DNA of 64,000 nucleotides from Psammoneis japonica. Lineage: Eukaryota. The stretch lies in the NCBI GenBank assembly GCA_008632985.1, contig QPGO01000115.1, positions 124,001 to 188,000 on the forward strand, in the 5' to 3' direction. The translations under genes were made by a program, and so were the position numbers. This document shows positions 1 to 64,000 of the stretch, piece after piece. Below the pieces are notes generated by a model. The model saw nothing but the letters and a program-made list of their open reading frames with translations. It made no database searches and was not told the DNA's origin. Each line of letters begins with the position of its first letter. Within the stretch, counting starts at the first letter, position 1.

Positions 1-760
1 GAGAGACAGAGACAGAGAGATCAGAGAGTGAGGGGGGGTGAAGCGAAGTGATGCACTTGAAAAGTGAGCATCAGCTGTGAGATCTTGGGGGAGAGAGAGA
101 AAAAGAGAGAGGCCAACAAGGTGGAGGGGGCAAGTCTCTCTTGGAGCATTGGGAGCGGCAACAGCAGGAGGGATGGCAGCTTCTTGCAGGCACTGGTGCA
201 GGGGTGTTTTGGTCATGAGTGCACAACAGAGGTGGTCATCAGAGCAGCGGCATTGGCAGTCAGAGCAACAGCCACAACAGCCAGTGTGAGAGGTGTGTTC
301 CCACTGTTGAGCCCTGTTGGTGGGGTTGGGGCTGGCTGTGTTGGGGGGGATGACTGTTCCTCTGACTGGCAGCAGCAGCGCTGACGTTGGAGTGACCCGG
401 GCAGTCGTGGCACCACTTCTTGTGGGAGGTGGAACAGAGCATGGCAGTCAGGGCAAAGTCAGGTGGGGCAGTTTCATCAACCTGTGTTTAGCACACACTT
501 TGGGCAATGTCATGAGAGCTGCTGCTGCATGACAAGCGCAGAGCAAAAAACAGTGGCACAAGAACAAAAAAAGTGGGCGGTGTGACAAGTGCCAGGAGGA
601 GCATTGTTGCAATGGTCCTGACAGCGGGTCAGAGGGGGGGGGGGGCTTGGGGACAAGGACATGCTGTCATGCAGCCATTGGGCCTGAGCCATGTCATGTT
701 AGTTGTTCTCTTGCGGCTTTTATTGTGTGCAGTTCCTCGAACGGATGGAATGCACTGTCA
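1..760. other. TpA-depleted degenerate block (runs off window start), GA-rich simple repeats at the start
   Basis: Only a few TA dinucleotides seen (e.g. ~488, ~700, ~720, all in TTA context); TG/CA-rich; ORFs nearly Tyr-free; normal composition resumes ~760. Confidence 0.7.
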
Positions 761-1126
761 TGGTTACCTCCAACTTTACAGTGTACTTTGTTGGTCAGTC
801 TTGCTTTTCTTCCCTTCATTAAATAGTCATGACGTGTACACATCAACCATTTCTTAACTTATTTAGCTCCGGACATCTGTACCAGTCGTATGTCCTGTAG
901 ATTTCTACACAATATCCGCCACGTGAGCACGCGCGAATGCAAAAGATCGCGGAGGCACATCAAAATCCGGAGCAAACATCACGGAACTTGTTCTGTTCAA
1001 CTTGCATGGCCATCAAACTCCGGTACAAAAAGATCCTGGGCAACGGCTCGCTGTATTGTTTGAATTCCGACGTTTGAATCCAAGTGCGGCACAATTGCGT
1101 TCTGTTTGTCATAAAGTCAAGACACC

Positions 1127-2499
1127 ATGGCTACTTGTAGGTTAGCATCCGCAGGAATCGTAGGCGCTCGTCGGGGTCGAAAGGCAATTCGGGGTGGCTC
1201 ATGCGTGAGCAACGCCAACAATGCGCGAGTCAATGCTTCATCTGCAGCACGAGGCGGCCAGAGACGTCACTCCTTTGCAGCTCCAACTGGATCCTCTCAA
1301 AGTGATAATTTCAATGACGCTACCAACTGGACGGCTCGTGAAATGTCCATGGCGATGGCTGTTGGATTGGGTGCCAGCGCGTGGCTGACGTTGGATGTCA
1401 TGGAGAAGAATTCTCCAAACAACCTTACAAGCACGATAACGAGAAAAGTCACGGAAAGTCTTCAGGATAAGAAGCATTCTCTCTTGGCAACCACTTCTGC
1501 AGCAACTGTACCGAGCGATCAGGGATGGTGTGCAGCTCTGCAACAGGTTCTTATGGAGCATACGAGTGGCTTTCGCAAGCCTGAACCTAAGCCTTTGATT
1601 CGAGAACAACGATATGACGTAAGTGACGGAACTTGTGTCTCGTTTGTTATACCATGGATAATACCGGTAGTTGTTTCTCACTGAGTCACTTGATCAATGT
1701 TTATGCATATTTACAGGCCTCGATTGGAGCTCTCCAGGGCGATCGCCCCTACATGGAAGATACTTGCTACGTTGGCGACCAAGGCCGGTTTGTTGCTGTC
1801 TTTGACGGTCATGGTGGATCGAGGGTGTCGTCTTTACTGCGAGAACGCCTGTACAAATCCTATGCCGGACACCTAGACAAGAAGCGAGCACCATCGCTTT
1901 TACAGCGACAAAAGTCCATTCGTGCCGCCTTTGATCAAGTCAACAGGGAGGTTCTCAAGCTCGACGAGCTTGAGTTTGAAGGAAGCACAGCAGTCGCCGT
2001 CACATTGCACCACGGTCCAAACGGTCAACGGACCCTCGTCTCCGCCAATGTCGGTGATAGCCGTGCGGTACTCAGCCGTTCGGGACGTGCCATGAATCTG
2101 ACGCGAGACCACAAGCCAGACTGCGCGATTGAGCAAGCAAGGCTCAACTCGATTGGAGAGGCCGCCGAGTGGGACGCGGAGGATGGAATCTACCGTGTGG
2201 GTGACTTGGCTGTGGCCAGAAGCATTGGTGACAGATATGCAGGGCCAGCAATTACTGGAGAGGTTGAGATTATGAGCTTTCCCGTCAGCGAAGAACGAGA
2301 CGAGTTTGTGGTTTTGGCGAGTGATGGTCTCTGGGATGTCATGACCAGTCAGGATGTCATCTCTTTTATCCACGAGAACCTTGATTCAGCTGAAAACAAG
2401 AATCAAATGCGAGATCAAATTGGTGACCTCCTTGCCGAAGAGGCTTGGTGGCGAGGCTCGTCAGACAACATCTGCGTCGCCTTGGTTTGGCTCAAGTAG
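1127..2499 (+). CDS. Protein phosphatase 2C (PPM family), 2 exons (intron 1619-1716)
   Basis: RPYMED, VFDGHGG, ANVGDSRAVL, DHKP, LAVARSIGD, LASDGLWDV and DNI motifs; GTAAGT...TTACAG intron joins ORFs 1127 and 1633 in frame. Confidence 0.92.
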
Positions 2500-2629
2500 T
2501 TTGCCTGAGAGCGATCAGATATGTGTATGACTAACCTTGAGCCGTACGCTGTTAATCCGTTACATAGAATACATGACGAAATCAAACCTTATAGCTTGTC
2601 ACACTGCGCTATTCCTAGTTTTTCACTGC

Positions 2630-3820
2630 TCAAAGCAACCCAAAGTAGTGTTGAATATTCTGCCAAGTTTTCCGAGAGGCGAGTTTCTCCAACGCGGACG
2701 CAACCGCGTCTTGCTCGGTGTTATTAAAGTACGAGGAATACTGCTTGCCACTTATAAACTCGACCTCATCGCCTTCTTGTTCCAGGTCGAGAAAGGCGAA
2801 AAGATCGTCCACGGTGCTTTCGTAGTTATGCTCGTAGTCTTCATAGTGAAGAATGTGAGAAGTAATGTCGAGGTTTTCCGTTGTCGTAAAAGCCAGGTTG
2901 TGCCATTGTACGTATCGAAGGAAATCGGCGTGACAAGGAACATCTTTCAAAATCTTTAGAATCTTTGAATCCACCAGCCTTGATTCCTCTTCTTGTTGTG
3001 CATATTTGGTATTCATGTCGCGACAAAAAGACCGAAACCCCTTCATAGTCTTTCTGTACCCGCTATTTGGGTTCCTCTTCAATGAATGGTGGAATCGAGA
3101 AACAATATTATCAAAAGGATTTCGAATCAAATGTACAGCCCGTTTTACAACGTGGGGCTCATATGTGACGGTCTTGTGAATCTCGACGCCATCTTCATAA
3201 ACGTCGTTTCGGCTACCAGTCAAGCACTGGGTCAGGAATGAGTAAGGCGTCTCGACGTATCGTGACGGGCCACATTGATTGCATCGACCACCGCAGTGTG
3301 TCTTTGACAACACATAAGATGAGGGTCGCTTGTACTGCGATTCAGTAGAGTTCAGTCTTCTCCAGAAAGGTCCATTCTCGAGATTGGGATGAATCGGGAG
3401 AGCGACATTCTCAAAATTGACCTCCTTTGCGTAGTTGGTTGCTGTAGTTCGCAAGGAACGTTGCTCAACCATGGCCATTGTAAACGATGTTCCAGAGTTG
3501 GGAAACGACATGAGCCACGCAACTGGAGGTACAATAGAGCCATTTCTGAGTTGAGATTGATCACCACCATTCGCTGCAAACAACGTTGTCGTTGTCGTTG
3601 GCGACACGGTTGATGATTCGGGGGTCCTCAACACCACTTCATCCTTCCGAGTAAAGATTCTCAGCTCCACTTTCTCGAGAACAATAAGCAAAATACTCGT
3701 AAAAATAAAAGAATAAAGGACAGTTTTGGACAATGAGACTCTGAGAAAGAATTGATCGTCACGGGCCGCCTTGGCAGGTGCCATCGCCATCGCTTTTGTT
3801 GTCACGGTATGTACCCTCAT
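2630..3820 (-). CDS. Type II membrane P-loop sulfotransferase-like protein
   Basis: N-terminal TM segment; WLMSFPNSGTS (5'-PSB-like), KTH, LIRNPFDNIVS (3'-PB-like), HYED. Confidence 0.75.
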   Translation of the reverse strand: MRVHTVTTKAMAMAPAKAARDDQFFLRVSLSKTVLYSFIFTSILLIVLEKVELRIFTRKDEVVLRTPESSTVSPTTTTTLFAANGGDQSQLRNGSIVPPVAWLMSFPNSGTSFTMAMVEQRSLRTTATNYAKEVNFENVALPIHPNLENGPFWRRLNSTESQYKRPSSYVLSKTHCGGRCNQCGPSRYVETPYSFLTQCLTGSRNDVYEDGVEIHKTVTYEPHVVKRAVHLIRNPFDNIVSRFHHSLKRNPNSGYRKTMKGFRSFCRDMNTKYAQQEEESRLVDSKILKILKDVPCHADFLRYVQWHNLAFTTTENLDITSHILHYEDYEHNYESTVDDLFAFLDLEQEGDEVEFISGKQYSSYFNNTEQDAVASALEKLASRKTWQNIQHYFGLL

Positions 3821-4416
3821 TCCCTTTGGCAGAGCTTTAGATCACGAGAATAAATTATGAACACACATTACTGCTGATGAGAGATTGAAGATATGGAAAG
3901 TGCTTTGCAGTCTATCATATTCCATCGTGTAGTCGAAACTTGTCATTCTCCGTATTCAGTATGAGGGGGCAGAAACCTATTGATTAGTTTGCACGTTTGC
4001 GATGCATTCTTGATAAGACTTTCTATGACCAATGATGAGGTCCACGAGCCTCTCGTTCGAAGCGTTCATCGCCGTGTCGTGTACGATACGCCTTCCATCG
4101 TGCTTCGTGTTCACGAGATGCTTCTCCGCTCCTTGGTCATTGCGTCGGTCTTCAATCGCATCGTGTTGAATCGTGATCTGCGACTAACAAATTATTCGAT
4201 TATATACAAATTCATATACAAATTTATGATGATCGTGGCCAGCGCAAATATCAGTATCCAATTGCATACACATGAAAGATACCACGACTCTAAGTTCATT
4301 TATTTCATACGCGCGTGAATAATTGAAAGTTTTTTCGCCAACCACCCCCCACAAACACCCGCGCTTTTTCACACTCTCTCATTAATCACCCAACGATCAC
4401 ACACTTCCACACCGAG

Positions 4417-6188
4417 ATGGACTTTGACGGTTCCACTCAGGCCAAGTCTTGGCTCTTTAGCGAGACTTCGTTGGCTCAATGTCGTGAGATTGCCGTAAGC
4501 ATATCTGGTAATGCTGATAAGCCACCACGTGTTCGGAAGTGTGCATCTGGGTTCCATTCTTCGAGGACAATGGAACACGCCTTCGAAAGGGGGCAAGGGC
4601 TTTCATCATCACAACAGGTTGCAATGGATACACGTGAAAGTGGAGTTCACTCCTTCACGTGTCTAACTTCAAACGAACAAGAGATCCTCGTACAATTTCA
4701 CGCTCATCAAATATCCATGCTAATTGGGCCAAAGGCTGTCAACCGAGGATTGTTGAGAAGCTCCACCGTTTTGGCTACTGCCATTATGTATTTCCGTCGC
4801 TTTTATCTTTCCAACTCGGTTGTGGAGTTTAAACCGAGACGCATGGCAGCGGCCTCCGCATTCCTTGCCGCCAAGGTTGAGGAGAAACGCATCGACGTAA
4901 GTTGATGGTTCCATGGCGACGTGGGCTTTTGAAAATTTTCATTCATATTGTCGTTGACGGATGTGATATTAGATTTTTCGCCTGACTGGGATGTATGAAT
5001 GTATTCAACTTTAAGGAGTATCATTCCGTGTGTGACACCTCTAAAATTTGATACAAGAGGTTTCGAGTATTGCCCATCCGCAAAAATTTCGATCGCCAAA
5101 TTTTTTCCGCGTATGAGCTGCTCGACCGTTGTGGTCGTCACATAATTGAAACCAATCTTGTTTGTGGATTGACATGCCAACAAATCCATGAAGAATATCG
5201 TGTACCTGATGAAAATGATAGTGGGAATGTGCTCGCCGATTTAACTCCCTCCACGATTCAATGTCATGTGATCATTTTTGTTTCTCATCTTTTCGCCTTC
5301 GTTTGATTCGCCTTTCGTTGATAGATTCATCTGCTGCAGCACGCCACCTCTGTTGTCTACGATAGAGTGAGATCAGCCCCGGCTATCTGCCTTGAGGAAC
5401 TTGAGCCACTTTCCTTGGAGGAAATTGAAGCGGCCGAGCGAGACCTTCTTGAAGGTCTAAACTACGAGCTACGGTGCTTTCACCCCAACGGAGCTATTCG
5501 TGTGCTGGCTGCAGACACAGCTTCGTTTCTTTCACAGATTATTGACAAGTCATCTGACCCTCAAGCCATCGAAGAAGACAGAGACCCTTGTGAAAGCTTC
5601 CATGGGGAACGCACATCACCACGACCTCTCATTTCAGATGACCCGGAAGAGTACGTGTACCAACTTCAGCAAAAAGCACTTGTCATCGCGCATGACGCAC
5701 TCTTGTTTTCAGATGCTCCTTTCTTGTATCCGCCCGGCAAGATCGCTTTTGCTGCTGTTGTAATTGCCATGAGAGACGACAATGATAGGGACAACGAAAA
5801 TTTGGATGCCGATTTTCCCTATCTCTCGGAAGTTATCAGAACGTACCTGAGAGTACGCTTTCCGCTGAAAGGAGAAGCCGAGCTACAGAATTTCGAGTTG
5901 CAGGTCGCCAACATTATTCGCCTTCTCGACAAAAACACAGAGGTCAACCTAAACTCTTTTGTCATATCTTGTGAGAAGCCGCACATTCAAAAAGTGGTGG
6001 CTCTGCAGGCGAAAGAGCTTCGGCGTGTCATGGAAAAGGTGTCGTTCTTGCGAGAACTGCGAGAAATACCGGAAGGGACGAGTGCGCGTTCTGCCCCAAG
6101 AAAAAGGAAATCTTTTCATGAAGAGATTATCTGCTCAAATGATGTCGATTCCTTCTCTCTGAAAGTTGCCAGGGTTACTCCCATATAA
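4417..6188 (+). CDS. Cyclin H-like cyclin, 2 exons (intron 4897-5324)
   Basis: N-terminal STQAKSWLF; cyclin box ATAIMYFRRFYL...FLAAKVEE; ERDLLEGLNYELRCFHP; DAPFLYPPGKIAFAA; in-frame GTAAGT..GATAG intron. Confidence 0.85.
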
Positions 6189-7949
6189 ATGATTCTGCTG
6201 TCCCTAGAGTGAGTACGCGCTGAAGGTCTACATGTTCTTTACTCTTTCGCCACAACCTCGATCTTTACATTAAAGTATTTTACCATAGATTTAGAATATA
6301 TTGCTATTATTATACTCTACTACAGCTTCATCAGATAGATATCTGTATCGAGCAACAACATTCTAGTGTGGAGAGTAACAGGAGTGACTCCCCGAGTTGG
6401 CATAAGTTAGCGTGTGGCTCACTGCGTCTGTGCGAGCGCCCTTCTCGCTCTTGGCTCTCACTTTTTCCTCTTCGTCCTCAGACCTCACCACACATTACAT
6501 GAGAACCTTCCATGTTACAAGTGTGGTGTGTCCTTCAAGAATGACTTGGTTGTGGCAATTGCATTTCTTTTTGCTGAGTGCACAGGTTCCCTGTTTTTTC
6601 ATCAGTTTACAGCTCTCTGTTGTGTGTCCAATTTGCAGCAGTTGCAACAACACCTGCAAACTTGATGATCATGCAGTGCTGCATGATGCACAAATTGGCA
6701 TGAGAGGGCAACTGACTGACAGTCTGGCAAGAGCACCAGCTTTTAAAATGTGATGCACTGCTCAGGGGCTTGATTCCTTCATTTGCTTTAAGTCTGGTGA
6801 GAAATGACAAAGAAATGCCACAAACTGACCAGAAACATGTGTCGAACAAAGTGTTGGCTTCTTGGCTTGGCTTGACATGAGTTGGTCTCTTGCAGTGTGG
6901 TCATCATGGATTTGAGACACATGTGCACAGACATTGGCAGATGACAAGGGTTGAATCGGTGTGGGTGCTGCTTTTTGAAATGATGGTTTGTGCCCTTTCA
7001 ATTTGGCTTGCGTCCACAGATGCTCTGGAACTTGCCAGAGGGTGCATGTCTCTTGCACAGACAGCAAGATCCAGGAGCATCCTCTGCAAAAAGCTTTGGG
7101 CATCCATTTCCAAGCACTTGACCGCAGGAGTCAACTCCAAAAATGATGTTGAGCCCATCTCTGCCATGACATGCAGAGCAACACTGTGGCAGGGTTCTGA
7201 AGCACTTCTTGAAGCCAGGATTCAATGATGGTTGAGTCCACAAAGCTTTGGTTTGAGGCAAAGCAATTGCACAGAACATCAAAAGACTTCATGTGCAGAC
7301 ACATCAAAAAAACACCAGTGCAAAGTGACCAAACATCAACGGCACTTGGGCACGTGTCTCTTGCCACTCAAAGACTTGGAAAGCTTCAAAAACTGCTTCC
7401 TCTTGCTTCAAGGTGCCAAGTGGGATCTGTGAGGTGTTTGCAACACCTTGTGGTGTGTCTTCATGACCTGTCAGCTCCATGCAGTGTCAACAAAAACCAA
7501 GGATCCAACTCAAGAGAACTTTGTTGGAGTGTCAGAGAAAATGGCAGAGGCTCACAACAAACACAGCCCAAATGACAGATTTGCTCTGCTTGCTTCAACA
7601 GCCTGCAAAAGAAAGGACACAAAAAAAGCAAAAGAGCTCAAGTCTCCACAGACAACAAGCAAGAGAGATGTGACAATGAGAAACAGAGTGAGTGTTGACA
7701 AGCACTTGACACACTGGACAGAGGAAATGTTCATCTTGCAAGAAAGAATAAAAAAAAACATTGGGCAGCTCCCCATTTCTCACAGCACAGTGCTGCCTTT
7801 GCCCTGTGTGCTGAAAATGAGCAAAAAAGCAGGCTGCAAAGATTGCTGTCAACAACAGACTATTTGTGAGTTGGCACATTGTGCTGTGAAACATTTGGCC
7901 ACACATGAGTTGTGTGCTGCTTTGTGAACACATGTGAGCTCTTCTCCAT

Positions 7950-10130
7950 CCACAAACAAAAGGGTTCATTCCAATCTTGCCACAAGGAGGAGAGGCTCAG
8001 CAAATGCCGCACACCATGCATGATGGTTTTTCTGAGTCTTTGTGTTGCACTTGGCAACATTTTGCAAAGCCGGCTCCTGAGCATGATTCTTGTGCCACAT
8101 GGGTTTGCCCAAGCTGGTGCACAATTGTGCCATTGTGTCTGTTTGACAGACTGGCTGCAACTGCCTTGCTGGGGCATGTGCAGTGCATGGCCCGTTTTTC
8201 AACAAAGCTGCCCACTCCAATTTGTCCATGAATTTTAAAATGCCAACATTGCAGTTGCTTTTCTTCTGTTTTCAAGGTTTGCTCACAAGACCTTGGAATC
8301 TTGTGCAACTTGGCATGGCGCAGCTCATTGTTGTCCCTCAGATGACTGTGGCAGGGGCCATCACCCTTTCACTTGCCCAAAGTGCTGGCAAGCAATGGCT
8401 CACACTTTTCAAGAATGGAGGGCAATTTGTGCTGCTGACATTTGTCCAAGCTTTTGGCATTTTCAGTGATGACTTGTTGCAAGTCTGCTGCCTGGCACCT
8501 GGCACCCAGGGCAGCTGTGATTTGATTGCTGTTGCTTTTCAGCCTTCCTGGCTCTTGGGTGCAGAGCACTGTTTTGCTTGCACAGCATCTGTGCTTTTCA
8601 TCATCATCACCTCACTGTTGGTTGTTGGCAACTTGATGATGGCTCATTTTTGGAGAATCCAGCACTGACTCTGCCAGTCTCCAAAATGTTGTGCCCAACA
8701 ATCATGGCTGCCACAATTTTGCCAAGCTTGCCATCATGCACCAGGTGGGCTGCACTTCCAGGATGATGACCATTTCAAACAACTCCAGAAGCTTGACTTA
8801 AATCTCACAGCACCAGCTCTCATCAAAAACAGGCCAGCAACCATTTTCTAGCCAGTCTTCTCAGTGGCACAAACCCTTCTGCCAGATTTTTTGCAGCTGT
8901 CTGCTGACATGCTGCTGACTCTGCTGTCTGACAAAGCTTTTGTCATTTTTGTTTTGCCCTCACCAAGCTTGGTTTTCAAGGCTGTGAGTGCTGGTGCTGG
9001 CACCACATGCTGCTGCTTGTGCCTTTTTCTTCCCATGACATGAGCATGATTGAAACTTGGCGGCAGATTGTGACAATCATTTTGTGACTGTGGTGTTGAC
9101 CCCCAAATCAACCACCATTGTCTTTGTCTTCAGAGTCACTCACTGGAGGTCACAAGTGGCTGCTTTAAAATTTGTTGAGCTCCTTGATGATTTTTTTGTT
9201 GCACTTGTTTTTCTGCACCTTGAGCACTTTCTGTCTTGGCTGCTGCGCCAGCAATGGCACCTGCTCTTGATCATCCTTTCTCTTTTTGTTTGACTGAGAG
9301 CACCCAGTCTTCAGCCCTGCTCTCTTGACCTGGTGCTTTGAGCTGCAGTGCTCTTTGGTTGAGTGTCTCTGCAATTGATGCTGCACAACATGTGTGTCAT
9401 TTGGCATTTTGCTTGCTGCGTGCAGTTTGTGGCAAGTGACTTGGGGCTGTCTTTTTCCCACCAGTCACACTTGCATGGAACCTTGGTGTTTAGGTTGATT
9501 TGTTAAAGCCACCTTCAGATCTTCAACTTGCTCAGTTCATGTGCAAAAAGTGAGTGGGTTGAAGTCCTGGAAAATCACATCCTTCTGCTGTGCATTTGGA
9601 GCTGTGCACTCAAACAAATCTGCCAGCTCATCATCTGGCAATGGCTCCAGATTGTTGCCTCCTTCAACTTTCAGTGGTGAAAAGTTTTTTGAGCAGCCAT
9701 TCAATTCAACAGCAATTGTGGCACAGCTCTGAGTTGTTTTCATTTCCGTGGGTGCTCTCACATGATTGTCCTCCCGGGAAAGATGCTCTGGTGTGCAGCT
9801 GGGTGCTGGTTTCTGCGTCAAACTCTGCCACCTTGTTGTTCAACATTTTGCATTCAGCCACAACATTCTGACCATGGATGATGCTGCACTCAGAGTTTCA
9901 CAGGAGGAAGAGCTTGCACACTCCATTGCTGGCATGCTCAAGCTTGTGCATCAGACTGTTGTCATCCATTGGCAAGTTGCACAGCTTGCACAACTGGTGC
10001 TTGCCCTTTTGTAATTTCTTCTTCTTGGGAAAACCACAGGGCAGTTGGGGGAGCAATCCTCTTCTTCACAGTGGGAGTTTTTGGCAGTTTAGAAAGCCCA
10101 GTTGATTTTGTCAGTTTCTTCACAGAAGGT
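7950..10130 (-). mobile_element. Degenerate Ty3/Gypsy LTR retrotransposon fragment (gag, protease, start of RT, possible integrase remnant)
   Basis: Gag-like DELADLFECTAPNAQQKDVIFQDFNP; protease-like KALSDSRVSS; pre-RT linker QQHKLPSILEKCEPLLASTLGK*KGDGPCHSHL...HAKLHKIPRSCEQTLKTE; DKLEWAA resembling the Gypsy SEWAAP; many stops and frameshifts. Confidence 0.65.
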
Positions 10131-10149
10131 TTTCATGCACACTTGCAAG

Positions 10150-11900
10150 AGCAACATTGCTGATGCTGTGCCTTGTGTGCCAAAAATCAAAAAGATGAGT
10201 GTCAAGCAGTTGCAAAGATTGCTGCCATTGGCAACTGTTCCTGAGTCTGCTTGCATTGCTGCAAAACAGTTGTTTGCATGAAATGTGCACACTCACCTCA
10301 TGCACACACACAACAAATGTGTCTTGATTCACAAATGAGGAGCTTTGCCTCAAGTTTGTCTTGTTGGCACTCACTGAACAATGCATGATCTGCAGCATTG
10401 TGTGTGGAACCTTCACTCACCACCAGGTGTGACTTTGGGGGCAAGTCAAGTGTCTGACCCTTGTGACACAAGTCACTTGCAGTTGACACACAGTTGTGTC
10501 AATGATGCATCTGCTCTTGACAAAATGAGTGCAAGTTTGAATGGGCTTGTGCAACACACACTTTTGGGTCATGCATCTCCCACTGTGGGAGCCCCACAAC
10601 AGAACATCTGACTGTGTGAACAGAAGACATTGCTGGCATCTGCCACGTGTCAGTGTGGTGCATGCTGCACTGCATCAAACAAGACATTTGCCAACTGGCA
10701 TTTGCCAGCTGCCAGCACAGCGCATGCTGCACCTTGTTGAGATGCAAGCACCACACTGACAGCCCAGCAGCAGGTTTTCTTGATTGCCACACATGCTGAG
10801 CTTTTTCAGGCAACAGCTCTGCAAAATGATGGCCCTTGGTCAACTCACTGTGTGCCCTCTTTCAAAGCCATCAACACAGAGAGTGGCTCTCAGTCACATG
10901 CCTTGGAGGCTTGGGGCTTGGAGGACATCACCTCCCAGCCACAGCTTGCAAAGAAGTTGAGAATGGCAGCCAAAGCAAAACTTCTCCCCACAGCCAAAGG
11001 GCAAGAGATTTTGATCTTCCCCAACCCTCATTTTGACCTTCTTTTAGATGCCAGGGATCTCTGCTCATTTCATTTCAATGATTGAATCTTACAACAGTGA
11101 GTGGCTTGGCCTGACACAAGCACCAATTCTTGTGCTTTGCTTCAACCACAGTGCTTTTTGACACCAACAAAAATTGAGTTTTGTGGTTCAAAAGGCAGGG
11201 GTGGAGCAGTGGTTGACTGAGCTGACACAATCACTTGAGCACAAAGAACAACAACATCTTTTTTCACACTGCACTCCATCCCTCTGCAAAGCAGATGGTG
11301 CAACAGCCAGTGGTGCAGCTTGTGTGGCAACACAGCACACAAAGTGTGCAGACTGCATTTTTTGCAGTTGTTGTGGAGCAGACAACAATTGAAGCTTTCT
11401 GCACAACATTCACAATGGTCCTTGAGCAATGCGAAGTGAAGGGTTCATGACAAGGACTTGACTTTGCAGCCTCTCTTGCTCACTGGCTAATTTTGTGACC
11501 CACCTGAGCACTTCTGAAAAATTCCAGCCTCAGCACTCAAAGAAAACATGAGCAACTGAGTTTGCATGTCAACATTTGCAAAATGTTTTGTGCAAGACAG
11601 AGTCAAGACTCCCTGATGCATGAGGGAAAAAGAAGTGAGGAAGAAGTGGGGTGCCAGAAGCAAGCTCATCAGCGATGCTGCTGGCTGTTGCAACAGCTGA
11701 CAACATCTCTGGCATGTGGCATTTGGTGGTCAAATGAGCATGGACCAAATGACATGATCAACACCCAGCATCAACAATGAAAGAGTGCCACAAATGCTGT
11801 GTGCCACTTTGGATGAGTGCAACACATGTCAAAAAGAACCCCTCTGAAAGACGAGGTTGGCACAAACCAGCTTTGCTGACCCTCACTCATCCAGCAGCTG
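10150..11900 (+). repeat. Copy B of a ~2 kb degenerate direct repeat
   Basis: Colinear with 12760-14690, e.g. TGTGCTTTGCTTCAACCACAG and GGGGTGGAGCAGTGGTTG in both; short related piece at ~7790-7940. Confidence 0.85.
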
Positions 11901-12759
11901 TGACAAAGATTAGCCAACAGCCACAACTGCCTCTCCAGTGATCATGCAGCTTGGATGGCCAGTGTCCTTGGCAGCCCTCCTGTCCTGCATGCAGCTTGTG
12001 GCAAGATGCACAAAGAACAGAGGCAATCTATTTTACACTGCTGTGCATCACTGCTTTGTGCAAGGTGAAGGTTGCAGCACAAGCAACAGATGCTGGCATG
12101 CAGCTTGTGTGGTGGCTGGTGTGCACAACAAAGTGCAGACCAACTGGTGGTGTGCTGGGAGAGTTTGTCAATCCAGGAGCAGGGTCCAGATGTGACAGCA
12201 CTTAAAATGTGGATTTCAGTTCTTCTCTCAAACCACAGCCCACCAAAGCACCAAGGGGTGCTGATGACTTCCACAAATGTTTGAAGATCCTCAAAAATCT
12301 TTTGACAAAATGCAAGATTGATGCTTCCCCAGTGCTGCAGGAAACATGGTTGTGTTGGAACATTGGGGTGTGAGTTGGTTTTTGTGAGACAGAGAATGTT
12401 GCAGCAAATGGCACACTGACAAACATTGATGACATGGCAAATTTACATCATTTGCAGCTCATGATGAGTTGTTGGTCTTGTGCTTGCTTTTCAGCTTCTG
12501 CACCCAGTTGACATGCACAGCAACAGCAGCAGCAGAAATGGGACTCTTGTGGTGCACAAGCCAAAGCAAGTTGGGGATTGGCAAAGCTGGCACACATTGG
12601 CCAGCAAGCCATGAAATCCCAACAGTTTTGCACATGGGTGGACTTGGCACCATTTTGTGAGTCCAGCTGAGCACAATTCTCATGACATGGGTCAGCCCAA
12701 ACTTTTTGCTGGGGCCCAAAAGCTCACTGCCTCACACATCAAATTGGAAGACAAGCATT

Positions 12760-14690
12760 TGGCAGCTGCAAAGATTGCCATTGTTGGTGATTGTGAAAGC
12801 TGTTTTTGAGTTGGCGCACATTGCTGTGAAATGTGAAAACTGTTTGTGAGTCAGCGCATGTTGCTGCAAAGCATTTGGTTGCATGAAATCTGCACTCACT
12901 GTTCACATGCTCTCATGTGCTGAACATCACAACATCTGTCAATGAGGAGCTTCTTTGCCCCAAGTTTGTTTTGGTGCTCAGTGAACACTGCACAGTGCAA
13001 ATCATTGTGTGCAGAGCCTTTGCTTGCCAGAGGTGAGAGACTGCATGGACAAGTCAAACATGCAATCCTTGTGATGTGGGGCACTTGCAGTTGACACACA
13101 GATGTGTCAACATGTCTGCTCACAGCAGAATGAGTGCACAAGTCTAAGTGGGCTTGTGAAATGCACACTTTTGAGTTGTGCATCTCCCACCACTGCTGGA
13201 ACCCCATGACACCAGACACATTGCCAGCATTTGCAAGTTGTCAATGCAATTTGTGCTGAGCCACAGCACACAAGACATTTGCTGGTGACTGCCATCTGTC
13301 AGCACAGCACATGCTGCACTTTGTTGAGATGCAAGCATCACACCAACAGCAGCAGAATTTTCTTTGCCACACATGCCAAGCTTCTTCAAGCAACAGCTCC
13401 ACAAATGAAGGCTCTTGGCCAACCTGCTCTCTTGGCCACAGACTCAGGGCTCAGGGTTTGGAGAAAGCATTCCCACAGGTTGTGAAGAAAATGAGAATGG
13501 CTGCCAAGTCAAAACATCTCCCAAAATGTGCAAGAGATTTTGATCTTCACAAACCCTCATTTTGACCTTTCACAAGGTGCCCTCTCTTGCAGATCATTGC
13601 CCTTTCTTTTTCTTGATGATTGAACCTCACAACAGCAAGTGTTGACTTGGTCTCTCCAGCGACACTGGTGCTGATTTTTGTGCTTTGCTTCAACCACAGC
13701 ACTTTTTGACCAGCACACTAGATTGATTTGCCAAGAGTTTCAGATCAAGTTTGGTGGTTCAAAACGTGGGGGTGGAGCAGTGGTTGGCTGAGTTGACACA
13801 GTGGCCCGTGCATGCTGAAAACAAGGGACTCTTTTTCACACTGCACATTGTCGCTCTGCAAGAGACATGGTGCAACAACCAGCAACACAGCTTGTGTGGC
13901 AACACTGTGTGCACAAAGTGCGCAAGCTGCATTTTTCATGGTTGTTGGAGCAGGTGGCAGTTCTGTTGGAACTTTGTGCACAACATTCACAGTGTGGCTG
14001 TTGAGCAACAATTTGCAGGTTGCAAAAGTGAGGGGTTCACAGCAAGAGCTTGATTTTGCAACCACTCTTGCTCTCTGGATTGTTTTGCCACCTTTGGCCT
14101 GTCATTCAACATTCCTTTTGAGCACTGTGTGCAAAATTCCAGCTGCTGTGTTCAAAGAGAATGAGCAGCTGAGTTTGCACTTCAGTGTGTTTCTTGCAAC
14201 ACAAGAAACAAGAAATGAGGCACATCTTTGTGCAAGACAAAGTCATGGCTGATTTGTGAGAGAGAAATGAGAACAAAGTGGAGTGCTGGAAGCAAGCTTG
14301 ATTGTGACACACTGGCTGTTGCAACAGCTGACAATGTCTCTGGCATTTGGCGATCTCAAAGTGGTCAAGTCAGCTGGCGAGTGAGCTGCTTGAAGTGAGG
14401 AGCGGGGGTTGCTTGTCCATTTTGATTGCAGAGACTGCAAGGATTTGTGCAAGGTTGAGCTGTTCAGTCCCAGTCTCCCAATTGTGACACAGAGCTCTCA
14501 TCCACATTTTTCACATGTCTCGCACCTTGTTGTTCAAGCCACAAGCAGCTGGTGCAACAAATCAAAGCCCGGCATCAACCACGAACAAAGAGTGCCACAA
14601 ATGCTGTGCACCTGAATCAGACAAGTGCAATGCATGCCAAGGAGAGTCCCTCTGAAAGATGAGAGGTTGGCTGCGACAACCTTGAGCGAT
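12760..14690 (+). repeat. Copy C of the ~2 kb degenerate direct repeat
   Basis: Colinear with 10150-11900; its 3' part (14230-14640) aligns with 14903-15310. Confidence 0.85.
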
Positions 14691-14708
14691 CCATGGCGCA
14701 AGAAGTCG

Positions 14709-14778
14709 ATTTTGCAACCTGCTCTGGCTCATTTTTGCAACCTGCTCTGGCCTCTGGCTCATTTATTTTGCAACCTGC
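14709..14778 (+). repeat. Short tandem repeat TTTTGCAACCTGC(TCTGGC) x3
   Basis: Directly visible; lies at the right boundary of the depleted block. Confidence 0.85.
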
Positions 14779-14902
14779 AATCTGTCGTTCAATAATCACT
14801 TTCAATGTTGTATACATATAATTTTATATACATTCAAAGAGAATGAATAATAAGATTTTTATTTCAAATCTTCAGAAATATAAGAGAATGCTCTATCTTC
14901 AC

Positions 14903-15310
14903 GCAAGACCCAGTCGTGACTGATTTGTGAGAGGGAGAAGTGGAACGAAGCGGGTCTCACAGTCAAGTGGGAGCAAGTTCGATTATAGCGACGCTGACTG
15001 TTATAACTAACAACGTCTCTGGCGTTTAGTGTTCAGAACCACTAATTGAGTAAATACACTGCTTGAAGTGAGTAGGGATTGCTTGTCTGTTTTGATTGTA
15101 GAAACCACGAGGATAAGTGCAAGTAGATTGAACTGTTCCATCACAATTTCAATCGTGACAACTATGCTAGTTCACGTTTCACTTTCATGACTCACTCATC
15201 TTGTTGTTCAAAACGCGTGATCAGCTGCAACAAATCGATACCCGGCATCAATCATGAAGGAGTGCCGCAAGCACCATTTACCCAACTTGAACGATTGCGA
15301 TGCATGCCAA
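14903..15310 (+). repeat. TA/CG-retaining partial copy (D) of the same repeat, overlapping the start of the downstream ORF
   Basis: Aligns with 14230-14640 and 11590-11830. Confidence 0.85.
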
Positions 15311-16879
15311 GCTTGGGTGGCCAGTATAGCTTATAACAAGCGTCAAAAGACCACTCGTCATTCTGAACACATCGTTCCACACCATACGGATGAAAGTGGT
15401 CAGAAGAATCACGATGAAAAACATCGTAGCTGTGCTCAGCTACTAGTACAAGCTGAACTAGGCGTCCAAGCTACACGAAGCGTTGAAAGTCAGAAATCCG
15501 ATGATTCCGTCGATCAGTATTTGAGGAAGGCCGAGATAGATACGGACGAATCATCGTTTGCTAGTGAGAGGAAAGGAGATGATGGAGATGATTCCTCTTT
15601 TAGCTCTGAAGAAAAGAATGACGATGACCCTGGTTCCGTTGCTACGGCCGTTAAGGAGGCCTCGACGTCTAACACCGCACTGCCTACTTTAGACGATGCA
15701 GGTTTGAAGGAACCCGAGGCTAATGACAGCAAAGCCTCAGGATCGAAAACGATTCCAGACAACTGCGTCGACCTGTCCTGTACAGACGTTGAACAGCAGA
15801 ATGCAATCACGAAGAAAGAGCTCGAAATTCGAAAGACTGTGTTCACGGAATCACAGATTAGTGATGGGAAAGACATAATGAACGAGGAGCAGTACGAAAG
15901 TATGGTGAAAGAGTTGCGTGCCTTTGCAAAAGAAGAAGGTTTAGCTGAGCCCAAATTTCTGCTCAATTCAAAAGAAGTGAAAAAGATCCAAGACAGCCAT
16001 GTCACGCTTGGACATCCCGGCATGGGGAGAAACCGGGATCACACTAGAGCTACCGAGATGATGTTTGACTACCTAAAGCAGAGGCCCCATCGAGAGGGAA
16101 TGAAACAAACCAGCATCGGAAGAAACACGAAAAAGGAGGATAAATTCAGTCCGTTTGAGACTTGGATGAGAAAGGAAAAAGAGAGATATGGGATTCAGGA
16201 GGATATAGTTTTTTTGAGGAAGAAGTACTCACTATCCGAAAGAAGTCAGGAGACAGAGGAATGGCCTGAAAACAAAATCGAGCCTGGGACAGAGGGAATA
16301 TATTTCTGGTCGGATCCTAAACACCCTGAGTTTGGTATCGCGACTCGCCTTGCGTTGGTAACTCACCGATTTGACATACAGCGTCAAATCTCGGATCAGG
16401 CACCAGGACAGACTATTGCGCAAGAGCCTCCAACTGAAGCACTGGCGAGGACTAGTCCTATTGAAACTAACGACGAATCAAGTTTCGGAGGCGACGGCTC
16501 GACAATGGAGATGGAGGACGAAGGGAAGCAGCCGATTTTGGAAGACGAGGACAAGCGGTCAAGTAATACCGATTTCAAAGAGAACTCTCGGAGCACAGCG
16601 GATGGTGGTGCGTCCTTGCACGAGAACAACGGGAATCATTGCATCGAGGTTGAAACCAACTACGGTAGACATGAAGACGAACGGAAAATGCGAGCTTGGC
16701 TGGATGTCCACCAGCTCCCGCAGTCCACGGCAGATATCTTGTTGGAACTGGGTGCTCGATGCGTCGATGACGTTTTGATGTTGGTGCAGGAAATGCCGGA
16801 GCATTTGTCGAATTTTCGTCCTCTGGATCTGCTGAAACTCAACAGAGCTGTGACTCAGCGCATGATGGGTTCACCGTAA
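15254..16879 (+). CDS. Unknown acidic protein with C-terminal SAM-like domain
   Basis: 541-aa ORF with normal composition; C-terminal MRAWLDVHQLPQSTADILLELGARCVDDVLML...LDLLKLNRAV resembles a SAM fold. Confidence 0.55.
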   Translation: MKECRKHHLPNLNDCDACQAWVASIAYNKRQKTTRHSEHIVPHHTDESGQKNHDEKHRSCAQLLVQAELGVQATRSVESQKSDDSVDQYLRKAEIDTDESSFASERKGDDGDDSSFSSEEKNDDDPGSVATAVKEASTSNTALPTLDDAGLKEPEANDSKASGSKTIPDNCVDLSCTDVEQQNAITKKELEIRKTVFTESQISDGKDIMNEEQYESMVKELRAFAKEEGLAEPKFLLNSKEVKKIQDSHVTLGHPGMGRNRDHTRATEMMFDYLKQRPHREGMKQTSIGRNTKKEDKFSPFETWMRKEKERYGIQEDIVFLRKKYSLSERSQETEEWPENKIEPGTEGIYFWSDPKHPEFGIATRLALVTHRFDIQRQISDQAPGQTIAQEPPTEALARTSPIETNDESSFGGDGSTMEMEDEGKQPILEDEDKRSSNTDFKENSRSTADGGASLHENNGNHCIEVETNYGRHEDERKMRAWLDVHQLPQSTADILLELGARCVDDVLMLVQEMPEHLSNFRPLDLLKLNRAVTQRMMGSP

Positions 16880-17621
16880 TTCCGTTTGGAGACGAGACTT
16901 AGCGCACTTATGCATACCCAAAATCCAGCTTCGTTTGAAACAGTTTCACTTGTGTACGTACATCGTCATGAGTGAAGTGTGCGAGCGACCGCCGATGAGG
17001 GGATTTCGATAATTTGTAGAAAGTGTTTCAATAGATACGACCTTGTTAGGACGTTCTAGCTAGTAATATTATGTTGTCGACCTACCACCACTTTATAAGT
17101 GGTGAGTGAATACTAGTTGGTTGACTTATTGGCATCGTGCAGCAAGTCCTTACCAACACTCTCTAGCTAGAGCTATTTTTTTATTTAGGAATTCCGGTGC
17201 AGGGTTGAGCCATGAACAACAACGTCAGTAATTACCAACATTACAACGACGATAATGCCCTCTAGCTAGCTAGGGCCCTATTTAGAGCAACAATAACAAC
17301 ATTTTGGGTGAGCGGCGGAGGGTGGGGTGTGGCGTGCCCTGCTCGAAAAAATGAGGTGAGCCATCAGCGTCTGCGCTCGATTGTTGAGTTGGCATCTTGC
17401 TTCTTATGCTTCCAGCTTGTTGCTTGTGGGATGTGGGAAGCACTCTCTTCATTTATTGCGGCAGTTTGCAACCTGCAACGAAAACCTTTTTGTTTCAAGC
17501 GTTTTGTGTGTCTTTAAAGAATGACTCGGGTTGTGGTAATTGCACCGAGTGCGTCAAATGCGTTGTTTTTGTAATGTGCTTGGGTGTGGGAAGTGGTAAG
17601 GATCCATGTTTCTCACTTTAG

Positions 17622-18130
17622 TGTATCTGCCGCCTCCGTAACGTACTCGCAGTTACAACGATACCGGGAAATGGCAGAGTTGAATTAGGGGATGTTCAAG
17701 TCGATATATTTACAGTTGGGGATGTGAAGCAGCGGATTGAAGCAAAGGCCAACATTCCTGTAGATAGTCAAAACTTGTGGTGGAAAGGGTACATTCTCGA
17801 TGCTGATGATCTTTCACTGTCCGCAGCTTGTGTTGGTACGTTCGGTCGTCAAAGTAACAAGTTTTAAAAGCGTTTCGTAAGTCAGCGAAACATCTCATTC
17901 TTTGTGGTTGTGAATGTTGCAAAGGCGTTAACGAGGGCGAAGAAATGGAAAAGGATCAATCTGATGTTGTGATTTTCTTGACAGAAGCAATCAAGAAAGA
18001 CGAAGAGACACCCCCGCCCGCTTCGCCCAGCTTTGGACGTCGGCTGCGTTCATCATCCTTTGATGTTGAAAAGATACGGATAGAACTACAGAAACAGCGA
18101 GAAAGCATATCCAAATGCGTTATTTTATAG
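17622..18130 (+). CDS. Ubiquitin-fold protein ending in CaaX (CVIL); 5' exon unresolved; intron 17836-17924
   Basis: TVGDVKQRIEAKANIPVDSQNLWWKGYILDADDLSL is ubiquitin-like; GTACGT..CAAAG intron joins it in frame to ORF 17945-18130, which ends KCVIL*. Confidence 0.7.
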
Positions 18131-18173
18131 AAACTTCATGGAGTGTGAGTTATCAGCATCGGCGTTTCGTATC

Positions 18174-19408
18174 CTACTCTTGTTTCATTTCTGCGAGAAC
18201 TGGAGCAAATTCTTTGCGCAAAGCATGAGCGTACATGTCCGTATTATAGAACTTGTAACGAAGGGAACCGCGATGAGCACAGAGTGCAGTGAGCATGAGC
18301 AGAATGAACTGAAACACCTTTTTCGAACAAAAGCAGGGGTACGCAATGCAATAAATGGCCGCCGTTGCCATGAAGGCATGTGCAAACATGTACAACAAAA
18401 AGTCTCTCACTTCGTAGTGATCATTCTTGATCTGTTCTTTGCTCTCGGCAACCGATCGTCCCCAAAATGCCTTTCCAGACATAATGATCAAACCGCCTCG
18501 TACCGTCGAGTGAAAGACTGTATCCCACACTGGTTTCCGATTCAAATCCTTCCTCGGCAAGTTCAAACCCCAGACAAGCATCCAAATCGTGTACGGAATA
18601 AACCAACCGAGGTAAACAATCATTGTATTTCCCGCTACAGTTCCCACTCCTGTTATGAAGGGTATAAAGAAGTATTTGGTACTTCCATCGACATTCTCGG
18701 GAAAGAATTGAAGGTCGTTGGTGTAGGATAAATCAAACGTGGATGGCCACGCTTCTTTAATCACGTCCGACTCGTACAAAAAGGTGTACGTAAGAAGGGG
18801 AGGGAACAAATGGATGAATACACCAGCCATTGTGCGAACACTATGGAAACAGAGTGCAACAAACGGGAGAAGGGCACATGCCAAAATCAAGACACCGGAT
18901 ACGCCAACCAACGCCAAAAAGGCTTGTTTGCGGAGATTGTAACCCTCGGACGCTGTAACCATGTCTTGGTCTTCTGATTCGAGAGAGCCGAATCCCAAGA
19001 GCGCGAACACGGCGATACCAAGTGTACTCATTTGCCAACAGTAATCCAAGTGATAAAGGAGTTCTCTGCAAAGGATGGGTCAAGAAGTGAGCTACCGGTT
19101 CGGCAGTACAAAGCGTCAGATCAAAAAAGTGAAGCTTACCTAAGAGGTTGAGCGTTGTAATCAAGATAGAGTTTACAAGGGAAAAGATAGCATCCCTCGA
19201 TAATGTATAGAATCCAAAAGTGTTCGGGATACATTGCAAATACGAAGGAAATGAGAAAGCAATTCAGCACTCCAACTGTAAAGTGATAGGCCTTTCCGAA
19301 GCCTTCTTTTTCTCGTTTGACTTTTGTCACCTCAATCAATTCAAACACTCGTCTGATGGTTTCTTTCTCTCCATCACGATAGGCCTGATCTTTCTTTGAA
19401 GAACTCAT
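18174..19408 (-). CDS. Multi-pass membrane protein, GPC1/DUF2838 glycerophosphocholine acyltransferase-like; intron 19066-19139
   Basis: LYHLDYCW and LCFHSVRTMAGVFIHLFPPL motifs; several TM segments; in-frame intron. Confidence 0.7.
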
Positions 19409-19916
19409 TTTTCAATTTCAATCAAAAGTAGAGATGCAGCTGAAGAATAAGCCATCATCAACACCTACGTACAGTACGACGGCGACCGAATTGGATTTTG
19501 GAATTTTGGAATTTTTCAAGATCCAAAAATCCAAGCAAAACTTCACTCCGAAGCGACAGTCTGTCAATCAGTGCGTATGTATGCTGGTCTTTTGGAACAA
19601 ATTCGGTGAACGCTGGACAGACTCTACGTCTTTTTCGTACGTGAAAATTGTACTGGCGAAACCGCCACCCGCCGAGCGCCGAGCGCCACCACAAAAAAAA
19701 ATCGGCATGATGCTTTTTGTTTGCTGAGGACTGAATCATCGCATCCGTGCATATTAATACAGCTGTGGCGTTGATGCTCTTGTGTCAAAAGGAACAAGCT
19801 AGCGATTTAGGATCTCTAGGGAGTGCAGCTGTCATATTGAAAAATCGTTTTCTCTGCTGGGTCGCGCAATCTGTGTTGGAATCTATGAAATTCGACGTAA
19901 CATTCAGGATAAAGGC

Positions 19917-21287
19917 GTGATGGGGAAACTTGGTGACGAAACATTTTCGTATTGGGGATCTGGTGATGTCGAACGTTCACATATGACTGAACAGATTGAT
20001 GGAGAGACATTGCAGCAAGACGTCAATAATTGCTCTAGTCATGAAGGTTGCCAGCTCAAACCACTCGGTGTTTATGGCGCAATTGTTGGGGATGCACGCT
20101 TTCAGTCTCAAGAGTCGTCGGGCTCAGCACCATCCTCTTGCTCAACAGGCGAAAGTGATGAAAACGCTCGGGATCCTAGAAAGAATGCCTGGAAAACTAT
20201 ATTTCTTTTTGGTCAAGCCATCGCGCTGGCGTCTGCTTCTACAAATGCGGCTTCGTTCACGATGTTTTACAATGTTGGGATATCAATTCCCCTCTTTCAA
20301 ACGTGCATCATGTACAGTTTCCTCTCGTTGCACATCCTATATCAATTTCATGACAAGTCTTTGAACAATGATGAGTGTGATTGTCAAGAACAGCTCCCAA
20401 TGTTTGGTCCTATCGACGAGAACTGCCAGAAAAGGCAACCGACATTCAAGCTACCATTTACAAGTCTGCGATTGAGAGTTCCGTGGTGGAACTACTTTAT
20501 AGTTGCCTTTCTTGACGTTGAATCGAACTATATTGTTCTACTGTCATTTCGCTACACAACGCTGACAAGCACGACGCTCCTCCTGTCATTGACTGCACCT
20601 GCGACAATGTTGATATCCCGTTGCATACTCCGTCGCAGTTATACGGCTCGACACGCATTGGGTGTTTTGCTGTGTTTGCTTGGCGGGACAATGACTGTGT
20701 GGTCTGACATGATGGTAGGATCAAGAGTCGTGTCCAACGTCTCTACTCCTTCAACTCTGGAGAGCGAAAATGACCTTGAGGTACAGTCTCGCAGCCTGTT
20801 GGGTGATTTCCTCGCAATTGTCGGTGCTCTCCTGTATGGATTGACTGATACAGTGGCAGAATATGCCATTACACACATTGATCGTGTCGAGTATCTGGGT
20901 ATGCTGGGTTTGTTTGGAACGATCATCAGCTTTGTTCAGTTTCCCTTTACCGAGTGGGACAATGTGGTTGTACTCGTTACAGACACCCTTCCCGAACTAC
21001 AACTCGACGCATGCATGGTGATGGTTTGGTATATTATGTCCTTGGTTGCATACTACATATTGGCAAGTCTCTTTCTCGCTAGAGCTGACGCGACCCTCTT
21101 GAACCTTTCCCTGCAAACAAGTCAATTGTGGGCAATTCTCTTCTCCGTAGTTGCAGATGGCCTCGTGCCACCTCCCCTGTTCTTTGTGGCTGTGATTTTG
21201 GTGGTGTCAGGTGTGTTCATTTATGAAATTAGAGAACCCCTTTCTGCTAGCGACGAGAGAACGAAGCTTATAACAGAGGTACCATGA
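19917..21287 (+). CDS. SLC35F1/F2-like DMT-superfamily transporter
   Basis: FLDVESNYIVLLSFRYTTLTS, LLGDFLAIVGALLYG, EYLGMLGLFG, ATLLNLSLQTS; about 10 TM segments. Confidence 0.88.
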   Translation: MMGKLGDETFSYWGSGDVERSHMTEQIDGETLQQDVNNCSSHEGCQLKPLGVYGAIVGDARFQSQESSGSAPSSCSTGESDENARDPRKNAWKTIFLFGQAIALASASTNAASFTMFYNVGISIPLFQTCIMYSFLSLHILYQFHDKSLNNDECDCQEQLPMFGPIDENCQKRQPTFKLPFTSLRLRVPWWNYFIVAFLDVESNYIVLLSFRYTTLTSTTLLLSLTAPATMLISRCILRRSYTARHALGVLLCLLGGTMTVWSDMMVGSRVVSNVSTPSTLESENDLEVQSRSLLGDFLAIVGALLYGLTDTVAEYAITHIDRVEYLGMLGLFGTIISFVQFPFTEWDNVVVLVTDTLPELQLDACMVMVWYIMSLVAYYILASLFLARADATLLNLSLQTSQLWAILFSVVADGLVPPPLFFVAVILVVSGVFIYEIREPLSASDERTKLITEVP

Positions 21288-21508
21288 AACACTTCCACAA
21301 GGACCGCGTACACCGTCGGGAGAATCGAATCGCTCGGGAGAGTTGGCGCCTTTCGATCTGCTACAGTATCCTGTCCGGTGATTTGCTACAGAAGCCGAAC
21401 ATCATAAACAACAATATAGAGTTTGCTAAACTAGCTGTTTTCAGAGCGAGTGCAAACGAACTGTATGCAGTTCATAAAGTTGCTACAATTCCTACTGCCT
21501 GTGCCTAT

Positions 21509-22120
21509 CTAGGACAACCCGTAACCCCCGATAAGGAGAATAAACATAAGACCAAGACCACCGAAAATAATCGTATTCTTCTGTTCACTGGTCATTGCGT
21601 TTCCACCAAATCCATAGCCCTGGTTGACTTCAAATCCTGGAATCTCCGTCACAACTTCGGCAAAGGAATCCTTCGAGGCGCGGCAAACTGGACAACGCCA
21701 GTTGGAGGCCAGATCCTCAAATTGTGTACCAGGCTTAACCGTACCACCAATCATGTTGCTATCGCCCACCTCTGGATCGTACTCCCAGTCGCAGTTGGAG
21801 CACTTGTACTTTCCGGTGCTCTTCTTCATGAACACTTCTTGAGCGCGCAACTCATCCGATCTCCGTATCTTTTCCATTTGAAGGCGTGTTTCTGCATCCA
21901 TCATTGCATCTTCCATCGGGTCAACGTCGTCAGTTGCTGTGCTCGATGCGCTTGATTCGCCAGTAGATTCCTCTGTACTCATTGCAAGAACCATAGCGAC
22001 GTTTCTGTTGGCAAAAGTAGGCGGCATGGCGGGACCTACTCGACTTGAAGGAAGAACAGAGAATGCATCCACTACTGCCAACGATGCCAACCAGGCCACA
22101 ATCAGGGAAACTTTCGTCAT
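21509..22120 (-). CDS. Plastid rubredoxin (RubA/RBD1-like)
   Basis: Signal peptide plus DAF motif; YKCSNCDWEYDP...WRCPVC; C-terminal TM helix. Confidence 0.92.
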   Translation of the reverse strand: MTKVSLIVAWLASLAVVDAFSVLPSSRVGPAMPPTFANRNVAMVLAMSTEESTGESSASSTATDDVDPMEDAMMDAETRLQMEKIRRSDELRAQEVFMKKSTGKYKCSNCDWEYDPEVGDSNMIGGTVKPGTQFEDLASNWRCPVCRASKDSFAEVVTEIPGFEVNQGYGFGGNAMTSEQKNTIIFGGLGLMFILLIGGYGLS

Positions 22121-22506
22121 TGTCTTTCGTGTCCGTCTGCTTATCCGTTATGTGAGGGTACGGGTCCTATCGTCGCAGCTTGTGTGTCAGAGGTTGTCAG
22201 CAACAAGATGTTTGCCAACGCAGTGTCTTGCGTTGTAGTGTTGTGCGTGTTGTTATGTCGCGTCGTGTTGGTCCCGCCGGTGTCAGCGTCGATGACGTCA
22301 CTGTGGCTAGAGAGGAGCGAGCGAGCTCGTCGGAGCGCGAGGATTCAGATTTTTCATTCGACCGCATGGCCCTTTTCGACTCCTCCTCCTCAACTCAGGC
22401 CTACTAGACTATGGTAGTAGCTAGAGTGGTACTTCACTTGGTTTTGCCATCCACTAATTTATTAAACTGTTAGCCGTCTTCATTCTAATGAAGACGACAC
22501 TTCACA

Positions 22507-25500
22507 CTACCAAAAGCCCCGCTGACTCCGTTCAAGTTCCTTTGCCATTTTTGCAAAGTCCTCGCTCGCATCCTTTAAACGTGAGGTCTTCTCGCTTAGA
22601 GAATTAAGTCGATCGCCTCGCTCATTCAAAGCGTCTTTTGTCTGTCCCAACGACTCTGACAGGCTGCTTACCTGAGCCTCAGTGGTTTCTTCTTCCTCAC
22701 CCAACACCAATTTCGTCGCTTTCTCCATAATTCCACCAAAAAGGGATTCTCTGTCCTCTTCCGCCGCTAGTTTTGTCAGTTGGCTTCGTCGTTCTTGAAT
22801 AGCCTTCTCTGCACGCATCTTTCGGACTCGGTCTGCCTCTCTCTTATCCTTGAGCCGCCCAGCTCGCCGTTTCGCTTCGTCGACTCTCGCGACCAAAAAC
22901 TGCCCGTCAGATACCCGATGCTCCTGACCGTCTCGCACAATACGTTTGCTGGAGCAATCATCGCAAACATAACGATAGGAAACCCTGCAGGTGTGTTTGC
23001 GATTTAGAATTGCACCAAACGCTTTCCAGCAAATCGCACACGACTTCTCGTCTGAACCGCCGGGAGCGTTCGAATCGAGTCGTGACTTTGGTTTATCCAG
23101 AATCGTAACATCTTCAGTAACAGCCGCAGTCCTAACCTCTGACCACCTGCTCTTTGCGCGCTTGAGATCATCTTCTCCTCCAAACATGGCGATGAACACT
23201 TTTGTAGTCTCCATCTCAAACGCCGGTCTGTCAGTTGTATCAACGTCTGAAATATCATCTTTGGAGCTCTGTTTCTCCGACACCGATGACGCCGACCTAC
23301 TGGTTGATCGAGAAGAGGGCGGCCGGTCAAGGTCGAGGCGGGCCCCATTCTGTGCGAGAAACACCACTGCTTCCTTTACTAATCCAGATATTCGATTCAG
23401 TGCCGGAGAGTCGGGCTTCATGCCGGGTTTCGCTTCCTCAATCATATTGTGTATCTCGAGAGCAGTAACAGCGAGGATTTGGAGCGGTGCATACCCTGTG
23501 TAGGTTGACAACTCAACTGAGCCTTCAAAGTTGTTTGTGACAAATTGCAACCTCTCATTAGGTTCAAAGCCATGTTCCAACAACACCCTCAGAGTACTAA
23601 GCGCAGATTACAGAAGGAGCAAAAAGAAGGGTAAGTCTACGAAAAAAGCAGCAACGGCAGTCTCCAGAATAGAAATACTGCTTACCTGACAAGCCTACTT
23701 TCAGGCAACAGCGAATCATCAATGTCAATCTTAATGCCAGCTCCTTGCCGTATCCGGTCCAGTTCCTGGCGAAGTGAAGCTACTGCGGAATGGACTGGGT
23801 AGTGAAACGAAGCATCCAACGAAATGCCACTCATGCCTTTAAGAGGATACCGATATGGAACATGAGGCAATATCTCAGCCAACTCTTGCGATCGCCATTC
23901 AGATGCAGTCAAGCTTACGGGGTGGCGTAGCGGCTTGCTTCCAGATACATCTTCCAGTAGCATCTGTCCTCCCCAAGCCTCCAAGGCAGAAAGACAATGC
24001 CCGAGTGCCTCGGGGTCTCGGTCGCCACCTATGCGTCTTCCTTCCATAGTTGCGACATACATTGGAGTGCGCCCAAACTCGTCAAGCGCGTTGGGGTCCG
24101 GACGAGAAGGTAGAGACGCAGACAAAATCGTCGAGAGACTCTTCTCGTCCAAGTTTTCAGCGCTCAGATGAACTGGATACTTGACAGGTGTCTTTGTAGG
24201 GATCGAGACGTTCGCCCCTGCGCTAACTAGCAAGGCTACCACACCGTGAGACCGACGATTACATGCGTAGTGCAGCGCTGTTCGGCCACTCTCGTCAATG
24301 GCATCAATGACCCGCGGCGGAAGGAACTGTGGTGACACCGCGCCTCTTGAATCTCTACCGAGGCCACTGTCAGCTTTCTTTCCAGCGAGACCGGCTTTGA
24401 TGGCGTGCTCGAGCATCTTTTGGTTGCCCGAGATGACGTACGAGTGAAGCGTTCCTAGAATAATTTGGTGCTTCCACGCTGCATCCAGTGGAATTTCGTC
24501 GTCCTCCTCTTCGTCTACTGAGGCGTGGGCAGCACAAAGGGCATTCCCCACCGCAACTTCTAAAAGCGATGTTTCCAGGAAGGCCACACTGTCGGCAAAT
24601 GAGTCATCTTTCTTTGCATTCCTTGCATTCACTGCAGACAGGGCAATCGTTTCCGTCGGTGACACGAGCTCAAAACATGATCGTCTTCGTGCTGAGGGGT
24701 CTTCTGAAGTTTCACCAGACGCAGCCGAAGTGATCGTTGTGAGAGGAGACAGTCGAAGCTTGCATGTCTTGGGGTTGATGACACTTTCAGCCACAAGAAA
24801 AGATTCCATAGCGGTATTCTTGCCATCTGGGGCGATCTTTACGCCATCAGGAATGTCCAACAGGGCATGAAGTTCCTCTATATTCTTTGGGGCACGGAGC
24901 ACCAATATCAAATTAGGATAGTCAAACAAGGCTAGCTTCCGTGGCACAAACTGTTCTCCCGTCCAGAAGAACCCTTTGCGACCATTTACCAAGCGGTGAA
25001 CCGATCCAACATGACGGAGCTTTCGAGCGCCGGCCGTTGAGAGCCACCTCGTGTTAGTCCAACCAGACTCCTGTGAGACACTCTGTCCAAATATGATCTC
25101 TGCTCCTAGTGACGCAAATTCTTCATCAGCCCCCTCACTTGGAATCTCGTTCGGTTTAGGACTTTCAGCTTCGGCATCCTGCGCATCGGTAACGCTGGTT
25201 TCCGATTCGTTTCTCACGATTGCCTCCGCGGAAGTGGGTGGAGCTTCGGGCCTGGTATCCTCTGAAACACTCGGTGCCAATTCCGGAGGTTCGGAGCTTT
25301 CGGCGCCATTGGTGTTATCTTGGCTCTCGTCTACCGCGGCCTCCTCGGAGTCATTTACCAGAACCTGCGTTTCTACGGGAGAATCAGCCACAGTGAATTC
25401 AACAGTGTCATCATATAAAATTGTTTCTTCGCCCACTTCCTCATCACTCACTGTGTTTTGTCTGGATGCAGCTGCAGCTTTTTCATCTGCTGCTGCGATA

Positions 25501-27496
25501 GAATCGCGAACGCTTTCAGTTCCGCTAGCAGGCGAAGGGACCATGTAGGCAACGTCTCGGCGGCTAGATCGAATGGGCGGAGTACGCTGGACTGCCGAAG
25601 GAGCCACCTCCGCCACTTCCTGCTCCTCAATCCCCATTACGTTGGGGGGAGGAGAGCTGAGCTCTTCGGCTACAGTAAAGGTAATAGGCCGCGGTGCTAG
25701 CTTGATAAGAGCCACAGTGTCACCCCACATAATGTTTGTAATTGGACGACGAATGTCAACTCCTGCAGCCTCTCTCACGACATCACCAACATGAATTTCC
25801 CCTTTTCGGGCCACTGGCGATCCCGGGGTTTCGTGTGCAACTGCAATCACTCGGACAATACCGTCCGTGCCGCGATTGAGCTTGATGCCCAACGACTCGG
25901 AGAGAAATACAACATCACGTTCTGGGCCACACTGCAGGGCGGCAGCTGAACGCGGGGACTGCTGTGGCCACTTCTTGGGTGTAGGGGGCATATTTTGCGT
26001 CGACTTGATTGCCTACTCAGCGCAATACAAGAGTAATTAGTTGACACCCTTCAAATAGGAAAAACGTCGCCGGGTCTGTAAAAGCACTTACCTGTTCTCT
26101 GGGAACAAAACGGGGTGGGGGAAGCTTAGGGATCGGTGACTGCGTTGAGCGTGTTTCACTCTCATTTTCGTTCGTCTCTTGTGCTTCCAGAGCCGCCTCT
26201 GCTTTCTCCAGATAGAGTCTATCAAACATACTGAGCGACTCTCCGCTTGGCAAAACTTCCATACAATTATCGAACGCATCGATGGATCCTTGGTAATCTT
26301 TCAAATAGAAAAGACTCTTGGCAAGCGTCGAGTATGCTTCAGCCGTGGCATTCCACTTGAGAGCAAGCTGCGCATCGTTCCTTGCACTTTCATGACGACG
26401 AACTCCGTTGAGAGCATGAGCACGTCCCAAATGAAGCTCTGGAGACAAGAAGGGATCATCTGGAACCAAAAAGAGGGCAGCAGAGTATTCTTCAATGGCA
26501 CGCTTGTACTGCTTGTGGGCAAGCAAGTGATTAGCACGCTCTTGAATATGCAGAGCCTCATCAAAATCAGGATCCTGTCCATCATCGTCATCATCTTCTT
26601 CTTCCTCCTCGAGAAGCATTGGTGAGAGGGCCTCCTTGGTCAAATCATCAAAAGGGGAAGTACCCACCGCTTTCTGGATGGCAGCGCTTGATCCACGAAA
26701 GCCAGAAGTTACCACTGCAGCCCTCGCGTGGGGGTCCGTAGCAACGCTATTCACAATCGTGTCCGCTACAGTTGCTTCTTCCACGGTAACATCGTCTCCT
26801 CGAGCCGCTCGGGAAGCCTTTTCTTGTTGCTTGGCGAGTTTTGATTTTGCCTTTTCAAGGTACGTAATGGTAACGTGGTTTTCAGGCTCGTACCGGATCG
26901 CCTCTTCATAGGCCGAGACAGCGCCTTCATAGTCCTTGAGAAAATAAAGACTCTGACCAAGACGAGCATGTGCCTTGCCAAAGGTGGGGGCCAACGCCAC
27001 GGCGCGACGGGCATCCGTGGCGGCAGCCGCATACCGCTTGAGCGACAACAATGCCGCCGCACGGTTGGATAAAAAGACATGCGAGGAGGGTCCCACAGGA
27101 GATAGTTGTAGAGCTGCAGAATATGCATTGTACGCACGAGTGTATTCCTGTAAAAAGAAAAAGCAACAGCAATCAGTGTAAGTTTCAATATCAATTTTAC
27201 CACAGCTAAAGTTGCTATAAACTCACCTGCGCAGCCATATGCTTGTTACCAAGCGCCTTCATTCGTTCTGCCTCTTTATGAAGCTCCTCAAGCTGTTCAA
27301 TATCCAGCAGCGATTCCTCCTCCTCGGAATCTCGCGATTCTTTTTGTTCCATTCGCACATCGTGCTTCCGTGACGACTTGGACGACAGAGAAAGCTTTTG
27401 CATCCGTTCCACTTCTTCGTCAACGGTTGGAGAAGAACCGCGGTAGGTGGGACTGTTTTGTGCGTAATCTGACATTTTTGTGCGTTGACTTGACAT
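22507..27496 (-). CDS. Single 4-exon multidomain protein: TPR clusters, PDZ, ankyrin, degenerate FYVE, C-terminal R-SNARE-like coil
   Basis: GT-AG introns near 27148-27226, 26013-26091 and 23597-23685 each preserve frame; LSNRAAALL (TPR), SLGIKL (PDZ), GRTALHYAC (ANK), CAICWKAF..RKHTCR (FYVE), LNERGDRLNSLSEKTSRL (R-SNARE). Confidence 0.8.
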
Positions 27497-28042
27497 AGAT
27501 CTAACAACAAGAGAGGGTCTCGTTCGAAACAGTCTGTCGCAATAGGAGAATGTATTGTAGCAAAGGAGTTCTACGAAAAATGCCGTCGCTGTCTGTCGTC
27601 ATTGAACGTCCGCAGATTTTCCGTCGGCCGCAGTCCGCAGTCACGCCGGGATTCGATTATTGATTTCACCAGTGTTTTAAAGTTAATTATATATGAAATG
27701 ATTAGGTATTGTATATCCGTGATAAAAACCGTTAATTGCGCGTCGAACGTTCAACGGACCCTTGAACGGACGAATTTGCTTTTTCTAGCTCAGTTGGACT
27801 CAGAACCTTTCAGAAATATTTTTATTAGGATATGGATAATATGATATCGCGACGTGGTCCAGGTTGCAATCACGGCACAAAAGTCGTTTTGGCAGAACGG
27901 GAACACGAACGCAAACACAGTGCCGGTTTCATAATTGTTCCTTGTCATTGGAACCGCTTGTGTAATATCTTTTGTGTGAAAGAGCGTTCTTATTAAGTCA
28001 CTGTGAACTGCGTTTGAACGAAAAGGTGATTGAAATTTCATC

Positions 28043-30193
28043 ATGAAGGAAAAAGAACAATCCCGTGGTATGCCAGAAACAAGTAGTACGGATGCCGATG
28101 CCAGAGAGCCGTCCAATCAAGAAGGCTCAACGACATTTCCTGCTTCGCCCCAGTACTCTAAAAAATCAACAGATTATGGACTCGACGATGAGGATGACTG
28201 GTTTGGATGGGAGGAGGAAGACCCACTGCAGTGCGACTATGAAGAAAATGGTGTTGATATTCTGCAAAACCTTCCTCCGCAACTGCATCCCGCTGTTTCG
28301 TTGGGTATGCGTAGGGTGTCTTCCTGCTACTTTTCCATCAATTCAACTCCTTCCAGCAGTGTCAATGACTTGCTTTCCTTACTGGATGAGACAGAATCAT
28401 TAGCTGAGAATGGAGACGCAAGCAAAACTGACAAGAACATGCCTTCAAAAGAGTGGGATGCGTGTGATATTCTCTACCATGATATCATGATGCGTGTCTT
28501 TACTTTTCTGGATGCAAATGCGTTGGCTGCCTTTTCCGAAACGGCCCATCGACCGAATTTTGAATGCTTTTACTTTCTACAGCTCCAGTTACAGCGGGCC
28601 TTACTCATCATCAAGTCGGATGATGATGATGATGAACAATCGAAACAGCAAAACGACGATGTCTTGTCCGCAATTGGTGGATCGGGATGTATCTCACGAT
28701 TGGCGCTCGAGGATGGTGCTGCAGCTCAAGAAATTGTCCAGTCCTACACGAGTTCGAACGCTACACTTCGGACCATGCCTCTGTCTCATAGTCTTGCGTA
28801 TGTAAGGCATGTGTTGAGGTCTCATGGATTTCAATCTCACGCTCCGAATGCATCACAGTCTGTGGCGGGAGCCGCCTTTTTCATTACACTCGTCGGGTTC
28901 TCGGCATCCATTGCACAACATGTGGATTATAGCACTGTGCATTTGCCTCAGGCCTTGCTTAAAATGGGTCTGGCTGGATCAGTTCTGAAAGCAGGTGTAA
29001 GTGCAGGGAACGCAGCACGAAAGAAGGCGTCGGAGCAAGATATGAGGGAAACAGCGGAACAAATGGCTAGAATGATGCAGGAGCTGCCTTCACAACTCTT
29101 GCAGCAGCTCCAGCATGGAGTTCATTGGCATAATCACGGTAACGAGGAGGACGACCCGGAGGAGGACGCGTCTGGTCGGAACTTTCCTTCGGCGATTGCG
29201 GCTCGAATGTATGCGGCCTTTTCGACAGCGTACGGTCCGCATTCTTCAAACACTACCGCTACCACTACCTCTCCAACACGGCGGCCTCGTCGTGATCAGC
29301 GTGGTAGACCCATCCGGAGACTTCGTTCCCAAGAATCATCCCTTGGTAATATTCAAGAAGTTGCCAACGTGGACGAGGATGATTCCACGGAGAATGACGC
29401 TCAGGCTGACGAGGCGTTACAAGCTGTCGCTATGAAACATCCATTCACACCCAACCCATATGATCACATACCAAAGGACGTTGCAGAGGCTGCAACAGCG
29501 ATTTCAGAACAACAAGACGAAGCCGACGTTTTGAAAGAGAAACTGACCAAGTGTGCCCTGCAAAAAATGCCAAGTGGGTGTGTTGGAGCGTATTCTCGGG
29601 CGGTTCATACTGCGTCAGAGCTGCTGACCAAGACAATTAAAGAACGAAGAAAAGCTGCTTTCGATGCTCTTCCAGAGGTGGAACGAATGCAAATCTCGAC
29701 AAGATTTATCGATGCTTGTACTTCGGATGACACGTTGCCGATTGTCAAGGAGATGATGCAATCACCCAATGGAATCGACGTGGACGGATTCTACGTTGGG
29801 AGCGATGGCGCTGAAACATGTGCCTTGCACACGGCTGCATTTCACGGGGCGAGTAAAATTGTAGAGTTCCTTGTCAAGGGCCTCGATGAAAACTGCCCGG
29901 AAAAGGATGGAGGTCTATGTCAGATTGATTTGACGGATTTGAACGGTTGGTCGGCGATGCATTTTGCCGCGGGTGCCAACTGTGTGGAGGTGGTCCGAGT
30001 CTTGGCAAATCATGGAGCTAATCTTACGGTGGAAGCGCTAAATGGGTACACGCCGTACCATTGGGCTCAAAGACTGGCCAACACGGATGTAGCTGACGAA
30101 TTGCAGCGATTGGGTGCCGACAAGAGATTTCTTGATGCCAACCCGCTTTCAATCATTGCCAACAGATTCTTTTCAATGATCCCAACACACTAA
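28043..30193 (+). CDS. Ankyrin-repeat protein with F-box-like motif
   Basis: ILYHDIMMRVFTFLDANAL (F-box-like); TCALHTAA, GWSAMHFAA and GYTPYHWA ankyrin repeats. Confidence 0.8.
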   Translation: MKEKEQSRGMPETSSTDADAREPSNQEGSTTFPASPQYSKKSTDYGLDDEDDWFGWEEEDPLQCDYEENGVDILQNLPPQLHPAVSLGMRRVSSCYFSINSTPSSSVNDLLSLLDETESLAENGDASKTDKNMPSKEWDACDILYHDIMMRVFTFLDANALAAFSETAHRPNFECFYFLQLQLQRALLIIKSDDDDDEQSKQQNDDVLSAIGGSGCISRLALEDGAAAQEIVQSYTSSNATLRTMPLSHSLAYVRHVLRSHGFQSHAPNASQSVAGAAFFITLVGFSASIAQHVDYSTVHLPQALLKMGLAGSVLKAGVSAGNAARKKASEQDMRETAEQMARMMQELPSQLLQQLQHGVHWHNHGNEEDDPEEDASGRNFPSAIAARMYAAFSTAYGPHSSNTTATTTSPTRRPRRDQRGRPIRRLRSQESSLGNIQEVANVDEDDSTENDAQADEALQAVAMKHPFTPNPYDHIPKDVAEAATAISEQQDEADVLKEKLTKCALQKMPSGCVGAYSRAVHTASELLTKTIKERRKAAFDALPEVERMQISTRFIDACTSDDTLPIVKEMMQSPNGIDVDGFYVGSDGAETCALHTAAFHGASKIVEFLVKGLDENCPEKDGGLCQIDLTDLNGWSAMHFAAGANCVEVVRVLANHGANLTVEALNGYTPYHWAQRLANTDVADELQRLGADKRFLDANPLSIIANRFFSMIPTH

Positions 30194-30472
30194 TTGCTTA
30201 AACACTACACTAGAATGCTACTTCATAACTTGTATTGTTATTGAAAGATCTGATGTTACAATTTACAATCTTGTTGTAAGAAAAATTCTGTATTTGGAAA
30301 GTTCCCACAGCCAAACTAGGCTCTGCCATAAACATCCCATCACACTAATTGCTTAAATCCTACCTAGAACGCTACTTCATAATATGTATTGGTATTGAAA
30401 CATCTGATGTTCCGTTTTTGTATCGAACAATTCTTTAAAGTTCCCACAGCAGCCAGCCAGACTTGGCATGAA
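30179..30472 (+). repeat. Tandem duplication (~155 bp period) of the ankyrin gene stop and 3' UTR
   Basis: CACACTAATTGCTTAAA...AAAGTTCCCACAGC in units starting 30179 and 30334. Confidence 0.9.
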
Positions 30473-30898
30473 ATATGGACCTTTTCTCACCGAACTTAGA
30501 GTGCCGTTCCTTCGTCGATCCAAACAAATCCGATTGAATCCAAGGCTTGCTTGCGAAGTGGTCGTGGCTCCCCCTTCTGAAAGATTTGCATCTTCATCGG
30601 AGGTCCGTCGATTCTTCTGTGCGACAGATAGGTTCACCCTGAGCGTTCTCTGAGAGATTCTCGCCCTCGGGTTGCCGCGTAAAGGTCTTGCCCAAATCCT
30701 TGCTTAGACAAAGTGGGCTCTTCCGTCATTGCGGAGCGATGAGCGTGAACGCGTCGCGATCTTTTGCATATCGTATAAACTGGTATGTTTTCTACTTCAA
30801 CGCGCCGGCCCCATTCGAATTTTCAAAAAATGAAACCGTTGCCGTCTGCGTGCCGACAGATTTTCTCCACGCTTTGAGCTTCGTTTTTCAGTTGTGCG

Positions 30899-31687
30899 TT
30901 GTGCACTGTCGACTGTCGAGGCCAAATTGCGACGGCCATTTATTGTACAGTAACACAACGGGGCTTTGTTGGAAAGCCTCTTGTCAAAACGGCGAGCCCA
31001 ACGGAGACAAGCGAGGCTGTGGAGGAGGAGGAAAACGTCGTTGATTTGTCGTCAGAACTGATTCTGGAGGAGGACCCAGACTCTGAAACAAACTCAGAAG
31101 AAGATTTCGGCGAGCTTGTTGACAGGAATATCTTTGAACCATCACAAGAGCCACTGCCTCCATTGAACCCCGTAGACGATCAAGACTTGCTAGCAGCATT
31201 AAGCTTTCTAAGAGAGGCAGAAGACCAAGGGAGTAGTAGTGCTTCCGGAGACGATATCGATTGGCAGTTGCGAGACCAGCTAGATAGCGATACGCTGAGT
31301 GACATTGACGTGGAGGAACGGGACTTTTTGGACAATCACGACTATACGACCATCTTTGACGAGCCTGACACGTCCCTTACAGAAGAAGAAACAGCGCCCC
31401 CCGACGATAGTTTGGTTTCCCTGGAAGACGAATTATCCAATCTCAATTTGAGGGCAGGAACAGATACAGCGAGTGAGAACGAAGACGAAGAAAAAGAAGA
31501 AGACAACTCCCCCCTCTCTATTGTCTGCCTTGTACACCTGCGTCTGCGTTTGAGAATCCATCATTATTTCAATTGGAAGATCAACCCTTTGCTCTTCCAT
31601 CCATTGACGAGCACGAGCCCATCCCCGATCGACATTTCGGACCCCATTCAAGACCACCCATCGACGACTTTGAGGAGGAAATACTAA
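30899..31687 (+). CDS. Highly acidic ORF, possibly the N-terminal part of the WD40 gene
   Basis: Long D/E-rich open frame without ATG start; overlaps the next ORF in another frame. Confidence 0.35.
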   Translation: MCTVDCRGQIATAIYCTVTQRGFVGKPLVKTASPTETSEAVEEEENVVDLSSELILEEDPDSETNSEEDFGELVDRNIFEPSQEPLPPLNPVDDQDLLAALSFLREAEDQGSSSASGDDIDWQLRDQLDSDTLSDIDVEERDFLDNHDYTTIFDEPDTSLTEEETAPPDDSLVSLEDELSNLNLRAGTDTASENEDEEKEEDNSPLSIVCLVHLRLRLRIHHYFNWKINPLLFHPLTSTSPSPIDISDPIQDHPSTTLRRKY

Positions 31688-31705
31688 ACCTTCAATATCT
31701 CAGCA

Positions 31706-33308
31706 TGTCTGACGACGGACCAAAAGTAATGGAGAGGCCGCAAGACCCCCCGCCGCGAAATGATCAAGGGGAAGAAGCTCCTCCTCCTCCTCAAGAAGAA
31801 GAACAGGCGGCTGTGAAGCATCGACCCGAATCAGAACAGGCCGCCCGACCCTTTCTTCAGGCGTTTACGCACAAGAATGAGCGCTCGTGCTTTGGTCACA
31901 AGGAAACTATTTTTGGATTGGGTCTATCTGACTGCGCTTCCTTCTTGGCCACTGCATCCCAAGATTCTACAATTTGCGTTTGGAATACCGAAAAGAATTC
32001 ACTACTCTCCAAGCTGACGGGACACTCCAAGGACTTTGAATGTTTGAGAACCACGTGGGCATCATCTCAGTGGGCTCAACATGAACTCAACCGTAAAGAT
32101 GGACCTTACAAAATGATGTTGGCGTCATCGGGAGCCGATGGGATTGTTAAGATCTGGGCGAGTCGGGATGCTTCTCAAGCTGATTCATGGTCCAACATCT
32201 GCACCATTGACCATGCATCCTTTGAAAGCCGGAAAAAGCCAGCAGAGGCATTGAATGTAAATGACGACGATGACGATAATAAAAAGGAAGACGATGTTCC
32301 TCAAATCTATGCACTTCAGTTCATTGACAATTGGAGAGCATTTGGTAGCGAGAAGGAAAACAGCTTTCTCCTGACCTCATCCGATGACTATGTGCATTTA
32401 TGGGAAATTGACAGCTCAAAGGATGATACCAAAGATGACGACGAAGCAAAGATTCGTCTCAGGGAAGTCATGAGCATACGGTTTCACCAGCTCGATCATT
32501 TCGGAGGCGGTTGCAATGTCGGGCGAGTGACTACGGCCGGATTGGCATTGAGCGGAACATCCTTACCAAACAAGACTCCATCTGGACGCGGAGGCTTTGG
32601 CGGAGATCGAAATCCCGATGAGTTGGTCTATGTCTTTGATGCCTCGTACTGCTCTGCCAATGGCTTGTTGGGAGTCGCCCTATCGGATGGTACCTTGCGC
32701 CTTTTGAATGGCCGTGGCATTTGCGTGTCCGTGTTGCAATTACCCGGATGTCAATCTCATTTGACGTCATTTGCGTGGGATTCATCGGGATTGCGGCTGT
32801 CAACCTGTGTAGCCACTGGACATTTGATTCTATGGGATGTAGATGTGGGTGACGGCAGGGGTGACCATGTGGTTGCTTCTTGTGCTGCTGTTTTGGAGGG
32901 AGGACACGAACTTGGGCGGCCATTGTTTGGTGCGCGATACTGTGGCGGTGCACAAGAGGTGAGAAAGATATCTTATTTGTAGTGTCAATGAAAATATCTA
33001 CTCTCAAGAATGCTCATCGTGTTGTTGCTGCTTTGATATAGGAACTCATTGTGTCCTGGGGAGTGGATGGTCTGCTGTGCCTATGGGACTCTCGTTCTCG
33101 CGGCCAAGTGCACGCGCCTCTATCAGCCCTAGTTCGAAAGCCTCAATATCCAATTTATGCGGTCGATATCGCAACAACCAAGGTTACAGAAGATGATAGT
33201 AAAAGGGATACAGAAATAACACGTATTGCCTTGGGCGGCGGACGTGAGTCGGGGTTTCTTGGAGTGCCAGTCTATCTCTACAACATCGATACCGGAGTTG
33301 AAACCTAA
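31706..33308 (+). CDS. WD40-repeat protein; intron 32959-33041 (start uncertain)
   Basis: GHKETIF...LATASQDSTICVWN, LASSGADGIVKIW, GHLILWD, SWGVDGLLCLWD. Confidence 0.85.
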
Positions 33309-33532
33309 CAATAGATTTGCTTTAGATACCACACCTTCTCGAGAAACGCATGGATATGCCAAGATGCAAGTCGTTAGAGTCTACGTAGTTTTTGGGTTTC
33401 CATTCTTAGTTGCTATGATCTATTATGGATTCTTGAAGAATGAGAGATCGTTGTTTTGTGTTTCATGAGTTCCCCTGTCAAAAAAGCGTTTACAGTGAAA
33501 TCCTGTGCTCTATTGTACCAAATGCGTGCAGT

Positions 33533-34141
33533 TTATACATAGAAAGAATCGTCTGTATAAATTTGCTGCTGGCCAGATGCAGAAATGATGCTCGTTCCAA
33601 TGCTAATGATGGCAAGAATGCCAATCCAGAACTGCGCGAGATTTTACACGGTAGGACAGAGAGCGGATGACTGGTGAGTTGAGCGATCTAAGAGGATCAA
33701 TCTCTGGGCATAACACAAGCTAACTGATGAGCACGATGGCCGTAAATTTACCTTCCAGTCTCCCTGAAGAGAGCTCCAATTCATGGACACATTCGGTTTC
33801 GGCACCTTGGAAGAAATCTGCTTCTGCGCCTTGTTTGCAGCCTTGATGGCGGCGATCTCCATGTCACTCTTGTAAAAGTCGGAGCCGGGTCGCTTCTTGG
33901 GCTGATCCTGATTGTTTACAACCTTTTTCCATTCGGCATCCCAGTCAACCTCACTTTCTATGCCTTCTTCTTCACCCGAGGGAGGAAGATCATCAAAATC
34001 GCCCTTTGCGCAAATTCTTGTTGCTGCCGATTTCCCAACTGCATTCCGCGTAAACGAGGGACACACTGAAGTAAAGGCCGACGATGTAGAAAAGGCCAGC
34101 AGTGCCAGGGTTAGCAGGAGCATTGCGGTCGTCGACGCCAT
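33533..34141 (-). CDS. Plastid-targeted small membrane protein of unknown function, 2 exons
   Basis: Signal peptide plus SSAF motif; DWDAEWKK; intron after GDWK leads to TM exon FWIGILAIISIG...FYV*. Confidence 0.75.
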
Positions 34142-34305
34142 GTTGGTTTCGGTCGTACAGAATGAGAAAGAATCATCAGCTTGCACGTGTGATGACGGCA
34201 TGGATTTTTTGTTCTGCCGAAAAATGAGGAATCCGGAATTTCAGTTTCTTCTCATCGTGCAAGCATCTCACACAAAAAATTCGCACGTGTTGTCACTCCT
34301 TGACA

Positions 34306-37137
34306 ATGACGGCCAAAAACCTCTTGTCGCTACTCTATGACCGGGATGGTCCCAAATTATCAGTACTGGATCAGTTACTGATCCCTGATAAGAAGGAATA
34401 TATCGAGATTCCAAACGTTGAGGCGGCATGGGCCGTGATTCGGTCGATGCAGATTAGGGGTGTGTTGTTGATGCGTTGAGAAGCAAGATTCCGTATCTAT
34501 GCTGATCATATTATTATTCGGACATGAAGGTTTTATTCACTGTCACTTTTTTCGGCTCACATTTTTCTTTCTTTCCTCTCTGTTTTGAAACGACACCAGG
34601 AGCTCCTTTAATCGCCATGGTGGCGTGCCTCGGGCTTTCGGTTGACCTTAACGCTAATCAAAAAACAATAAGTGAAATGGATGCCTTGGATGCTAACGAT
34701 TCAGACGTCATTATGGCCTACATTGAGAAAAAGATGGAGTACCTTGCCACATCTCGTCCAACAGCGGTAAATCTTTTTAACGCATTAAAAGAACTCAAGG
34801 ATGCTCTTTTAAAAGTCAAGGATGATGTATCGTCTGATGAACCGCCCACAACGGCAAGAGATCGCATGTGTACGACTGTCGCAACTCACGCGGAATATAT
34901 GCTTCGGCGCGATGTAAGCGACAATGAAGCGATTGGTCGGTTTGGTGCGGACGAGATTTTGAGCAGACTGGACGATCCGGATGCCAATGTACGCATGATG
35001 ACCATTTGCAACACGGGAAGCCTAGCGACGGCAGGTTTCGGAACAGCCTTGGGTGTCGCGAGAGCCTTGCAGAAACGGAATCGCCTCGCCAGCATTACCG
35101 CTTTGGAGACTCGTCCCTACAATCAAGGATCCAGGCTGACAGCATTTGAGATTGTTCAAGAAAACATGCCGGGAGGAACACTTATTTGTGACTCGGCGGC
35201 TGCCACCTTGATGAAAACAAAGGGAGTCGACGCTGTCGTGGTTGGGGCAGATCGGGTTTGCGCCAATGGCGACACGGCCAACAAGGTCGGGACCTACAGC
35301 CTCGCCATTGCAGCTGCCAGTCACGGCGTGCCCTTCTTTGTCGCGTCTCCCTTTACAACACTCGATACGTCACTCAAGTCGGGTGATGACGTTGAAATCG
35401 AAGAGCGTCCTGCCAAAGAGCTGCTTCAGTCTTCACGTGCGCCGTCGTCCATTGGTGTTTGGAACCCAGGTTTCGACGTGACTCCAGCTCGGTTTATTTC
35501 TGGAATCATTACGGAAAAGGGAGTGATTGAACAAGACGAAGATGGAACTATTGACGTTGCCGCCTTTGTGTAAGTGGTTTCTAAGTTGCTCTGTGCATTC
35601 ATTGGGCTTGAGCATCGCTGACAAGCTCTTTCTGTTTGTGATTCTTTCAGCGAAAAGTTCAAGGACAAGCCTACCGCCAAGCCAAGGTTGCTTCGACGCC
35701 TAAGCAGTATGATTATACCAATCGATTACACGGAACAGTCCGTTTATACTCTTCCCATCTACCTATCTCGAACGGCGCCGGCTGTCTTGAGAATCTTGGA
35801 AGCCACGTCTTCCGCAGATATTGAATGTACAGAGATGGGTGATGGCAACCTTGATGGTGTTTTTCTCGTTAGAAATACTCACAACGACAAGAAGGCTGTC
35901 GTCAAACAGGTATGTGGACGACATTGTGGAGAATTTTTTTCTCTTCAGCAATGTCTTTTTTCAACCATCATATTCCTTCTATTTTAGGCGCTGCCGTACG
36001 TCAGGCGACTTACCGAGCCAACTCCCATGAGTCCAGACAGAGCGTGGCACGAGTACAAAGCACTCGCGGCGTTCAAAGAGGTCTGTCCAGACTTTATCCC
36101 GGAAGTGTATTTCTTCTCGAAAGCGAATGCTTTGCTGGTGATGGAATTTATACCACCGCCTACAATGACACTACGCAAGGGGATGCTTCGCGGAAACAAA
36201 TACAGCACTGTGGCATCGGACATGGGCAGGTTCTGTGCTCAGTCACTCTTTCGAACTTCTGGGTTCAAGCTAAAAGAGACTGATTTGAGGAATGAAGTGG
36301 AATTTTGGAGTTCAAACGCGGAAATGTGTGGATTGACCGAACGGGCGGTGTTTACCGAACCGTACACGTCGGTAAGTCTTGGGTTATTCTATGCGTACTT
36401 TCCTTCGGCATTCGTTCGAAGCCTTAACGATCTTCAAACAATTTTTCTGTTGCCCGTCTTTGACGCAGTCTCCAAACAATCAATGGACATCGCCCCAGCT
36501 CGACAGTGACAAGGAAGCTATTGAAAATGACACTGAGCTCAAACTTGCGGTGTTGAAACTCAAAACCAAATTTGTAACCCAAAGTCAGGCATTGCTTCAC
36601 GGAGATTTAAACGCGTCGAGTGTGTTGTGTGCCCCCGAGGCCGGACGGACCCATGTTATTGACACCAAGTTCGCATTCTATGGATCTATGGGTTATGATA
36701 CAGGTGTCTTTGTCGCCAACCTGTTGCTGGCCCAGCTGGCCCAGCATGATAACCCAGACTTTGGTGACTGGATTCTGCAACAGGTTCTAGTTTTCTATAA
36801 GACATTCGAGAGCGAGTTCTTGCAACTCTGGAACGACGAAACAGAACACATTGGCATGTGCTACAGCCGGGATATGATTGAGGACGACGCCGTCATGAAG
36901 TCCTGTCAAGACGAGTTCATGACAGAGCTATTGAGGGATACGCTCGGTTTTTCGGGTGTGACCATCATTCGTCACGTTGTTGGAAATTTGAACGTGGGCG
37001 GGCTAGAAGGTATTGTTGATCAAGACGTCCGCGCAAAGTGTGAACAACGTGCTTTGGAGATGGGCAAGACTCTCATCAAAATGGCTCCCAATGTGAAGTC
37101 CGTCGAAGAGGCATTCGACTTGATCCAAGCAAAGTAA
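34306..37137 (+). CDS. Fused methylthioribose-1-phosphate isomerase (MtnA/MRI1) plus methylthioribose kinase (MtnK)-like domain; introns 34460-34599, 35570-35650, 35910-35987, 36372-36468
   Basis: [56 protein letters not shown] (MtnA); GDGNL, KQALPYVR, LLHGDL, FAFYG (MtnK); all four introns keep frame. Confidence 0.85.
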
Positions 37138-37196
37138 GAGATGGGTTTCATGGTATCGATACAATAAGCCTTATGCGAGTATTGCGTTTCACGATC

Positions 37197-38162
37197 TTAC
37201 ACCCGTCTTCGAGGCGCTCGAAGTCGCAGTGATCTTCGTTCTTCGCCTGCGATCTCTTTTTGTACGGGCTCGCTTTCTTCTTTTTCATGGCTTTCTTTTG
37301 GTGGCTCTTCACTTGCGTCACCTTTCTCCTCCTTCCCTTCTTCTGGAGGTTTCTCTTCTTCCGTGTTTTCCTCGTGGTCGCTTTCTGATTCATCTTTAGA
37401 CTCTTTCGGCTCGGAACTCAACGTTTCATCTTCTATTGTCTTTTCATCCTTTGATGCTTTTGTTTCCTTGGCTTCGCCTTCCTTGTCACCACTGGCAATG
37501 TCTTCATCAGTCTTTTCTGTTTTCTTTTCAACATCTTCTGCTTCTTCTATCGGCTCTTGTTTCTTTTCTGTTGACGTATCTTGCTTCTCTGCTTCTGGTT
37601 TATCTTCATCTGTATCATTCTGCTGTTCTGCAGCTGCATCAGGAATTTCTTTATCTGTATCGACTAGATCGCCCTCTTGTTCAGTGGCTGCCTTCATGGC
37701 ACCAGCGCTCTCTGCAACTGATTTCAAATCAACTACTTCTTGCTCCTCCATCTGAAAGTCATTCTCACTCGGCAACCCGGGAGGATGATGGGACGTTGTT
37801 TCACTACCCACGATATGATGCAATCCAGAATGCAATCCCAGTATTCGCCGTGTTCCAACATAGACACCCAGAAACAAGGGCATTACAAAAAAGATCACCA
37901 TTGTATACACCATTAGCTTTTTCGGCACTTGCACACGAAAGCCTCGCTTCGCCGTTGCATCCGAGCGATCACGCAAGCTGAAATCCAAGACATTTTGACT
38001 CTGACGGCGCTTTGGAGGCACAGTTGTAGTCGTAGGAGCGGATGACGACGATGAGAGCATGGGACGCATTTCTTCCAAGACCGATGCCGGCATTTTCGAT
38101 AACACACCGCGTCTCAAAGAAGTCATGACGGTCTCACGACCATGACCCTTATTCGATTCCAT
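37197..38162 (-). CDS. Single-pass membrane protein with E/K-rich disordered C-terminus
   Basis: 321-aa ORF; TM segment LMVYTMVIFFVMPLFLGVYV. Confidence 0.65.
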   Translation of the reverse strand: MESNKGHGRETVMTSLRRGVLSKMPASVLEEMRPMLSSSSSAPTTTTVPPKRRQSQNVLDFSLRDRSDATAKRGFRVQVPKKLMVYTMVIFFVMPLFLGVYVGTRRILGLHSGLHHIVGSETTSHHPPGLPSENDFQMEEQEVVDLKSVAESAGAMKAATEQEGDLVDTDKEIPDAAAEQQNDTDEDKPEAEKQDTSTEKKQEPIEEAEDVEKKTEKTDEDIASGDKEGEAKETKASKDEKTIEDETLSSEPKESKDESESDHEENTEEEKPPEEGKEEKGDASEEPPKESHEKEESEPVQKEIAGEERRSLRLRAPRRRV

Positions 38163-38953
38163 GATATTTTCTGCAGCTTTTTTCTTTGCTGTTTTTACAA
38201 ATAACTACCGTCTTCTCACTCTCGTTTCCCTCTTTTTCTCTGTTTGTTTACTCGGGTACGAAGGGAATGCTTACTCTCGCTCAACACTTTGTATGTCGGC
38301 CGCTTCTTCGTCATGGCGAAGGCAAGAAATTCCGCATTGCAGACTTGCCCAGATTGGTTGAGGGCTACCCTGTAGAAATCTACACAGTTCCAGTACGGCA
38401 AAATTATGAGAAGCCCGGCCAGACGAGCCATCTTCTTCCTATCTCGCGCGAAATGTGTGCGAGATCATAAGAGAAACGGTCATAACGGTTTTAACGCCTG
38501 CGATCATATTTGATAGTTCAGTAATGAATAAGTTATAGTAAATCATTCAAAAAGAGTTCACGAGCTGTTCTTATTGCCCTCAAAAACGGCCAACGGCGAC
38601 ACCAGACGCACGCGAGATGGAAGGCGACAGAAGAAGCGGTAACAGCAGCACAATAATAACAGCAACATCTCTTCTTTTGCAACAGACAGCACTCGAGGCA
38701 TTGTGCTGATCATTCTTCTCTCCAAAGAGACAGTCGTCGACACGAGCAAGTGAATGTAGGTTCAAAGGGCGTCGTCGTCGTGCGAGTAACTGCAACGAAT
38801 CAACGTCTGGTCGCGTCTGCACATACATACCGGTAGTTTTTTTGTGTACTGAGTAACCGTTGATTCCACGTGCTTTTTCTCGTCATACCGAAGCTTTGTT
38901 CTCACTGCTTTCCTCTTTGTTTGCGGACAGCCAAAACACCATACAAACGCATC

Positions 38954-39894
38954 ATGAGTGCTACCAAACGAAAAAACGGAAGCAAAGGGGCAAAGGATAC
39001 GGCTAATAAGCCCAAAGCCAAGAGACCGAAACAGGGCTGGACTGGGGCGGTGAGTCGTTCAAAAGTACCATGCCATTTTATGCATGAGAATACAACTCTT
39101 ACACCACTTCTCCGCTCTTATTCGCTCATATAGGAGGATTGTTATCTCAAGTTACTTGTAGAACAGGAGAAAGCAGAGGGAGCCACCTCGTTTAGGTGGT
39201 CCGCTATTGCTTCAAAAATGAAGGGTCGCTCGGGAAAGCAGTGCCGCGAACGGTGGTACAATCAGTTGGACCCTGACAAAAAGAATGGTCCTTGGACCGA
39301 GGAAGAGGACGCTACTCTCTTTATCCTTCAAAAGAAATTGGGTAACCAGTAAGTGTATCGCAGAGAAACATATCCGGGAAACACCATGCTCTTCAAACAC
39401 TAACAACTCCATATTCTTTTTCTCGTACACTCTCAAGGTGGACCGTCATTGGACGTCACTTGCCAGGACGGACTGATAACGACGTCAAGAATAGATGGTA
39501 TTCCGTCATGCGGACTAGAGCCAAGAAGGCTAAGAAGAAATCAAAAGAAGCAGCAAAACGCGCAAAGGCGTCTCTTATAACCAAGAGGAACAGCAACCCC
39601 GTGTTAGCTTTGCATCTTCCACAACAGGCGAATGTCTCGCCAGCACTGAGCAGCCCCGCTTCAACCTTCAAGCATGATCCTCAGAAGAATACCGCGCCAC
39701 AAGCGCCGACCAACCCCGCTTCGACTTTTGAGTATCATCCACAACATGAGAAGACCGCACAAGTGCAGGCCGACTCCGTTTCAACTTTCAAGCATTGTCC
39801 ACAACATGAGACGACGGCACAAGCACTTGCCATATCGCCCCTTCTGATGCTGGCCGATGCCGCCTCCAATACAGCCTTGTCCACAGTCTACTAG
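38954..39894 (+). CDS. R2R3-Myb transcription factor, 3 exons
   Basis: Spliced GWTGAED...WSAIASKMKGRSGKQCRERWYNQLDP..GPWTEEED...[23 protein letters not shown]. Confidence 0.9.
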
Positions 39895-40137
39895 AGAGCT
39901 CAGCTGCACCACTACAAGAAGTTCGGCTTTTACGTGCAAAAACCCAAGCCGAGCTATGGTTTCTGTTGGTGTTCTCGAATTGTGGAGGGGATCATAATTG
40001 CGTTTCATTTTTTGTTTAGTTAGGTATCAACCGAGAGAGGTTCTCTAGTGAGTAGAACTGGAAGATATATCGGGCGCTTATGTCGAGGCGCTCGATTTTC
40101 CACAGTATGAGGGAATTATATTATTTAGAAACACTCT

Positions 40138-40553
40138 GACGCATACTTTAGCTTATGCTCTCATATTATATATTCCAAGACATACAAGGTACTTTGCTTC
40201 CGCTTGAGAGCTGGCTCGAATTGTCGAGGAAAATCGATCAATAGCTCCGCAGATTAGGTAGCAGGCCAAAAGACATGCGAGAGGCTAGGGAAAAGCGTGA
40301 GGAAATCAAGGGCTAGTTCGACACGAAGGGATTCTAACGGCGTGAAAAAGAATGTTTAACATGTACTTCGACGCAAACTTATTGCTTTCGCTCTGCTCTT
40401 TTACTCAATGAGCAAGGTGCTCTGCTTCCGTCCTTGAATTTACTTGGCCAAGGGAAGGAGGACATCGACGTTGCCCAATTGTTCGTGAACCATAAGAGCA
40501 AGGATACCCATCATCAAATTCGTCCCCGCCAAAGTCAATAGCTCTGTTGCGGT
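40138..40553 (-). pseudogene. Truncated tandem copy of the Lhcf 3' end and 3' UTR
   Basis: Colinear with 40581-41066; lacks parent bases 40969-41024. Confidence 0.9.
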
Positions 40554-40896
40554 TGAGGGAAATAAAATAAGAAACAATTTGACGCATGCTTCAGCTTACG
40601 ATCTCATATATTGTATTCCAAGACATGTCAGGTACTTCGCTTCCGTTTGAGTGATGGCTCGACTTTTTGAGGAAAAGTCGATCAAAGCTCCGCAGATTAG
40701 GTAGCAGGCCAAAAGATTGCGAGTAGCTATCAACTTGAGGCTAGAGAAAAGCGTGGGGGAATCAAGGGCTAGTTCGAGACGAAGGGATTCTAACTGCATG
40801 AAAAAGAATGTTTAACATGTAGTTCGACGCAATCTTATAGCTAACGCTCTGCTCTCTTGTTCAATGAGCAAGGTACTATGGCTTCCGTTCTTGAAT

Positions 40897-41499
40897 TTAC
40901 TTTGCCAATGGAAGGAGGACATCGACGTTGCCCAATTGTTCGTGAACCATAAGAGCAAGGATACCCATTTGAGCTGCTCTGCCGTTGTTGAGCTCGATGG
41001 CGCGCTTCTTCAGCTTGGTGGCATCATCAAATTCGTCCCATCCAAAGTCAATAGCTCCGTTGCGGTAGTCACCTGGGAACTCGGCCTTTCCGTAGACATC
41101 CTTCATGAAGCACAATTCCAAGATTCCGATAGTGGCAATTACGTGGGCCATGTTGATCTTGGCCATCTCGTCCCAGGTGGAAGGGTTCAAGGCGGCAAGA
41201 CCACAAGGCATGCTCTCCATACCGAATGTTCGGACACCGGCGTAAGTGGTCAAATAACCAACGACACCAAGCATGGCAATTCTTCCATGTTTGATCTCAA
41301 CTTCACGAAGACGATCGAATCTGCCTTGGTCCTCGGCTCCGAGCATACCCAGGGGATCGAAGAAACCCAAAGGAATTTGAACGCCAACCTCATCAGCGAA
41401 TTTGTTGGCCGAAAGAGAGGTGCGTGCTTGTTGCTGCTGCGAAGGAGCAAAAGCAGCCGCAGAGGCGGCAAGAAGGGAAGTGATAAAGACAGTCTTCAT
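40897..41499 (-). CDS. Fucoxanthin-chlorophyll a/c binding protein (Lhcf/FCP)
   Basis: AAAFAP targeting motif; PLGFFDPLG; EIKHGRIAMLG; ELNNGRAAQMGILALMVHE. Confidence 0.96.
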   Translation of the reverse strand: MKTVFITSLLAASAAAFAPSQQQQARTSLSANKFADEVGVQIPLGFFDPLGMLGAEDQGRFDRLREVEIKHGRIAMLGVVGYLTTYAGVRTFGMESMPCGLAALNPSTWDEMAKINMAHVIATIGILELCFMKDVYGKAEFPGDYRNGAIDFGWDEFDDATKLKKRAIELNNGRAAQMGILALMVHEQLGNVDVLLPLAK

Positions 41500-41504
41500 G
41501 TTTC

Positions 41505-42510
41505 AACGTTTTGGAAGTGGTACCTTGCAAATTGTGGCGTGCTATTGGAGGGAAGCTACTGTAGTGTCTCTGGTCTCTGGTGACACAAGCCTTGTCGCGA
41601 TCTTCGAGTTGTTGGCAACTGCAACAAGAGATCTCGGATCTCGGGTTTCGTTTGAACTGCAACTGTATCTCTGGTGACGTGAGTCGTGCATTACGTCATT
41701 CGTGATTGGGTCGCGGAGCCTCGACAGGTCGCCAACCGCCCGACCATGACGCAACCCCGACGGGCCACACCTCGCAACTGCGTAAGAATTTGCATTATAA
41801 ACGAATGTGTTGTCAGAATGGTGACAACTGAAGTGAAATGGACACAAGCAAAGTTGACTTTTTCTGGCACCTCCCATGACTGCGAGCAGCCAGTGTCGTG
41901 CCTTGCTGCTGTTGTGCCGCGCTTGATGTCGACACATTTCTCACACAGTTCATCCTGTTGTTGATTGCCCTCATGCAGGACTCTGTCACAGATGGCAACT
42001 AAATCTTCCCTGGCATGAAATTCTGGCACTCTGTCCACCGGCCAGGGGGTGCTTTGCCTCTTCTTGTGCCAAACAAGATCTCATCTACAAAATGTCTCTT
42101 TCTCTTTTCTTGTGCACACAAGGGTGAAAACAACCAGCTCACATGAAGCTCACTTCTTGCAAGGTTGACCACAATGTCTGTGGGTGATCTGTCAATGAAA
42201 GAGTTGCCTGAACCTGCAGCCCTCACATGCCATCTGATTTCTTGTTGCCTGACAAGGCACAAGCTTGTTGCTTGTGCTCTGCAGCAGAGCAGCCAGGAGC
42301 GCTCTCCAACAAGAGAGCAGTGTGCATGACAGCCCCTTCCCAACAATGGCTCAAGAACCCCTCAAGCTGGAATGCTGCCAACAACAAAAAATGTGCTGTG
42401 TGTGTGTCGCTGTGCCATGCTGGGACAACCAGGCAGGAGGGTGTCTCATCGTCTCAGGTGCCGCAGCTGCACCAGCGTGGCAAACTTTGAGCTGCTCCAC
42501 AAACAACAAA
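41505..42510 (+). repeat. Left copy of direct repeat (Lhcf upstream region), interrupted by ~440 bp extra sequence
   Basis: 41505-41840 and 42283-42510 align with 55913-56445, e.g. TTGGCAACTGCAACAAGAGAT, GAATGTGTTGTCAGAAT, CCCCTCAAGCTGG. Confidence 0.85.
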
Positions 42511-44329
42511 CCACCTTTTCATCTTTGCTGAGAAATCACTTTTCAAACAAGAAGCAAGCAAAACAACACTGCACTTGTGCAAGTGGCCTGACCCGCTCTC
42601 ACAAATTGTTGCTGCAGCAGGTGCCCAGCTTTTTTGTCACAAGCGATGGTTGTTTGTTGAAAAATTGTCAATGTGGTTGCTCCCAGCAAAAGAAGAGAAA
42701 TTGCACATTGCACCAGCCAAATGACAGCACTGGTTGACAAAGTGAGTGTTTCTGCAAAGCTTGTGACTGAGTGCACCAAAACAAAACTGCCAAAAATTGT
42801 GCAGACCCCCTCACTTTTTTCCATGCCAAGATTGGTCACTTCTCTTGAGCTGTTTTCAAAGCAAATGGAGTGCATGTGACATTTGCTTTGGGTGGTTCAA
42901 CAATGCATCAATGCAGCTGAGTGAAAGGGGGGGGGGTTGACAGCAAACAGGAAAAAAATCTTCCTCCCTCACTCAAACCAAAGACGGCCATGATTCCATC
43001 CTTTCTTGGGCAAAGCAGAGGCTTTCACACTCTGCTCTCCTGCTCTTGCTCTGGTGGAGGGAGTGGAGCACTCATTGCCACAGAGAGAACAAGCATGTGG
43101 AAGGAATCACAGCGTTTGCTTGTTCATGTTTAATTGACCTCATAAATTGTGCAAAAAAATGCATCAATTCATGAGCTCAATTTCCAAACAAAAATGCCCC
43201 TCTGTTTTGAACCTCATTTTTTTATTTTCTGTGTCCTTCATCACCATGCCATGAGCTTGATCACCACTTTTGGGGTGCACTCCCAGCCTTGCCGATTGGT
43301 GGCAAAAGGAGACAGGTTGATGAGATCAAAATGAAATGAAATAAAATGAAATGAGGTGAAGGAGGATGAGGTGGATTGTGGCAATCCAAATGAGACATGT
43401 TGGCAATCAGATTGGTCCAACAAAAACAATCAAATGCTTGATCATAAAAACTCATGCAAGAAATGCATGAAACACAAATGCACAAATGAACACCAAGTGA
43501 CACCAACAACTGTGCTGGTGTGTGTGTCCATGGTGATTGAAGCAAATTCTTTGCAGCATGCGGTGAGTCAAGCTGCGCGCATTTCTGTGCAGAACGGCAT
43601 GTTGCATTTCTGATTTTTTTCTCAATGTCATCAAAAGACACTCCTCTCTTTGTTCAAATGACAGGACCTCAGATTGACAATGCCAACTCACTGGAAGAAG
43701 GCTCCTGATGTGTGCAGATGCCAGCTGTGTTGGGGGGGTGGCAAGCATTCTCTGCTGGATTCATGCACTGCAAAAGGCTGGAACCTGGCACAAGTGCTGT
43801 GCAACAGCTCTCAATGAGCTCTCCTGCTGGGTCACAAGACGCTGTAGAGCATCTCTCAACTGCTTGCTTTTGGTGCCCAAAACAGTCTTACAATTTTCCC
43901 TTTTTGACATTTTGTTCACCCCTTCCACCCAGTTCTTCAAGGCACAGCACGCACCACTCTTCTCTCTGCACCCCGGCTCTTGCCCACCCCTCTCTGGCTT
44001 TCTTTTGCTTGTTGTTCTTGCTCTGCCTTTTGTTGCAGCCACTGGTGCTGTTGCCAGACGCTCTGTTTCTGCACAAGCTCCTTTTCTGCATGTTGCACTT
44101 TGCTTCACATGTTGTTCCTTGTCCTTGAGAGGAGCTGCCTTTGGCATGGTGACAGGCGCTTGTGCAGTTGTCAGTTCTCTCCCCACTTTAACATCCAGGT
44201 CACTTTTGCAAGCTGACGACTGACTCTCGAACTCCCACTTTGCTTGAGTTGAGTTGCTCAAAACCTGCTGCCACAAAAAATGCCAAAACCTTGCACAGGC
44301 TGCAAAGATTGACAGGATGATGTCTCTGT

Positions 44330-44700
44330 GGCAAAAGAAGCGCAAATTTCCCCAGTTTCAAGAGTTGGGAATGGACGTGTGTGACATCAACAACAAGATT
44401 TGCAGAGACAACAGCAAGTTTATGACAGAGTGTGTCGACAACAACACAAACATGCTCTTTGCATGCCCGCCCCAATTGGGCAAGACAACGCTCCTGTCGC
44501 TGGCAGAGCTCCTCCTCAGCAACACAGAAACCGCTCCTGCCGGGCTAGAATCACACACACCAGATGATGTTGAGAATTCCTGGCATGTGGTTTCCATTGG
44601 TTTCAGAGATGTTGGGTTTGCCGGCGGCCGAAGGAGCGTGGGAAGAGCAGGTGCCAGCGCAGTCGATAAAAAATTCACAACACAGTCCAGCTTCGTGTCT
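44330..44700 (+). pseudogene. Degenerate AAA-ATPase-like (P-loop) gene fragment
   Basis: ICRDNSKF...LFACPPQLGKTTLLS resembles the YxDxT..F.RPRRFGKS motif of the AAA-ATPase-like family. Confidence 0.45.
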
Positions 44701-46404
44701 TGAGTTTCCTGTCAATGCACACAGGCACAAAAAAGCATTTTGAGACGAGTTTGAATTTGTTGGGGGGTTCAATGTACGACATGGATGCAGGAGAAATGAT
44801 CCGTTTGCTGTCTGAATCAATTGCACACGTGCATTTGAGAGTGATCCACTGTCTGCACAGGAGTGACCCTCTCCACTGATGCCCCCCCCCNCTTCTCCTG
44901 CACACACACACACACACACACACTGGGAGAATCAAAAGCCTGGTAAAAACAGGATTGAAGATCTTCTGGTGCAAGAGAGAAGTGGTGAGAGTCATGACTG
45001 CCAGATGGACAGACAGCAAAACAGAAACAATGTGTCCATTTTTGCGTCCGACACCATGCAGTCATCCACTCGTTAAACCAATCAATTGCATCGCCAACAA
45101 TTGACAGACTGGGAGATTGCTCAGAGCATGAGTGGGCAGCAAATCGGGAGGTCTGCCGGGATGATGCCAGAGTGCACTGTCGGGAGGCCGTCCAGACCCA
45201 GTCCAATCCAAGAGGAAATCAGGTGGGTGACTGGAGCAGCACCAATTTGGCAGCAGCAAGTTGCCAGAGAGCAGCCAAGGTGACAGCTGACAACAACTCC
45301 AAGCAGTGCAACCCCCCCACAATGGGAGGCTTGCAACATTGGCAGGGTTGAGGCCAGCAGAATCCGAGACAATTGACTTCCCAGAAAAGTCAACAGATTC
45401 ATTTGCCTTGTTCGTGGTGTGCAGAGAAGCCATCTGCATGTGGTGCACAGATGGAAGCTTGTGCCGTGCAACAATTTGATGAGCATCAAGGGAGTGCATT
45501 TTGATTGAACCAATTGCTTGTTCACAATGCACACTGTTGCTGCTCGGTCAACAGCAACACCAGCTTTCTTGTGCTCAATTGGCTTGCCAAGTTTGTCCAA
45601 AGCAATCTTAAAAACAGCCAATGGGTCAGTCTTGACAATTCTCAGAAAAAGAACAAGGGTCAACTGGTGGAGTGGTCACCAACAGAGTGGCAGCATGGGT
45701 GGGGGCATCAACTTGGCATGAGAAATTCTGGGCCCACGTGCATCCGTGGCTGGACGAGGTGGTGACAGCCTTCTGGGAGCATTGGAAGCATTGGAGGCTG
45801 GAATGTGGGCAAGTTCCAGGTCAATGGTGGTGGTGGCAGCAGATGGAGTTGTTGCTGTTGGGTGCAACTCAATGACAGGGCAAGTTGTGTCATGTGCAGT
45901 GGCAATCGCGGCGGATGGAGCAGATGTGGCTGAGGGTCCGCATGGGGTGTCGGCTGCAGCTGCAATCAGCAAATTGCCATCTTGAGCTGGTGCCTGGGAC
46001 AGAGCTGCCTCAACGATAATTTTGCTCGCCAGAATGACACCGTCGTCAAATGGGTGCCATTCACGGGGGCCATCACAATGTTTCATTGCGCTCAAAGAAA
46101 TCAACTGCACACGGGGCAGTTGATGTTGGATCTTTGATGGCGCACATCACGCAGGATTGCTGCGCAAGCAGAGTGTGTGCCATGCCACACGCGAAACGTT
46201 GGTTGATGATGCCAACAAAAGCGATGAGAGGAGAATGATGATGAGTGCACCGTTTGCGCCGATGGAGCGAAAGTGTTTGCATTGAAAATGCTCACTGCCG
46301 GTGTCGACAATGACGTGCTGAAGGTGTTTTGTTGTTTTGCGATGTGGCATGGCCCCTCCTCGCACTGAGCCAAAGCGAGGCTCACAACCTGAGAGTGATG
46401 CACT

Positions 46405-49400
46405 GTGTCATTTAGTCTTGGTGCCAGAACCCCGGGACTGATCCCTGGTTTTTGAAAATGCGGGTTTGAACCCCAAAATGAAAATGCGGGATTGAAACCC
46501 GGGTTTTTATTCACGCAGCTCGCAGTGCTTTTTCTGCATAATTTTGCCATTTCTTAGAACCCAATGTGACTTTGCTTCCCGGTTCTCATGGAAAATAGAT
46601 CACTTGATCCACTGCATGGCTGCTGCTGCTTGCAATGTTGAACAAAGAATTTAACATTTTATGTGGTGTTGCTGTCCTGCTGTTCAACAATGAGACTTTT
46701 GATGTGATTTGCATTCCATCTCTTCACCGCGATTGATGGTGGTGTCCAATCAGTCTTGCGTTTGTTCAAAGCAGCTGAGTGTCTTCCCTGCCAAGCCCAT
46801 GCAACAGTGCATCATGACAGTCAAGGAAACAGGTCTTTTGCTGCTTGCACCTTGGTTGGCAGGGAAGTGCAATGGTTTCCCACACAGGTCGCAACTCAAG
46901 TGCGAGTCTGCCCCGCACCAAACACAGACCCTTGGATGCTTGTGGCTGGCAGACACCGCATCAAAGTGACAACATAAATGTGGCACACTGTGACATGGAA
47001 GAGATTCATTTCCACCCTGCTGAGCGTGTTGGCGCATTGTTCTAATGTCACAAAATTGTCAGCTGTCGTCGTTTGTTCCAAAGCCGCTCTTCGTTGATGG
47101 TTTTGTTGCATTGTGACTCGCATTGCGGAGTCACCATGGCACAGACGTGCTTTGGGGTGACACTGCAGCATTTGTCTTGAGAGTTGGTCTCGGAACTCCC
47201 AGTGACCCACTGGACTGTCATCTTTCCAAGACAAGTCCAACCCACCCTCTGCCACTTCCAAACAAATGTCACATGCAATGACAACAGCCATGGCCTTGCC
47301 TTGGTTCACAGCAGAATGCCAACACTTCCAAGAACGACAGAACATCTTTGCATTTTTGATGCAATGATCCATTGAATCAATTCATGAGCAAGATGAAAGA
47401 TGCAGATCACGGGCTTCATTCATCTTGATTGCCCAGTGTTGCTTGCTCTCGTTTCTGCCCCTTTCCTGACACCTCACATGTTTGTCACACTCGTTGAGGG
47501 CATTCACAGCAGCAATGTTGCACGACAAGGTTGATTGAAATGAGCAAAGCACACGTTGGCATCCCTCAGCACTGCGTGTGGGCACCACAGTCTTGACAGC
47601 AACAATCGCATCATTGAACCTTGCTGCTTTCGATCTTGCATCCGATGGTGTTTGTTTTTTCTGAAAGCACTTCCCTGGCACACCCGAAGGGAGCCGATCC
47701 CTTCAACGTGCAAATGTGGCCGCATGGCCATTTTCTCCAATCCAGCCTGAACTGCAGTCAGCGTCAAAGCAGTTGTCACATGTTGCGTGTGGCTTTCCTT
47801 GGAACATCTTCTTGGGTCCGGCGTCATCACCCATTCTGCCATGATCCACCATTTCGCCTGCTTGTTCCAAGATCATGTGAATTTTCGTCGGGCCCATGGC
47901 ACCCCATCCATCTGTCCTTGGGTGCAATTTGTGTCGGTGAACACAAGCCCGAGGTTGGATCTGGTGCACACCCGACATGATCACTGTCTGACCACCCTTG
48001 GTGATGCCAGGCTTTCCAGCCATGCGACCGGCAATCCCGCCACCAGCTTCACCACAACCCGCATGGCCCCAAGTGGTTTCATCACCACATTGATCCAACT
48101 CTGCATGGTGTGTCATGCGCTGACATTGTGAACTGTTGTGCCGCGAATGTCGTGTCACACTTGCAGGCCGGGTTGCACCCAGCTTCTCCTCTTCTGGGGG
48201 ATGTCATGTTGTTGCATGGCTTCAGTGCTCACTTCATTTGAAGCCAATGTGAATGACAAATTGATGAGGACACATCTGAGTCACAGTTGGATCCATCAGC
48301 CATCCACCTGCGGTGAATGGCTCCATCACCACTGCCACCCTTGATGTCATCTCGGACAATCACTCCATCAAATCTGACAAGCTCCTGGATGCTCACAAGT
48401 TTGAACTGGTGTCCATGCAATGAGCATGGCTTCAACTCTCATGCGGCACAAAATTTGAACATGTTTCTACTTCACTGTAGAACGACTTTCTGGGGTCTGA
48501 GTTGACACCCGAATGTGCAGCATCACACATTGGTGGAATCAATTGACAAAAAACAAAGCATCCCGATTTTTCATCCACTCAGCATTCATTCCCAATGATC
48601 GCAACATGTTTGCATCCAATGATCCTTTCCTCATTGCTGGAAAGAGGTTGCCTTTTGATGCACCCGATCTGTTTGGCATTGACAACATCAAATCCTTGTC
48701 AGCAACATCATCACCAGACATTGACCTGTCCCATCCTGACAAAAGAACTCCCATTCATGGAAAATTCTCTTCCCTTCTGAATTCTCAGGCACTGGTGCGG
48801 TGCCAGTCGGCAAGCTGTGATGAATGTGCCAATGGGAATCTTTCGAAAATGACCCGTGACATAAAAAGCATGAAATGATTGGTGGACGCCTGCAGAATCT
48901 GCACGTTTTTGTGCTGAGGCTGTTGTGTTCACACAATTTGTGCAAAAACAGACTTGACTGTCATCGGGTCAGGTGCATTTTTGCAAATGCATTGAAGAAA
49001 AATGCACCTGATCAGAAAACAGTCAAGTCCATTTTTTTCGCAAAGTTAAAATTCACTGAGGACAGACAGACAGACTTTTCAACAATTGTCTTGGTGCTGT
49101 TCCACACATTTCCACGTAAATGACTCTAAAGTGCGAAAGATTGCCATTGCTTCTTCTCCCCTCTTGCCTCAAACTGAGGGCAGAAAGCACATCTGCTCCA
49201 CCCTCCGGGATTGTCCACATTGGCAAATGGTGGCTCCCCCTTGTCTGCCTTCATTTCAGGCAGCTGCCACCCTTCAGGAGTGCCTGGAACATTCAACTGC
49301 ACTGACGGGTCACGCTCACCAAGGTGCAGCAGCAAGGCAGCATGGTCATTGTCAGCCACAATCTGTTCATCACTGTCTTGGTCCACAACACGCGATCTCA

Positions 49401-50033
49401 ACCGTTCCAAATGGGCTTCAGCACGAGCTCCATCAATGTCGCTGACATTCTCATGCTCTTCGTCACTGTCACCACCATCTCCCATCTCTGTCTCATCCTC
49501 AAGGACATGCCTGGGGTTCACCAGTTGGTCCTCCACAGCTGCGGGACCAAAAGTCTGTGGCCGTCATGTGCAGTGGTGGCCCTGGTTGTTGTGCTGCCAT
49601 TCCACCAAACGCTTCATTGGTGCTTGCAGAGGTGGCCATCTTTGTCACGACGTTGATGCTCTGATTTGCTGAGCGTGTTGCTTTGATGACAATGGTGGTG
49701 GCTGCGGTTGTTGTGGTTTTTTTTTTGCAGTCATCGGCTTTTCAACGCAGACTGAGGTGACATTTCTGCGGTGGTGCGTCACTGCAAAAAACCTGGGATT
49801 CAGCCCCCGAACACCCCGGGTTTCAAGCCCACTCTGGTGACGACAACAAAATGCCAATGTAACTCCAGCCATTTCACATGTTATTTGAAGGGTGAACAGT
49901 CATTGGCATCTAGTCAAAACCTTCTGAGTGATGATCATGTTTGTTTGATCTTTCCATTTGATGGCCAATGGCTGCCAGTGGAAAACCCAGGACTGAATCC
50001 CGGGTTTTTCGGGGCACCCAGACTAAACGACAC
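46405..50033 (-). mobile_element. piggyBac-like DNA transposon with terminal inverted repeats and degenerate DDD transposase (~46750-49735)
   Basis: TIR GTGTCATTTAGTCTTGGTGCC (46405) vs GGCACCCAGACTAAACGACAC (ends 50033); catalytic-like GDETTW, TCDNCF, IDSMDH; C-terminal Cys-rich CVWCG...CDLCG; in-frame stops and frameshifts. Confidence 0.8.
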
Positions 50034-50187
50034 CAGGAATGACCCTCTCCACTCTCCACAAGCTCTCCACTCTAGCCAGTCTAACAATTTCAATGCTGGC
50101 AAACCACTTCAGTCACCCCTCTGTCTTTCCCACAATGAGGCTCTCTCATTTTCTCCTTGATTTGCTCTTCCACCCGCTCATCATAAA

Positions 50188-51681
50188 ATGGATGGAACTT
50201 GCGAAAGTTTCTGATTTGACGGGTCAAGAGGCTTGCACCCATGTGAAGATGGCTCCGGGCGACAGTCCAGAGGTGCATGGCTAAGTCTTTCACATGCCTG
50301 CTGGAATGGTGTTGGAAATTGCAAACTCATGTCCAAAGCTCAGGCGTGGACGATTGCCAACCACTGCAGCGCAGTTTCCCTTGCGAGTCAGCAACTGGTG
50401 TGAGTGGTTGGATGGTCACTCGAGTTGGGCTGTGCCAGAAGATTGCCGGCGATTGATCATGACGACAAGATGGTCCAGGTGACATGAGTGCACACATGCA
50501 GAGAATCATGGCCAGCAATTTCTACAAGCACTCGTTGGACCATCCGAAAACTCAGCTGTCAAAAGTGTTTGCTCACCCATCCTTCACAAGTTGAAGTCAT
50601 TTCAGGATGCAGAAACCTGTCAGACGCTGGGAGACAAACTCTTTCTCCTGAAAGCAGAACTGCAAAAAATTCACACCAGCCCTGCAAAAGAGAACCTCGA
50701 TCGCTTGATTGACGATTCTCCTGACATTCCAATGGTTTGGCGCCTGCTCACAGTCTTTGCTGACACCAGACTCGATGCCCTTCACGATCAAGTTCTCGCT
50801 CCCACCATGGGCTGGAGACATCACTGTCATGGATGTCACTTCATCTGCCCCACGAACAGTGCCATGTTTGGACCACAGGACATTTCTGCCATGGACATGA
50901 TGCATCTGCACAATGAAGGTGAGCATCTCTTGCCATCCAAAAAGTGCAATGTTCGCTCTCTTTTGCACAAAAAGGGTGACAGACTTGGATGTGTTTACGA
51001 CGGCGGTGACCATTGGAGGCATGTTGTCATGGTCCTGGACGTCCTTGACAAGGGAGCTGAACTGAAGGCTCGAGCATGAAAGAAGAAGCCATCCGGACAA
51101 GCTGGACCCAACGCCTTGGTGCTGACGAGACTGTGAATGTCAAGGGAAACTGTCTCATTTTGGGAGAAATCAATTGTCCTCCTGAGGACAGCAGAGGCCC
51201 ACCAGAAGTTGGAGAATGCCATGCATTCCTTCACAAAGGGAAGAACTTTGCTGTTTCTAACCACAACAGTGTCAATTGGAATGACCACGGTGTCACCAAA
51301 CCATGCGAGTTTGACCTTGAAGCCCATCAGCGGCGCTTCCAACAAGCTGTGGGATCATGCAAGAGCAGCTCAAGTGGGCATTTGCAGTTCATGACTCCAA
51401 TGCAACCTGGATTCTTGGGCTTCAAGGCTGGTTTCCTGATGGGCAAATCTGGCAAGAAGGGCCGCGTTGTGCTTGAAGACCATCAAGGTCCGTGTTCCGT
51501 GGAAGTCATTGGCAAGTCATGCCCCAGCGGCACTTGTGCAAATTGTGGCAAACAGGAAGGAAGCAATGCTGCTCCAAAGCTGTTTGATTGCAGTCCTTGG
51601 TGCAAATCTGCTGCCTGCTGTGGGAGATCTTGCCAAAGGGATCATTGGAAAGAGCACAAGAAGGAATGCAACGCCAAATGA
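50188..51681 (+). pseudogene. Degenerate MYND zinc-finger protein gene
   Basis: CANCGK...CSPWCKSAACCGRSCQRDHWKEHKKEC; upstream frame broken by stops. Confidence 0.7.
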
Positions 51682-54600
51682 TGGCAGAGAGAGAGAGAGA
51701 GCGACAAGTGTGAATGAAACATTTTACATCTAATTGCCTTTGCAATGATGCTGGGACTCTGCTGCAAGTGGTTGCCTTTCATTGGTTGTCAGCATGGTCA
51801 ATGGTTGCATGATGTTGACACAAAAACAATCTCATGGTGATGGGCCAATGTTGGGTGTGTTTCGCAGCTTGTCCCAGTCCACAACCCGGTCGCCTCCATT
51901 GCAAGGAACTGCTGCGAAATCAAAGCACGCACATTTTGTCATTGTTCCCAGGCTTTGGGTTGCCGTTTTGGTGCTTCGTCATCATGCTTCCTTCCTTAGA
52001 ATTCTTTTCCAAACACACACGCATGTCCAATGGCCATCGCTCCACCCTGTCCAAGGATGGGCCTGGCAGGATGAGAGACCAATCTTTTCACATGTGGCAG
52101 TGCCTGCCACCACATAAATTCACTTGGCAACATCATGATTCCACTGCTGAAATGGCAGCACCACCAAAACAAGATCCGCAGGAAAACAAATTGACTCCGC
52201 AGGGTCCAGCAGGCTCATGCCTGCGACTCAATGATCTCACTTCCATTCCTGGAAGCAGTTCTTTGCACTCTGCATCAGCATTGTCCCGCCATTCCCAATT
52301 TCGTGGCAATGTCCATGCATGCTGACCCAAAGTCCCAAGCCTTGGCAACAAAGGTCTGTCTGAGCTTTCCACCCTGGAGCAAAAACACAGCATCAACTCC
52401 ATCTCCACGGTCAAAATCAAAGCAATCACCCACGTGTTCATTCCTGTCATTCTTCATCCAAGGCTTTTTGAGATTTGATCCATCCACTTTCTTGACCTTT
52501 GCACACCCCCATTTGTTTCAAAATGAATCTTCACAGACATGGCGCCTTTTAGGGAGAAACAAGACGCGACTGCCGTTGGATTTCAGCACTGTCTTGTCTT
52601 TGCCATTGCCAACAACAAACAAAGCCGTGGCCATGTGTTGAACCATTTGGTGCAACATTTGCCCCAGATGGACTTCATCATCATGGATGGCCATTGTGTG
52701 CCCTTTGCTTTGAACAACTTTTCTGGACCTCTCATTGCAGCAGGGTTGCCGAGCTTGTGCATGAAGAATCTGATGGGTTCACATGTTGATCATTTGTTTT
52801 TAACAATGCTGCTGGATGAAGAGGCATTTGAGATTGGCAACATGCTTGGGGTGAAAAAATGTGTGGCAGAAGAAAGTTTGGAAGTGCATGACAGGAATTG
52901 CTTGCTGTCTTTTAGAGTCCGGCTTTGCAAAACGGAAAGTAAAAAAGGCCGTGGACGAGGTGAATGCATCATGCATTGCCAAAATGGCATCCATGCAGGC
53001 TTCAGACCGAGCTAAAAATCGAGTCATGGTGCACTCTCATCCTTTGGAACATTGGTGGTGATTGCTTGGTGACTCCAAGCTTTGTGTTGGTTTTCCATTT
53101 TGCTGAGAAGTTGGCAGCCAAGAAACTGTGTTCCAAGGTGGCTTTGCACTGTGCCTGAAGAATGAGTGTGAACGAAAGTAGAACAAAGTGCAAAAAGTGG
53201 AAATTGTGAGATTAAATTTTGCTCTGTGATTTTTGGTTTCTCTGAATGAGTTCTCAATGGCCCAAAGCTTTTGCACTGCTTCTGCAGACAAAAGGCCTTT
53301 CAGCAAATGCAATCATGACAACAGATTGTCGGGATGCGATTGCCATTGACATGCAAGATGACAACATTGTCATTCAATTGCATTTGCAATTTTCAACTTC
53401 CAATCAACTCTGTGTGATCATTCTGTCCTTTGCATGCATCCACGATTGTGGCATGATTGACATGTGTGTGATGCACGATCACACACATGCACACAACAGT
53501 TGCATTTTGCAGCTTCAAGGTTGCAGAGTGCAAGGCAGGATGTGGCACCACTCATGTCTCACGATTGTCTTCCAAAATGGGTTCTGCCCTTTCCCCTTGC
53601 ACACAAAACAGGGCAATGACATCCTGGGAGTTTTCAAACATTCCCGGCTAAAATGCTGCAAAGAATCCTCATTGGCAAAACAACCAACCTTCATGTGCTC
53701 AATCCACATCTCGCTGCACCCGCTTGGCATGCCACTGCTGGAGATGCGGCAAGCCGAAAACACACTGGAAAAGTGCAAAAAGAAGCTGCAGGTTTCGAGG
53801 AGAATGGCAGCATCGTGGAAGAAGTAAAGAAAAGCAAGGGTCCATTTCATCCTTTGGAAATTTTGTGATCACCTGTGTCATTTCACAACCATTCACTCAC
53901 TGTGTTGCTGAGTGTTGCACCATCATCGTGAGTGACATTGTGGTCATGCATCTTCCTTTGTTCCAGTTCCTTGACCTCTTGCATCTGCTTGAGAACAGAT
54001 CCTGACTTTGTGCAGGTTGGAACTCGTCACACAGGACCATTGTTTCTACCTCCTGCTCCTCTCATTTGATGCCTCTTGCCAGACCCTGACTTGGCACGTG
54101 GCACAGGATGACGGCAAGGACCATCTTCTTCAGAGGCAACACCATGTCATCCAGTCCACCTGCACCAGCAGTGAGAGAAGCCATTCTGCTCTTGGCTCTT
54201 GCAGGTGCATTCCTGGCAGCATCATGCACAGCACTCAACATGTGTCACCAGACTTTTGCCTTCGAGCAGCCTTTTTTGTTTTAGCGCCATTTCTTCATGC
54301 ACACGCCTTGCCTTTGTCTGCCAGAGGGAGACACAATCAGATCATCATTGCTTTCCGGCAAAGTGGCAGTGAACTCAGAGCCAAACTCTTCTGCCTGTGC
54401 AGCCGCCAACCTGCTTTCTCTGGCTTGCTGCAGTCTCAACATGGACGACACTGGTGCTTCACCATCTGCCTTTGCAGGCCTGAATTCAGAAGACTTTGTT
54501 CTGCCAGGTGCTCATCTTGTGAAATTTGCCTCTCCACTCTTTTTTCTTGGGAGTGGATGATGCTGAACTCGCTCCCACTCTCAGTGCATTGTGGTGGTTT

Positions 54601-55912
54601 TCAGCAACTTGGTCCATTTTTGTCTGCAAGCTCCTCTGTGTTGTCTCACTCTGCAGAAGCCACAAGGGATGCATCCACCAAAGATTCATCCTTGTCGTTC
54701 GATCCAGTGTTCAACAAAGGCATGATTGCGGGCTCACCAAGTGTTGCATTGCATGAATCTTGTCCGCTCTTCAACAAACCTCTGTGATGCTTTTTATCTC
54801 CCGTCAAATCATCTTCCTCGTCCTTGCAGAAGCATTCTTCGTCACCATTGACACTGGTCAGCATGGTCAGGGCCTTGCTCTCCTCTGAACAATGGCCTCC
54901 ATTGTTTCCATGGTTTGATCTGCAAGACTTGATGCAACACATCCATGTTGACCCCACCTTGCAGGAATGTCAGAACTGATGCCAGGCAATGCACAGATGA
55001 AAGGAGACAAGCCATTGTGGCTGACACATCGCCACAGGCATCTTCCTCATCTGCTGGTCCGTTTCTGTGGATTCCTCCATGCGCTCCCCCATGTGAGCAG
55101 CATTGCTCTGATGGACTGCAGTGCAATCACATGGAATGGCCAAGAAACGTCAAAAATGCTTCTGACACAAAATTGACAACAAACCATGAATGATCCTTGA
55201 CATCCAGCCCTGCATCTCTTCAAATTGACAGTCCAAAAAGGTTGTTGGGACAAGGTTGCACCCCTTTACATTTTCTTTCATTTTTCCTCAAGGAAGCACT
55301 CTTCAATTGAGGTTGCATCACATGGAGCACTGAGCATTGCCAGACCAACAGCAGATGGGTTCCAGTCCTAGCTGGAGGTGGGACTCCGTGTGACATTGGG
55401 CCCGCAGAATTCTGCGTGCAAGCTCCGCAGCAAATTTATGCTGCAATGAAAATGTGTGTGATCGCCAAAACAGAAAAAGAGACAATTTTACGAACGCATC
55501 TCCTCCTTCACACAGCACTTGTGGCACATCATTGACAGCTTGCCCGGGCACATTCTTCAGACATTAAAGAACATGCCCAGTGTGTTTTCATTGGCTTCGC
55601 AAAACAGGGAGCATGAAACAATTTCGTAGAATGTCACACGTAGAAATGTGCATGCACGACATACGACGCGATCCAAAAAACTGTTCGATGTCACAGTTCA
55701 GCAGCACGAGGTCCCACCCAGAGCTGGAACGCGTCAGCATTAAAAAAATCATCCGGGCCTGCTGTGGAGAAATGCATCAGATGCATCCTCTGTGGGCCTT
55801 GCCTTCAAGGCTGTTGTGTTCATGTCATTCAAACACATTGTTGTGAGCTGCTGAGGAACAGCAGATTGCATGAGGCGCGGGTTGTGTTGAACCAACGAGT
55901 TTGCGATTCATC

Positions 55913-56445
55913 ATTTTGGAAGCGGCGCCTCGCAAATCGTTGTGTGCTGATGGAGGGAAACTGTGTCTCTGGCAATGCAAGCCTTGTCACGATCTTTGAG
56001 TTGGCAACTGCAACAAGAGATTTCAGGTTTGAATTGAAACTTCATCTCTGGTGATGTGAGTCATGCACTGGTCATGGAGCAACTGACCATGACGTGATGC
56101 CGGCGGGCGACACCTCGCCCCCCACTGTGCAAGAATTTGAATGTGTTGTCAGAATTGTGACAACTGAAGTGAAATTCTGCAGCAGTCGCCAGCAGTGCTC
56201 TCCAACAAAAGAGCAGCAGCAGCATGGGTGCATGAGCTGACCCCCCTTGTCCCCAACAACAGCTCAAGAGCCCCTCAAGCTGGGATGCCATCAGTGGCAA
56301 GTTGGGCATGCCACCACGCCACACTGGGACATCTCCAGCCATGATGCAGTGGCTCCTGGGATGTCTCTTCTCCTGGGCATCGCAGCTGTGTTGCTGTGTG
56401 GAGCATGACAACTTCGTTGAGAGCGGCTGCTCCACAAGCAACAGC
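55913..56445 (+). repeat. Right, TA/CG-eroded copy of the Lhcf upstream region, directly upstream of panE
   Basis: Aligns with 41505-42510. Confidence 0.85.
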
Positions 56446-56577
56446 ATGTTTCCACCCCCCAAGATGTCTGCACGCCCCTCCGTTTTGAACCTCCTTTTTT
56501 TCCGCTTTCCGCGTCACCATGAGCACCGCAAGGCGCCCATAAAATTTCCAGTCTCCAGTCAAATTATTGATCGCATA

Positions 56578-57642
56578 ATGAGCCTCGCTTGTCAGTTAAG
56601 AAGATCAAGAGAAACAATATCGTTTGCTTTGCATCGAGCTTTTTCTGCATCAGACATGAGTGACACATTCTTTATGGAACCAATTCATGTGTTGGGAGCC
56701 GGTTCGATTGGCCTCTTGTTTGCCTCATCCATTCGAGCATCGTTTCCGTCCTTTCCCATACGATTGTTACTGAGACCCAAGCACAAGTCGATTGAAGGCG
56801 ATCATGTTCAAGTGTCAGTCTTTTCAAAGGAAACAAATCGACCTCGGTTGGTATCAATTCCCTTTGAAATTCTTCCCGGGAAAAAGCCAATCCGAAACCT
56901 TCTCATAACAACCAAAGCAACCCATGCTATTGAAGCAGTCGGATCCGTGTTTCATAGATTGGAACCAAATGCAAGAATTATTGTATTAAGTAACGGGGCT
57001 TTGGCAGTACGTCAAGAATTAGAGGAAAAGCTCGTTCACGAAAATACAACAATGCGACTAGTTCTTGCATCAACGACGCATGGAGCTTATCGAGAACATG
57101 ACAATGATGTTGACGACGACGACTTGTGGCACGTTGTCCATGCCGGGGTGGGAAAGACCTTTATTCAAGATGAGCCAGAGCTGAGTCAATTGTGGGATCG
57201 TGCTGGGCTTTGTTCAACAAGTATTTCTGAACGACAAGTCAACATCAACATGTGGCACAAGTTGGCCGCCAATTGTGTTATCAATCCTATTACCGCCTTG
57301 CTGCGGTGTAACAACGGACATCTCTTGGACATACCGGTAGATAACGAGTACAAGACAATTATGCAGAATGTGCTGAAAGAGTTATCAATGGTGGCACTGA
57401 AAGAAACCAATGGCGGAAACGAGTTGGAGTTGGATAGTCTCGTAGACTTTGTTCAACAGGTGGTGAAGGACACTGCGAAGAACAAATCGAGCATGCTGCA
57501 GGATGTTGAGAATAAGAGACACACAGAAATACGATATCTCAATGGATACGTGGTCAAATGTGGGCAAAAACACAGCATACCAACAACTGCGAATGAGAGC
57601 TTGTGCCAACGAATAGAAGAGCTTACTCGAGGCTTTCAATGA
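56578..57642 (+). CDS. panE: Ketopantoate reductase (PanE/ApbA family)
   Basis: IHVLGAGSIG, TTKA, SNG, WHKLAANCVINPITAL, NKSSMLQDV..RHTEIRYLNGYVV. Confidence 0.9.
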   Translation: MSLACQLRRSRETISFALHRAFSASDMSDTFFMEPIHVLGAGSIGLLFASSIRASFPSFPIRLLLRPKHKSIEGDHVQVSVFSKETNRPRLVSIPFEILPGKKPIRNLLITTKATHAIEAVGSVFHRLEPNARIIVLSNGALAVRQELEEKLVHENTTMRLVLASTTHGAYREHDNDVDDDDLWHVVHAGVGKTFIQDEPELSQLWDRAGLCSTSISERQVNINMWHKLAANCVINPITALLRCNNGHLLDIPVDNEYKTIMQNVLKELSMVALKETNGGNELELDSLVDFVQQVVKDTAKNKSSMLQDVENKRHTEIRYLNGYVVKCGQKHSIPTTANESLCQRIEELTRGFQ

Positions 57643-58133
57643 CAACATCCTTCCTCGCTAACGCTGCATGACACAAGCATCGAGACTGCAAGAGAAATTT
57701 CAAGTCACTGCCGAGAGCCTTCACAAAGAATAGAACAGCCCACTCGAACGTTTTACTGGACGAACGTAACATTCCGTGTGATTATGCAACACAAATTTTA
57801 AAAGTCACAAATAGCAACGACATTTTATCTTTGCACTGAAATTCTAGCTTTATCCTTGACGACAGTGGCGGCGTTGTACACACAGTTCACATCTCACGTG
57901 TGTTTTCCACACCCCAGATGAGAGTGATGACGCGGCCTATCGATAGAATATAATAATAATAATGCGAGCGACGACGAACCATCACCAGCCCGTACGGAAC
58001 TGACCATGAATGCACCTCCAACGCTACTTGATACGCGACCATGCCAAGGTCAAAACTTTTCTTTCAAAATACAAGAATGCAACCTCGTTGCCTTTACAAA
58101 CATACACAAATAGAGAGAGTCCCCCTTTTTTCA

Positions 58134-59802
58134 TTAGATACCAAACGCACCCAATCCCTCCTTTTGTTCCTTGAGGAAGGCTTCGTAGAACTGGTAAATA
58201 ATGGTGACACTGAGCAAGATACCAGTACCGGTACCAATAGCGCCCATAAAGTCGGCAACGACCGTCAAGGCACCAATGCACATGCCACCAAAGGCGGCAG
58301 CGGTAGGAATGTATCGGTTCAAGACGTGAATCAAAGCCGAATCTCGGTGGCCCTTCATGACCATTTGGTTGTCCCGGAGTTGCTTCGCAACGTCACGGGC
58401 AGACGCTCCAGACACTTCAATCCATGTCTTGGAAAAGAGAGCGCACGAGGTCAGAATGAAAATGAGGTAAAAGACCGCATGGAAGGGATCGTAAATGATT
58501 TCCGCAAAAGACGTCGGAGGCGAGATGTAGTAAGCAATCCCTCCTACTGGAATGGTTTGGCCAGCAGCGCCTTCCACTTCTTGCCACTTGCCCAAGAGTC
58601 TGACCAACACATTGGTGGGGGCGCGGTTGTACAAGAGCTGAGAAACAAAGTAAAGGTTGGATACCAACGCCGTCTGGAGGATGATGGGCATGTTGGACGT
58701 GTAGAAGAGCTTGATGGGGTAGGTTCCCTGTTGTCCACGGTACTTTTGGTACTTGACGGGAAGATCGACACGCCATCCTTGAAAGTAAATGACAACAACA
58801 AAGATAAGGACCGTCGCCATGAGGTTGGTCAGGTTGGGAAGGTTCTGACGGTAGAGTGCTTCCTTGAGAGCGCGGACCTTGTCGTTACGGGTAATCAAGA
58901 GATGGAAAAGAGCAATAATGGCTCCTTCGAACTCCGTTCCACGTCCTGTGTTGAGCGTAGTGGGCGAAAATGCCTTCCAAACAATGTTTTCGCAAATGTT
59001 GGTGGCGATAAAGAGCGAAATACCAGAGCCCAATCCGTATCCCTTCTGGAGCAACTCGTCGAGGATAAGGACAACGAGACCAGCGCAAAAGAGCTGAGCG
59101 ATGATAAGGACGGCGTTACCGGCTCCGATGGATCCCAAATCACCGTACATTCCGCTGACAACGTAGGCAATGGCTTCACCAACCGTGATGAGAATACCAA
59201 AAAGCTTCTGAGCTCCAGAGAAGAGCGCACGATCTTCCTTGACATTGTAATTGACCTCAATGATTCGTGAACCAGCTAAAAGCTGCATCACTAGACCAGA
59301 AGTGACAATAGGACTGATACCGAGTTCCATTAGCGTTCCGCGGTTCGATGCAAGGATCACACGCATCCAGTAGAAGGGATCAGAGGACTTGGCACTTTGA
59401 ACACCGTAAATAGGGATCTGGCAACAAACCAAAAAGATAAACAGCGTGATAGTAGTCCATAGGAGCTTCTCACGAAAGGGAATCTGCAATTACATTAGAG
59501 AGAAAGAAGGGAAACGACCTGTTAGAGTTTCGTCATGTTCACATCATTTTCGTCGAGCCAATGATGGATGCCCAAAGTCTTTCTGCGCACTTTGTCGCGC
59601 GTCGCAAGATTTCGCCGTAGAAAGTGTACCAGAGTCATGCGTAGAGAAAATGTGCGGTTTCTAATCACGCACTCGTGATGCCGTCGTTGTGTGCCATGAC
59701 GACATTGCAAGGACGCAAAACAAAGAAACGCACCTTGCGATCAGGACTTGCGACCTCCGGGAGGACGCACATGACGGGTCGAATCAAGTGAAGGAATCTC
59801 AT
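58134..59802 (-). CDS. SEC61A: Sec61 alpha subunit; intron 59484-59733
   Basis: [71 protein letters not shown]. Confidence 0.97.
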
Positions 59803-60199
59803 GGTGGCTTGCTTTTGTTGCTCTCTTTTGTTGGGATGCGATGCGGTCACACAACAAAAATGCCAGTGCGGTGTGCGAGAGCGGAGGGAGTGAACGCACT
59901 CCCTGGTACATACACGTACAATCCTACGTGGACATTCAAATTTGAATGGGTTATGGGTAGTCATTGAACACGTGTCAGTGTCTCTGTGGAACGGGGTGCG
60001 CAAGCCCGACTGAATTCCAGTCTTCGATCGATCGAAGTTTCAAGTTTTCACGTTTCACAACATTTTTCAGCGATGTCAAAATCAACATGACCATGGCGTA
60101 GCACAGCTACTGTGATGAAACGACGAAACCCCTATACTACAATAGAAGCCCTAGACGATAACGAGACTCTTTACGTACACACTATAGAAAAAGAATCAA

Positions 60200-61966
60200 A
60201 TGAACATGTATCGTCGCCCAGGACCGAGTCGACAATGGAAACGACCAAAAAACAGCACATGGAGAAGACCGACTTCTACGGGAACAGCGCCGAAACCCAA
60301 GGACGGGGCGGAATCAACTGATGCAACAAAAGCAAGCCTCCCAATACTCAAGGGAGGTCCGAGAAAGAATAATCGGCTTGGTCACAATACGTGGAAACGC
60401 AAGAATGTAGCAGCACAAGAAACTCAAGAAACAGATGGCTCCTCCGAGAAGGCTGCCACTGCGATTGAAAGCGATGCAACTGAAACTAAAAAGGAGTCCA
60501 TGAAAATGAATGATGCACTTGAGAATGAATCTCAATCCAACAAAGATAGTGCTGTGAGTGATCTAGTTCCCAAAAGCAAGAGCGACATGATGATCAAGCG
60601 TGGCAGACAGCATAATCAGCTTGTGCGGACCCATGCGGATAACGCTACAGACAAACCGGTCGACGAGATTGCCGACCCTTTGAAAACTATGGATAGTCTT
60701 AGCGTGGTCATGAAGAGACGGGGTAGAAACAAGTTGGTGTTGCAGACTGGCCTTGAGGCAAAGGAGACAAGTATGTCGGTCGCAGAGATTAGGAAGCCCT
60801 CAAACGTTCAGAAAGGTCTGCAGGTAGCAGAAGCACAGAAGCCGGTTGACGAGAATATGAAGGGAGTGGGGAATGCCGGCGATCCAGTTGCTCATATGAA
60901 GAAGCATGGTAGAAATAAGTTACTTCTGCAGGCCGTTCCGGAAGAAAAGAAGCACATTGAACCGGGAGTCGAGGGTAGGGAACCTTCGGTTGAGTATTAA
61001 GTTTCGTTTGCACCTACAATCCCACCAGCCATGAAGAAGCATTGGAGGAACAAGTTAGTCTTGAAGGGTATGCCAGAGTCGAAACCAGGAGAGGCCACGG
61101 GAGCGTCTAAAGTCGTTGACCAAAACGATGTCCGAGATGGAGTTGGTGGCGACGGTGCGGCTGCCCAGAACACCGTTGCTACAATGGATGGTGTAATGGA
61201 AACTGTAGACAAAGAGAAGCACATACACACCGATCAGAAGAAAGCGGCAGTCAAGAAACTCGGAAAGAACAAACTGGTGATGGTGTCGGATTCATCCAAA
61301 TTAGAGAAAGGCGAATCCCGAAAAAGACCCCGACCTCCTAAACCACCCAGGGGTCCAGTCGTCAAACGAATCAAGCTCGACGCTGCTCAACCATCCCAAG
61401 AACCTGTTGAAAACGACTCGACAGAAGCCACCGAGACTGTAGTTACTCAGAATATTGATTTATCACATAATGTGCCGCAACCAAAGAAATTGACAGAGTT
61501 TGCGTATCGAGAAGTGTCCAAAACGAAGACAACAAATCGAAAGCATACACGAATGAAACAGAACCTTGGATGGAGCCGGGATCCCGCTGCTCAGAGTCGG
61601 AAACCGGATTTGAATCAGAATGCGAGACGAAACATGGGCCTCGTTCGAGTTGTTCCGGATTTTGCCACCACTCCGGTTTGCCCTACCTTTGCCCGCGGTA
61701 TCCCCTGTGAGAATGTAAAGTGCACAAAGCGGCACGACGTCCCGCAAGAAATGGCTACTCCGATTTGCTCCTTTTTCCAGAGAAATGGGCAATGTCTGAA
61801 ACGAGACACCTGTCCTTTTCGACACATCAAGGTAAATCCCCGCAATACGGTTTGTCCTTCCTTTAGCCTGCTGGGATACTGTGAAGACACGGAATGCAAA
61901 ATGAAACATGTTCGACAGGCAACACGTGGTTCCAAGAAGGGCAGCAACTCCTCTAACGTGATGTAG
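60200..61966 (+). CDS. CCCH zinc-finger protein (ZC3H3-like) with repeated basic motifs; putative 54-nt intron 60975-61028
   Basis: Three C-terminal CCCH fingers; GTAGGG..CACCAG would join ORFs 60200 and 61031 in frame. Confidence 0.7.
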
Positions 61967-62869
61967 TGCCTCGGTCTGGGGTATGGTCGTTCAGCACCCA
62001 AGTGCAAGTATAGACATGGACTAGGTAAGTGTGCTTGTTTCGATAGCAGGCCAGCGTCTCGTAGCATTGCATTGATGAACTAGCGTGGAAAGAAAGAGTT
62101 TGCTGAATTTTTTTATGACTTGAAAGTTGACCGTGAAGTAAGCCGAAGACTGGACCACGCGGATGATGAAGAGTCACTCTCATTCATTGCCAATGGCCAT
62201 CTTGTGTATGCTTTGGAGGACTTGCCTAGAAGAGCAAGTCTTTTTCCTGTTGACATGCGAGCTACTGGGCATGTCTCATCTTTTTCTCCGTTTACTTGCT
62301 CACTAGTTAGTTAGTTCGTGGGAAAATAAAATAGTTAGTTTCTTGTGTGTTTGAATGACTGCGCTAGGTAATGGCTTATCTTACTCCAACGACCAAATCA
62401 TCATTTGCTGTAGTAGCTGCCGTTCCTTTCCGCGTCGACTCCACAAGCAACAAGTAGCAGCGACAGCCTATTGTTGCTCTACTTGCTGCGCTTCAAACTC
62501 CCGAATAGTCTAGTAGCATCTATAATCGTTTCCACATAGGGTAGTCTCTCTTGGTAGTCAGAGCTAGTTTGTCGTCATCCTATTTCTTTTGGAGTCACTT
62601 CTTGGGGTCAACCGAGGCTCCAGGTAGATGACATTCGTGTGTGTAAAATCCTGCTGCAGCACATGACTACGCCTCCAAGACGCTCAGGCACTTGGACATC
62701 TCTCCCAAGACGTCAGAACATCTTTTTTGCGATCGGGGCTTGTCATTATGACAGTGTGCGGTGTCATCGTCAGAATTCTCCTCCCGAAAATGAAGATTCG
62801 ATAAGGAGACTTTCCGCTCTCGAGAGAGATCAAACAATGTTGACTCTGGTACACGGAGAAAAGAAAACT

Positions 62870-63300
62870 ATGGACGGAGTCGGGATCATCCAGCTCAGAG
62901 CCGTAAACCAGTCTCTAATCAGAATGCAAGACGAAACACAGGCCTCCTTCGCGTTGCTGCAAAAACGCTTTGCCCTACCGCTTTGCCCGTGGTATTCCCG
63001 GTGGGAATGGGAATGCACGAAGCGGCGTGATGTCCCACAAGAAATGGCTACCCCGATTTGCTCCTTTTTCCAAAGAAATGAGCAATGTCTAAAACGAGAC
63101 GCGCGTCCTTTTTCGTCGCGTCATGTTAAACCCCATACTGCAGTTTCTCTTCCCTCTAGCCTGCTGGGAAACTGCGAAGACACGGATGCAGAATGAAACG
63201 CGTTCAACAAGTAACGCGTGGTTCGAAGATGGTTGTTGCTGCAGCAGGTCAGGCGTCTTGTAATATTTGCAGTGATCAAATAGCGTGGAACATAGAGATA
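62870..63300 (+). pseudogene. Degenerate duplicate of the CCCH gene 3' end and UTR
   Basis: CAAGAAATGGCTAC.CCGATTTGCTCCTTTTTCCA shared with ~61745; frameshifts and lost Cys/His ligands. Confidence 0.85.
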
Positions 63301-63478
63301 TGGGGACAATAATGAGTTCGTCTGATAGCTGCACTAGCGTTGTCTTTCCTTTTTGTCAAGCGGGCGCTTTTCCGACTTTGAACACGAACGCTGTGTTTAA
63401 GCTTCTTTTGCAGCAAGAAATTCTGAATCATTCATGAGGAGGTCATTCATGAGGAGGTTCCATCCCTGCGCCCTCTCT

Positions 63479-64000
63479 CTAGTCATACGGCGATGCTAAA
63501 CTGTCTAACAACCTGGTCACTTCACCATCTTTTGAAGACGGAAAGAGCATAGCCCGACCGCCCGTCTCGATCGAGGCTGGCGCAGAGCTCGGTTCAGACT
63601 GCTTCAATTCTGAACCTTGTTCATGGTTAGACTTACGATCCGGACTTTTCCCTTTTCTGGCTTTATCCAATTCACGCTGCACACCGTCACGACGGTCCTT
63701 CGCAGCTTTATATTCCTTCTTTAAACGTTTTCGTTGTTGCAACAATTGCTTTGAAATGGTTCGGCTTTCCTCAATCTCTTCACGTCGGAACTCATTTTTC
63801 TTTTCCAAGTCGTCGTCAATAATGTCTCTAAGTTTGGCATACTCCGCCGGAATCTACAATGAGAAGCGGATCCATTCGTGAAAGAGTAGGTAAGACGACT
63901 GGAAGAATAATGATCAGCAATGAACCAGTCATGGATTCAAACATACCTTTGCAACATTCAGTTTCTGTCGCACCCTGGCAACAATCTCTTCTACATGCTG
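63479..64000 (-). CDS. 3' end of a coiled-coil protein gene (partial; intron 63854-63946)
   Basis: Open minus frame to stop at 63479; GTATGT..TTGTAG intron; K/E/R-rich coil. Confidence 0.65.

Follow-up and report, generated by a model that had tools for sequence, protein, structure and literature searches.

Analysis of a window of 64,000 nucleotides from the diatom Psammoneis japonica (contig QPGO01000115.1, positions 124,001 to 188,000) identified three sharply edged stretches in which nearly all TA and the majority of CG dinucleotides have become TG or CA, while the neighbouring DNA is normal. As judged from composition and substitution patterns, this signature matches the TpA hypermutation that was measured directly in the chlorarachniophyte Bigelowiella natans. 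Region-targeted mutation of this kind has so far been described in just one other alga, and the B. natans signature now recurs in a diatom, where it has reached saturation and is accompanied by decay of CpG. Protein similarity likewise pointed to a diatom, the best named matches being from Ditylum and Eucampia at 66–70% identity. The stretches and an adjoining CpG-dense segment are as follows.

1..760, no strand: block B0, hypermutated, continuing past the left end of the window and heterozygous in DNA run X1.
6410..14763, no strand: block B1, the furthest advanced, with X1 contigs over both edges.
41799..56450, no strand: block B2, with a single N at 44891.
41596..41802, no strand: CpG-dense stretch (22 CG) adjoining the left edge of B2.

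The observed/expected (o/e) ratio of TA was 0.08 in B0 (3 TA; CG o/e 0.25), 0.04 in B1 (23 TA; 38 CG, o/e 0.08; counted over 6600-14750) and 0.07 in B2 (69 TA; 335 CG, o/e 0.38; counted over 41810-56400), in comparison to 0.55 in the 39.4 kb of background in the window (1488 TA; CG o/e 0.99). Were TA as dense in the blocks as in the background (37.8 per kb), approximately 308 would be expected in B1 and 551 in B2. TG and CA o/e values were 1.47–2.26 in the blocks versus 1.14 in the background, TG and CA counts were balanced (990/974 in B1; 1572/1580 in B2) and G+C content was the same in blocks and background. The near-total loss of TpA from both strands that the first-pass annotation had claimed was therefore upheld. 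Edges were sharp to within approximately 100 bp and were placed between 722 and 765 (B0, right), at approximately 6409-6496 and at 14763 (B1), and at 41799 and approximately 56400-56540 (B2), close to the limits of 1-760, 6420-14790 and 41810-56500 given in that annotation. Block edges coincided with gene ends, the genes concerned being expressed or conserved.

Polarisation of the changes was based on no more than one pseudogene and mutated/unmutated pairs that together gave approximately 770 aligned bases, drawn from the following features.

10169..11861, + strand: in-block repeat copy 1, part of which is a decayed duplicate of the promoter, 5' end and initial codons of the 15254 gene.
12728..14671, + strand: in-block repeat copy 2, partner of copy 1.
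14763..15311, + strand: unmutated copy of the B1 repeat unit, its first base being the B1 edge.
15254..16879, + strand: flanking orphan gene of normal composition, with 541 codons when counted from its first ATG.
41495..42427, + strand: left terminal direct repeat of B2, unmutated at 41495-41798 and mutated in the remainder.
55900..56331, + strand: right terminal direct repeat of B2, mutated over its whole length.
50192..51678, + strand: full-length pseudogene of a PRiA4_ORF3 and zf-MYND protein, with one frameshift near 51070-51076.

The unmutated copy at 14763..15311 makes up the promoter, exon 1, intron and initial codons of the expressed gene at 15254, where an RNA-like joint (15067/15225, GT..AG) was present in run X2; a search for a Pfam family in this gene found none. 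When this copy was compared with its mutated counterpart at 14080-14671 (pair P1), its 29 TA were matched by 11 CA, 10 TG, 2 CG and no TA, and its 19 CG by 12 CA, 5 TG and 1 CG. A second pair (P2) behaved alike, with 7 TA matched by 3 TG, 2 CA, 1 CG and 1 TC and none kept. Intact relatives of block DNA do contain TA, contrary to the possibility raised in the first-pass annotation that they were already TA-free. The unmutated copies have also evolved, which inflates the baseline, and some TG/CA swaps (13/80 in P1) may stem from this.

Copies 1 and 2 shared 66% identity in the four-letter alphabet and 83–86% when transitions were ignored, and also differed by indels and transversions. Among 324 TG/CA sites in these copies 69 were discordant and 255 concordant, which implies that approximately 43% of the TG/CA in these copies arose after duplication; conversion of every TA and CG, were these present at their background frequency, predicts 40%. 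In background duplicates TG/CA discordance was 2/36 and 1/31. These comparisons support TpA loss as mutation made in place rather than inherited composition.

Per strand, A>G changes had occurred at 34/71 TpA sites versus 19/126 ApA, 29/119 CpA and 15/99 GpA (TpA against 63/344 elsewhere; Fisher p = 7e-7), in agreement with the TpA context that had been proposed at the outset. The 3' neighbour also mattered, with A>G at 12/14 T[A]C, 12/24 T[A]T, 5/13 T[A]G and 5/20 T[A]A sites (TAC vs TAA, p = 0.0013). Trinucleotide ratios of B1 to background were 0.02 for TAT, 0.03 for TAC, 0.09 for TAG and 0.20 for TAA, and TGC/GCA was raised 2.27-fold. Surviving TA in B1 had a 5' T in 15/23 cases and a 3' A in 11/23, in comparison to 21–22% in the background. 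A>G affected both strands equally and strand runs were absent. Transitions were also raised at ApT (25/83) and ApC (19/81) lacking a 5' T, so specificity for TpA is not absolute. Together with the block composition and the duplicates, these counts established the direction, sequence context, block restriction, strand symmetry and in-place origin of the change.

The same signature was evident at codon level in the B2 pseudogene, which has stops at 50282 (TAA) and 50480 (TGA) and contains a single Tyr where homologs have 15–22. At 12 conserved-Tyr columns (Tyr in at least six of eight homologs) it encoded Cys six times, His three times and Tyr, Phe and Gly once each, while Trp (7/7), Pro (10/10), Lys (5/5) and Leu (13/14) were kept. 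The 48 differences at 164 conserved columns included 11 TA>TG/CA, 8 CG>CA and 5 other single transitions. The first-pass description of the blocks as transposable element and pseudogene relics is confirmed as regards pseudogene relics. Its transposable element part is unconfirmed, as no reverse transcriptase, integrase or transposase was present among 195 block ORFs (a scan that left aside 78 B1 ORFs of 55–89 aa) and a search of the blocks for viral or transposable element hallmarks found none. Such blocks were absent from a small, gene-proximal sample of metagenome contigs, mostly diatom-like, that surround Sec61-alpha genes and total 345 kb.

In mutation-accumulation lines of B. natans, integrated viral DNA undergoes TpA-only A>G/T>C hypermutation (Mettrop et al., 10.64898/2026.01.13.699255); 231 of 302 new mutations fell in two viral inserts, 230 of these 231 were A>G or T>C on TpA (NCLDV 210/211; virophage 20/20) and an ADAT2-like deaminase was proposed. 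The first-pass annotation knew of no description in diatoms; this 2026 preprint describes TpA hypermutation in a chlorarachniophyte, not a diatom, and its available text mentions neither diatoms nor CpG. As far as that text describes them, the two systems share A>G/T>C on TpA yielding TpG/CpA, discrete regions, the involvement of both strands, and clustered windows poor in TpA and rich in CpA+TpG as a long-term footprint, the thresholds for which (Rho TpA at most 0.43; CpA+TpG at least 1.52) are cleared by the diatom blocks by a wide margin. Apart from lineage, they differ in saturation (TA o/e 0.04–0.08 here versus 0.45 in the NCLDV insert), in the viral nature of the B. natans targets when the diatom blocks yielded no viral or transposable element hallmark, in the 3' pyrimidine preference seen here and not described in the available text, and in rate, directly measured in B. 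natans and inferred here. CpG is erased in the diatom blocks and does not figure in the B. natans account, so the CpG component may be a separate process.

We consider it probable that a region-restricted, TpA-erasing process accounts for the blocks as a whole, with a deaminase as candidate agent, putative targeting by a silent state and a putative role against unwanted DNA. Block DNA would arrive or be duplicated at the locus and then undergo region-restricted mutation, with TpA losing its A:T pair to G:C, whichever strand is hit (giving TG or CA), at least ten-fold faster than other A:T pairs change and preferably in T-A-pyrimidine. The process is now near exhaustion, leftover TA lying mostly in the poor contexts TTA/TAA. 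CpG becomes TpG/CpA in the same blocks, as expected if these are CpG-methylated like the silent repeats of other diatoms. Targeting may operate via a silent chromatin state ending at active promoters, and the role may be the disabling of unwanted DNA.

The most likely chemistry would be enzymatic deamination of adenine within DNA, yielding hypoxanthine, with an ADAT2/TadA-like enzyme as the leading candidate. In the natural tRNA substrate of ADAT2/TadA, A34 invariably follows U33, and a preference for TpA would thereby be intrinsic to such an enzyme. TadA acts in a UACG loop context and early TadA-derived base editors prefer YAC; the natural substrate is an A after U, followed in bacteria by C at +1, and the order T-A-C > T-A-T > T-A-G > T-A-A in the blocks matches this context. 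Activity of these enzymes on double-stranded chromosomal DNA is, however, unproven, and, since ADAT2 is a housekeeping enzyme of universal occurrence, presence of its gene alone would prove nothing. Hyper-editing of double-stranded RNA by ADAR, carried into retroelement copies, also yields A>G and favours a U on the 5' side, but edited retroelement RNA would mark one strand, whereas the blocks have TG = CA and were mutated in place after duplication; ADAR is moreover a metazoan enzyme whose preference for a 3' G is opposite to the 3' context here. ADAT2 has been reported to act on DNA, and a trypanosome ADAT2 to deaminate both A (in RNA) and C (in DNA) (as cited in 10.64898/2026.01.13.699255), a precedent for one enzyme acting on both bases. 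The CpG half of the signature can be explained by 5mC deamination, which gives CG>TG/CA on both strands in silent repeats, and DNMT5a is described as maintaining CpG methylation of diatom transposable elements (PMC9998398). Such deamination cannot remove TpA, which in B2 was erased further than CpG (0.07 vs 0.38).

A thymine-side route, although unlikely, would account for both erased dinucleotides with one enzyme: in silent DNA a TET/JBP-type 5-methylpyrimidine oxidase would modify the T of TpA and the 5mC of CpG, and mispairing or mis-repair of 5hmU or 5fU and of 5hmC or 5fC would produce T>C changes in the former dinucleotide and C>T changes in the latter. Both lost dinucleotides are self-complementary pyrimidine-purine steps, both changes can be written as a pyrimidine switch ([T]A>[C]A, [C]G>[T]G), 5hmU in dinoflagellate DNA prefers TpA and 5-formyluracil mispairs with G. 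Set against this, A>G on one strand equals T>C on the other and the two are indistinguishable by sequence, we know of no such oxidase or its modified base in P. japonica, and a single agent is not required, as TA was lost at approximately twice the rate of CG in B2 and at an equal rate in B1. In B. natans, moreover, the TpA change is described as occurring without a CpG change.

It is improbable that no dedicated enzyme was involved and that polymerase errors and 5mC deamination piled up as transitions in silent chromatin that was under-repaired (mismatch, base-excision) or patched by an error-prone polymerase. All kinds of transition were indeed common in the blocks (transitions:transversions 132:33 in P1, 39:10 and 305:103) and methylation classically ends in CpG decay, but TpA was nearly all gone when other A:T pairs had changed by 15–24% (P1, P2), and the B2 pseudogene had lost 11 of 12 Tyr against the 5 non-signature transitions at its conserved codons. 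Pol eta, a candidate of the first-pass annotation for its WA bias, fits poorly, since its motif predicts AA loss; AA was not depleted (o/e 1.20–1.24) and A>G at ApA was not above baseline.

A homology-triggered, RIP-like process, in which duplication marks DNA, perhaps via a RID-related DNMT4, and a mutator acts on repeats, is quite doubtful. RIP of ascomycete fungi resembles the blocks in that saturating context-specific transitions disable discrete segments, leaving sharp blocks beside normal genes. RIP, however, changes CpA to TpA, raising TpA and lowering G+C, the opposite of blocks in which TpA was erased and G+C unchanged. Two copies of a unit of at least 1.7 kb in B1 and the direct repeats flanking B2 are in keeping with such a trigger, and DNMT4 is described as common in diatoms and as grouping with fungal RID (PMC9998398). 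RIP hits both duplicate copies, yet here the 549-bp copy at 14763-15311 was untouched though adjoining its mutated twin, the first 300 bp of the B2 left repeat were untouched though their partner was mutated, most of B1 and B2 had no second copy in the window, and the B. natans target is described as single-copy.

Very improbable is a genome-wide neutral bias, with selection keeping TA and CG in functional DNA and the blocks as the sole neutral DNA of a compact genome. The position of block edges at gene ends agrees with it, but TA and CG were normal in non-ORF background (18 segments, 10.9 kb; TA o/e 0.64, CG 1.10), in four introns with RNA support (0.67 and 1.07) and at four-fold degenerate sites in the window, and TA was kept at 15/22 and 6/8 sites in background duplicates. 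The first-pass observation of ordinary TA outside the blocks was thus correct, and the process is confined to them.

An artefact of sequencing, base calling or assembly caused by modified bases is scarcely credible: the supporting run X1 and the assembly derive from one sample and the platforms are not on record, but contigs built from its reads (depth ~62) carried the same sequence over both B1 edges without bubbles, indels and transversions also separate the copies, the codon-level changes of the pseudogene are consistent with real mutation, and the half-and-half reads that a one-strand pairing-altering modification predicts at every site were not seen. In this comparison, which covered B1 with its flanks, k-mer contigs matched at 1289-8302, 8278-12514 and 12485-16499 with one or two letters off each, so that both edges were crossed and the normal TA that would betray an assembly artefact did not appear in the reads.

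Some sites still differ between haplotypes. Half-depth variants were present in X1 at 537-722 of B0, with TA/CA at 700, TA/TG at 722, CG/TG at 537, CA/CG at 677 and a CA/TG swap at 557-558, so two of the three TA of B0 are heterozygous with CA or TG. Within B1, the sole two letter differences between assembly and reads were TA>CA (11911) and CG>CA (13661). Both observations count as support for a mutation process that is still active or recent.

Viewed in 1-kb windows, two states of composition alternated along the window. Most of the sequence showed observed/expected ratios (o/e) of 0.4–0.8 for TA and about 1 for CG, and three stretches contained only 1–9 TA per kb together with scarce CG and a TG/CA o/e of 1.6–2.1. 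These stretches are referred to here as blocks B0, B1 and B2.

TA and CG dinucleotides in the three blocks and in the background
1–760, B0: 3 TA (o/e 0.08), 13 CG (o/e 0.25)
6600–14750, B1: 23 TA (o/e 0.04), 38 CG (o/e 0.08)
41810–56400, B2: 69 TA (o/e 0.07), 335 CG (o/e 0.38)
39.4 kb of background: 1488 TA (o/e 0.55), 2228 CG (o/e 0.99)

Pooled values across the 0.76, 8.3 and 14.6 kb of the blocks were 0.04–0.08 for TA and 1.5–2.3 for TG/CA, with TG and CA raised alike (990 and 974 in B1; 1572 and 1580 in B2). Base composition in the blocks equalled that of the background with G+C unchanged, and in B2 the erasure of TA exceeded that of CG. Block edges were sharp, located between 722 and 765 for the right edge of B0, at about 6409–6496 and at 14763 for B1, and at 41799 and about 56400–56540 for B2. 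Within the 64-kb window depletion was confined to these discrete regions and the remainder was normal. A single N was present in B2 at position 44891, and the sequence adjoining the left edge of B1 on its outer side (6266–6408) was extremely TA-rich, with 21 TA in about 140 bp that were partly spaced at 5 bp.

The direction of change was read from duplicated sequence. Self-comparison of the window yielded few repeats, but recoding into purines and pyrimidines, which masks transitions, raised in-block repeat identity from 66% to 83–86% and lengthened two pairs that have one copy inside a block and the partner outside.

Duplicate pairs spanning block and normal DNA
14763–15311 (unmutated) against 14080–14671 (mutated, in B1): pair P1
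41495–41800 (outside) against 55900–56175 (in B2): pair P2

None of the 29 TA in the outside copy of P1 was kept, these having become 11 CA, 10 TG, 2 CG and 6 others, and its 19 CG corresponded to 12 CA, 5 TG, 1 CG and 1 other; transitions outnumbered transversions by 132 to 33. P2 followed the same pattern, with 0 of 7 TA kept and most replaced by TG or CA. When both pairs were pooled and counted per strand, for which the maximum attainable rate is one half, A>G occurred at 34/71 TpA sites in comparison to 63/344 elsewhere (ApA 19/126, CpA 29/119, GpA 15/99; Fisher p = 7e-7), and C>T at 28/71 CpG sites in comparison to 4/50 to 19/118 in other contexts. The first-pass annotation had claimed three TpA-depleted blocks in which the A of TpA is converted; the blocks were borne out by the composition and edges, and the conversion by the complete loss of TA in P1 and the A>G enrichment at TpA.

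The rate of A>G at TpA also varied with the 3' neighbour, being 12/14 for TAC, 12/24 for TAT, 5/13 for TAG and 5/20 for TAA, and three ancestor-free block-wide counts repeated this order. Residual trinucleotide frequencies in B1 relative to background were 0.02 for TAT, 0.03 for TAC, 0.09 for TAG and 0.20 for TAA, the largest rise was that of TGC/GCA (2.27-fold), and the TA remaining in blocks was enriched for TTA/TAA. Our analysis showed a block-restricted, strand-symmetric and TpA-specific A:T>G:C transition process with a preference for T-A-pyrimidine, accompanied by CpG>TpG/CpA decay.

Two copies that both lie in B1 (10169–11861 and 12728–14671) allowed the timing of these changes to be assessed. 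They displayed 69 discordances of TG against CA beside 255 concordant TG/CA sites, and since a discordance requires two adjacent transitions it is the expected product of one ancestral TA or CG resolved independently in each copy. The count implied that about 43% of the copies' TG/CA postdates the duplication, and 40% would be expected had all TA and CG, present at their background frequency, been converted. Direct duplicates in normal DNA (40127–40542 with 40570–41001, 85% identical; 61545–61937 with 62849–63229, 77% identical) served as controls, and background duplicates showed TG/CA discordance at 2/36 and 1/31 sites. Block mutation arose in place and was quick relative to other decay. Strand outcomes were equal (TG = CA), and no strand-coordinated clusters were detected by runs tests, whose power is limited after saturation (block-wide z of -1.85 to +0.64; z for the 69 discordant sites -0.72, for P1 -0.4). 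Equal strands without runs count against two sources, an RNA intermediate and single-strand exposure coupled to transcription, and ADAR editing fixed through retrotransposition, a one-strand change, does not fit the same observations.

The consequence for coding sequence was evident in one full-length pseudogene of B2.

50192–51678, plus strand: PRiA4_ORF3 and zf-MYND pseudogene with one frameshift and two stops

For comparison, the 8 best homologs (466–510 aa, 38–49% identical; names uninformative) were aligned to the pseudogene. At the 12 columns with Tyr in at least 6 of the 8 homologs it carried Cys 6 times, His 3 times, and Tyr, Phe and Gly once each, and its Tyr total was 1 in comparison to 15–22 in the homologs. 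Other residues at conserved columns were largely kept (Trp 7/7, Pro 10/10, Lys 5/5, Leu 13/14). Over 164 conserved columns there were 48 differences, of which 11 were single TA>TG/CA and 8 CG>CA changes, 5 were other single transitions and 24 required a transversion or several steps. The pseudogene is well preserved apart from near-total TA loss. No match to the PRiA4 ORF was returned in the 'longer' length class of the homolog search, and viral contigs gave only 6 distant matches to the PRiA4 domain (22–32% identity).

Read support was assessed for window positions 1–20000. Contigs rebuilt from X1, a DNA run on the sample that was also used for the assembly (depth about 62, platform not on record), extended over 1289–8302, 8278–12514 and 12485–16499 with 1–2 letters differing in each. 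An assembly artefact, as a source of the missing TA, was the weakest of the explanations weighed, as these contigs match the assembly across both B1 edges; the confirmation in raw reads that had been proposed with the original claim was thus obtained for B1 from one run. In B0, X1 revealed two haplotypes, and 6 of 8 half-depth substitutions at 537–722 were of the signature kind.

Heterozygous signature sites in B0 (X1)
537: CG/TG
557–558: CA/TG swap (two letters)
677: CA/CG
700: TA/CA
722: TA/TG

Within B1, reads and assembly disagreed at just two letters, TA>CA (11911) and CG>CA (13661). These heterozygous sites and differences hinted that the mutation process is recent or still running. Summed X1 contig depth rose to 249 at 12007–12673 in comparison to about 65 around it, so further copies of a short B1 segment seem to exist outside this locus in the genome; several short X1 contigs end or join near 12374–12602. 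Contigs of a second run, X2 (labelled 'DNA?'), skipped 1618–1717, 15067–15225, 17548–17653 and 17834–17924, all with GT..AG ends, and X2 thus behaves as a transcriptome that defines four introns. X2 contigs gave no cover at 6671–14674, but contigs cannot show absence and this is no evidence of silence.

A Pfam scan of stop-to-stop ORFs from the blocks covered 195 ORFs (78 B1 ORFs of 55–89 aa left out) and detected no reverse transcriptase, integrase, transposase or viral domain. Recognisable content consisted of the PRiA4_ORF3-MYND pseudogene and decayed copies of the 5' end of a neighbouring expressed gene.

15254–16879, plus strand: expressed 541-codon orphan gene; acidic, Cys-rich motif at the N terminus

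This gene had no Pfam family and no usable Atlas match, and it could belong, as the live copy, to a mobile family that has so far gone unrecognised. The two decayed unit copies in B1 include its promoter, 5' exon, intron and first codons, and the intact unit copy begins at 14763, the exact end of B1. In B2, a 264-aa ORF (53993–54787) had no homolog, with all Atlas scores at or below 0.83. The longer stop-to-stop ORFs of this block were nearly all on the minus strand at 44200–48203 and on the plus strand at 48501–54787, which suggests further decayed genes in divergent arrangement.

Direct repeats occupied the ends of B2 (41495–42427 and 55900–56331), and its mutated state started about 300 bp into the left repeat, just past a CpG-dense segment (41596–41802; 22 CpG in about 200 bp) that abuts the edge and looks like an unmethylated promoter island serving as a stop. 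Both this edge (41799) and that of B1 at 14763 look as if they fall at active promoters. No tRNA gene was found as an edge barrier element, and a tandem repeat at 39654–39824 (60-bp unit, 2.8 copies) was unrelated to the edges. Two stretches, 14763–15311 and 41495–41798, were untouched though their partner copies were mutated, in conflict with the rule of fungal repeat-induced point mutation (RIP) that both copies are hit. Judged from the sequence, edges at apparent promoters beside a spared adjacent twin would fit a process guided by chromatin state better than one guided by homology.

A RIP-like trigger was weighed together with thymine oxidation, repair-poor chromatin and a general bias with selection. 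Fungal RIP changes C to T at CpA, raises TpA and lowers G+C; the diatom process is comparable in manner but opposite in chemistry, as TpA was erased and G+C unchanged. RIP in fungi also requires a cytosine methyltransferase homolog of the RID type (DNMT4-like). Under a general bias with selection, the blocks would merely be the neutral DNA of a biased genome. However, 18 non-ORF segments outside the blocks (10.9 kb) had o/e of 0.64 for TA and 1.10 for CG, and the four introns 0.67 and 1.07; with non-coding DNA outside so ordinary, the blocks are not merely neutral DNA of this kind. The first-pass annotation had also offered a Pol eta-like polymerase as candidate, but the AA loss this predicts was absent (AA o/e 1.20–1.24) and A>G at ApA was only at baseline (19/126), so the WA pattern of Pol-eta type mutagenesis is unfit.

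A would become G most simply by deamination of adenine to hypoxanthine, a chemistry that we infer. As far as is known, the tRNA adenosine deaminases always encounter A34 after U33, and bacterial TadA encounters UACG. Because their substrate is an A that follows U, a DNA-acting relative would carry the observed preference and is a candidate source of it. Thymine-DNA glycosylase can excise T opposite hypoxanthine, after which C is inserted (PMC4041421). The loss of CpG to TpG/CpA may be a second, methylation-driven process. Methylated silent DNA undergoes CpG decay, and the blocks resemble it in the CG>TG/CA change on both strands, a likeness of sequence change alone. In Phaeodactylum, transposable elements are reported to keep their CpG methylation through DNMT5a, and many diatoms (31 of 60 species surveyed) are reported to carry a DNMT4 that is related to RID and has no known function (PMC9998398).

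Our literature search found no description of such a process in diatoms, and TpA hypermutation was described only in a preprint on integrated viral DNA of the chlorarachniophyte alga Bigelowiella natans, dated 14 April 2026 (10.64898/2026.01.13.699255). It reports that 231 of 302 new substitutions in mutation-accumulation lines fell in two integrated viral regions, at about 6e-7 per site per generation, that 230 of these 231 were A>G or T>C placed on TpA, and that windows poor in TpA and rich in CpA+TpG form 124 clusters in the genome; its authors put forward an ADAT2-like deaminase and suggest a role in defence (10.64898/2026.01.13.699255). The diatom blocks share the A>G/T>C transitions on TpA, with 9 of 12 conserved Tyr changed to Cys or His, and the TpA-poor, TG/CA-rich stretches in discrete regions, here within a 64-kb window. 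They differ in a massive CpG>TpG/CpA change in addition to the almost exclusive AT>GC change reported for B. natans, in having no recognisable viral content in comparison to its viral targets, in a 3' pyrimidine context that is absent from the preprint's main text, in the saturation of the process and in the diatom lineage. Similarity of its methylthioribose-1-phosphate isomerase, with best named matches in Ditylum and Eucampia (66–70% identity), places the organism among the diatoms. Across 345 kb (1266 windows) of mostly diatom-like metagenome sequence from 80 loci near relatives of Sec61-alpha, the signature was not found, in a sample whose small size and closeness to genes keep it from demonstrating absence; 35 windows had TA o/e below 0.2, all G+C-rich (0.57–0.76) with normal CpG.

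A far broader reading, which we consider improbable, is that diatoms and chlorarachniophytes, perhaps all of the SAR supergroup, have in common an ancient pathway of genome defence. An ADAT2-type tRNA-editing deaminase would be guided to unwanted DNA by a silent-chromatin mark and would deaminate the adenine of TpA and the (methyl)cytosine of CpG, both self-complementary pyrimidine-purine steps, until every Tyr and most Arg codons were lost; it would be brought to an abrupt halt at active promoters.

To our knowledge, A:T>G:C change at TpA that a eukaryote aims at selected regions of its own DNA had not been known until the preprint of 2026. The present case matters because it extends to diatoms a kind of process described only in 2026 and displays its end state. 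The same signature in a diatom indicates that the process is not peculiar to one chlorarachniophyte, and the long-term end state is one in which essentially all Tyr codons are gone from genes that are otherwise readable, with G+C not drifting because CpG decay offsets the TpA change. The 3' pyrimidine preference is an added constraint for any candidate enzyme. Diatoms are ecologically dominant and model diatoms have knock-out tools; if these share the signature, enzyme and targeting signal become testable. Such blocks evade homology-based repeat and gene annotation, and purine/pyrimidine recoding, which lifted identity from 66% to 83–86%, may aid in annotating them.

Follow-up and report, generated by a model that had tools for sequence, protein, structure and literature searches.

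A dead gene duplicate stripped of TpA and CpG steps beside its spared, transcribed twin in the diatom Psammoneis japonica

Introduction

The window analyzed here, a stretch of 64,000 nucleotides from the diatom Psammoneis japonica (GenBank assembly GCA_008632985.1, contig QPGO01000115.1, positions 124,001 to 188,000, forward strand), holds two neighboring paralogous stretches. One of them, copy D, contains TA and CG dinucleotides, whereas the other, copy C, carries mostly TG or CA in their place. The locus raises three questions: which state is ancestral, what process leads from one to the other, and how that process is aimed. We addressed them using the window, the assembly (91.4 Mb in 597 contigs) and two sequencing runs. 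In keeping with a diatom, the best named hits of a housekeeping protein from the assembly belong to Ditylum, Eucampia and Seminavis (65-69%). X1 is a short-read DNA run. X2, for which no library type is recorded, was read as RNA from its three GT..AG joints and was used as contigs of that single run.

Results

Copy C lacks the TA and CG steps of copy D

All five sequence pairs quoted from the two copies in a first-pass annotation are present in the sequence; one of them, GTTATAAC/GTTGCAAC, sits at an ambiguous 3-nt indel and reads as TA>CA under either placement. The ranges quoted there are real, but homology reaches further upstream, pairing 14727-15311 with 14048-14641. As quoted, the copies lie 254 bp apart, close to the ~250 bp given; the true repeat spacing is ~670-680 bp.

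Aligning D (14895-15311) with C (14224-14641) gave 72% identity over 399 ungapped columns, with 82 transitions and 30 transversions. None of 15 TA steps is kept (5 TG, 4 CA, 6 other) and only 1 of 18 CG steps is kept (12 CA, 5 TG), in agreement with the claim that both steps face TG or CA at site after site. TA sites also change more than other steps, since 0/15 are kept versus 151/285 of the dinucleotides other than TA, CG, CA and TG (Fisher p=1.9e-5). Over the longer stretch of D (14764-15311), 0/27 TA and 1/19 CG steps are kept, including 0/12 aligned TA in its upstream part (14764..15018). Across three scoring schemes, 16-19 of the 27 TA steps become CA or TG in C; nine of the 27 stand opposite other steps, which is not surprising in an old, 30% diverged pair.

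At 10 of 81 CA/TG sites, one copy reads CA where the other reads TG, so D is not the exact ancestor of C. The TA and CG o/e of D (0.53 and 0.93) resemble the genic background (0.59 and 0.98), and its CA and TG o/e (1.39 and 1.37) exceed that background. Given the swaps and the raised CA/TG values, D itself probably lost some TA or CG, or C cycled further. Thus, the description of the pair as mutated and unmutated fits C and is too strong for D.

Copy D is the start of a spliced gene

The features of the spared copy are as follows.

14764..15018, plus strand: upstream/promoter part of copy D, TA-rich and spared (20 TA, o/e 0.77)
15019..15067, plus strand: 5' non-coding exon of copy D (X2 record 11, in which 49 letters precede the joint; 15019 is the start of the X2 RNA contig, not a mapped transcription start site)
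15068..15224, plus strand: intron of copy D, 157 nt, GT..AG (joint 15067>15225 in X2, absent in X1)
15254..16879, plus strand: open reading frame of gene D, 541 aa, covered by X2

X2 covers D, the 541-aa frame and the flanking genes, and its depth is 0 in 19/19 bins from 6368 to 14613. Given the joint, the cover of the frame and the empty block, D (14764-15311) comprises the promoter region of a spliced gene together with its 5' non-coding exon, its intron and its first codons, a feature beyond what the first-pass annotation saw. The first TA past the block lies at 14764, ~255 bp upstream of the RNA contig start, and is followed by 13 TA within 14793-14881. Only 85 bp separate D from its mutated twin C.

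The frame of gene D gave no match in Pfam or in the Atlas, and no homologue among proteins of 297-947 aa. A DNA search for an outgroup returned only the two window copies, and four weak partial paralogs of gene D lie elsewhere in the genome. Both runs contain an expressed relative of its 3' part (16484-16859), 88% identical with 44 differences, which was not found in the assembly and is a diverged allele or an unassembled paralog. In addition, a ~70-bp direct repeat at 6496-6563 and 17474-17544, its right copy within an exon of a spliced transcript, brackets the block and gene D and is possibly the scar of a duplication or insertion.

Copies B and C are dead duplicates in tandem units

Two tandem units precede gene D.

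10233..11865, plus strand: tandem unit 1 (upstream piece and copy B), eroded; matches 12838-14676
11400..11865, plus strand: copy B, dead copy of the promoter and 5' end, ~190 nt including the intron missing (three-way alignment)
12400..12625, no strand: dispersed-repeat fragment, parts of which match 38 other places
12728..14676, plus strand: tandem unit 2 (upstream piece and copy C), eroded (repeat comparison)
14048..14641, plus strand: copy C, dead promoter, 5' exon, intron and first ~20 codons (alignment to D)

The units, each ~1.7-1.9 kb, end in B and C, and 53/342 CA/TG steps are swapped between them. B (11585-11835) has no TA and a single CG, and C (14224-14641) has no TA. In C, the splice sites GTGAG and CAG are still recognizable and ACG stands opposite the start codon. 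As promoter, both splice sites with the intron and ~20 codons are retained, C is a DNA duplicate. Apart from unit 1 and some short pieces, the search turned up no other copy of the upstream piece. Among the 38 places matching the dispersed repeat, 13 were examined, all of them within or at TA/CG-low DNA.

TA-low domains with sharp edges

Three TA-low blocks reach into the window.

1..699, no strand: end of a third TA-low block, entering from upstream (dinucleotide profile)
6517..14763, no strand: TA/CG-depleted block of 8.2 kb containing B and C (o/e: TA 0.04, CG 0.08, CA 1.98, TG 1.88)
41799..56539, no strand: second TA-low block (TA o/e 0.07, CG 0.39), same process with CG loss less advanced

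Domains were measured over 258 kb of the 271-kb contig C111, which contains the window; TA-low domains make up 48% of these 258 kb. Pooled o/e values inside them are 0.06 (TA), 0.40 (CG), 1.74 (CA) and 1.72 (TG), compared with 0.59, 0.98, 1.14 and 1.14 outside, and some domains combine TA o/e <0.1 with CG at 0.7-0.9. The step in TA at the edges is sharp, partly by construction, as edges were set on TA. Within these TA-defined edges, CG density climbs over the final 200 bp, as would be seen if domains spread outward and TA were lost before CG. A local tblastn of the flanking frames against the C111 domains found short relics only. That the one RNA-like run, in contigs only, covers the genes flanking the 8.2-kb block and not the block itself would be compatible with transcriptionally silent targets, and the domains are putative methylated heterochromatin.

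X1 differs from the block at 11911 (TA>CA), 13661 (CG>CA), 12485 (within a multi-copy repeat) and four small indels; both clean substitutions (11911 and 13661) fall on the 61 TA/CG steps left in the block. Since these short reads otherwise agree, the block is no long-read calling artefact, with the proviso that X1 may be the source of the assembly, so that the agreement may not be independent. This proviso is what speaks for an artefact, one of a group of explanations for the removal of TA, with selection and biased gene conversion. We regard the group as very unlikely: individual copies carry their own fixed TG or CA outcomes, GC content is unchanged in the blocks (0.47-0.49), adenines outside TA barely move, and transversions are equal within and outside blocks.

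Further features were observed in the window. A MYND finger match at 51076-51678, within the second TA-low block, is likely a host-gene or element relic. Duplicate pairs at 40108-40968 and 61546-63232, 85% and 77% identical, lie outside the blocks with normal TA and are un-erased. A further tandem or dispersed duplicate pairs 41502-41839 with 55907-56175.

TA and CG are the ancestral states

The window itself is a poor judge of direction, as the B/C comparison proposed in the first-pass annotation has little power. Of 24 columns in which D has TA and both B and C are ungapped, only 8 show CA or TG in both, 2 of them discordant, compared with a baseline of 5/34 at columns where D has CA or TG. 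These few sites and the swaps between D and C would allow the reverse direction, in which CA/TG is ancestral and D gained TA in a RIP-like manner. Beyond the window, three sets of evidence bear on this.

First, we sampled 25 copies, out of at least 40 listed, of a young Copia family (RVT_2, 91-93% identity). Among them, 31 columns show TA, TG and CA each in at least two copies and no CG. C>T changes at CA amount to only 0.2% in these copies, within the 0.2-0.7% range of cytosine transitions outside CG. Second, four TA-eroded C5-methyltransferase gene copies (on contigs C297 and C301) have His, His, Cys and Cys at the Tyr of a G-Y-Q motif, which is kept in three intact paralogs and in mammalian DNMT1. 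At a second invariant Tyr, Cys is present in 3/3 eroded copies covering it; a third invariant Tyr is Phe in 4/4 eroded copies, which is no TA change. Third, contigs C317 and C41 were called allele-like from 96-99.5% identity and collinearity, and may instead be a recent segmental duplication. Over a 600-bp stretch at a domain edge, one of their copies has lost 12/13 TA steps (8 CA, 4 TG; 1 deleted) with 35/37 CG kept, and 14/17 substitutions are A>G or T>C.

These results support TA and CG as the ancestral states and the in-block copy as the mutated one, as the first-pass annotation had proposed. The reverse direction is scarcely credible: it would need D to gain 17 CG as well, D sits at the genic background in TA and CG while the block is the outlier, and the outgroup Tyr>His/Cys changes together with the three-state columns refute it at the genome level. 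We consider the existence and direction of the process nearly certain.

The two contigs are collinear and nearly identical, haplotigs or recent duplicates, and usable for allele-level spectra. Between C317:50100-50700 and C41:~511600-512200, the domain edge is shifted by ~500 bp.

Two processes act in the domains

The Copia family, represented by a locus at 206284-212181 of C111, has at least 40 copies, and 25/25 of those examined lack 74-89% of their TA sites. Rates were taken after masking poorly aligned flanks, leaving 96 TA-class sites (113 unmasked, with inflated backgrounds); as the copies share ancestry, the counts are of non-independent events. At TA, 446/2245 are kept (20%), with 740 TG and 1059 CA; at CG, 6280/7337 are kept (86%) and 14% converted, yielding a TA/CG loss hazard ratio of 10.4. 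Transversion states at the 96 TA sites number 11/2259. Adenine transitions after A, C and G reach 1.2%, 0.7% and 0.9%, compared with 80% of TA converted. The 14% decay (C>T/G>A) at Copia CG, against 0.2-0.7% at other C, is paralleled by 17/18 CG lost between D and C.

Given the roughly tenfold faster loss of TA and the domains in which TA is nearly gone with most CG in place, two processes are at work: a fast, TpA-specific A:T>G:C mutation and a ~tenfold slower CpG decay. The single TA and CG spectrum of the first-pass annotation therefore stands insofar as both steps are lost, and divides into two processes of different rates.

Changes occur on both strands without strand coordination, and the outcomes of adjacent sites within a Copia copy are uncorrelated (r -0.03 to 0.04). 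TA retention depends on the flanking bases, with 9% for RTAY, 16% for mixed flanks and 32% for YTAR. Similarly, 0 ATAT survive in the C111 domains versus 109 TTAA, or 0 (ATAT) to 60 (TTAA) per 1000 CA/TG steps. A direct strand test favored TAY (733 versus 366 events), though strand of the element is a confounder at 49/55 sites; the other 6 sites favored TAY as well (87 versus 45). Outcomes at the palindrome GTAC are skewed 138:253. C317 and C41 were compared over 10,936 bp of block and 11,378 bp outside, where the DNA is normal: the block has 225 transitions versus 51, 42 transversions versus 38, and 25 CA<>TG doubles versus 0; thus, old domains keep turning over between CA and TG.

The heavy mutation of Copia, with its sense-strand excess of CA over TG, might point to RNA or cDNA intermediates edited by an ADAR/APOBEC-like enzyme and reverse-transcribed before insertion, the more so as ADAR prefers 5'UAG (PMC10661471). 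TAG, however, is a disfavored context in this genome, and changes affect both strands without coordination. Editing before insertion is contradicted for copy C, a DNA duplicate with its promoter and intron, and for the C317 edge, an allele-like single-copy stretch mutated in place. We regard this route as exceedingly unlikely.

Candidate chemistries

We give even odds to the fast process being adenine deamination in chromosomal DNA, guided by silencing and carried out by a putative enzyme of the TadA/ADAT type. In this scheme, the 5' end of a host gene would have been duplicated in tandem, with the extra copies B and C in a silent domain and the transcribed D outside. Silent domains would be mutated on the chromosome by two processes. 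In the first, fast and acting site by site on either strand, adenine at TpA would be converted to hypoxanthine by a TadA/ADAT-family enzyme and read as G, giving TG or CA; it would prefer T-A-pyrimidine and leak weakly to other adenines. The second would be a slower decay of CG to TG or CA, as from 5-methylcytosine deamination. Both would end at TG/CA, and newly arisen TA or CG would be removed again, producing the CA/TG swapping of old blocks. Enzymatic adenine deamination in DNA is a putative chemistry, and sequence alone cannot tell whether the attacked base would be A or the T paired with it. Chromatin state, not repeat pairing, is likely what aims the process. It is only likely, since D would equally have stayed intact if silencing of gene D were selected against, which could explain the spared copy without a chromatin-reading step.

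The genome contains an intact-looking ADAT2-like gene on C26 (with HAE, PCxxC and the Asn that Mettrop et al. name), an intact-looking TadA-like gene on C38, and two ADAT1/ADAR-like genes (C40 and C79). Both ADAT2 and TadA have a housekeeping role in tRNA editing, and none of the candidate genes is singled out. Genome matches to PF00383 (10), PF14437 (5) and PF02137 (4) included no expanded or fused DNA-deaminase candidate. A nucleoside-deaminase domain at C79:87006-90176 shares one open frame with a further downstream region, which we take, from its motif, to resemble a 2-oxoglutarate/Fe(II) oxygenase; the deaminase part also occurs on C151, as a TA-eroded copy.

Modification enzymes typically have dinucleotide-exact, strand-symmetric targets. 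The TpA target would therefore also suit a methylase or oxidase that marks A or T at TpA within silent domains, followed by mispairing or by excision and C-inserting (Rev1-type) bypass. The genome has 29 C5-methyltransferase matches and five Y-family polymerase loci in keeping with such a route. On the other hand, no TET/JBP match was detected in the genome, eukaryotic 6mA is known at ApT rather than TpA, and abasic bypass usually leaves more transversions than the few counted at TA. On balance we consider a modified base unlikely. DNMT5 was not specifically recognized among the 20 of these 29 matches that were examined, and intact-looking DNMT1/DNMT4-like genes, assigned by likeness, lie on C10, C59 and C34. 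TA-eroded DNMT1/DNMT4-like copies are amplified on C297, C301 and C28, and no un-eroded direct parent of them was found.

Alternatively, TA loss could be a by-product of CpG methylation, arising from error-prone repair synthesis by a polymerase eta/iota-like enzyme in patches at T:G mismatches left by 5mC deamination. TA and CG are indeed lost in common domains, their per-copy retention is correlated (Spearman 0.50, p=0.012), Y-family polymerases are present, and outside TA the adenines that change most are those preceded by A. Polymerase eta, however, strikes AA substantially (WA signature), and here the AA hazard is only ~1.5% of the per-base TA hazard. Moreover, TA disappears ten times faster than CG, also where CG is intact, and no strand-coordinated clusters are seen. 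TA loss hardly depends on the distance to the nearest CG (rho 0.10, p=0.30) or on a mutated CG alongside (TA kept 101/224 versus 220/431), both being weak tests since repaired sites are traceless. Taken together, a repair by-product appears unlikely, and deamination of adenine is the reading we carry forward.

Discussion

As far as our searches reach, A>G hypermutation directed at TpA has been published once before, in a 2026 preprint on a rhizarian alga. Its main text describes how, in Bigelowiella natans, NCLDV and virophage DNA integrated in the genome is hypermutated at TpA (Mettrop et al., 10.64898/2026.01.13.699255): two viral inserts receive 231/302 new mutations, almost without exception TpA>TpG/CpA, with Rho 0.45 in the NCLDV region and 124 clusters; the de novo rate rises ~1000-fold in some lines only, and ADAT2 is proposed as the enzyme. 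The diatom process resembles this account in A:T>G:C transitions nearly confined to TpA with both outcomes, and in local domains low in TpA and high in CpA and TpG. The B. natans targets are described as silent, and here the RNA-like contigs are empty over the block. The differences are that our host is a stramenopile, that erosion is nearly saturated (o/e 0.06) in domains making up 48% of 258 kb, and that the targets, which include Copia elements, a host gene start (B and C) and methyltransferase gene copies, go beyond viral or foreign DNA. CpG decay is co-located here and flanking bases matter, whereas 'CpG', 'diatom' and 'trinucleotide' occur 0 times in the main text of the preprint. The B. 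natans rate was measured de novo; that of the diatom is deduced from copies. The two processes work alike, and the diatom case is set apart by the struck host-gene duplicates, the near-complete erosion and the CpG decay.

RIP of ascomycetes, a premeiotic process, converts CpA to TpA, introduces local transitions at a preferred dinucleotide and strikes both members of a duplication. The diatom process likewise hypermutates repeated DNA locally by transitions at a preferred dinucleotide, and this genome has several DNMT1/DNMT4-like genes; the diatom P. tricornutum lacks DNMT4. According to one study, RID is related to diatom DNMT4 (PMC9998398). Here, in contrast to RIP, TA is lost rather than gained, C>T at CA is rare, no strand-coordinated runs are seen, and D keeps background TA and CG next to its mutated twin. 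RIP is ruled out by the opposite chemistry and the one spared copy, for which survival by selection is possible. The same source describes DNMT5a-dependent CG methylation of diatom transposon islands (PMC9998398). Silent repeat islands in an unmethylated gene-rich genome resemble our domains, and the CG>TG/CA decay fits them, whereas TA is here removed as well, about ten times faster.

Deamination of A34 in tRNA by TadA/ADAT2-3 and the action of engineered adenine base editors would give the same outcome, with A turned into I and I being read as G. In tRNA, A34 invariably follows U, from which a TpA rule would result. For TadA, the target is 5'ACG in one review (PMC10661471). Natural TadA/ADAT2-3 enzymes act on tRNA, and a native genome-wide activity on DNA is here only proposed. 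Among the records listed in our literature search, which drew mostly on sources other than subscription journals, none reported TpA erasure in diatoms. A metagenome scan with one Copia frame returned just one locus, a weak match of 37% over 51 aa with normal TA and CG, too little to bear on taxonomic spread.

A broader proposal, which we advance tentatively and regard as possible though on the doubtful side, is that the diatom has a dedicated native pathway for editing adenine in DNA, and that silent chromatin, not repeat pairing or foreign origin, is its guide. It would permanently rewrite about half of this diatom's genome, spread from the edges of domains in advance of CpG decay, destroy new gene duplicates and transposons, and be shared with Rhizaria. 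The SAR lineage would then possess its own A>G equivalent of RIP, built around a natural adenine editor of double-strand DNA.

In summary, copy D beside C and B shows the states before and after the action of a mutation process that is rare and locally aimed. The locus is also a test of targeting, with a transcribed gene start next to its dead twin; as the twin alone was rewritten, neither repetition nor foreign origin appears to be the signal. Within such blocks, divergence dates, Tyr-poor 'ORFs' and annotation are misleading. In this diatom, TpA hypermutation has reached saturation across much of the DNA examined, and CRISPR tools exist for its group. If an adenine deaminase acts on its chromosomal DNA, this would be a natural base editor and a new chemistry of genome defence.

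Follow-up and report, generated by a model that had tools for sequence, protein, structure and literature searches.

Transposon-directed point hypermutation is known in the form of C>T change, through RIP, APOBEC and the decay of 5mC. DNA affected by RIP is recognized by a TpA/ApT ratio above about 0.89 and a (CpA+TpG)/(ApC+GpT) ratio below about 1.03, and RIP requires a RID/DNMT4-type protein and the sexual phase. In enterobacteria, the T:G-to-C:G bias of very-short-patch repair turns TA words into CA/TG words in the course of evolution, and CTAG is scarce. ADAR acts on RNA, where it leaves A>G clusters on one strand with a 5′ U/T neighbour and a preference for a 3′ G, and the known eukaryotic motif of 6mA is ApT. 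Thymine is modified in dinoflagellates, in which 5-hydroxymethyluracil (5hmU) made by TET/JBP enzymes is reported to mark and silence transposons (accessible part of PMC11572971). Early work on 5hmU pointed to TA and TC as preferred contexts (cited in PMC11071213). In Breviolum, mapping at base resolution is reported to have given no motif (PMC11071213). A literature search for 5hmU in diatoms gave dinoflagellate work only. To our knowledge, 5hmU has not been reported in diatoms. Similarly, neither the loss of TpA from diatom transposons nor A:T>G:C hypermutation of transposons was found described in the literature covered, most subscription journals being outside its scope.

The DNA analysed here, referred to as the window, is a 64,000-nt stretch from the diatom Psammoneis japonica (contig QPGO01000115.1, positions 124,001 to 188,000). 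It contains two islands, blocks A and B, that are strongly depleted in the dinucleotide TA (Table 1). This depletion is probably the result of domain-targeted, DNA-level T:A>C:G transition hypermutation of putatively silenced transposon islands, a process distinct from 5mCpG deamination.

Composition and borders of the two blocks

Table 1. Features of the window, in window positions (o/e, observed/expected ratio).
Feature	Position	Strand	Remarks
Block A, hypermutated island	6500..14790	.	TA o/e 0.04, CG 0.08, CA/TG 1.93
Duplicate, copy inside block A	14150..14700	+	0 TA; TA/CG of the outside copy are CA/TG here
Duplicate, copy outside block A	14820..15380	+	normal TA and CG; overlaps start of ORF 15221-16876
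Host gene left of block B, chlorophyll a/b-binding (FCP/LHC) protein	40900..41502	-	PF00504, 113.8 bits
Direct repeat flanking block B, left copy	41502..41839	+	TA and dense CG retained
Block B, hypermutated transposon island with a host gene on either side	41800..56540	.	TA o/e 0.07, CG 0.39, CA/TG 1.72
Decayed piggyBac-like (DDE_Tnp_1_7-related) transposase gene	46708..49503	-	relatives' residues ~31-888 matched
TA-free run	47045..48467	.	0 TA, CG o/e 0.49, CA/TG o/e ~1.8
Relic of PRiA4_ORF3 + zf-MYND protein gene inside block B	50483..51678	+	TA-depleted like rest of block
Direct repeat flanking block B, right copy	55907..56175	+	inside block, TA-free
Host gene right of block B, ketopantoate reductase PanE/ApbA	56236..57639	+	PF02558, PF08546

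Block B, about 15 kb in length (about 41.8-56.5 kb), has strand-symmetric o/e ratios of 0.07 for TA, 0.39 for CG and 1.72 for CA/TG. The background outside the blocks has ratios of 0.56, 0.99 and 1.14 respectively. Block B shows no specific loss of AT (o/e 0.93); on this ground, and for want of any tie to the RTA/TAY motif described below, loss linked to 6mA was rejected. Block A has lost both TA and CG, as the earlier note on this DNA stated for 6420-14790, whereas the note's description of this block as older fits the data but is unproven. Its internal repeats are 66% alike, and a six-frame Pfam search found no domain in it. Greater age would also fit the absent protein domains, but the same state would be reached through heavier methylation.

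The longest TA-free gap of the window lies within block B. Dinucleotide counts for 47045-48467 (1423 nt) gave 0 TA and 44 CG, together with 170 CA (o/e 1.88) and 154 TG (o/e 1.80). The earlier note had described exactly this, a run without TA in which CG is still common, and CG is not as low here as TA (o/e 0.49 vs 0). No other gap between the 1646 TAs of the window is as long as the 1425 nt that separate those at 47043 and 48468; the next in length measure 1045 nt. At the density of the ordinary parts of the window (0.038 TA per nt) the probability of zero TA in 1423 nt is 2e-24, vs 0.0014 at the density of block B (67 TA in 14450 nt), where 0.09 gaps of this length are expected. Thus, the run is the tail of a block-wide depletion and no separate feature. 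Two points are absent from the earlier note: the depletion extends over the whole block instead of being tied to one element, and it has a defined motif.

Both blocks have sharp edges, the transition being complete within 100-400 nt. Each edge of block B is located immediately upstream of a host gene; on the right, depletion ends at about 56540, and on the left the FCP/LHC gene is of ordinary composition. In nine host ORFs, TA is kept at codon boundaries with an o/e of 0.66 (202 observed, 305 expected). These values bear on the possibility of a general mutational bias against TpA, with only the islands being old or neutral enough to reach equilibrium and selection keeping TA elsewhere. TA is indeed under-represented across the window, also outside the blocks, and in compact diatom genomes most non-island DNA may be constrained. 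However, the codon-boundary ratio of the host ORFs is about tenfold higher than the ratio in the blocks, the borders are sharp, and the duplicate copy outside block A retains TA and CG at a distance of 700 nt. In addition, RTAY is the best-surviving class of TA in the background but the rarest one within the blocks, and a general bias is accordingly quite unlikely. UV-induced T-A photoproducts were also dismissed as a cause, because they would ignore island borders.

The fossil transposase of block B

The decayed transposase gene matches relatives of about 900 amino acids in several frames and contains in-frame TGA stops. It has a gap at about 48830-49150 that is absent from other copies. Judged by its sequence, it is probably a divergent piggyBac-like transposase. 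The fossil itself gave no Pfam match to DDE_Tnp_1_7 (PF13843), and a sub-threshold match to DPBB_1 was dismissed as its domain. Relatives P0128 and P0145 reached 30.0 and 29.1 bits vs a DDE_Tnp_1_7 cut-off of 22.4. Among 10 close relatives two were above this cut-off and two more below it, and precomputed PF13843 was found on 10 of 78 relatives. The lack of a match in the fossil, together with the position of most relatives below the cut-off, indicates a divergent lineage. Conservation of the D-N-[YF]-F block is a feature shared with piggyBac transposases.

In an alignment with 60 homologues, none of the 11 conserved Tyr columns has kept Tyr in the fossil, which has Cys (10) or His (1) instead. 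Similarly, all nine conserved Tyr columns in a comparison with 88 ORFs from environmental loci read TGT/TGC (8) or CAT (1). Where a pyrimidine stands before the former Tyr codon, the change was always to Cys (5 of 5), and the sole His has a purine before it. In contrast, 10 of the approximately 14 Arg columns that plausibly were CGN are still CGN in the fossil. The 80 environmental loci held no close DNA relative of the fossil, the best being about 72% alike over short pieces, and substitutions were therefore polarized on codon and amino-acid columns, not base by base.

This alignment bears out the earlier note, which had held that TpA removal was complete while CpG had only partly decayed, and had read Cys and His as replacements of Tyr. 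Relatives have Tyr, not Cys or His, in the conserved columns. At the positions of Cys in the motifs CRSWKCWH and ACDICLE, Tyr is present in 42-48 of about 52-56 relatives, and the C of DNCF aligns with Y (22), F (21) or H (11). The note's reading of the TGA before IDSMD (residue 274) as a former CGA also agrees with the relatives, in which this column is variable with R as its commonest residue. At a further TGA, at residue 167, 40 of 59 relatives have R, and the most frequent codon of the column is CGA.

Direction, context and recurrence of TA loss

In the aligned pair at the edge of block A, TA of the outside copy is CA (8) or TG (5) inside, and CG of the outside copy is CA (12), TG (5) or CG (1) inside, the two copies being about 66% alike and the direction of change being assumed. 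T>C is also raised off TpA in this pair (0.17-0.21 per site vs 0.39 at TpA), and the specificity may thus be for R-T-N, with A favoured at the third position, and not strictly for TpA. The direct-repeat pair of block B follows the same pattern, with TA kept outside and lost inside. Between two decayed repeat copies, CA and TG replace each other at 59 of 161 double-difference dinucleotides, which is the expectation for independent resolution of an ancestral TA or CG. Taken together, the Tyr columns, the edge duplicates and the CA/TG differences set the direction as TA to CA/TG, provided that the elements originally resembled the background or intact relatives in composition (TA o/e 0.19-0.79 across 80 loci).

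The loss of TA depends on the flanking bases (chi-square p 2e-16). Relative to background, the residual density of TA in the blocks is 0.31 for YTAR, 0.096 for RTAR and YTAY, and 0.008 for RTAY, these ratios being rough in that residual TAs may partly be new mutations. RTAY occurs twice in the blocks, against 446; ATAT stands at 0/117, and TTAA has a residual of 0.64. The same order of classes is found in the environmental contig L064 (0.64, 0.35 and 0.13). The flank rule indicates that the target is 5′-R-T-A (T>C), which is equal to T-A-Y (A>G). CG loss has no R/Y flank dependence (p 0.16), and its residual is highest in G+C-rich flanks (CCGG 0.84) and lowest in TCGA (0.20). A flank rule that CG loss lacks supports the proposal, already made in the earlier note, that TA loss is no by-product of methyl-C deamination.

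Strand-coherent tracts of CA or TG were not found by runs tests (z -1.79 and 0.81, within the background range). This bears on RNA editing, in which an ADAR-like enzyme would have hyper-edited transcripts of the element from A to I before these were reverse-copied into DNA. A>G change with a 5′ U/T neighbour resembles the preference of ADAR, but the element is a DNA transposon, both strands are equally affected without tracts, and a pyrimidine is preferred on the 3′ side. The changes also occurred in place in non-coding spacers and in a duplicated segment near a promoter, and this route is highly improbable.

Contigs from sequencing run X1, which may be from the same sample as the window's assembly and is thus incompletely independent of it, also carry block B, one piece, which has 16 differences, spanning 41000-43875. 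Among the 40 differences with the best support, 27 exchange one of TA, CG, CA and TG for another, and these include four adjacent CA/TG pairs. Runs X2 and X3 contain next to nothing of the stretch, and no RNA data set was listed as containing it. Among 80 environmental loci, three have TA-free gaps of 449-659 nt with a CG o/e of 0.46-0.57, and 14 of 222 database relatives of the transposase contain less than 1% Tyr (median 4.0%). The TA-loss signature is no artefact of this record. A technical origin, with modified bases of the islands misread (for example in long-read basecalling) as CA/TG instead of TA/CG, would suit the heavy methylation expected in such islands and the self-complementarity that TA and CG share with typical modification sites. 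It is very improbable in view of the presence of the same TA-free sequence in the X1 contigs and of the same signature in separately assembled environmental contigs of other projects and in database proteins. Moreover, systematic misreading would not create the independent CA/TG choices, the indels and the frameshifts that distinguish decayed copies from one another.

In run X1, the transposase stretch is present in multiple copies, with a summed word depth of 500-900 vs about 60, and the effect is restricted to repeat-rich DNA. Both observations would agree with a RIP-like burst triggered by repeats, in which duplicated DNA would be detected through its homology and mutated in one or a few rounds, possibly during the sexual cycle and possibly via a RID-related DNMT4. 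A RID-related DNMT4 is reported in 31 of 60 diatoms (accessible part of PMC9998398). Such a burst would also suit TA loss that is near-complete where CG has barely decayed. However, RIP changes C to T at CpA and makes TpA, and its indices are opposite at 47045-48467, with TpA/ApT of 0/99 = 0 and (CpA+TpG)/(ApC+GpT) of (170+154)/(90+84) = 1.86. A relative of cytosine methyltransferases leaves T:A>C:G change unexplained, and the order of CA and TG lacks the strand-coherent tracts noted above. RIP mutates all copies and duplicated DNA only; here, one member of the local duplicate (14820-15380) is untouched, and depletion is just as strong in stretches whose depth is that of single-copy DNA (41.0-43.7 and 53.7-55.3 kb). 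The existence of partly depleted copies (L064), and of near-identical versions that differ at TA/CA/TG, suggests a gradual and ongoing process. A burst of this kind therefore seems unlikely.

Proposed process and comparison with known systems

In the preferred reading, that of T:A>C:G hypermutation at the DNA level, TpA would be changed in place to CpA or TpG within a transposon island of the diatom nuclear genome. The target would be a T after a purine and before A, with R-T-A becoming R-C-A and, on the other strand, T-A-Y becoming T-G-Y. The process would act site by site on both strands, would be limited to the putatively silenced island and would stop a few hundred bases from the neighbouring genes. 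Its rate would be several-fold above that of the CG to TG/CA decay running in the same island. All Tyr codons would thereby be erased, TAY giving TGY (Cys) and less often CAY (His), and TAA/TAG stops would be gone too. What the sequences show is the footprint, with its direction, motif and confinement and its occurrence at other loci; as the cause we infer an enzymatic activity recruited to silenced DNA, with a mutagenic outcome. Candidate chemistries are the deamination of adenine to hypoxanthine at T-A-Y and the oxidation of thymine (5hmU/5fU type) at R-T-A, followed by mispairing with G. A more specific proposal, put forward tentatively, is a new diatom enzyme system that alters T/A at 5′-RTA-3′/5′-TAY-3′ in silenced islands, an inverted RIP that is independent of cytosine methylation. 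Such a system might take the form of a DNA adenine deaminase or of a modification of the thymine dioxygenase type, and it would remove every Tyr codon, TATA-like words and most TpA from invaders in a short evolutionary time.

If true, a T:A>C:G process with an RTA/TAY motif, restricted to silenced islands, would add a new kind of mutational force to those at work in a major marine algal group. It would also be an indirect sign of a DNA modification or editing activity in diatoms, which has so far been unsought. Decayed diatom transposons are invisible to protein-domain searches, as are the fossil and all of block A, neither of which has a Pfam match. Because TAA/TAG stops vanish, decayed elements are expected to be predicted as long Tyr-free, Cys/His-rich 'proteins', which the Tyr-poor database relatives resemble. 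The defined motif makes the hypothesis directly testable.

Among the known systems, the decay of 5mCpG by deamination presumably acts in the same islands. By sequence, CG loss with an equal gain of TG and CA is present in the blocks (CG o/e 0.08-0.39 vs 0.99 in the background), and this decay would explain the CGA>TGA stops and the Arg>Gln changes of the fossil. However, TA is not a substrate of such decay, and TA loss is faster and follows an R/Y flank rule that is absent from CG loss. The 5hmU system of dinoflagellates is similar in being an enzymatic modification of thymine on transposons in another alga; the accessible part of its description gives no mutational footprint (PMC11572971). 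Very-short-patch repair differs in being bacterial, genome-wide and limited to one word, and that word, CTAG, belongs to YTAR, the most resistant class here. RIP of ascomycete fungi has in common with this locus a transition hypermutation that is confined to transposon and repeat DNA, skews dinucleotides and ruins coding capacity. The outcome is the reverse, since RIP makes TpA and many stops by C>T change, whereas here TpA and the TAA/TAG stops are destroyed.

Two TA-depleted blocks and their limits

In 1-kb bins, two blocks with sharp boundaries are seen in the window (Table), which are compared here with the remaining sequence (background) by observed/expected (o/e) dinucleotide ratios. The earlier note stated that the 6420-14790 block had lost both TA and CG, and the ratios for block A (0.04 and 0.08) agree with this. 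TA depletion of block B ends a few hundred bases away from each flanking host gene. Among nine host ORFs, the TA o/e at codon boundaries is 0.66 (202 observed versus 305 expected), ten times that of the blocks, which makes it unlikely that TA loss stems from a general mutational bias on all neutral DNA. In block B, the stretches found at single-copy depth, 41.0-43.7 kb and 53.7-55.3 kb, show the same depletion as the multi-copy parts, and one copy of a local duplicate at the edge of block A (14820-15380) was left untouched. Both observations speak for a chromatin domain as the target rather than sequence repeats as such, with old, diverged repeats as a possible alternative. Where each block ends on the right (14351-14764 and 55741-56540), CG returns 400-800 nt before TA, so the TA-erasing zone extends at least as far as the CG-decay zone, or farther. 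The scope of this analysis of TA/CG islands is one 64-kb window.

Positions and properties of features in the window and in environmental loci
Feature	Position	Strand	Remarks
Block A	~6.5-14.8 kb		strand-symmetric o/e: TA 0.04, CG 0.08, CA/TG 1.93
Block B	~41.8-56.5 kb		strand-symmetric o/e: TA 0.07, CG 0.39, CA/TG 1.72
Remainder of window	outside blocks A and B		o/e: TA 0.56, CG 0.99, CA/TG 1.14
552-aa ORF	15221-16876	plus	no Pfam family; ordinary composition; just outside block A
Tandem duplication	40108-40511 / 40554-40968		420 nt, 85% identity; adjoins chlorophyll-binding protein gene
Chlorophyll-binding protein gene	40900-41502	minus	host gene on one side of block B
Fossil transposase gene	49503-46708	minus	several frames; aligns to residues ~31-888 of ~900-aa proteins
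PRiA4_ORF3 (49.7 bits) and zf-MYND (27 bits) protein gene relic	50483-51678	plus	within block B
Ketopantoate reductase gene	within 56236-57639	plus	host gene on other side of block B
Sec61-alpha gene	58137-59489		93-95% identity to named diatom proteins; places the organism among the diatoms
TA-free stretches (449-659 nt)	L046:698-1357; L054:6029-6557; L064:833-1282		CG o/e ~0.5

Several further features were recorded. Two segments of block B (53122-53672 and 55326-55876) have summed word depths of ~23,000 and ~63,000 in X1, a sequencing run with contigs matching the window, versus ~60 for single-copy sequence, and many joints and loose ends; they are very high-copy short repeats. X1 reads seem cut at 44892-44932, beside a single N at 44891, and at 43318-43363, with repeats skipped there. 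The 552-aa ORF has at least one hypermutated duplicate of its 5' region inside block A (14150-14700), and the repeats at 10.2-11.9 and 12.8-14.7 kb contain peptide words like its own (KECHKCC...); it may be an intact element beside its own decayed copies. The tandem duplication displays no transition excess (24 transitions, 31 transversions), and its TA and CG are ordinary.

A fossil transposase and the direction of change

When 1.84 billion representatives were searched in full with HMMER, 1040 relatives of the fossil transposase were returned (best 2.4e-90). The cut-off of the piggyBac-type Pfam family DDE_Tnp_1_7 was passed by 2 of 10 relatives tested, and the family is precomputed on 10 of 78 relatives from a second search; the fossil protein itself has no Pfam match. 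Through these relatives the piggyBac-like assignment made in the earlier note was supported, and the gene is best read as a degenerate member of a piggyBac-like transposase lineage that has diverged. The element is multi-copy, since summed X1 word depth is 500-900 over 46.5-49.8 kb versus ~60 in the flanks. About 325 nt within the gene (48826-49150; summed depth ~4100) are missing from several X1 contigs, which join 48792/48826 to 49148-49153. The segment matches a gap between the fossil tblastn segments; the window's copy has probably received a small high-copy insertion here.

Dinucleotide counts confirmed that 47045-48467 lacks TA while CG is still common, as first noted by eye: TA 0, CG 44 (o/e 0.49), CA 170 (1.88) and TG 154 (1.80). 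This is the longest TA-to-TA gap in the window (1425 nt). With the TA density of the ordinary parts, a gap like this has a probability of 2e-24; with that of block B the probability is 0.0014, and 0.09 such gaps are expected there; thus, the run is real but the extreme of a larger feature.

The fates of Tyr and Arg CGN codons, a comparison proposed with the original observation, differ sharply. At 11 consensus-Tyr columns among 60 relatives, the fossil has Cys in ten, His in one and Tyr in none, while 17 of 21 consensus-Arg columns keep Arg (Gln 3, TGA stop 1). By codon, among 88 ORFs from environmental loci, nine Tyr columns face TGT/TGC (8) or CAT (1) in the fossil, and 21 Arg columns face CGN (10), AGR (7), CAR (3) or TGA (1). 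From these columns, TpA survival in the fossil is estimated as 0 and CpG survival as ~10/14, an outcome that favours the earlier note.

Duplicate pairs, which are small and just ~66% alike, indicate the same direction. Across the right edge of block A (outside 14820-15380, inside 14150-14700), TA of the outside copy faces CA (8) or TG (5) and the inside copy has no TA; outside CG faces CA (12), TG (5) or CG (1), with 16 of 29 TA and 4 of 22 CG sites uncounted in gaps or badly aligned parts. The repeat flanking block B (41502-41839 versus 55907-56175) behaves likewise, in small numbers. Between two decayed block A repeats (66% identity), CA/TG exchanges make up 59 of 161 double-difference dinucleotides, far above any other pair, the result to be expected from separate resolution of ancestral TA or CG in the two copies. 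In one duplicate pair, T>C is somewhat raised also at R-T-N outside TpA.

Flank dependence, CpG decay and recurrence

How much TA is left in the blocks, as density relative to background, depends on the flanking purines (R) and pyrimidines (Y) (chi-square p 2e-16): 0.31 for YTAR, 0.096 for RTAR/YTAY and 0.008 for RTAY (2 sites versus 446). Among single words, TTAA retains 0.64, GTAC 0.016, ATAC/GTAT 0.008 and ATAT 0 of 117. From this order, the susceptible unit is R-T-A, changing to R-C-A: a T that follows a purine and precedes an A. Equivalently, it is an A between a 5' T and a 3' pyrimidine. RTAY contains the unit twice, RTAR/YTAY once and YTAR not at all. The rule turns Tyr (TAY) mostly into Cys: all five former Tyr codons after a pyrimidine are Cys, and the sole His codon has a purine before it.

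CG loss does not depend on whether the flanks are R or Y (p 0.16). Its pace is lowest where they are G+C-rich (CCGG 0.84, GCGC 0.60) and highest in TCGA (0.20), the pattern that spontaneous deamination of 5-methylcytosine should give. Given a flank rule for TA and none for CG, the two losses are different processes sharing one territory, which supports the earlier proposal that TpA removal is not a by-product of methyl-C deamination. Assuming a background-like start, the ancestral composition of the mutated DNA being an assumption, count arithmetic gives block B survivals of ~0.012 (RTAY), ~0.12 (RTAR/YTAY), ~0.32 (YTAR) and ~0.42 (CG), from which we infer that RTAY sites were lost several-fold faster than CpG.

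No strand-coherent CA or TG tracts were found in the blocks (runs-test z -1.79 and 0.81 versus -0.95 to 0.48 in background); thus, the process acts on individual sites in both strands. Its course seems gradual and recent, since the environmental locus L064 is partly depleted (TA o/e 0.19, CG 0.65) with the class order of the blocks (0.64/0.35/0.13), and near-identical X1 versions differ at TA, CG, CA and TG. One X1 contig spans 41000-43875 with just 16 differences, among which are two adjacent TG/CA pairs and alternatives of the kinds CG/TG, TA/TG and TA/CA. Switches among TA, CG, CA and TG account for 27 of the 40 best-supported X1 differences (772 further differences uncounted); the X1 library type is not on record, and X1 is possibly the sample behind the window assembly.

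The signature recurs elsewhere. Tyr falls below 1% in 3 of 60 aligned relatives and 14 of 222 database relatives examined (median 4.0%), from ENA, Logan and JGI assemblies, with Cys/His raised and Arg mostly retained. Transposase regions of the best 80 of 312 metagenome-contig relatives have TA o/e of 0.19-0.79, likely the starting state of these elements. Three of the 80 loci, two on microbial-mat metagenome contigs and one on a JGI contig, have gaps without any TA, 659, 528 and 449 nt long, (CG o/e 0.46-0.57, CA/TG 1.75-1.83) adjoining normal-looking transposase genes. The same signature in independent assemblies argues against a read-out artefact of the window record. Without TA, all six frames in the blocks are open except at TGA, and the PRiA4_ORF3/zf-MYND relic owes its long frames only to the impossibility of TAA/TAG. 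In such DNA, gene callers would accordingly report long proteins that are Tyr-free and rich in Cys/His; the 14 low-Tyr database relatives resemble such products.

Candidate chemistry and known systems

A targeted T:A>C:G transition process thus acts at RTA/TAY; two candidate chemistries fit as its inferred cause. Adenine at T-A-Y could be enzymatically deaminated to hypoxanthine, then read as G, or thymine at R-T-A could be enzymatically oxidized (5hmU/5fU type) and mispair with G. 5-Formyluracil mispairs with G.

A RIP-like route through the RID-related DNMT4 described in diatoms (PMC9998398) leaves changes at T:A pairs unexplained, and several features of RIP are absent. The full-text literature searched yielded no description of TpA loss in diatom transposons, of A:T>G:C transposon hypermutation or of 5hmU-type transposon-directed thymine modification in diatoms; most subscription journals and supplements were outside this scope, and an earlier report is possible. 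The process is best placed with transposon-directed point hypermutation; with fair probability, the activity behind the T:A>C:G change is categorically new. For the thymine oxidation candidate, the precedent is transposon-directed thymine modification in dinoflagellates, in which TET/JBP homologues are reported to make 5hmU, silencing transposons (PMC11572971); early work, as quoted by PMC11071213, placed 5hmU in TA and TC contexts.
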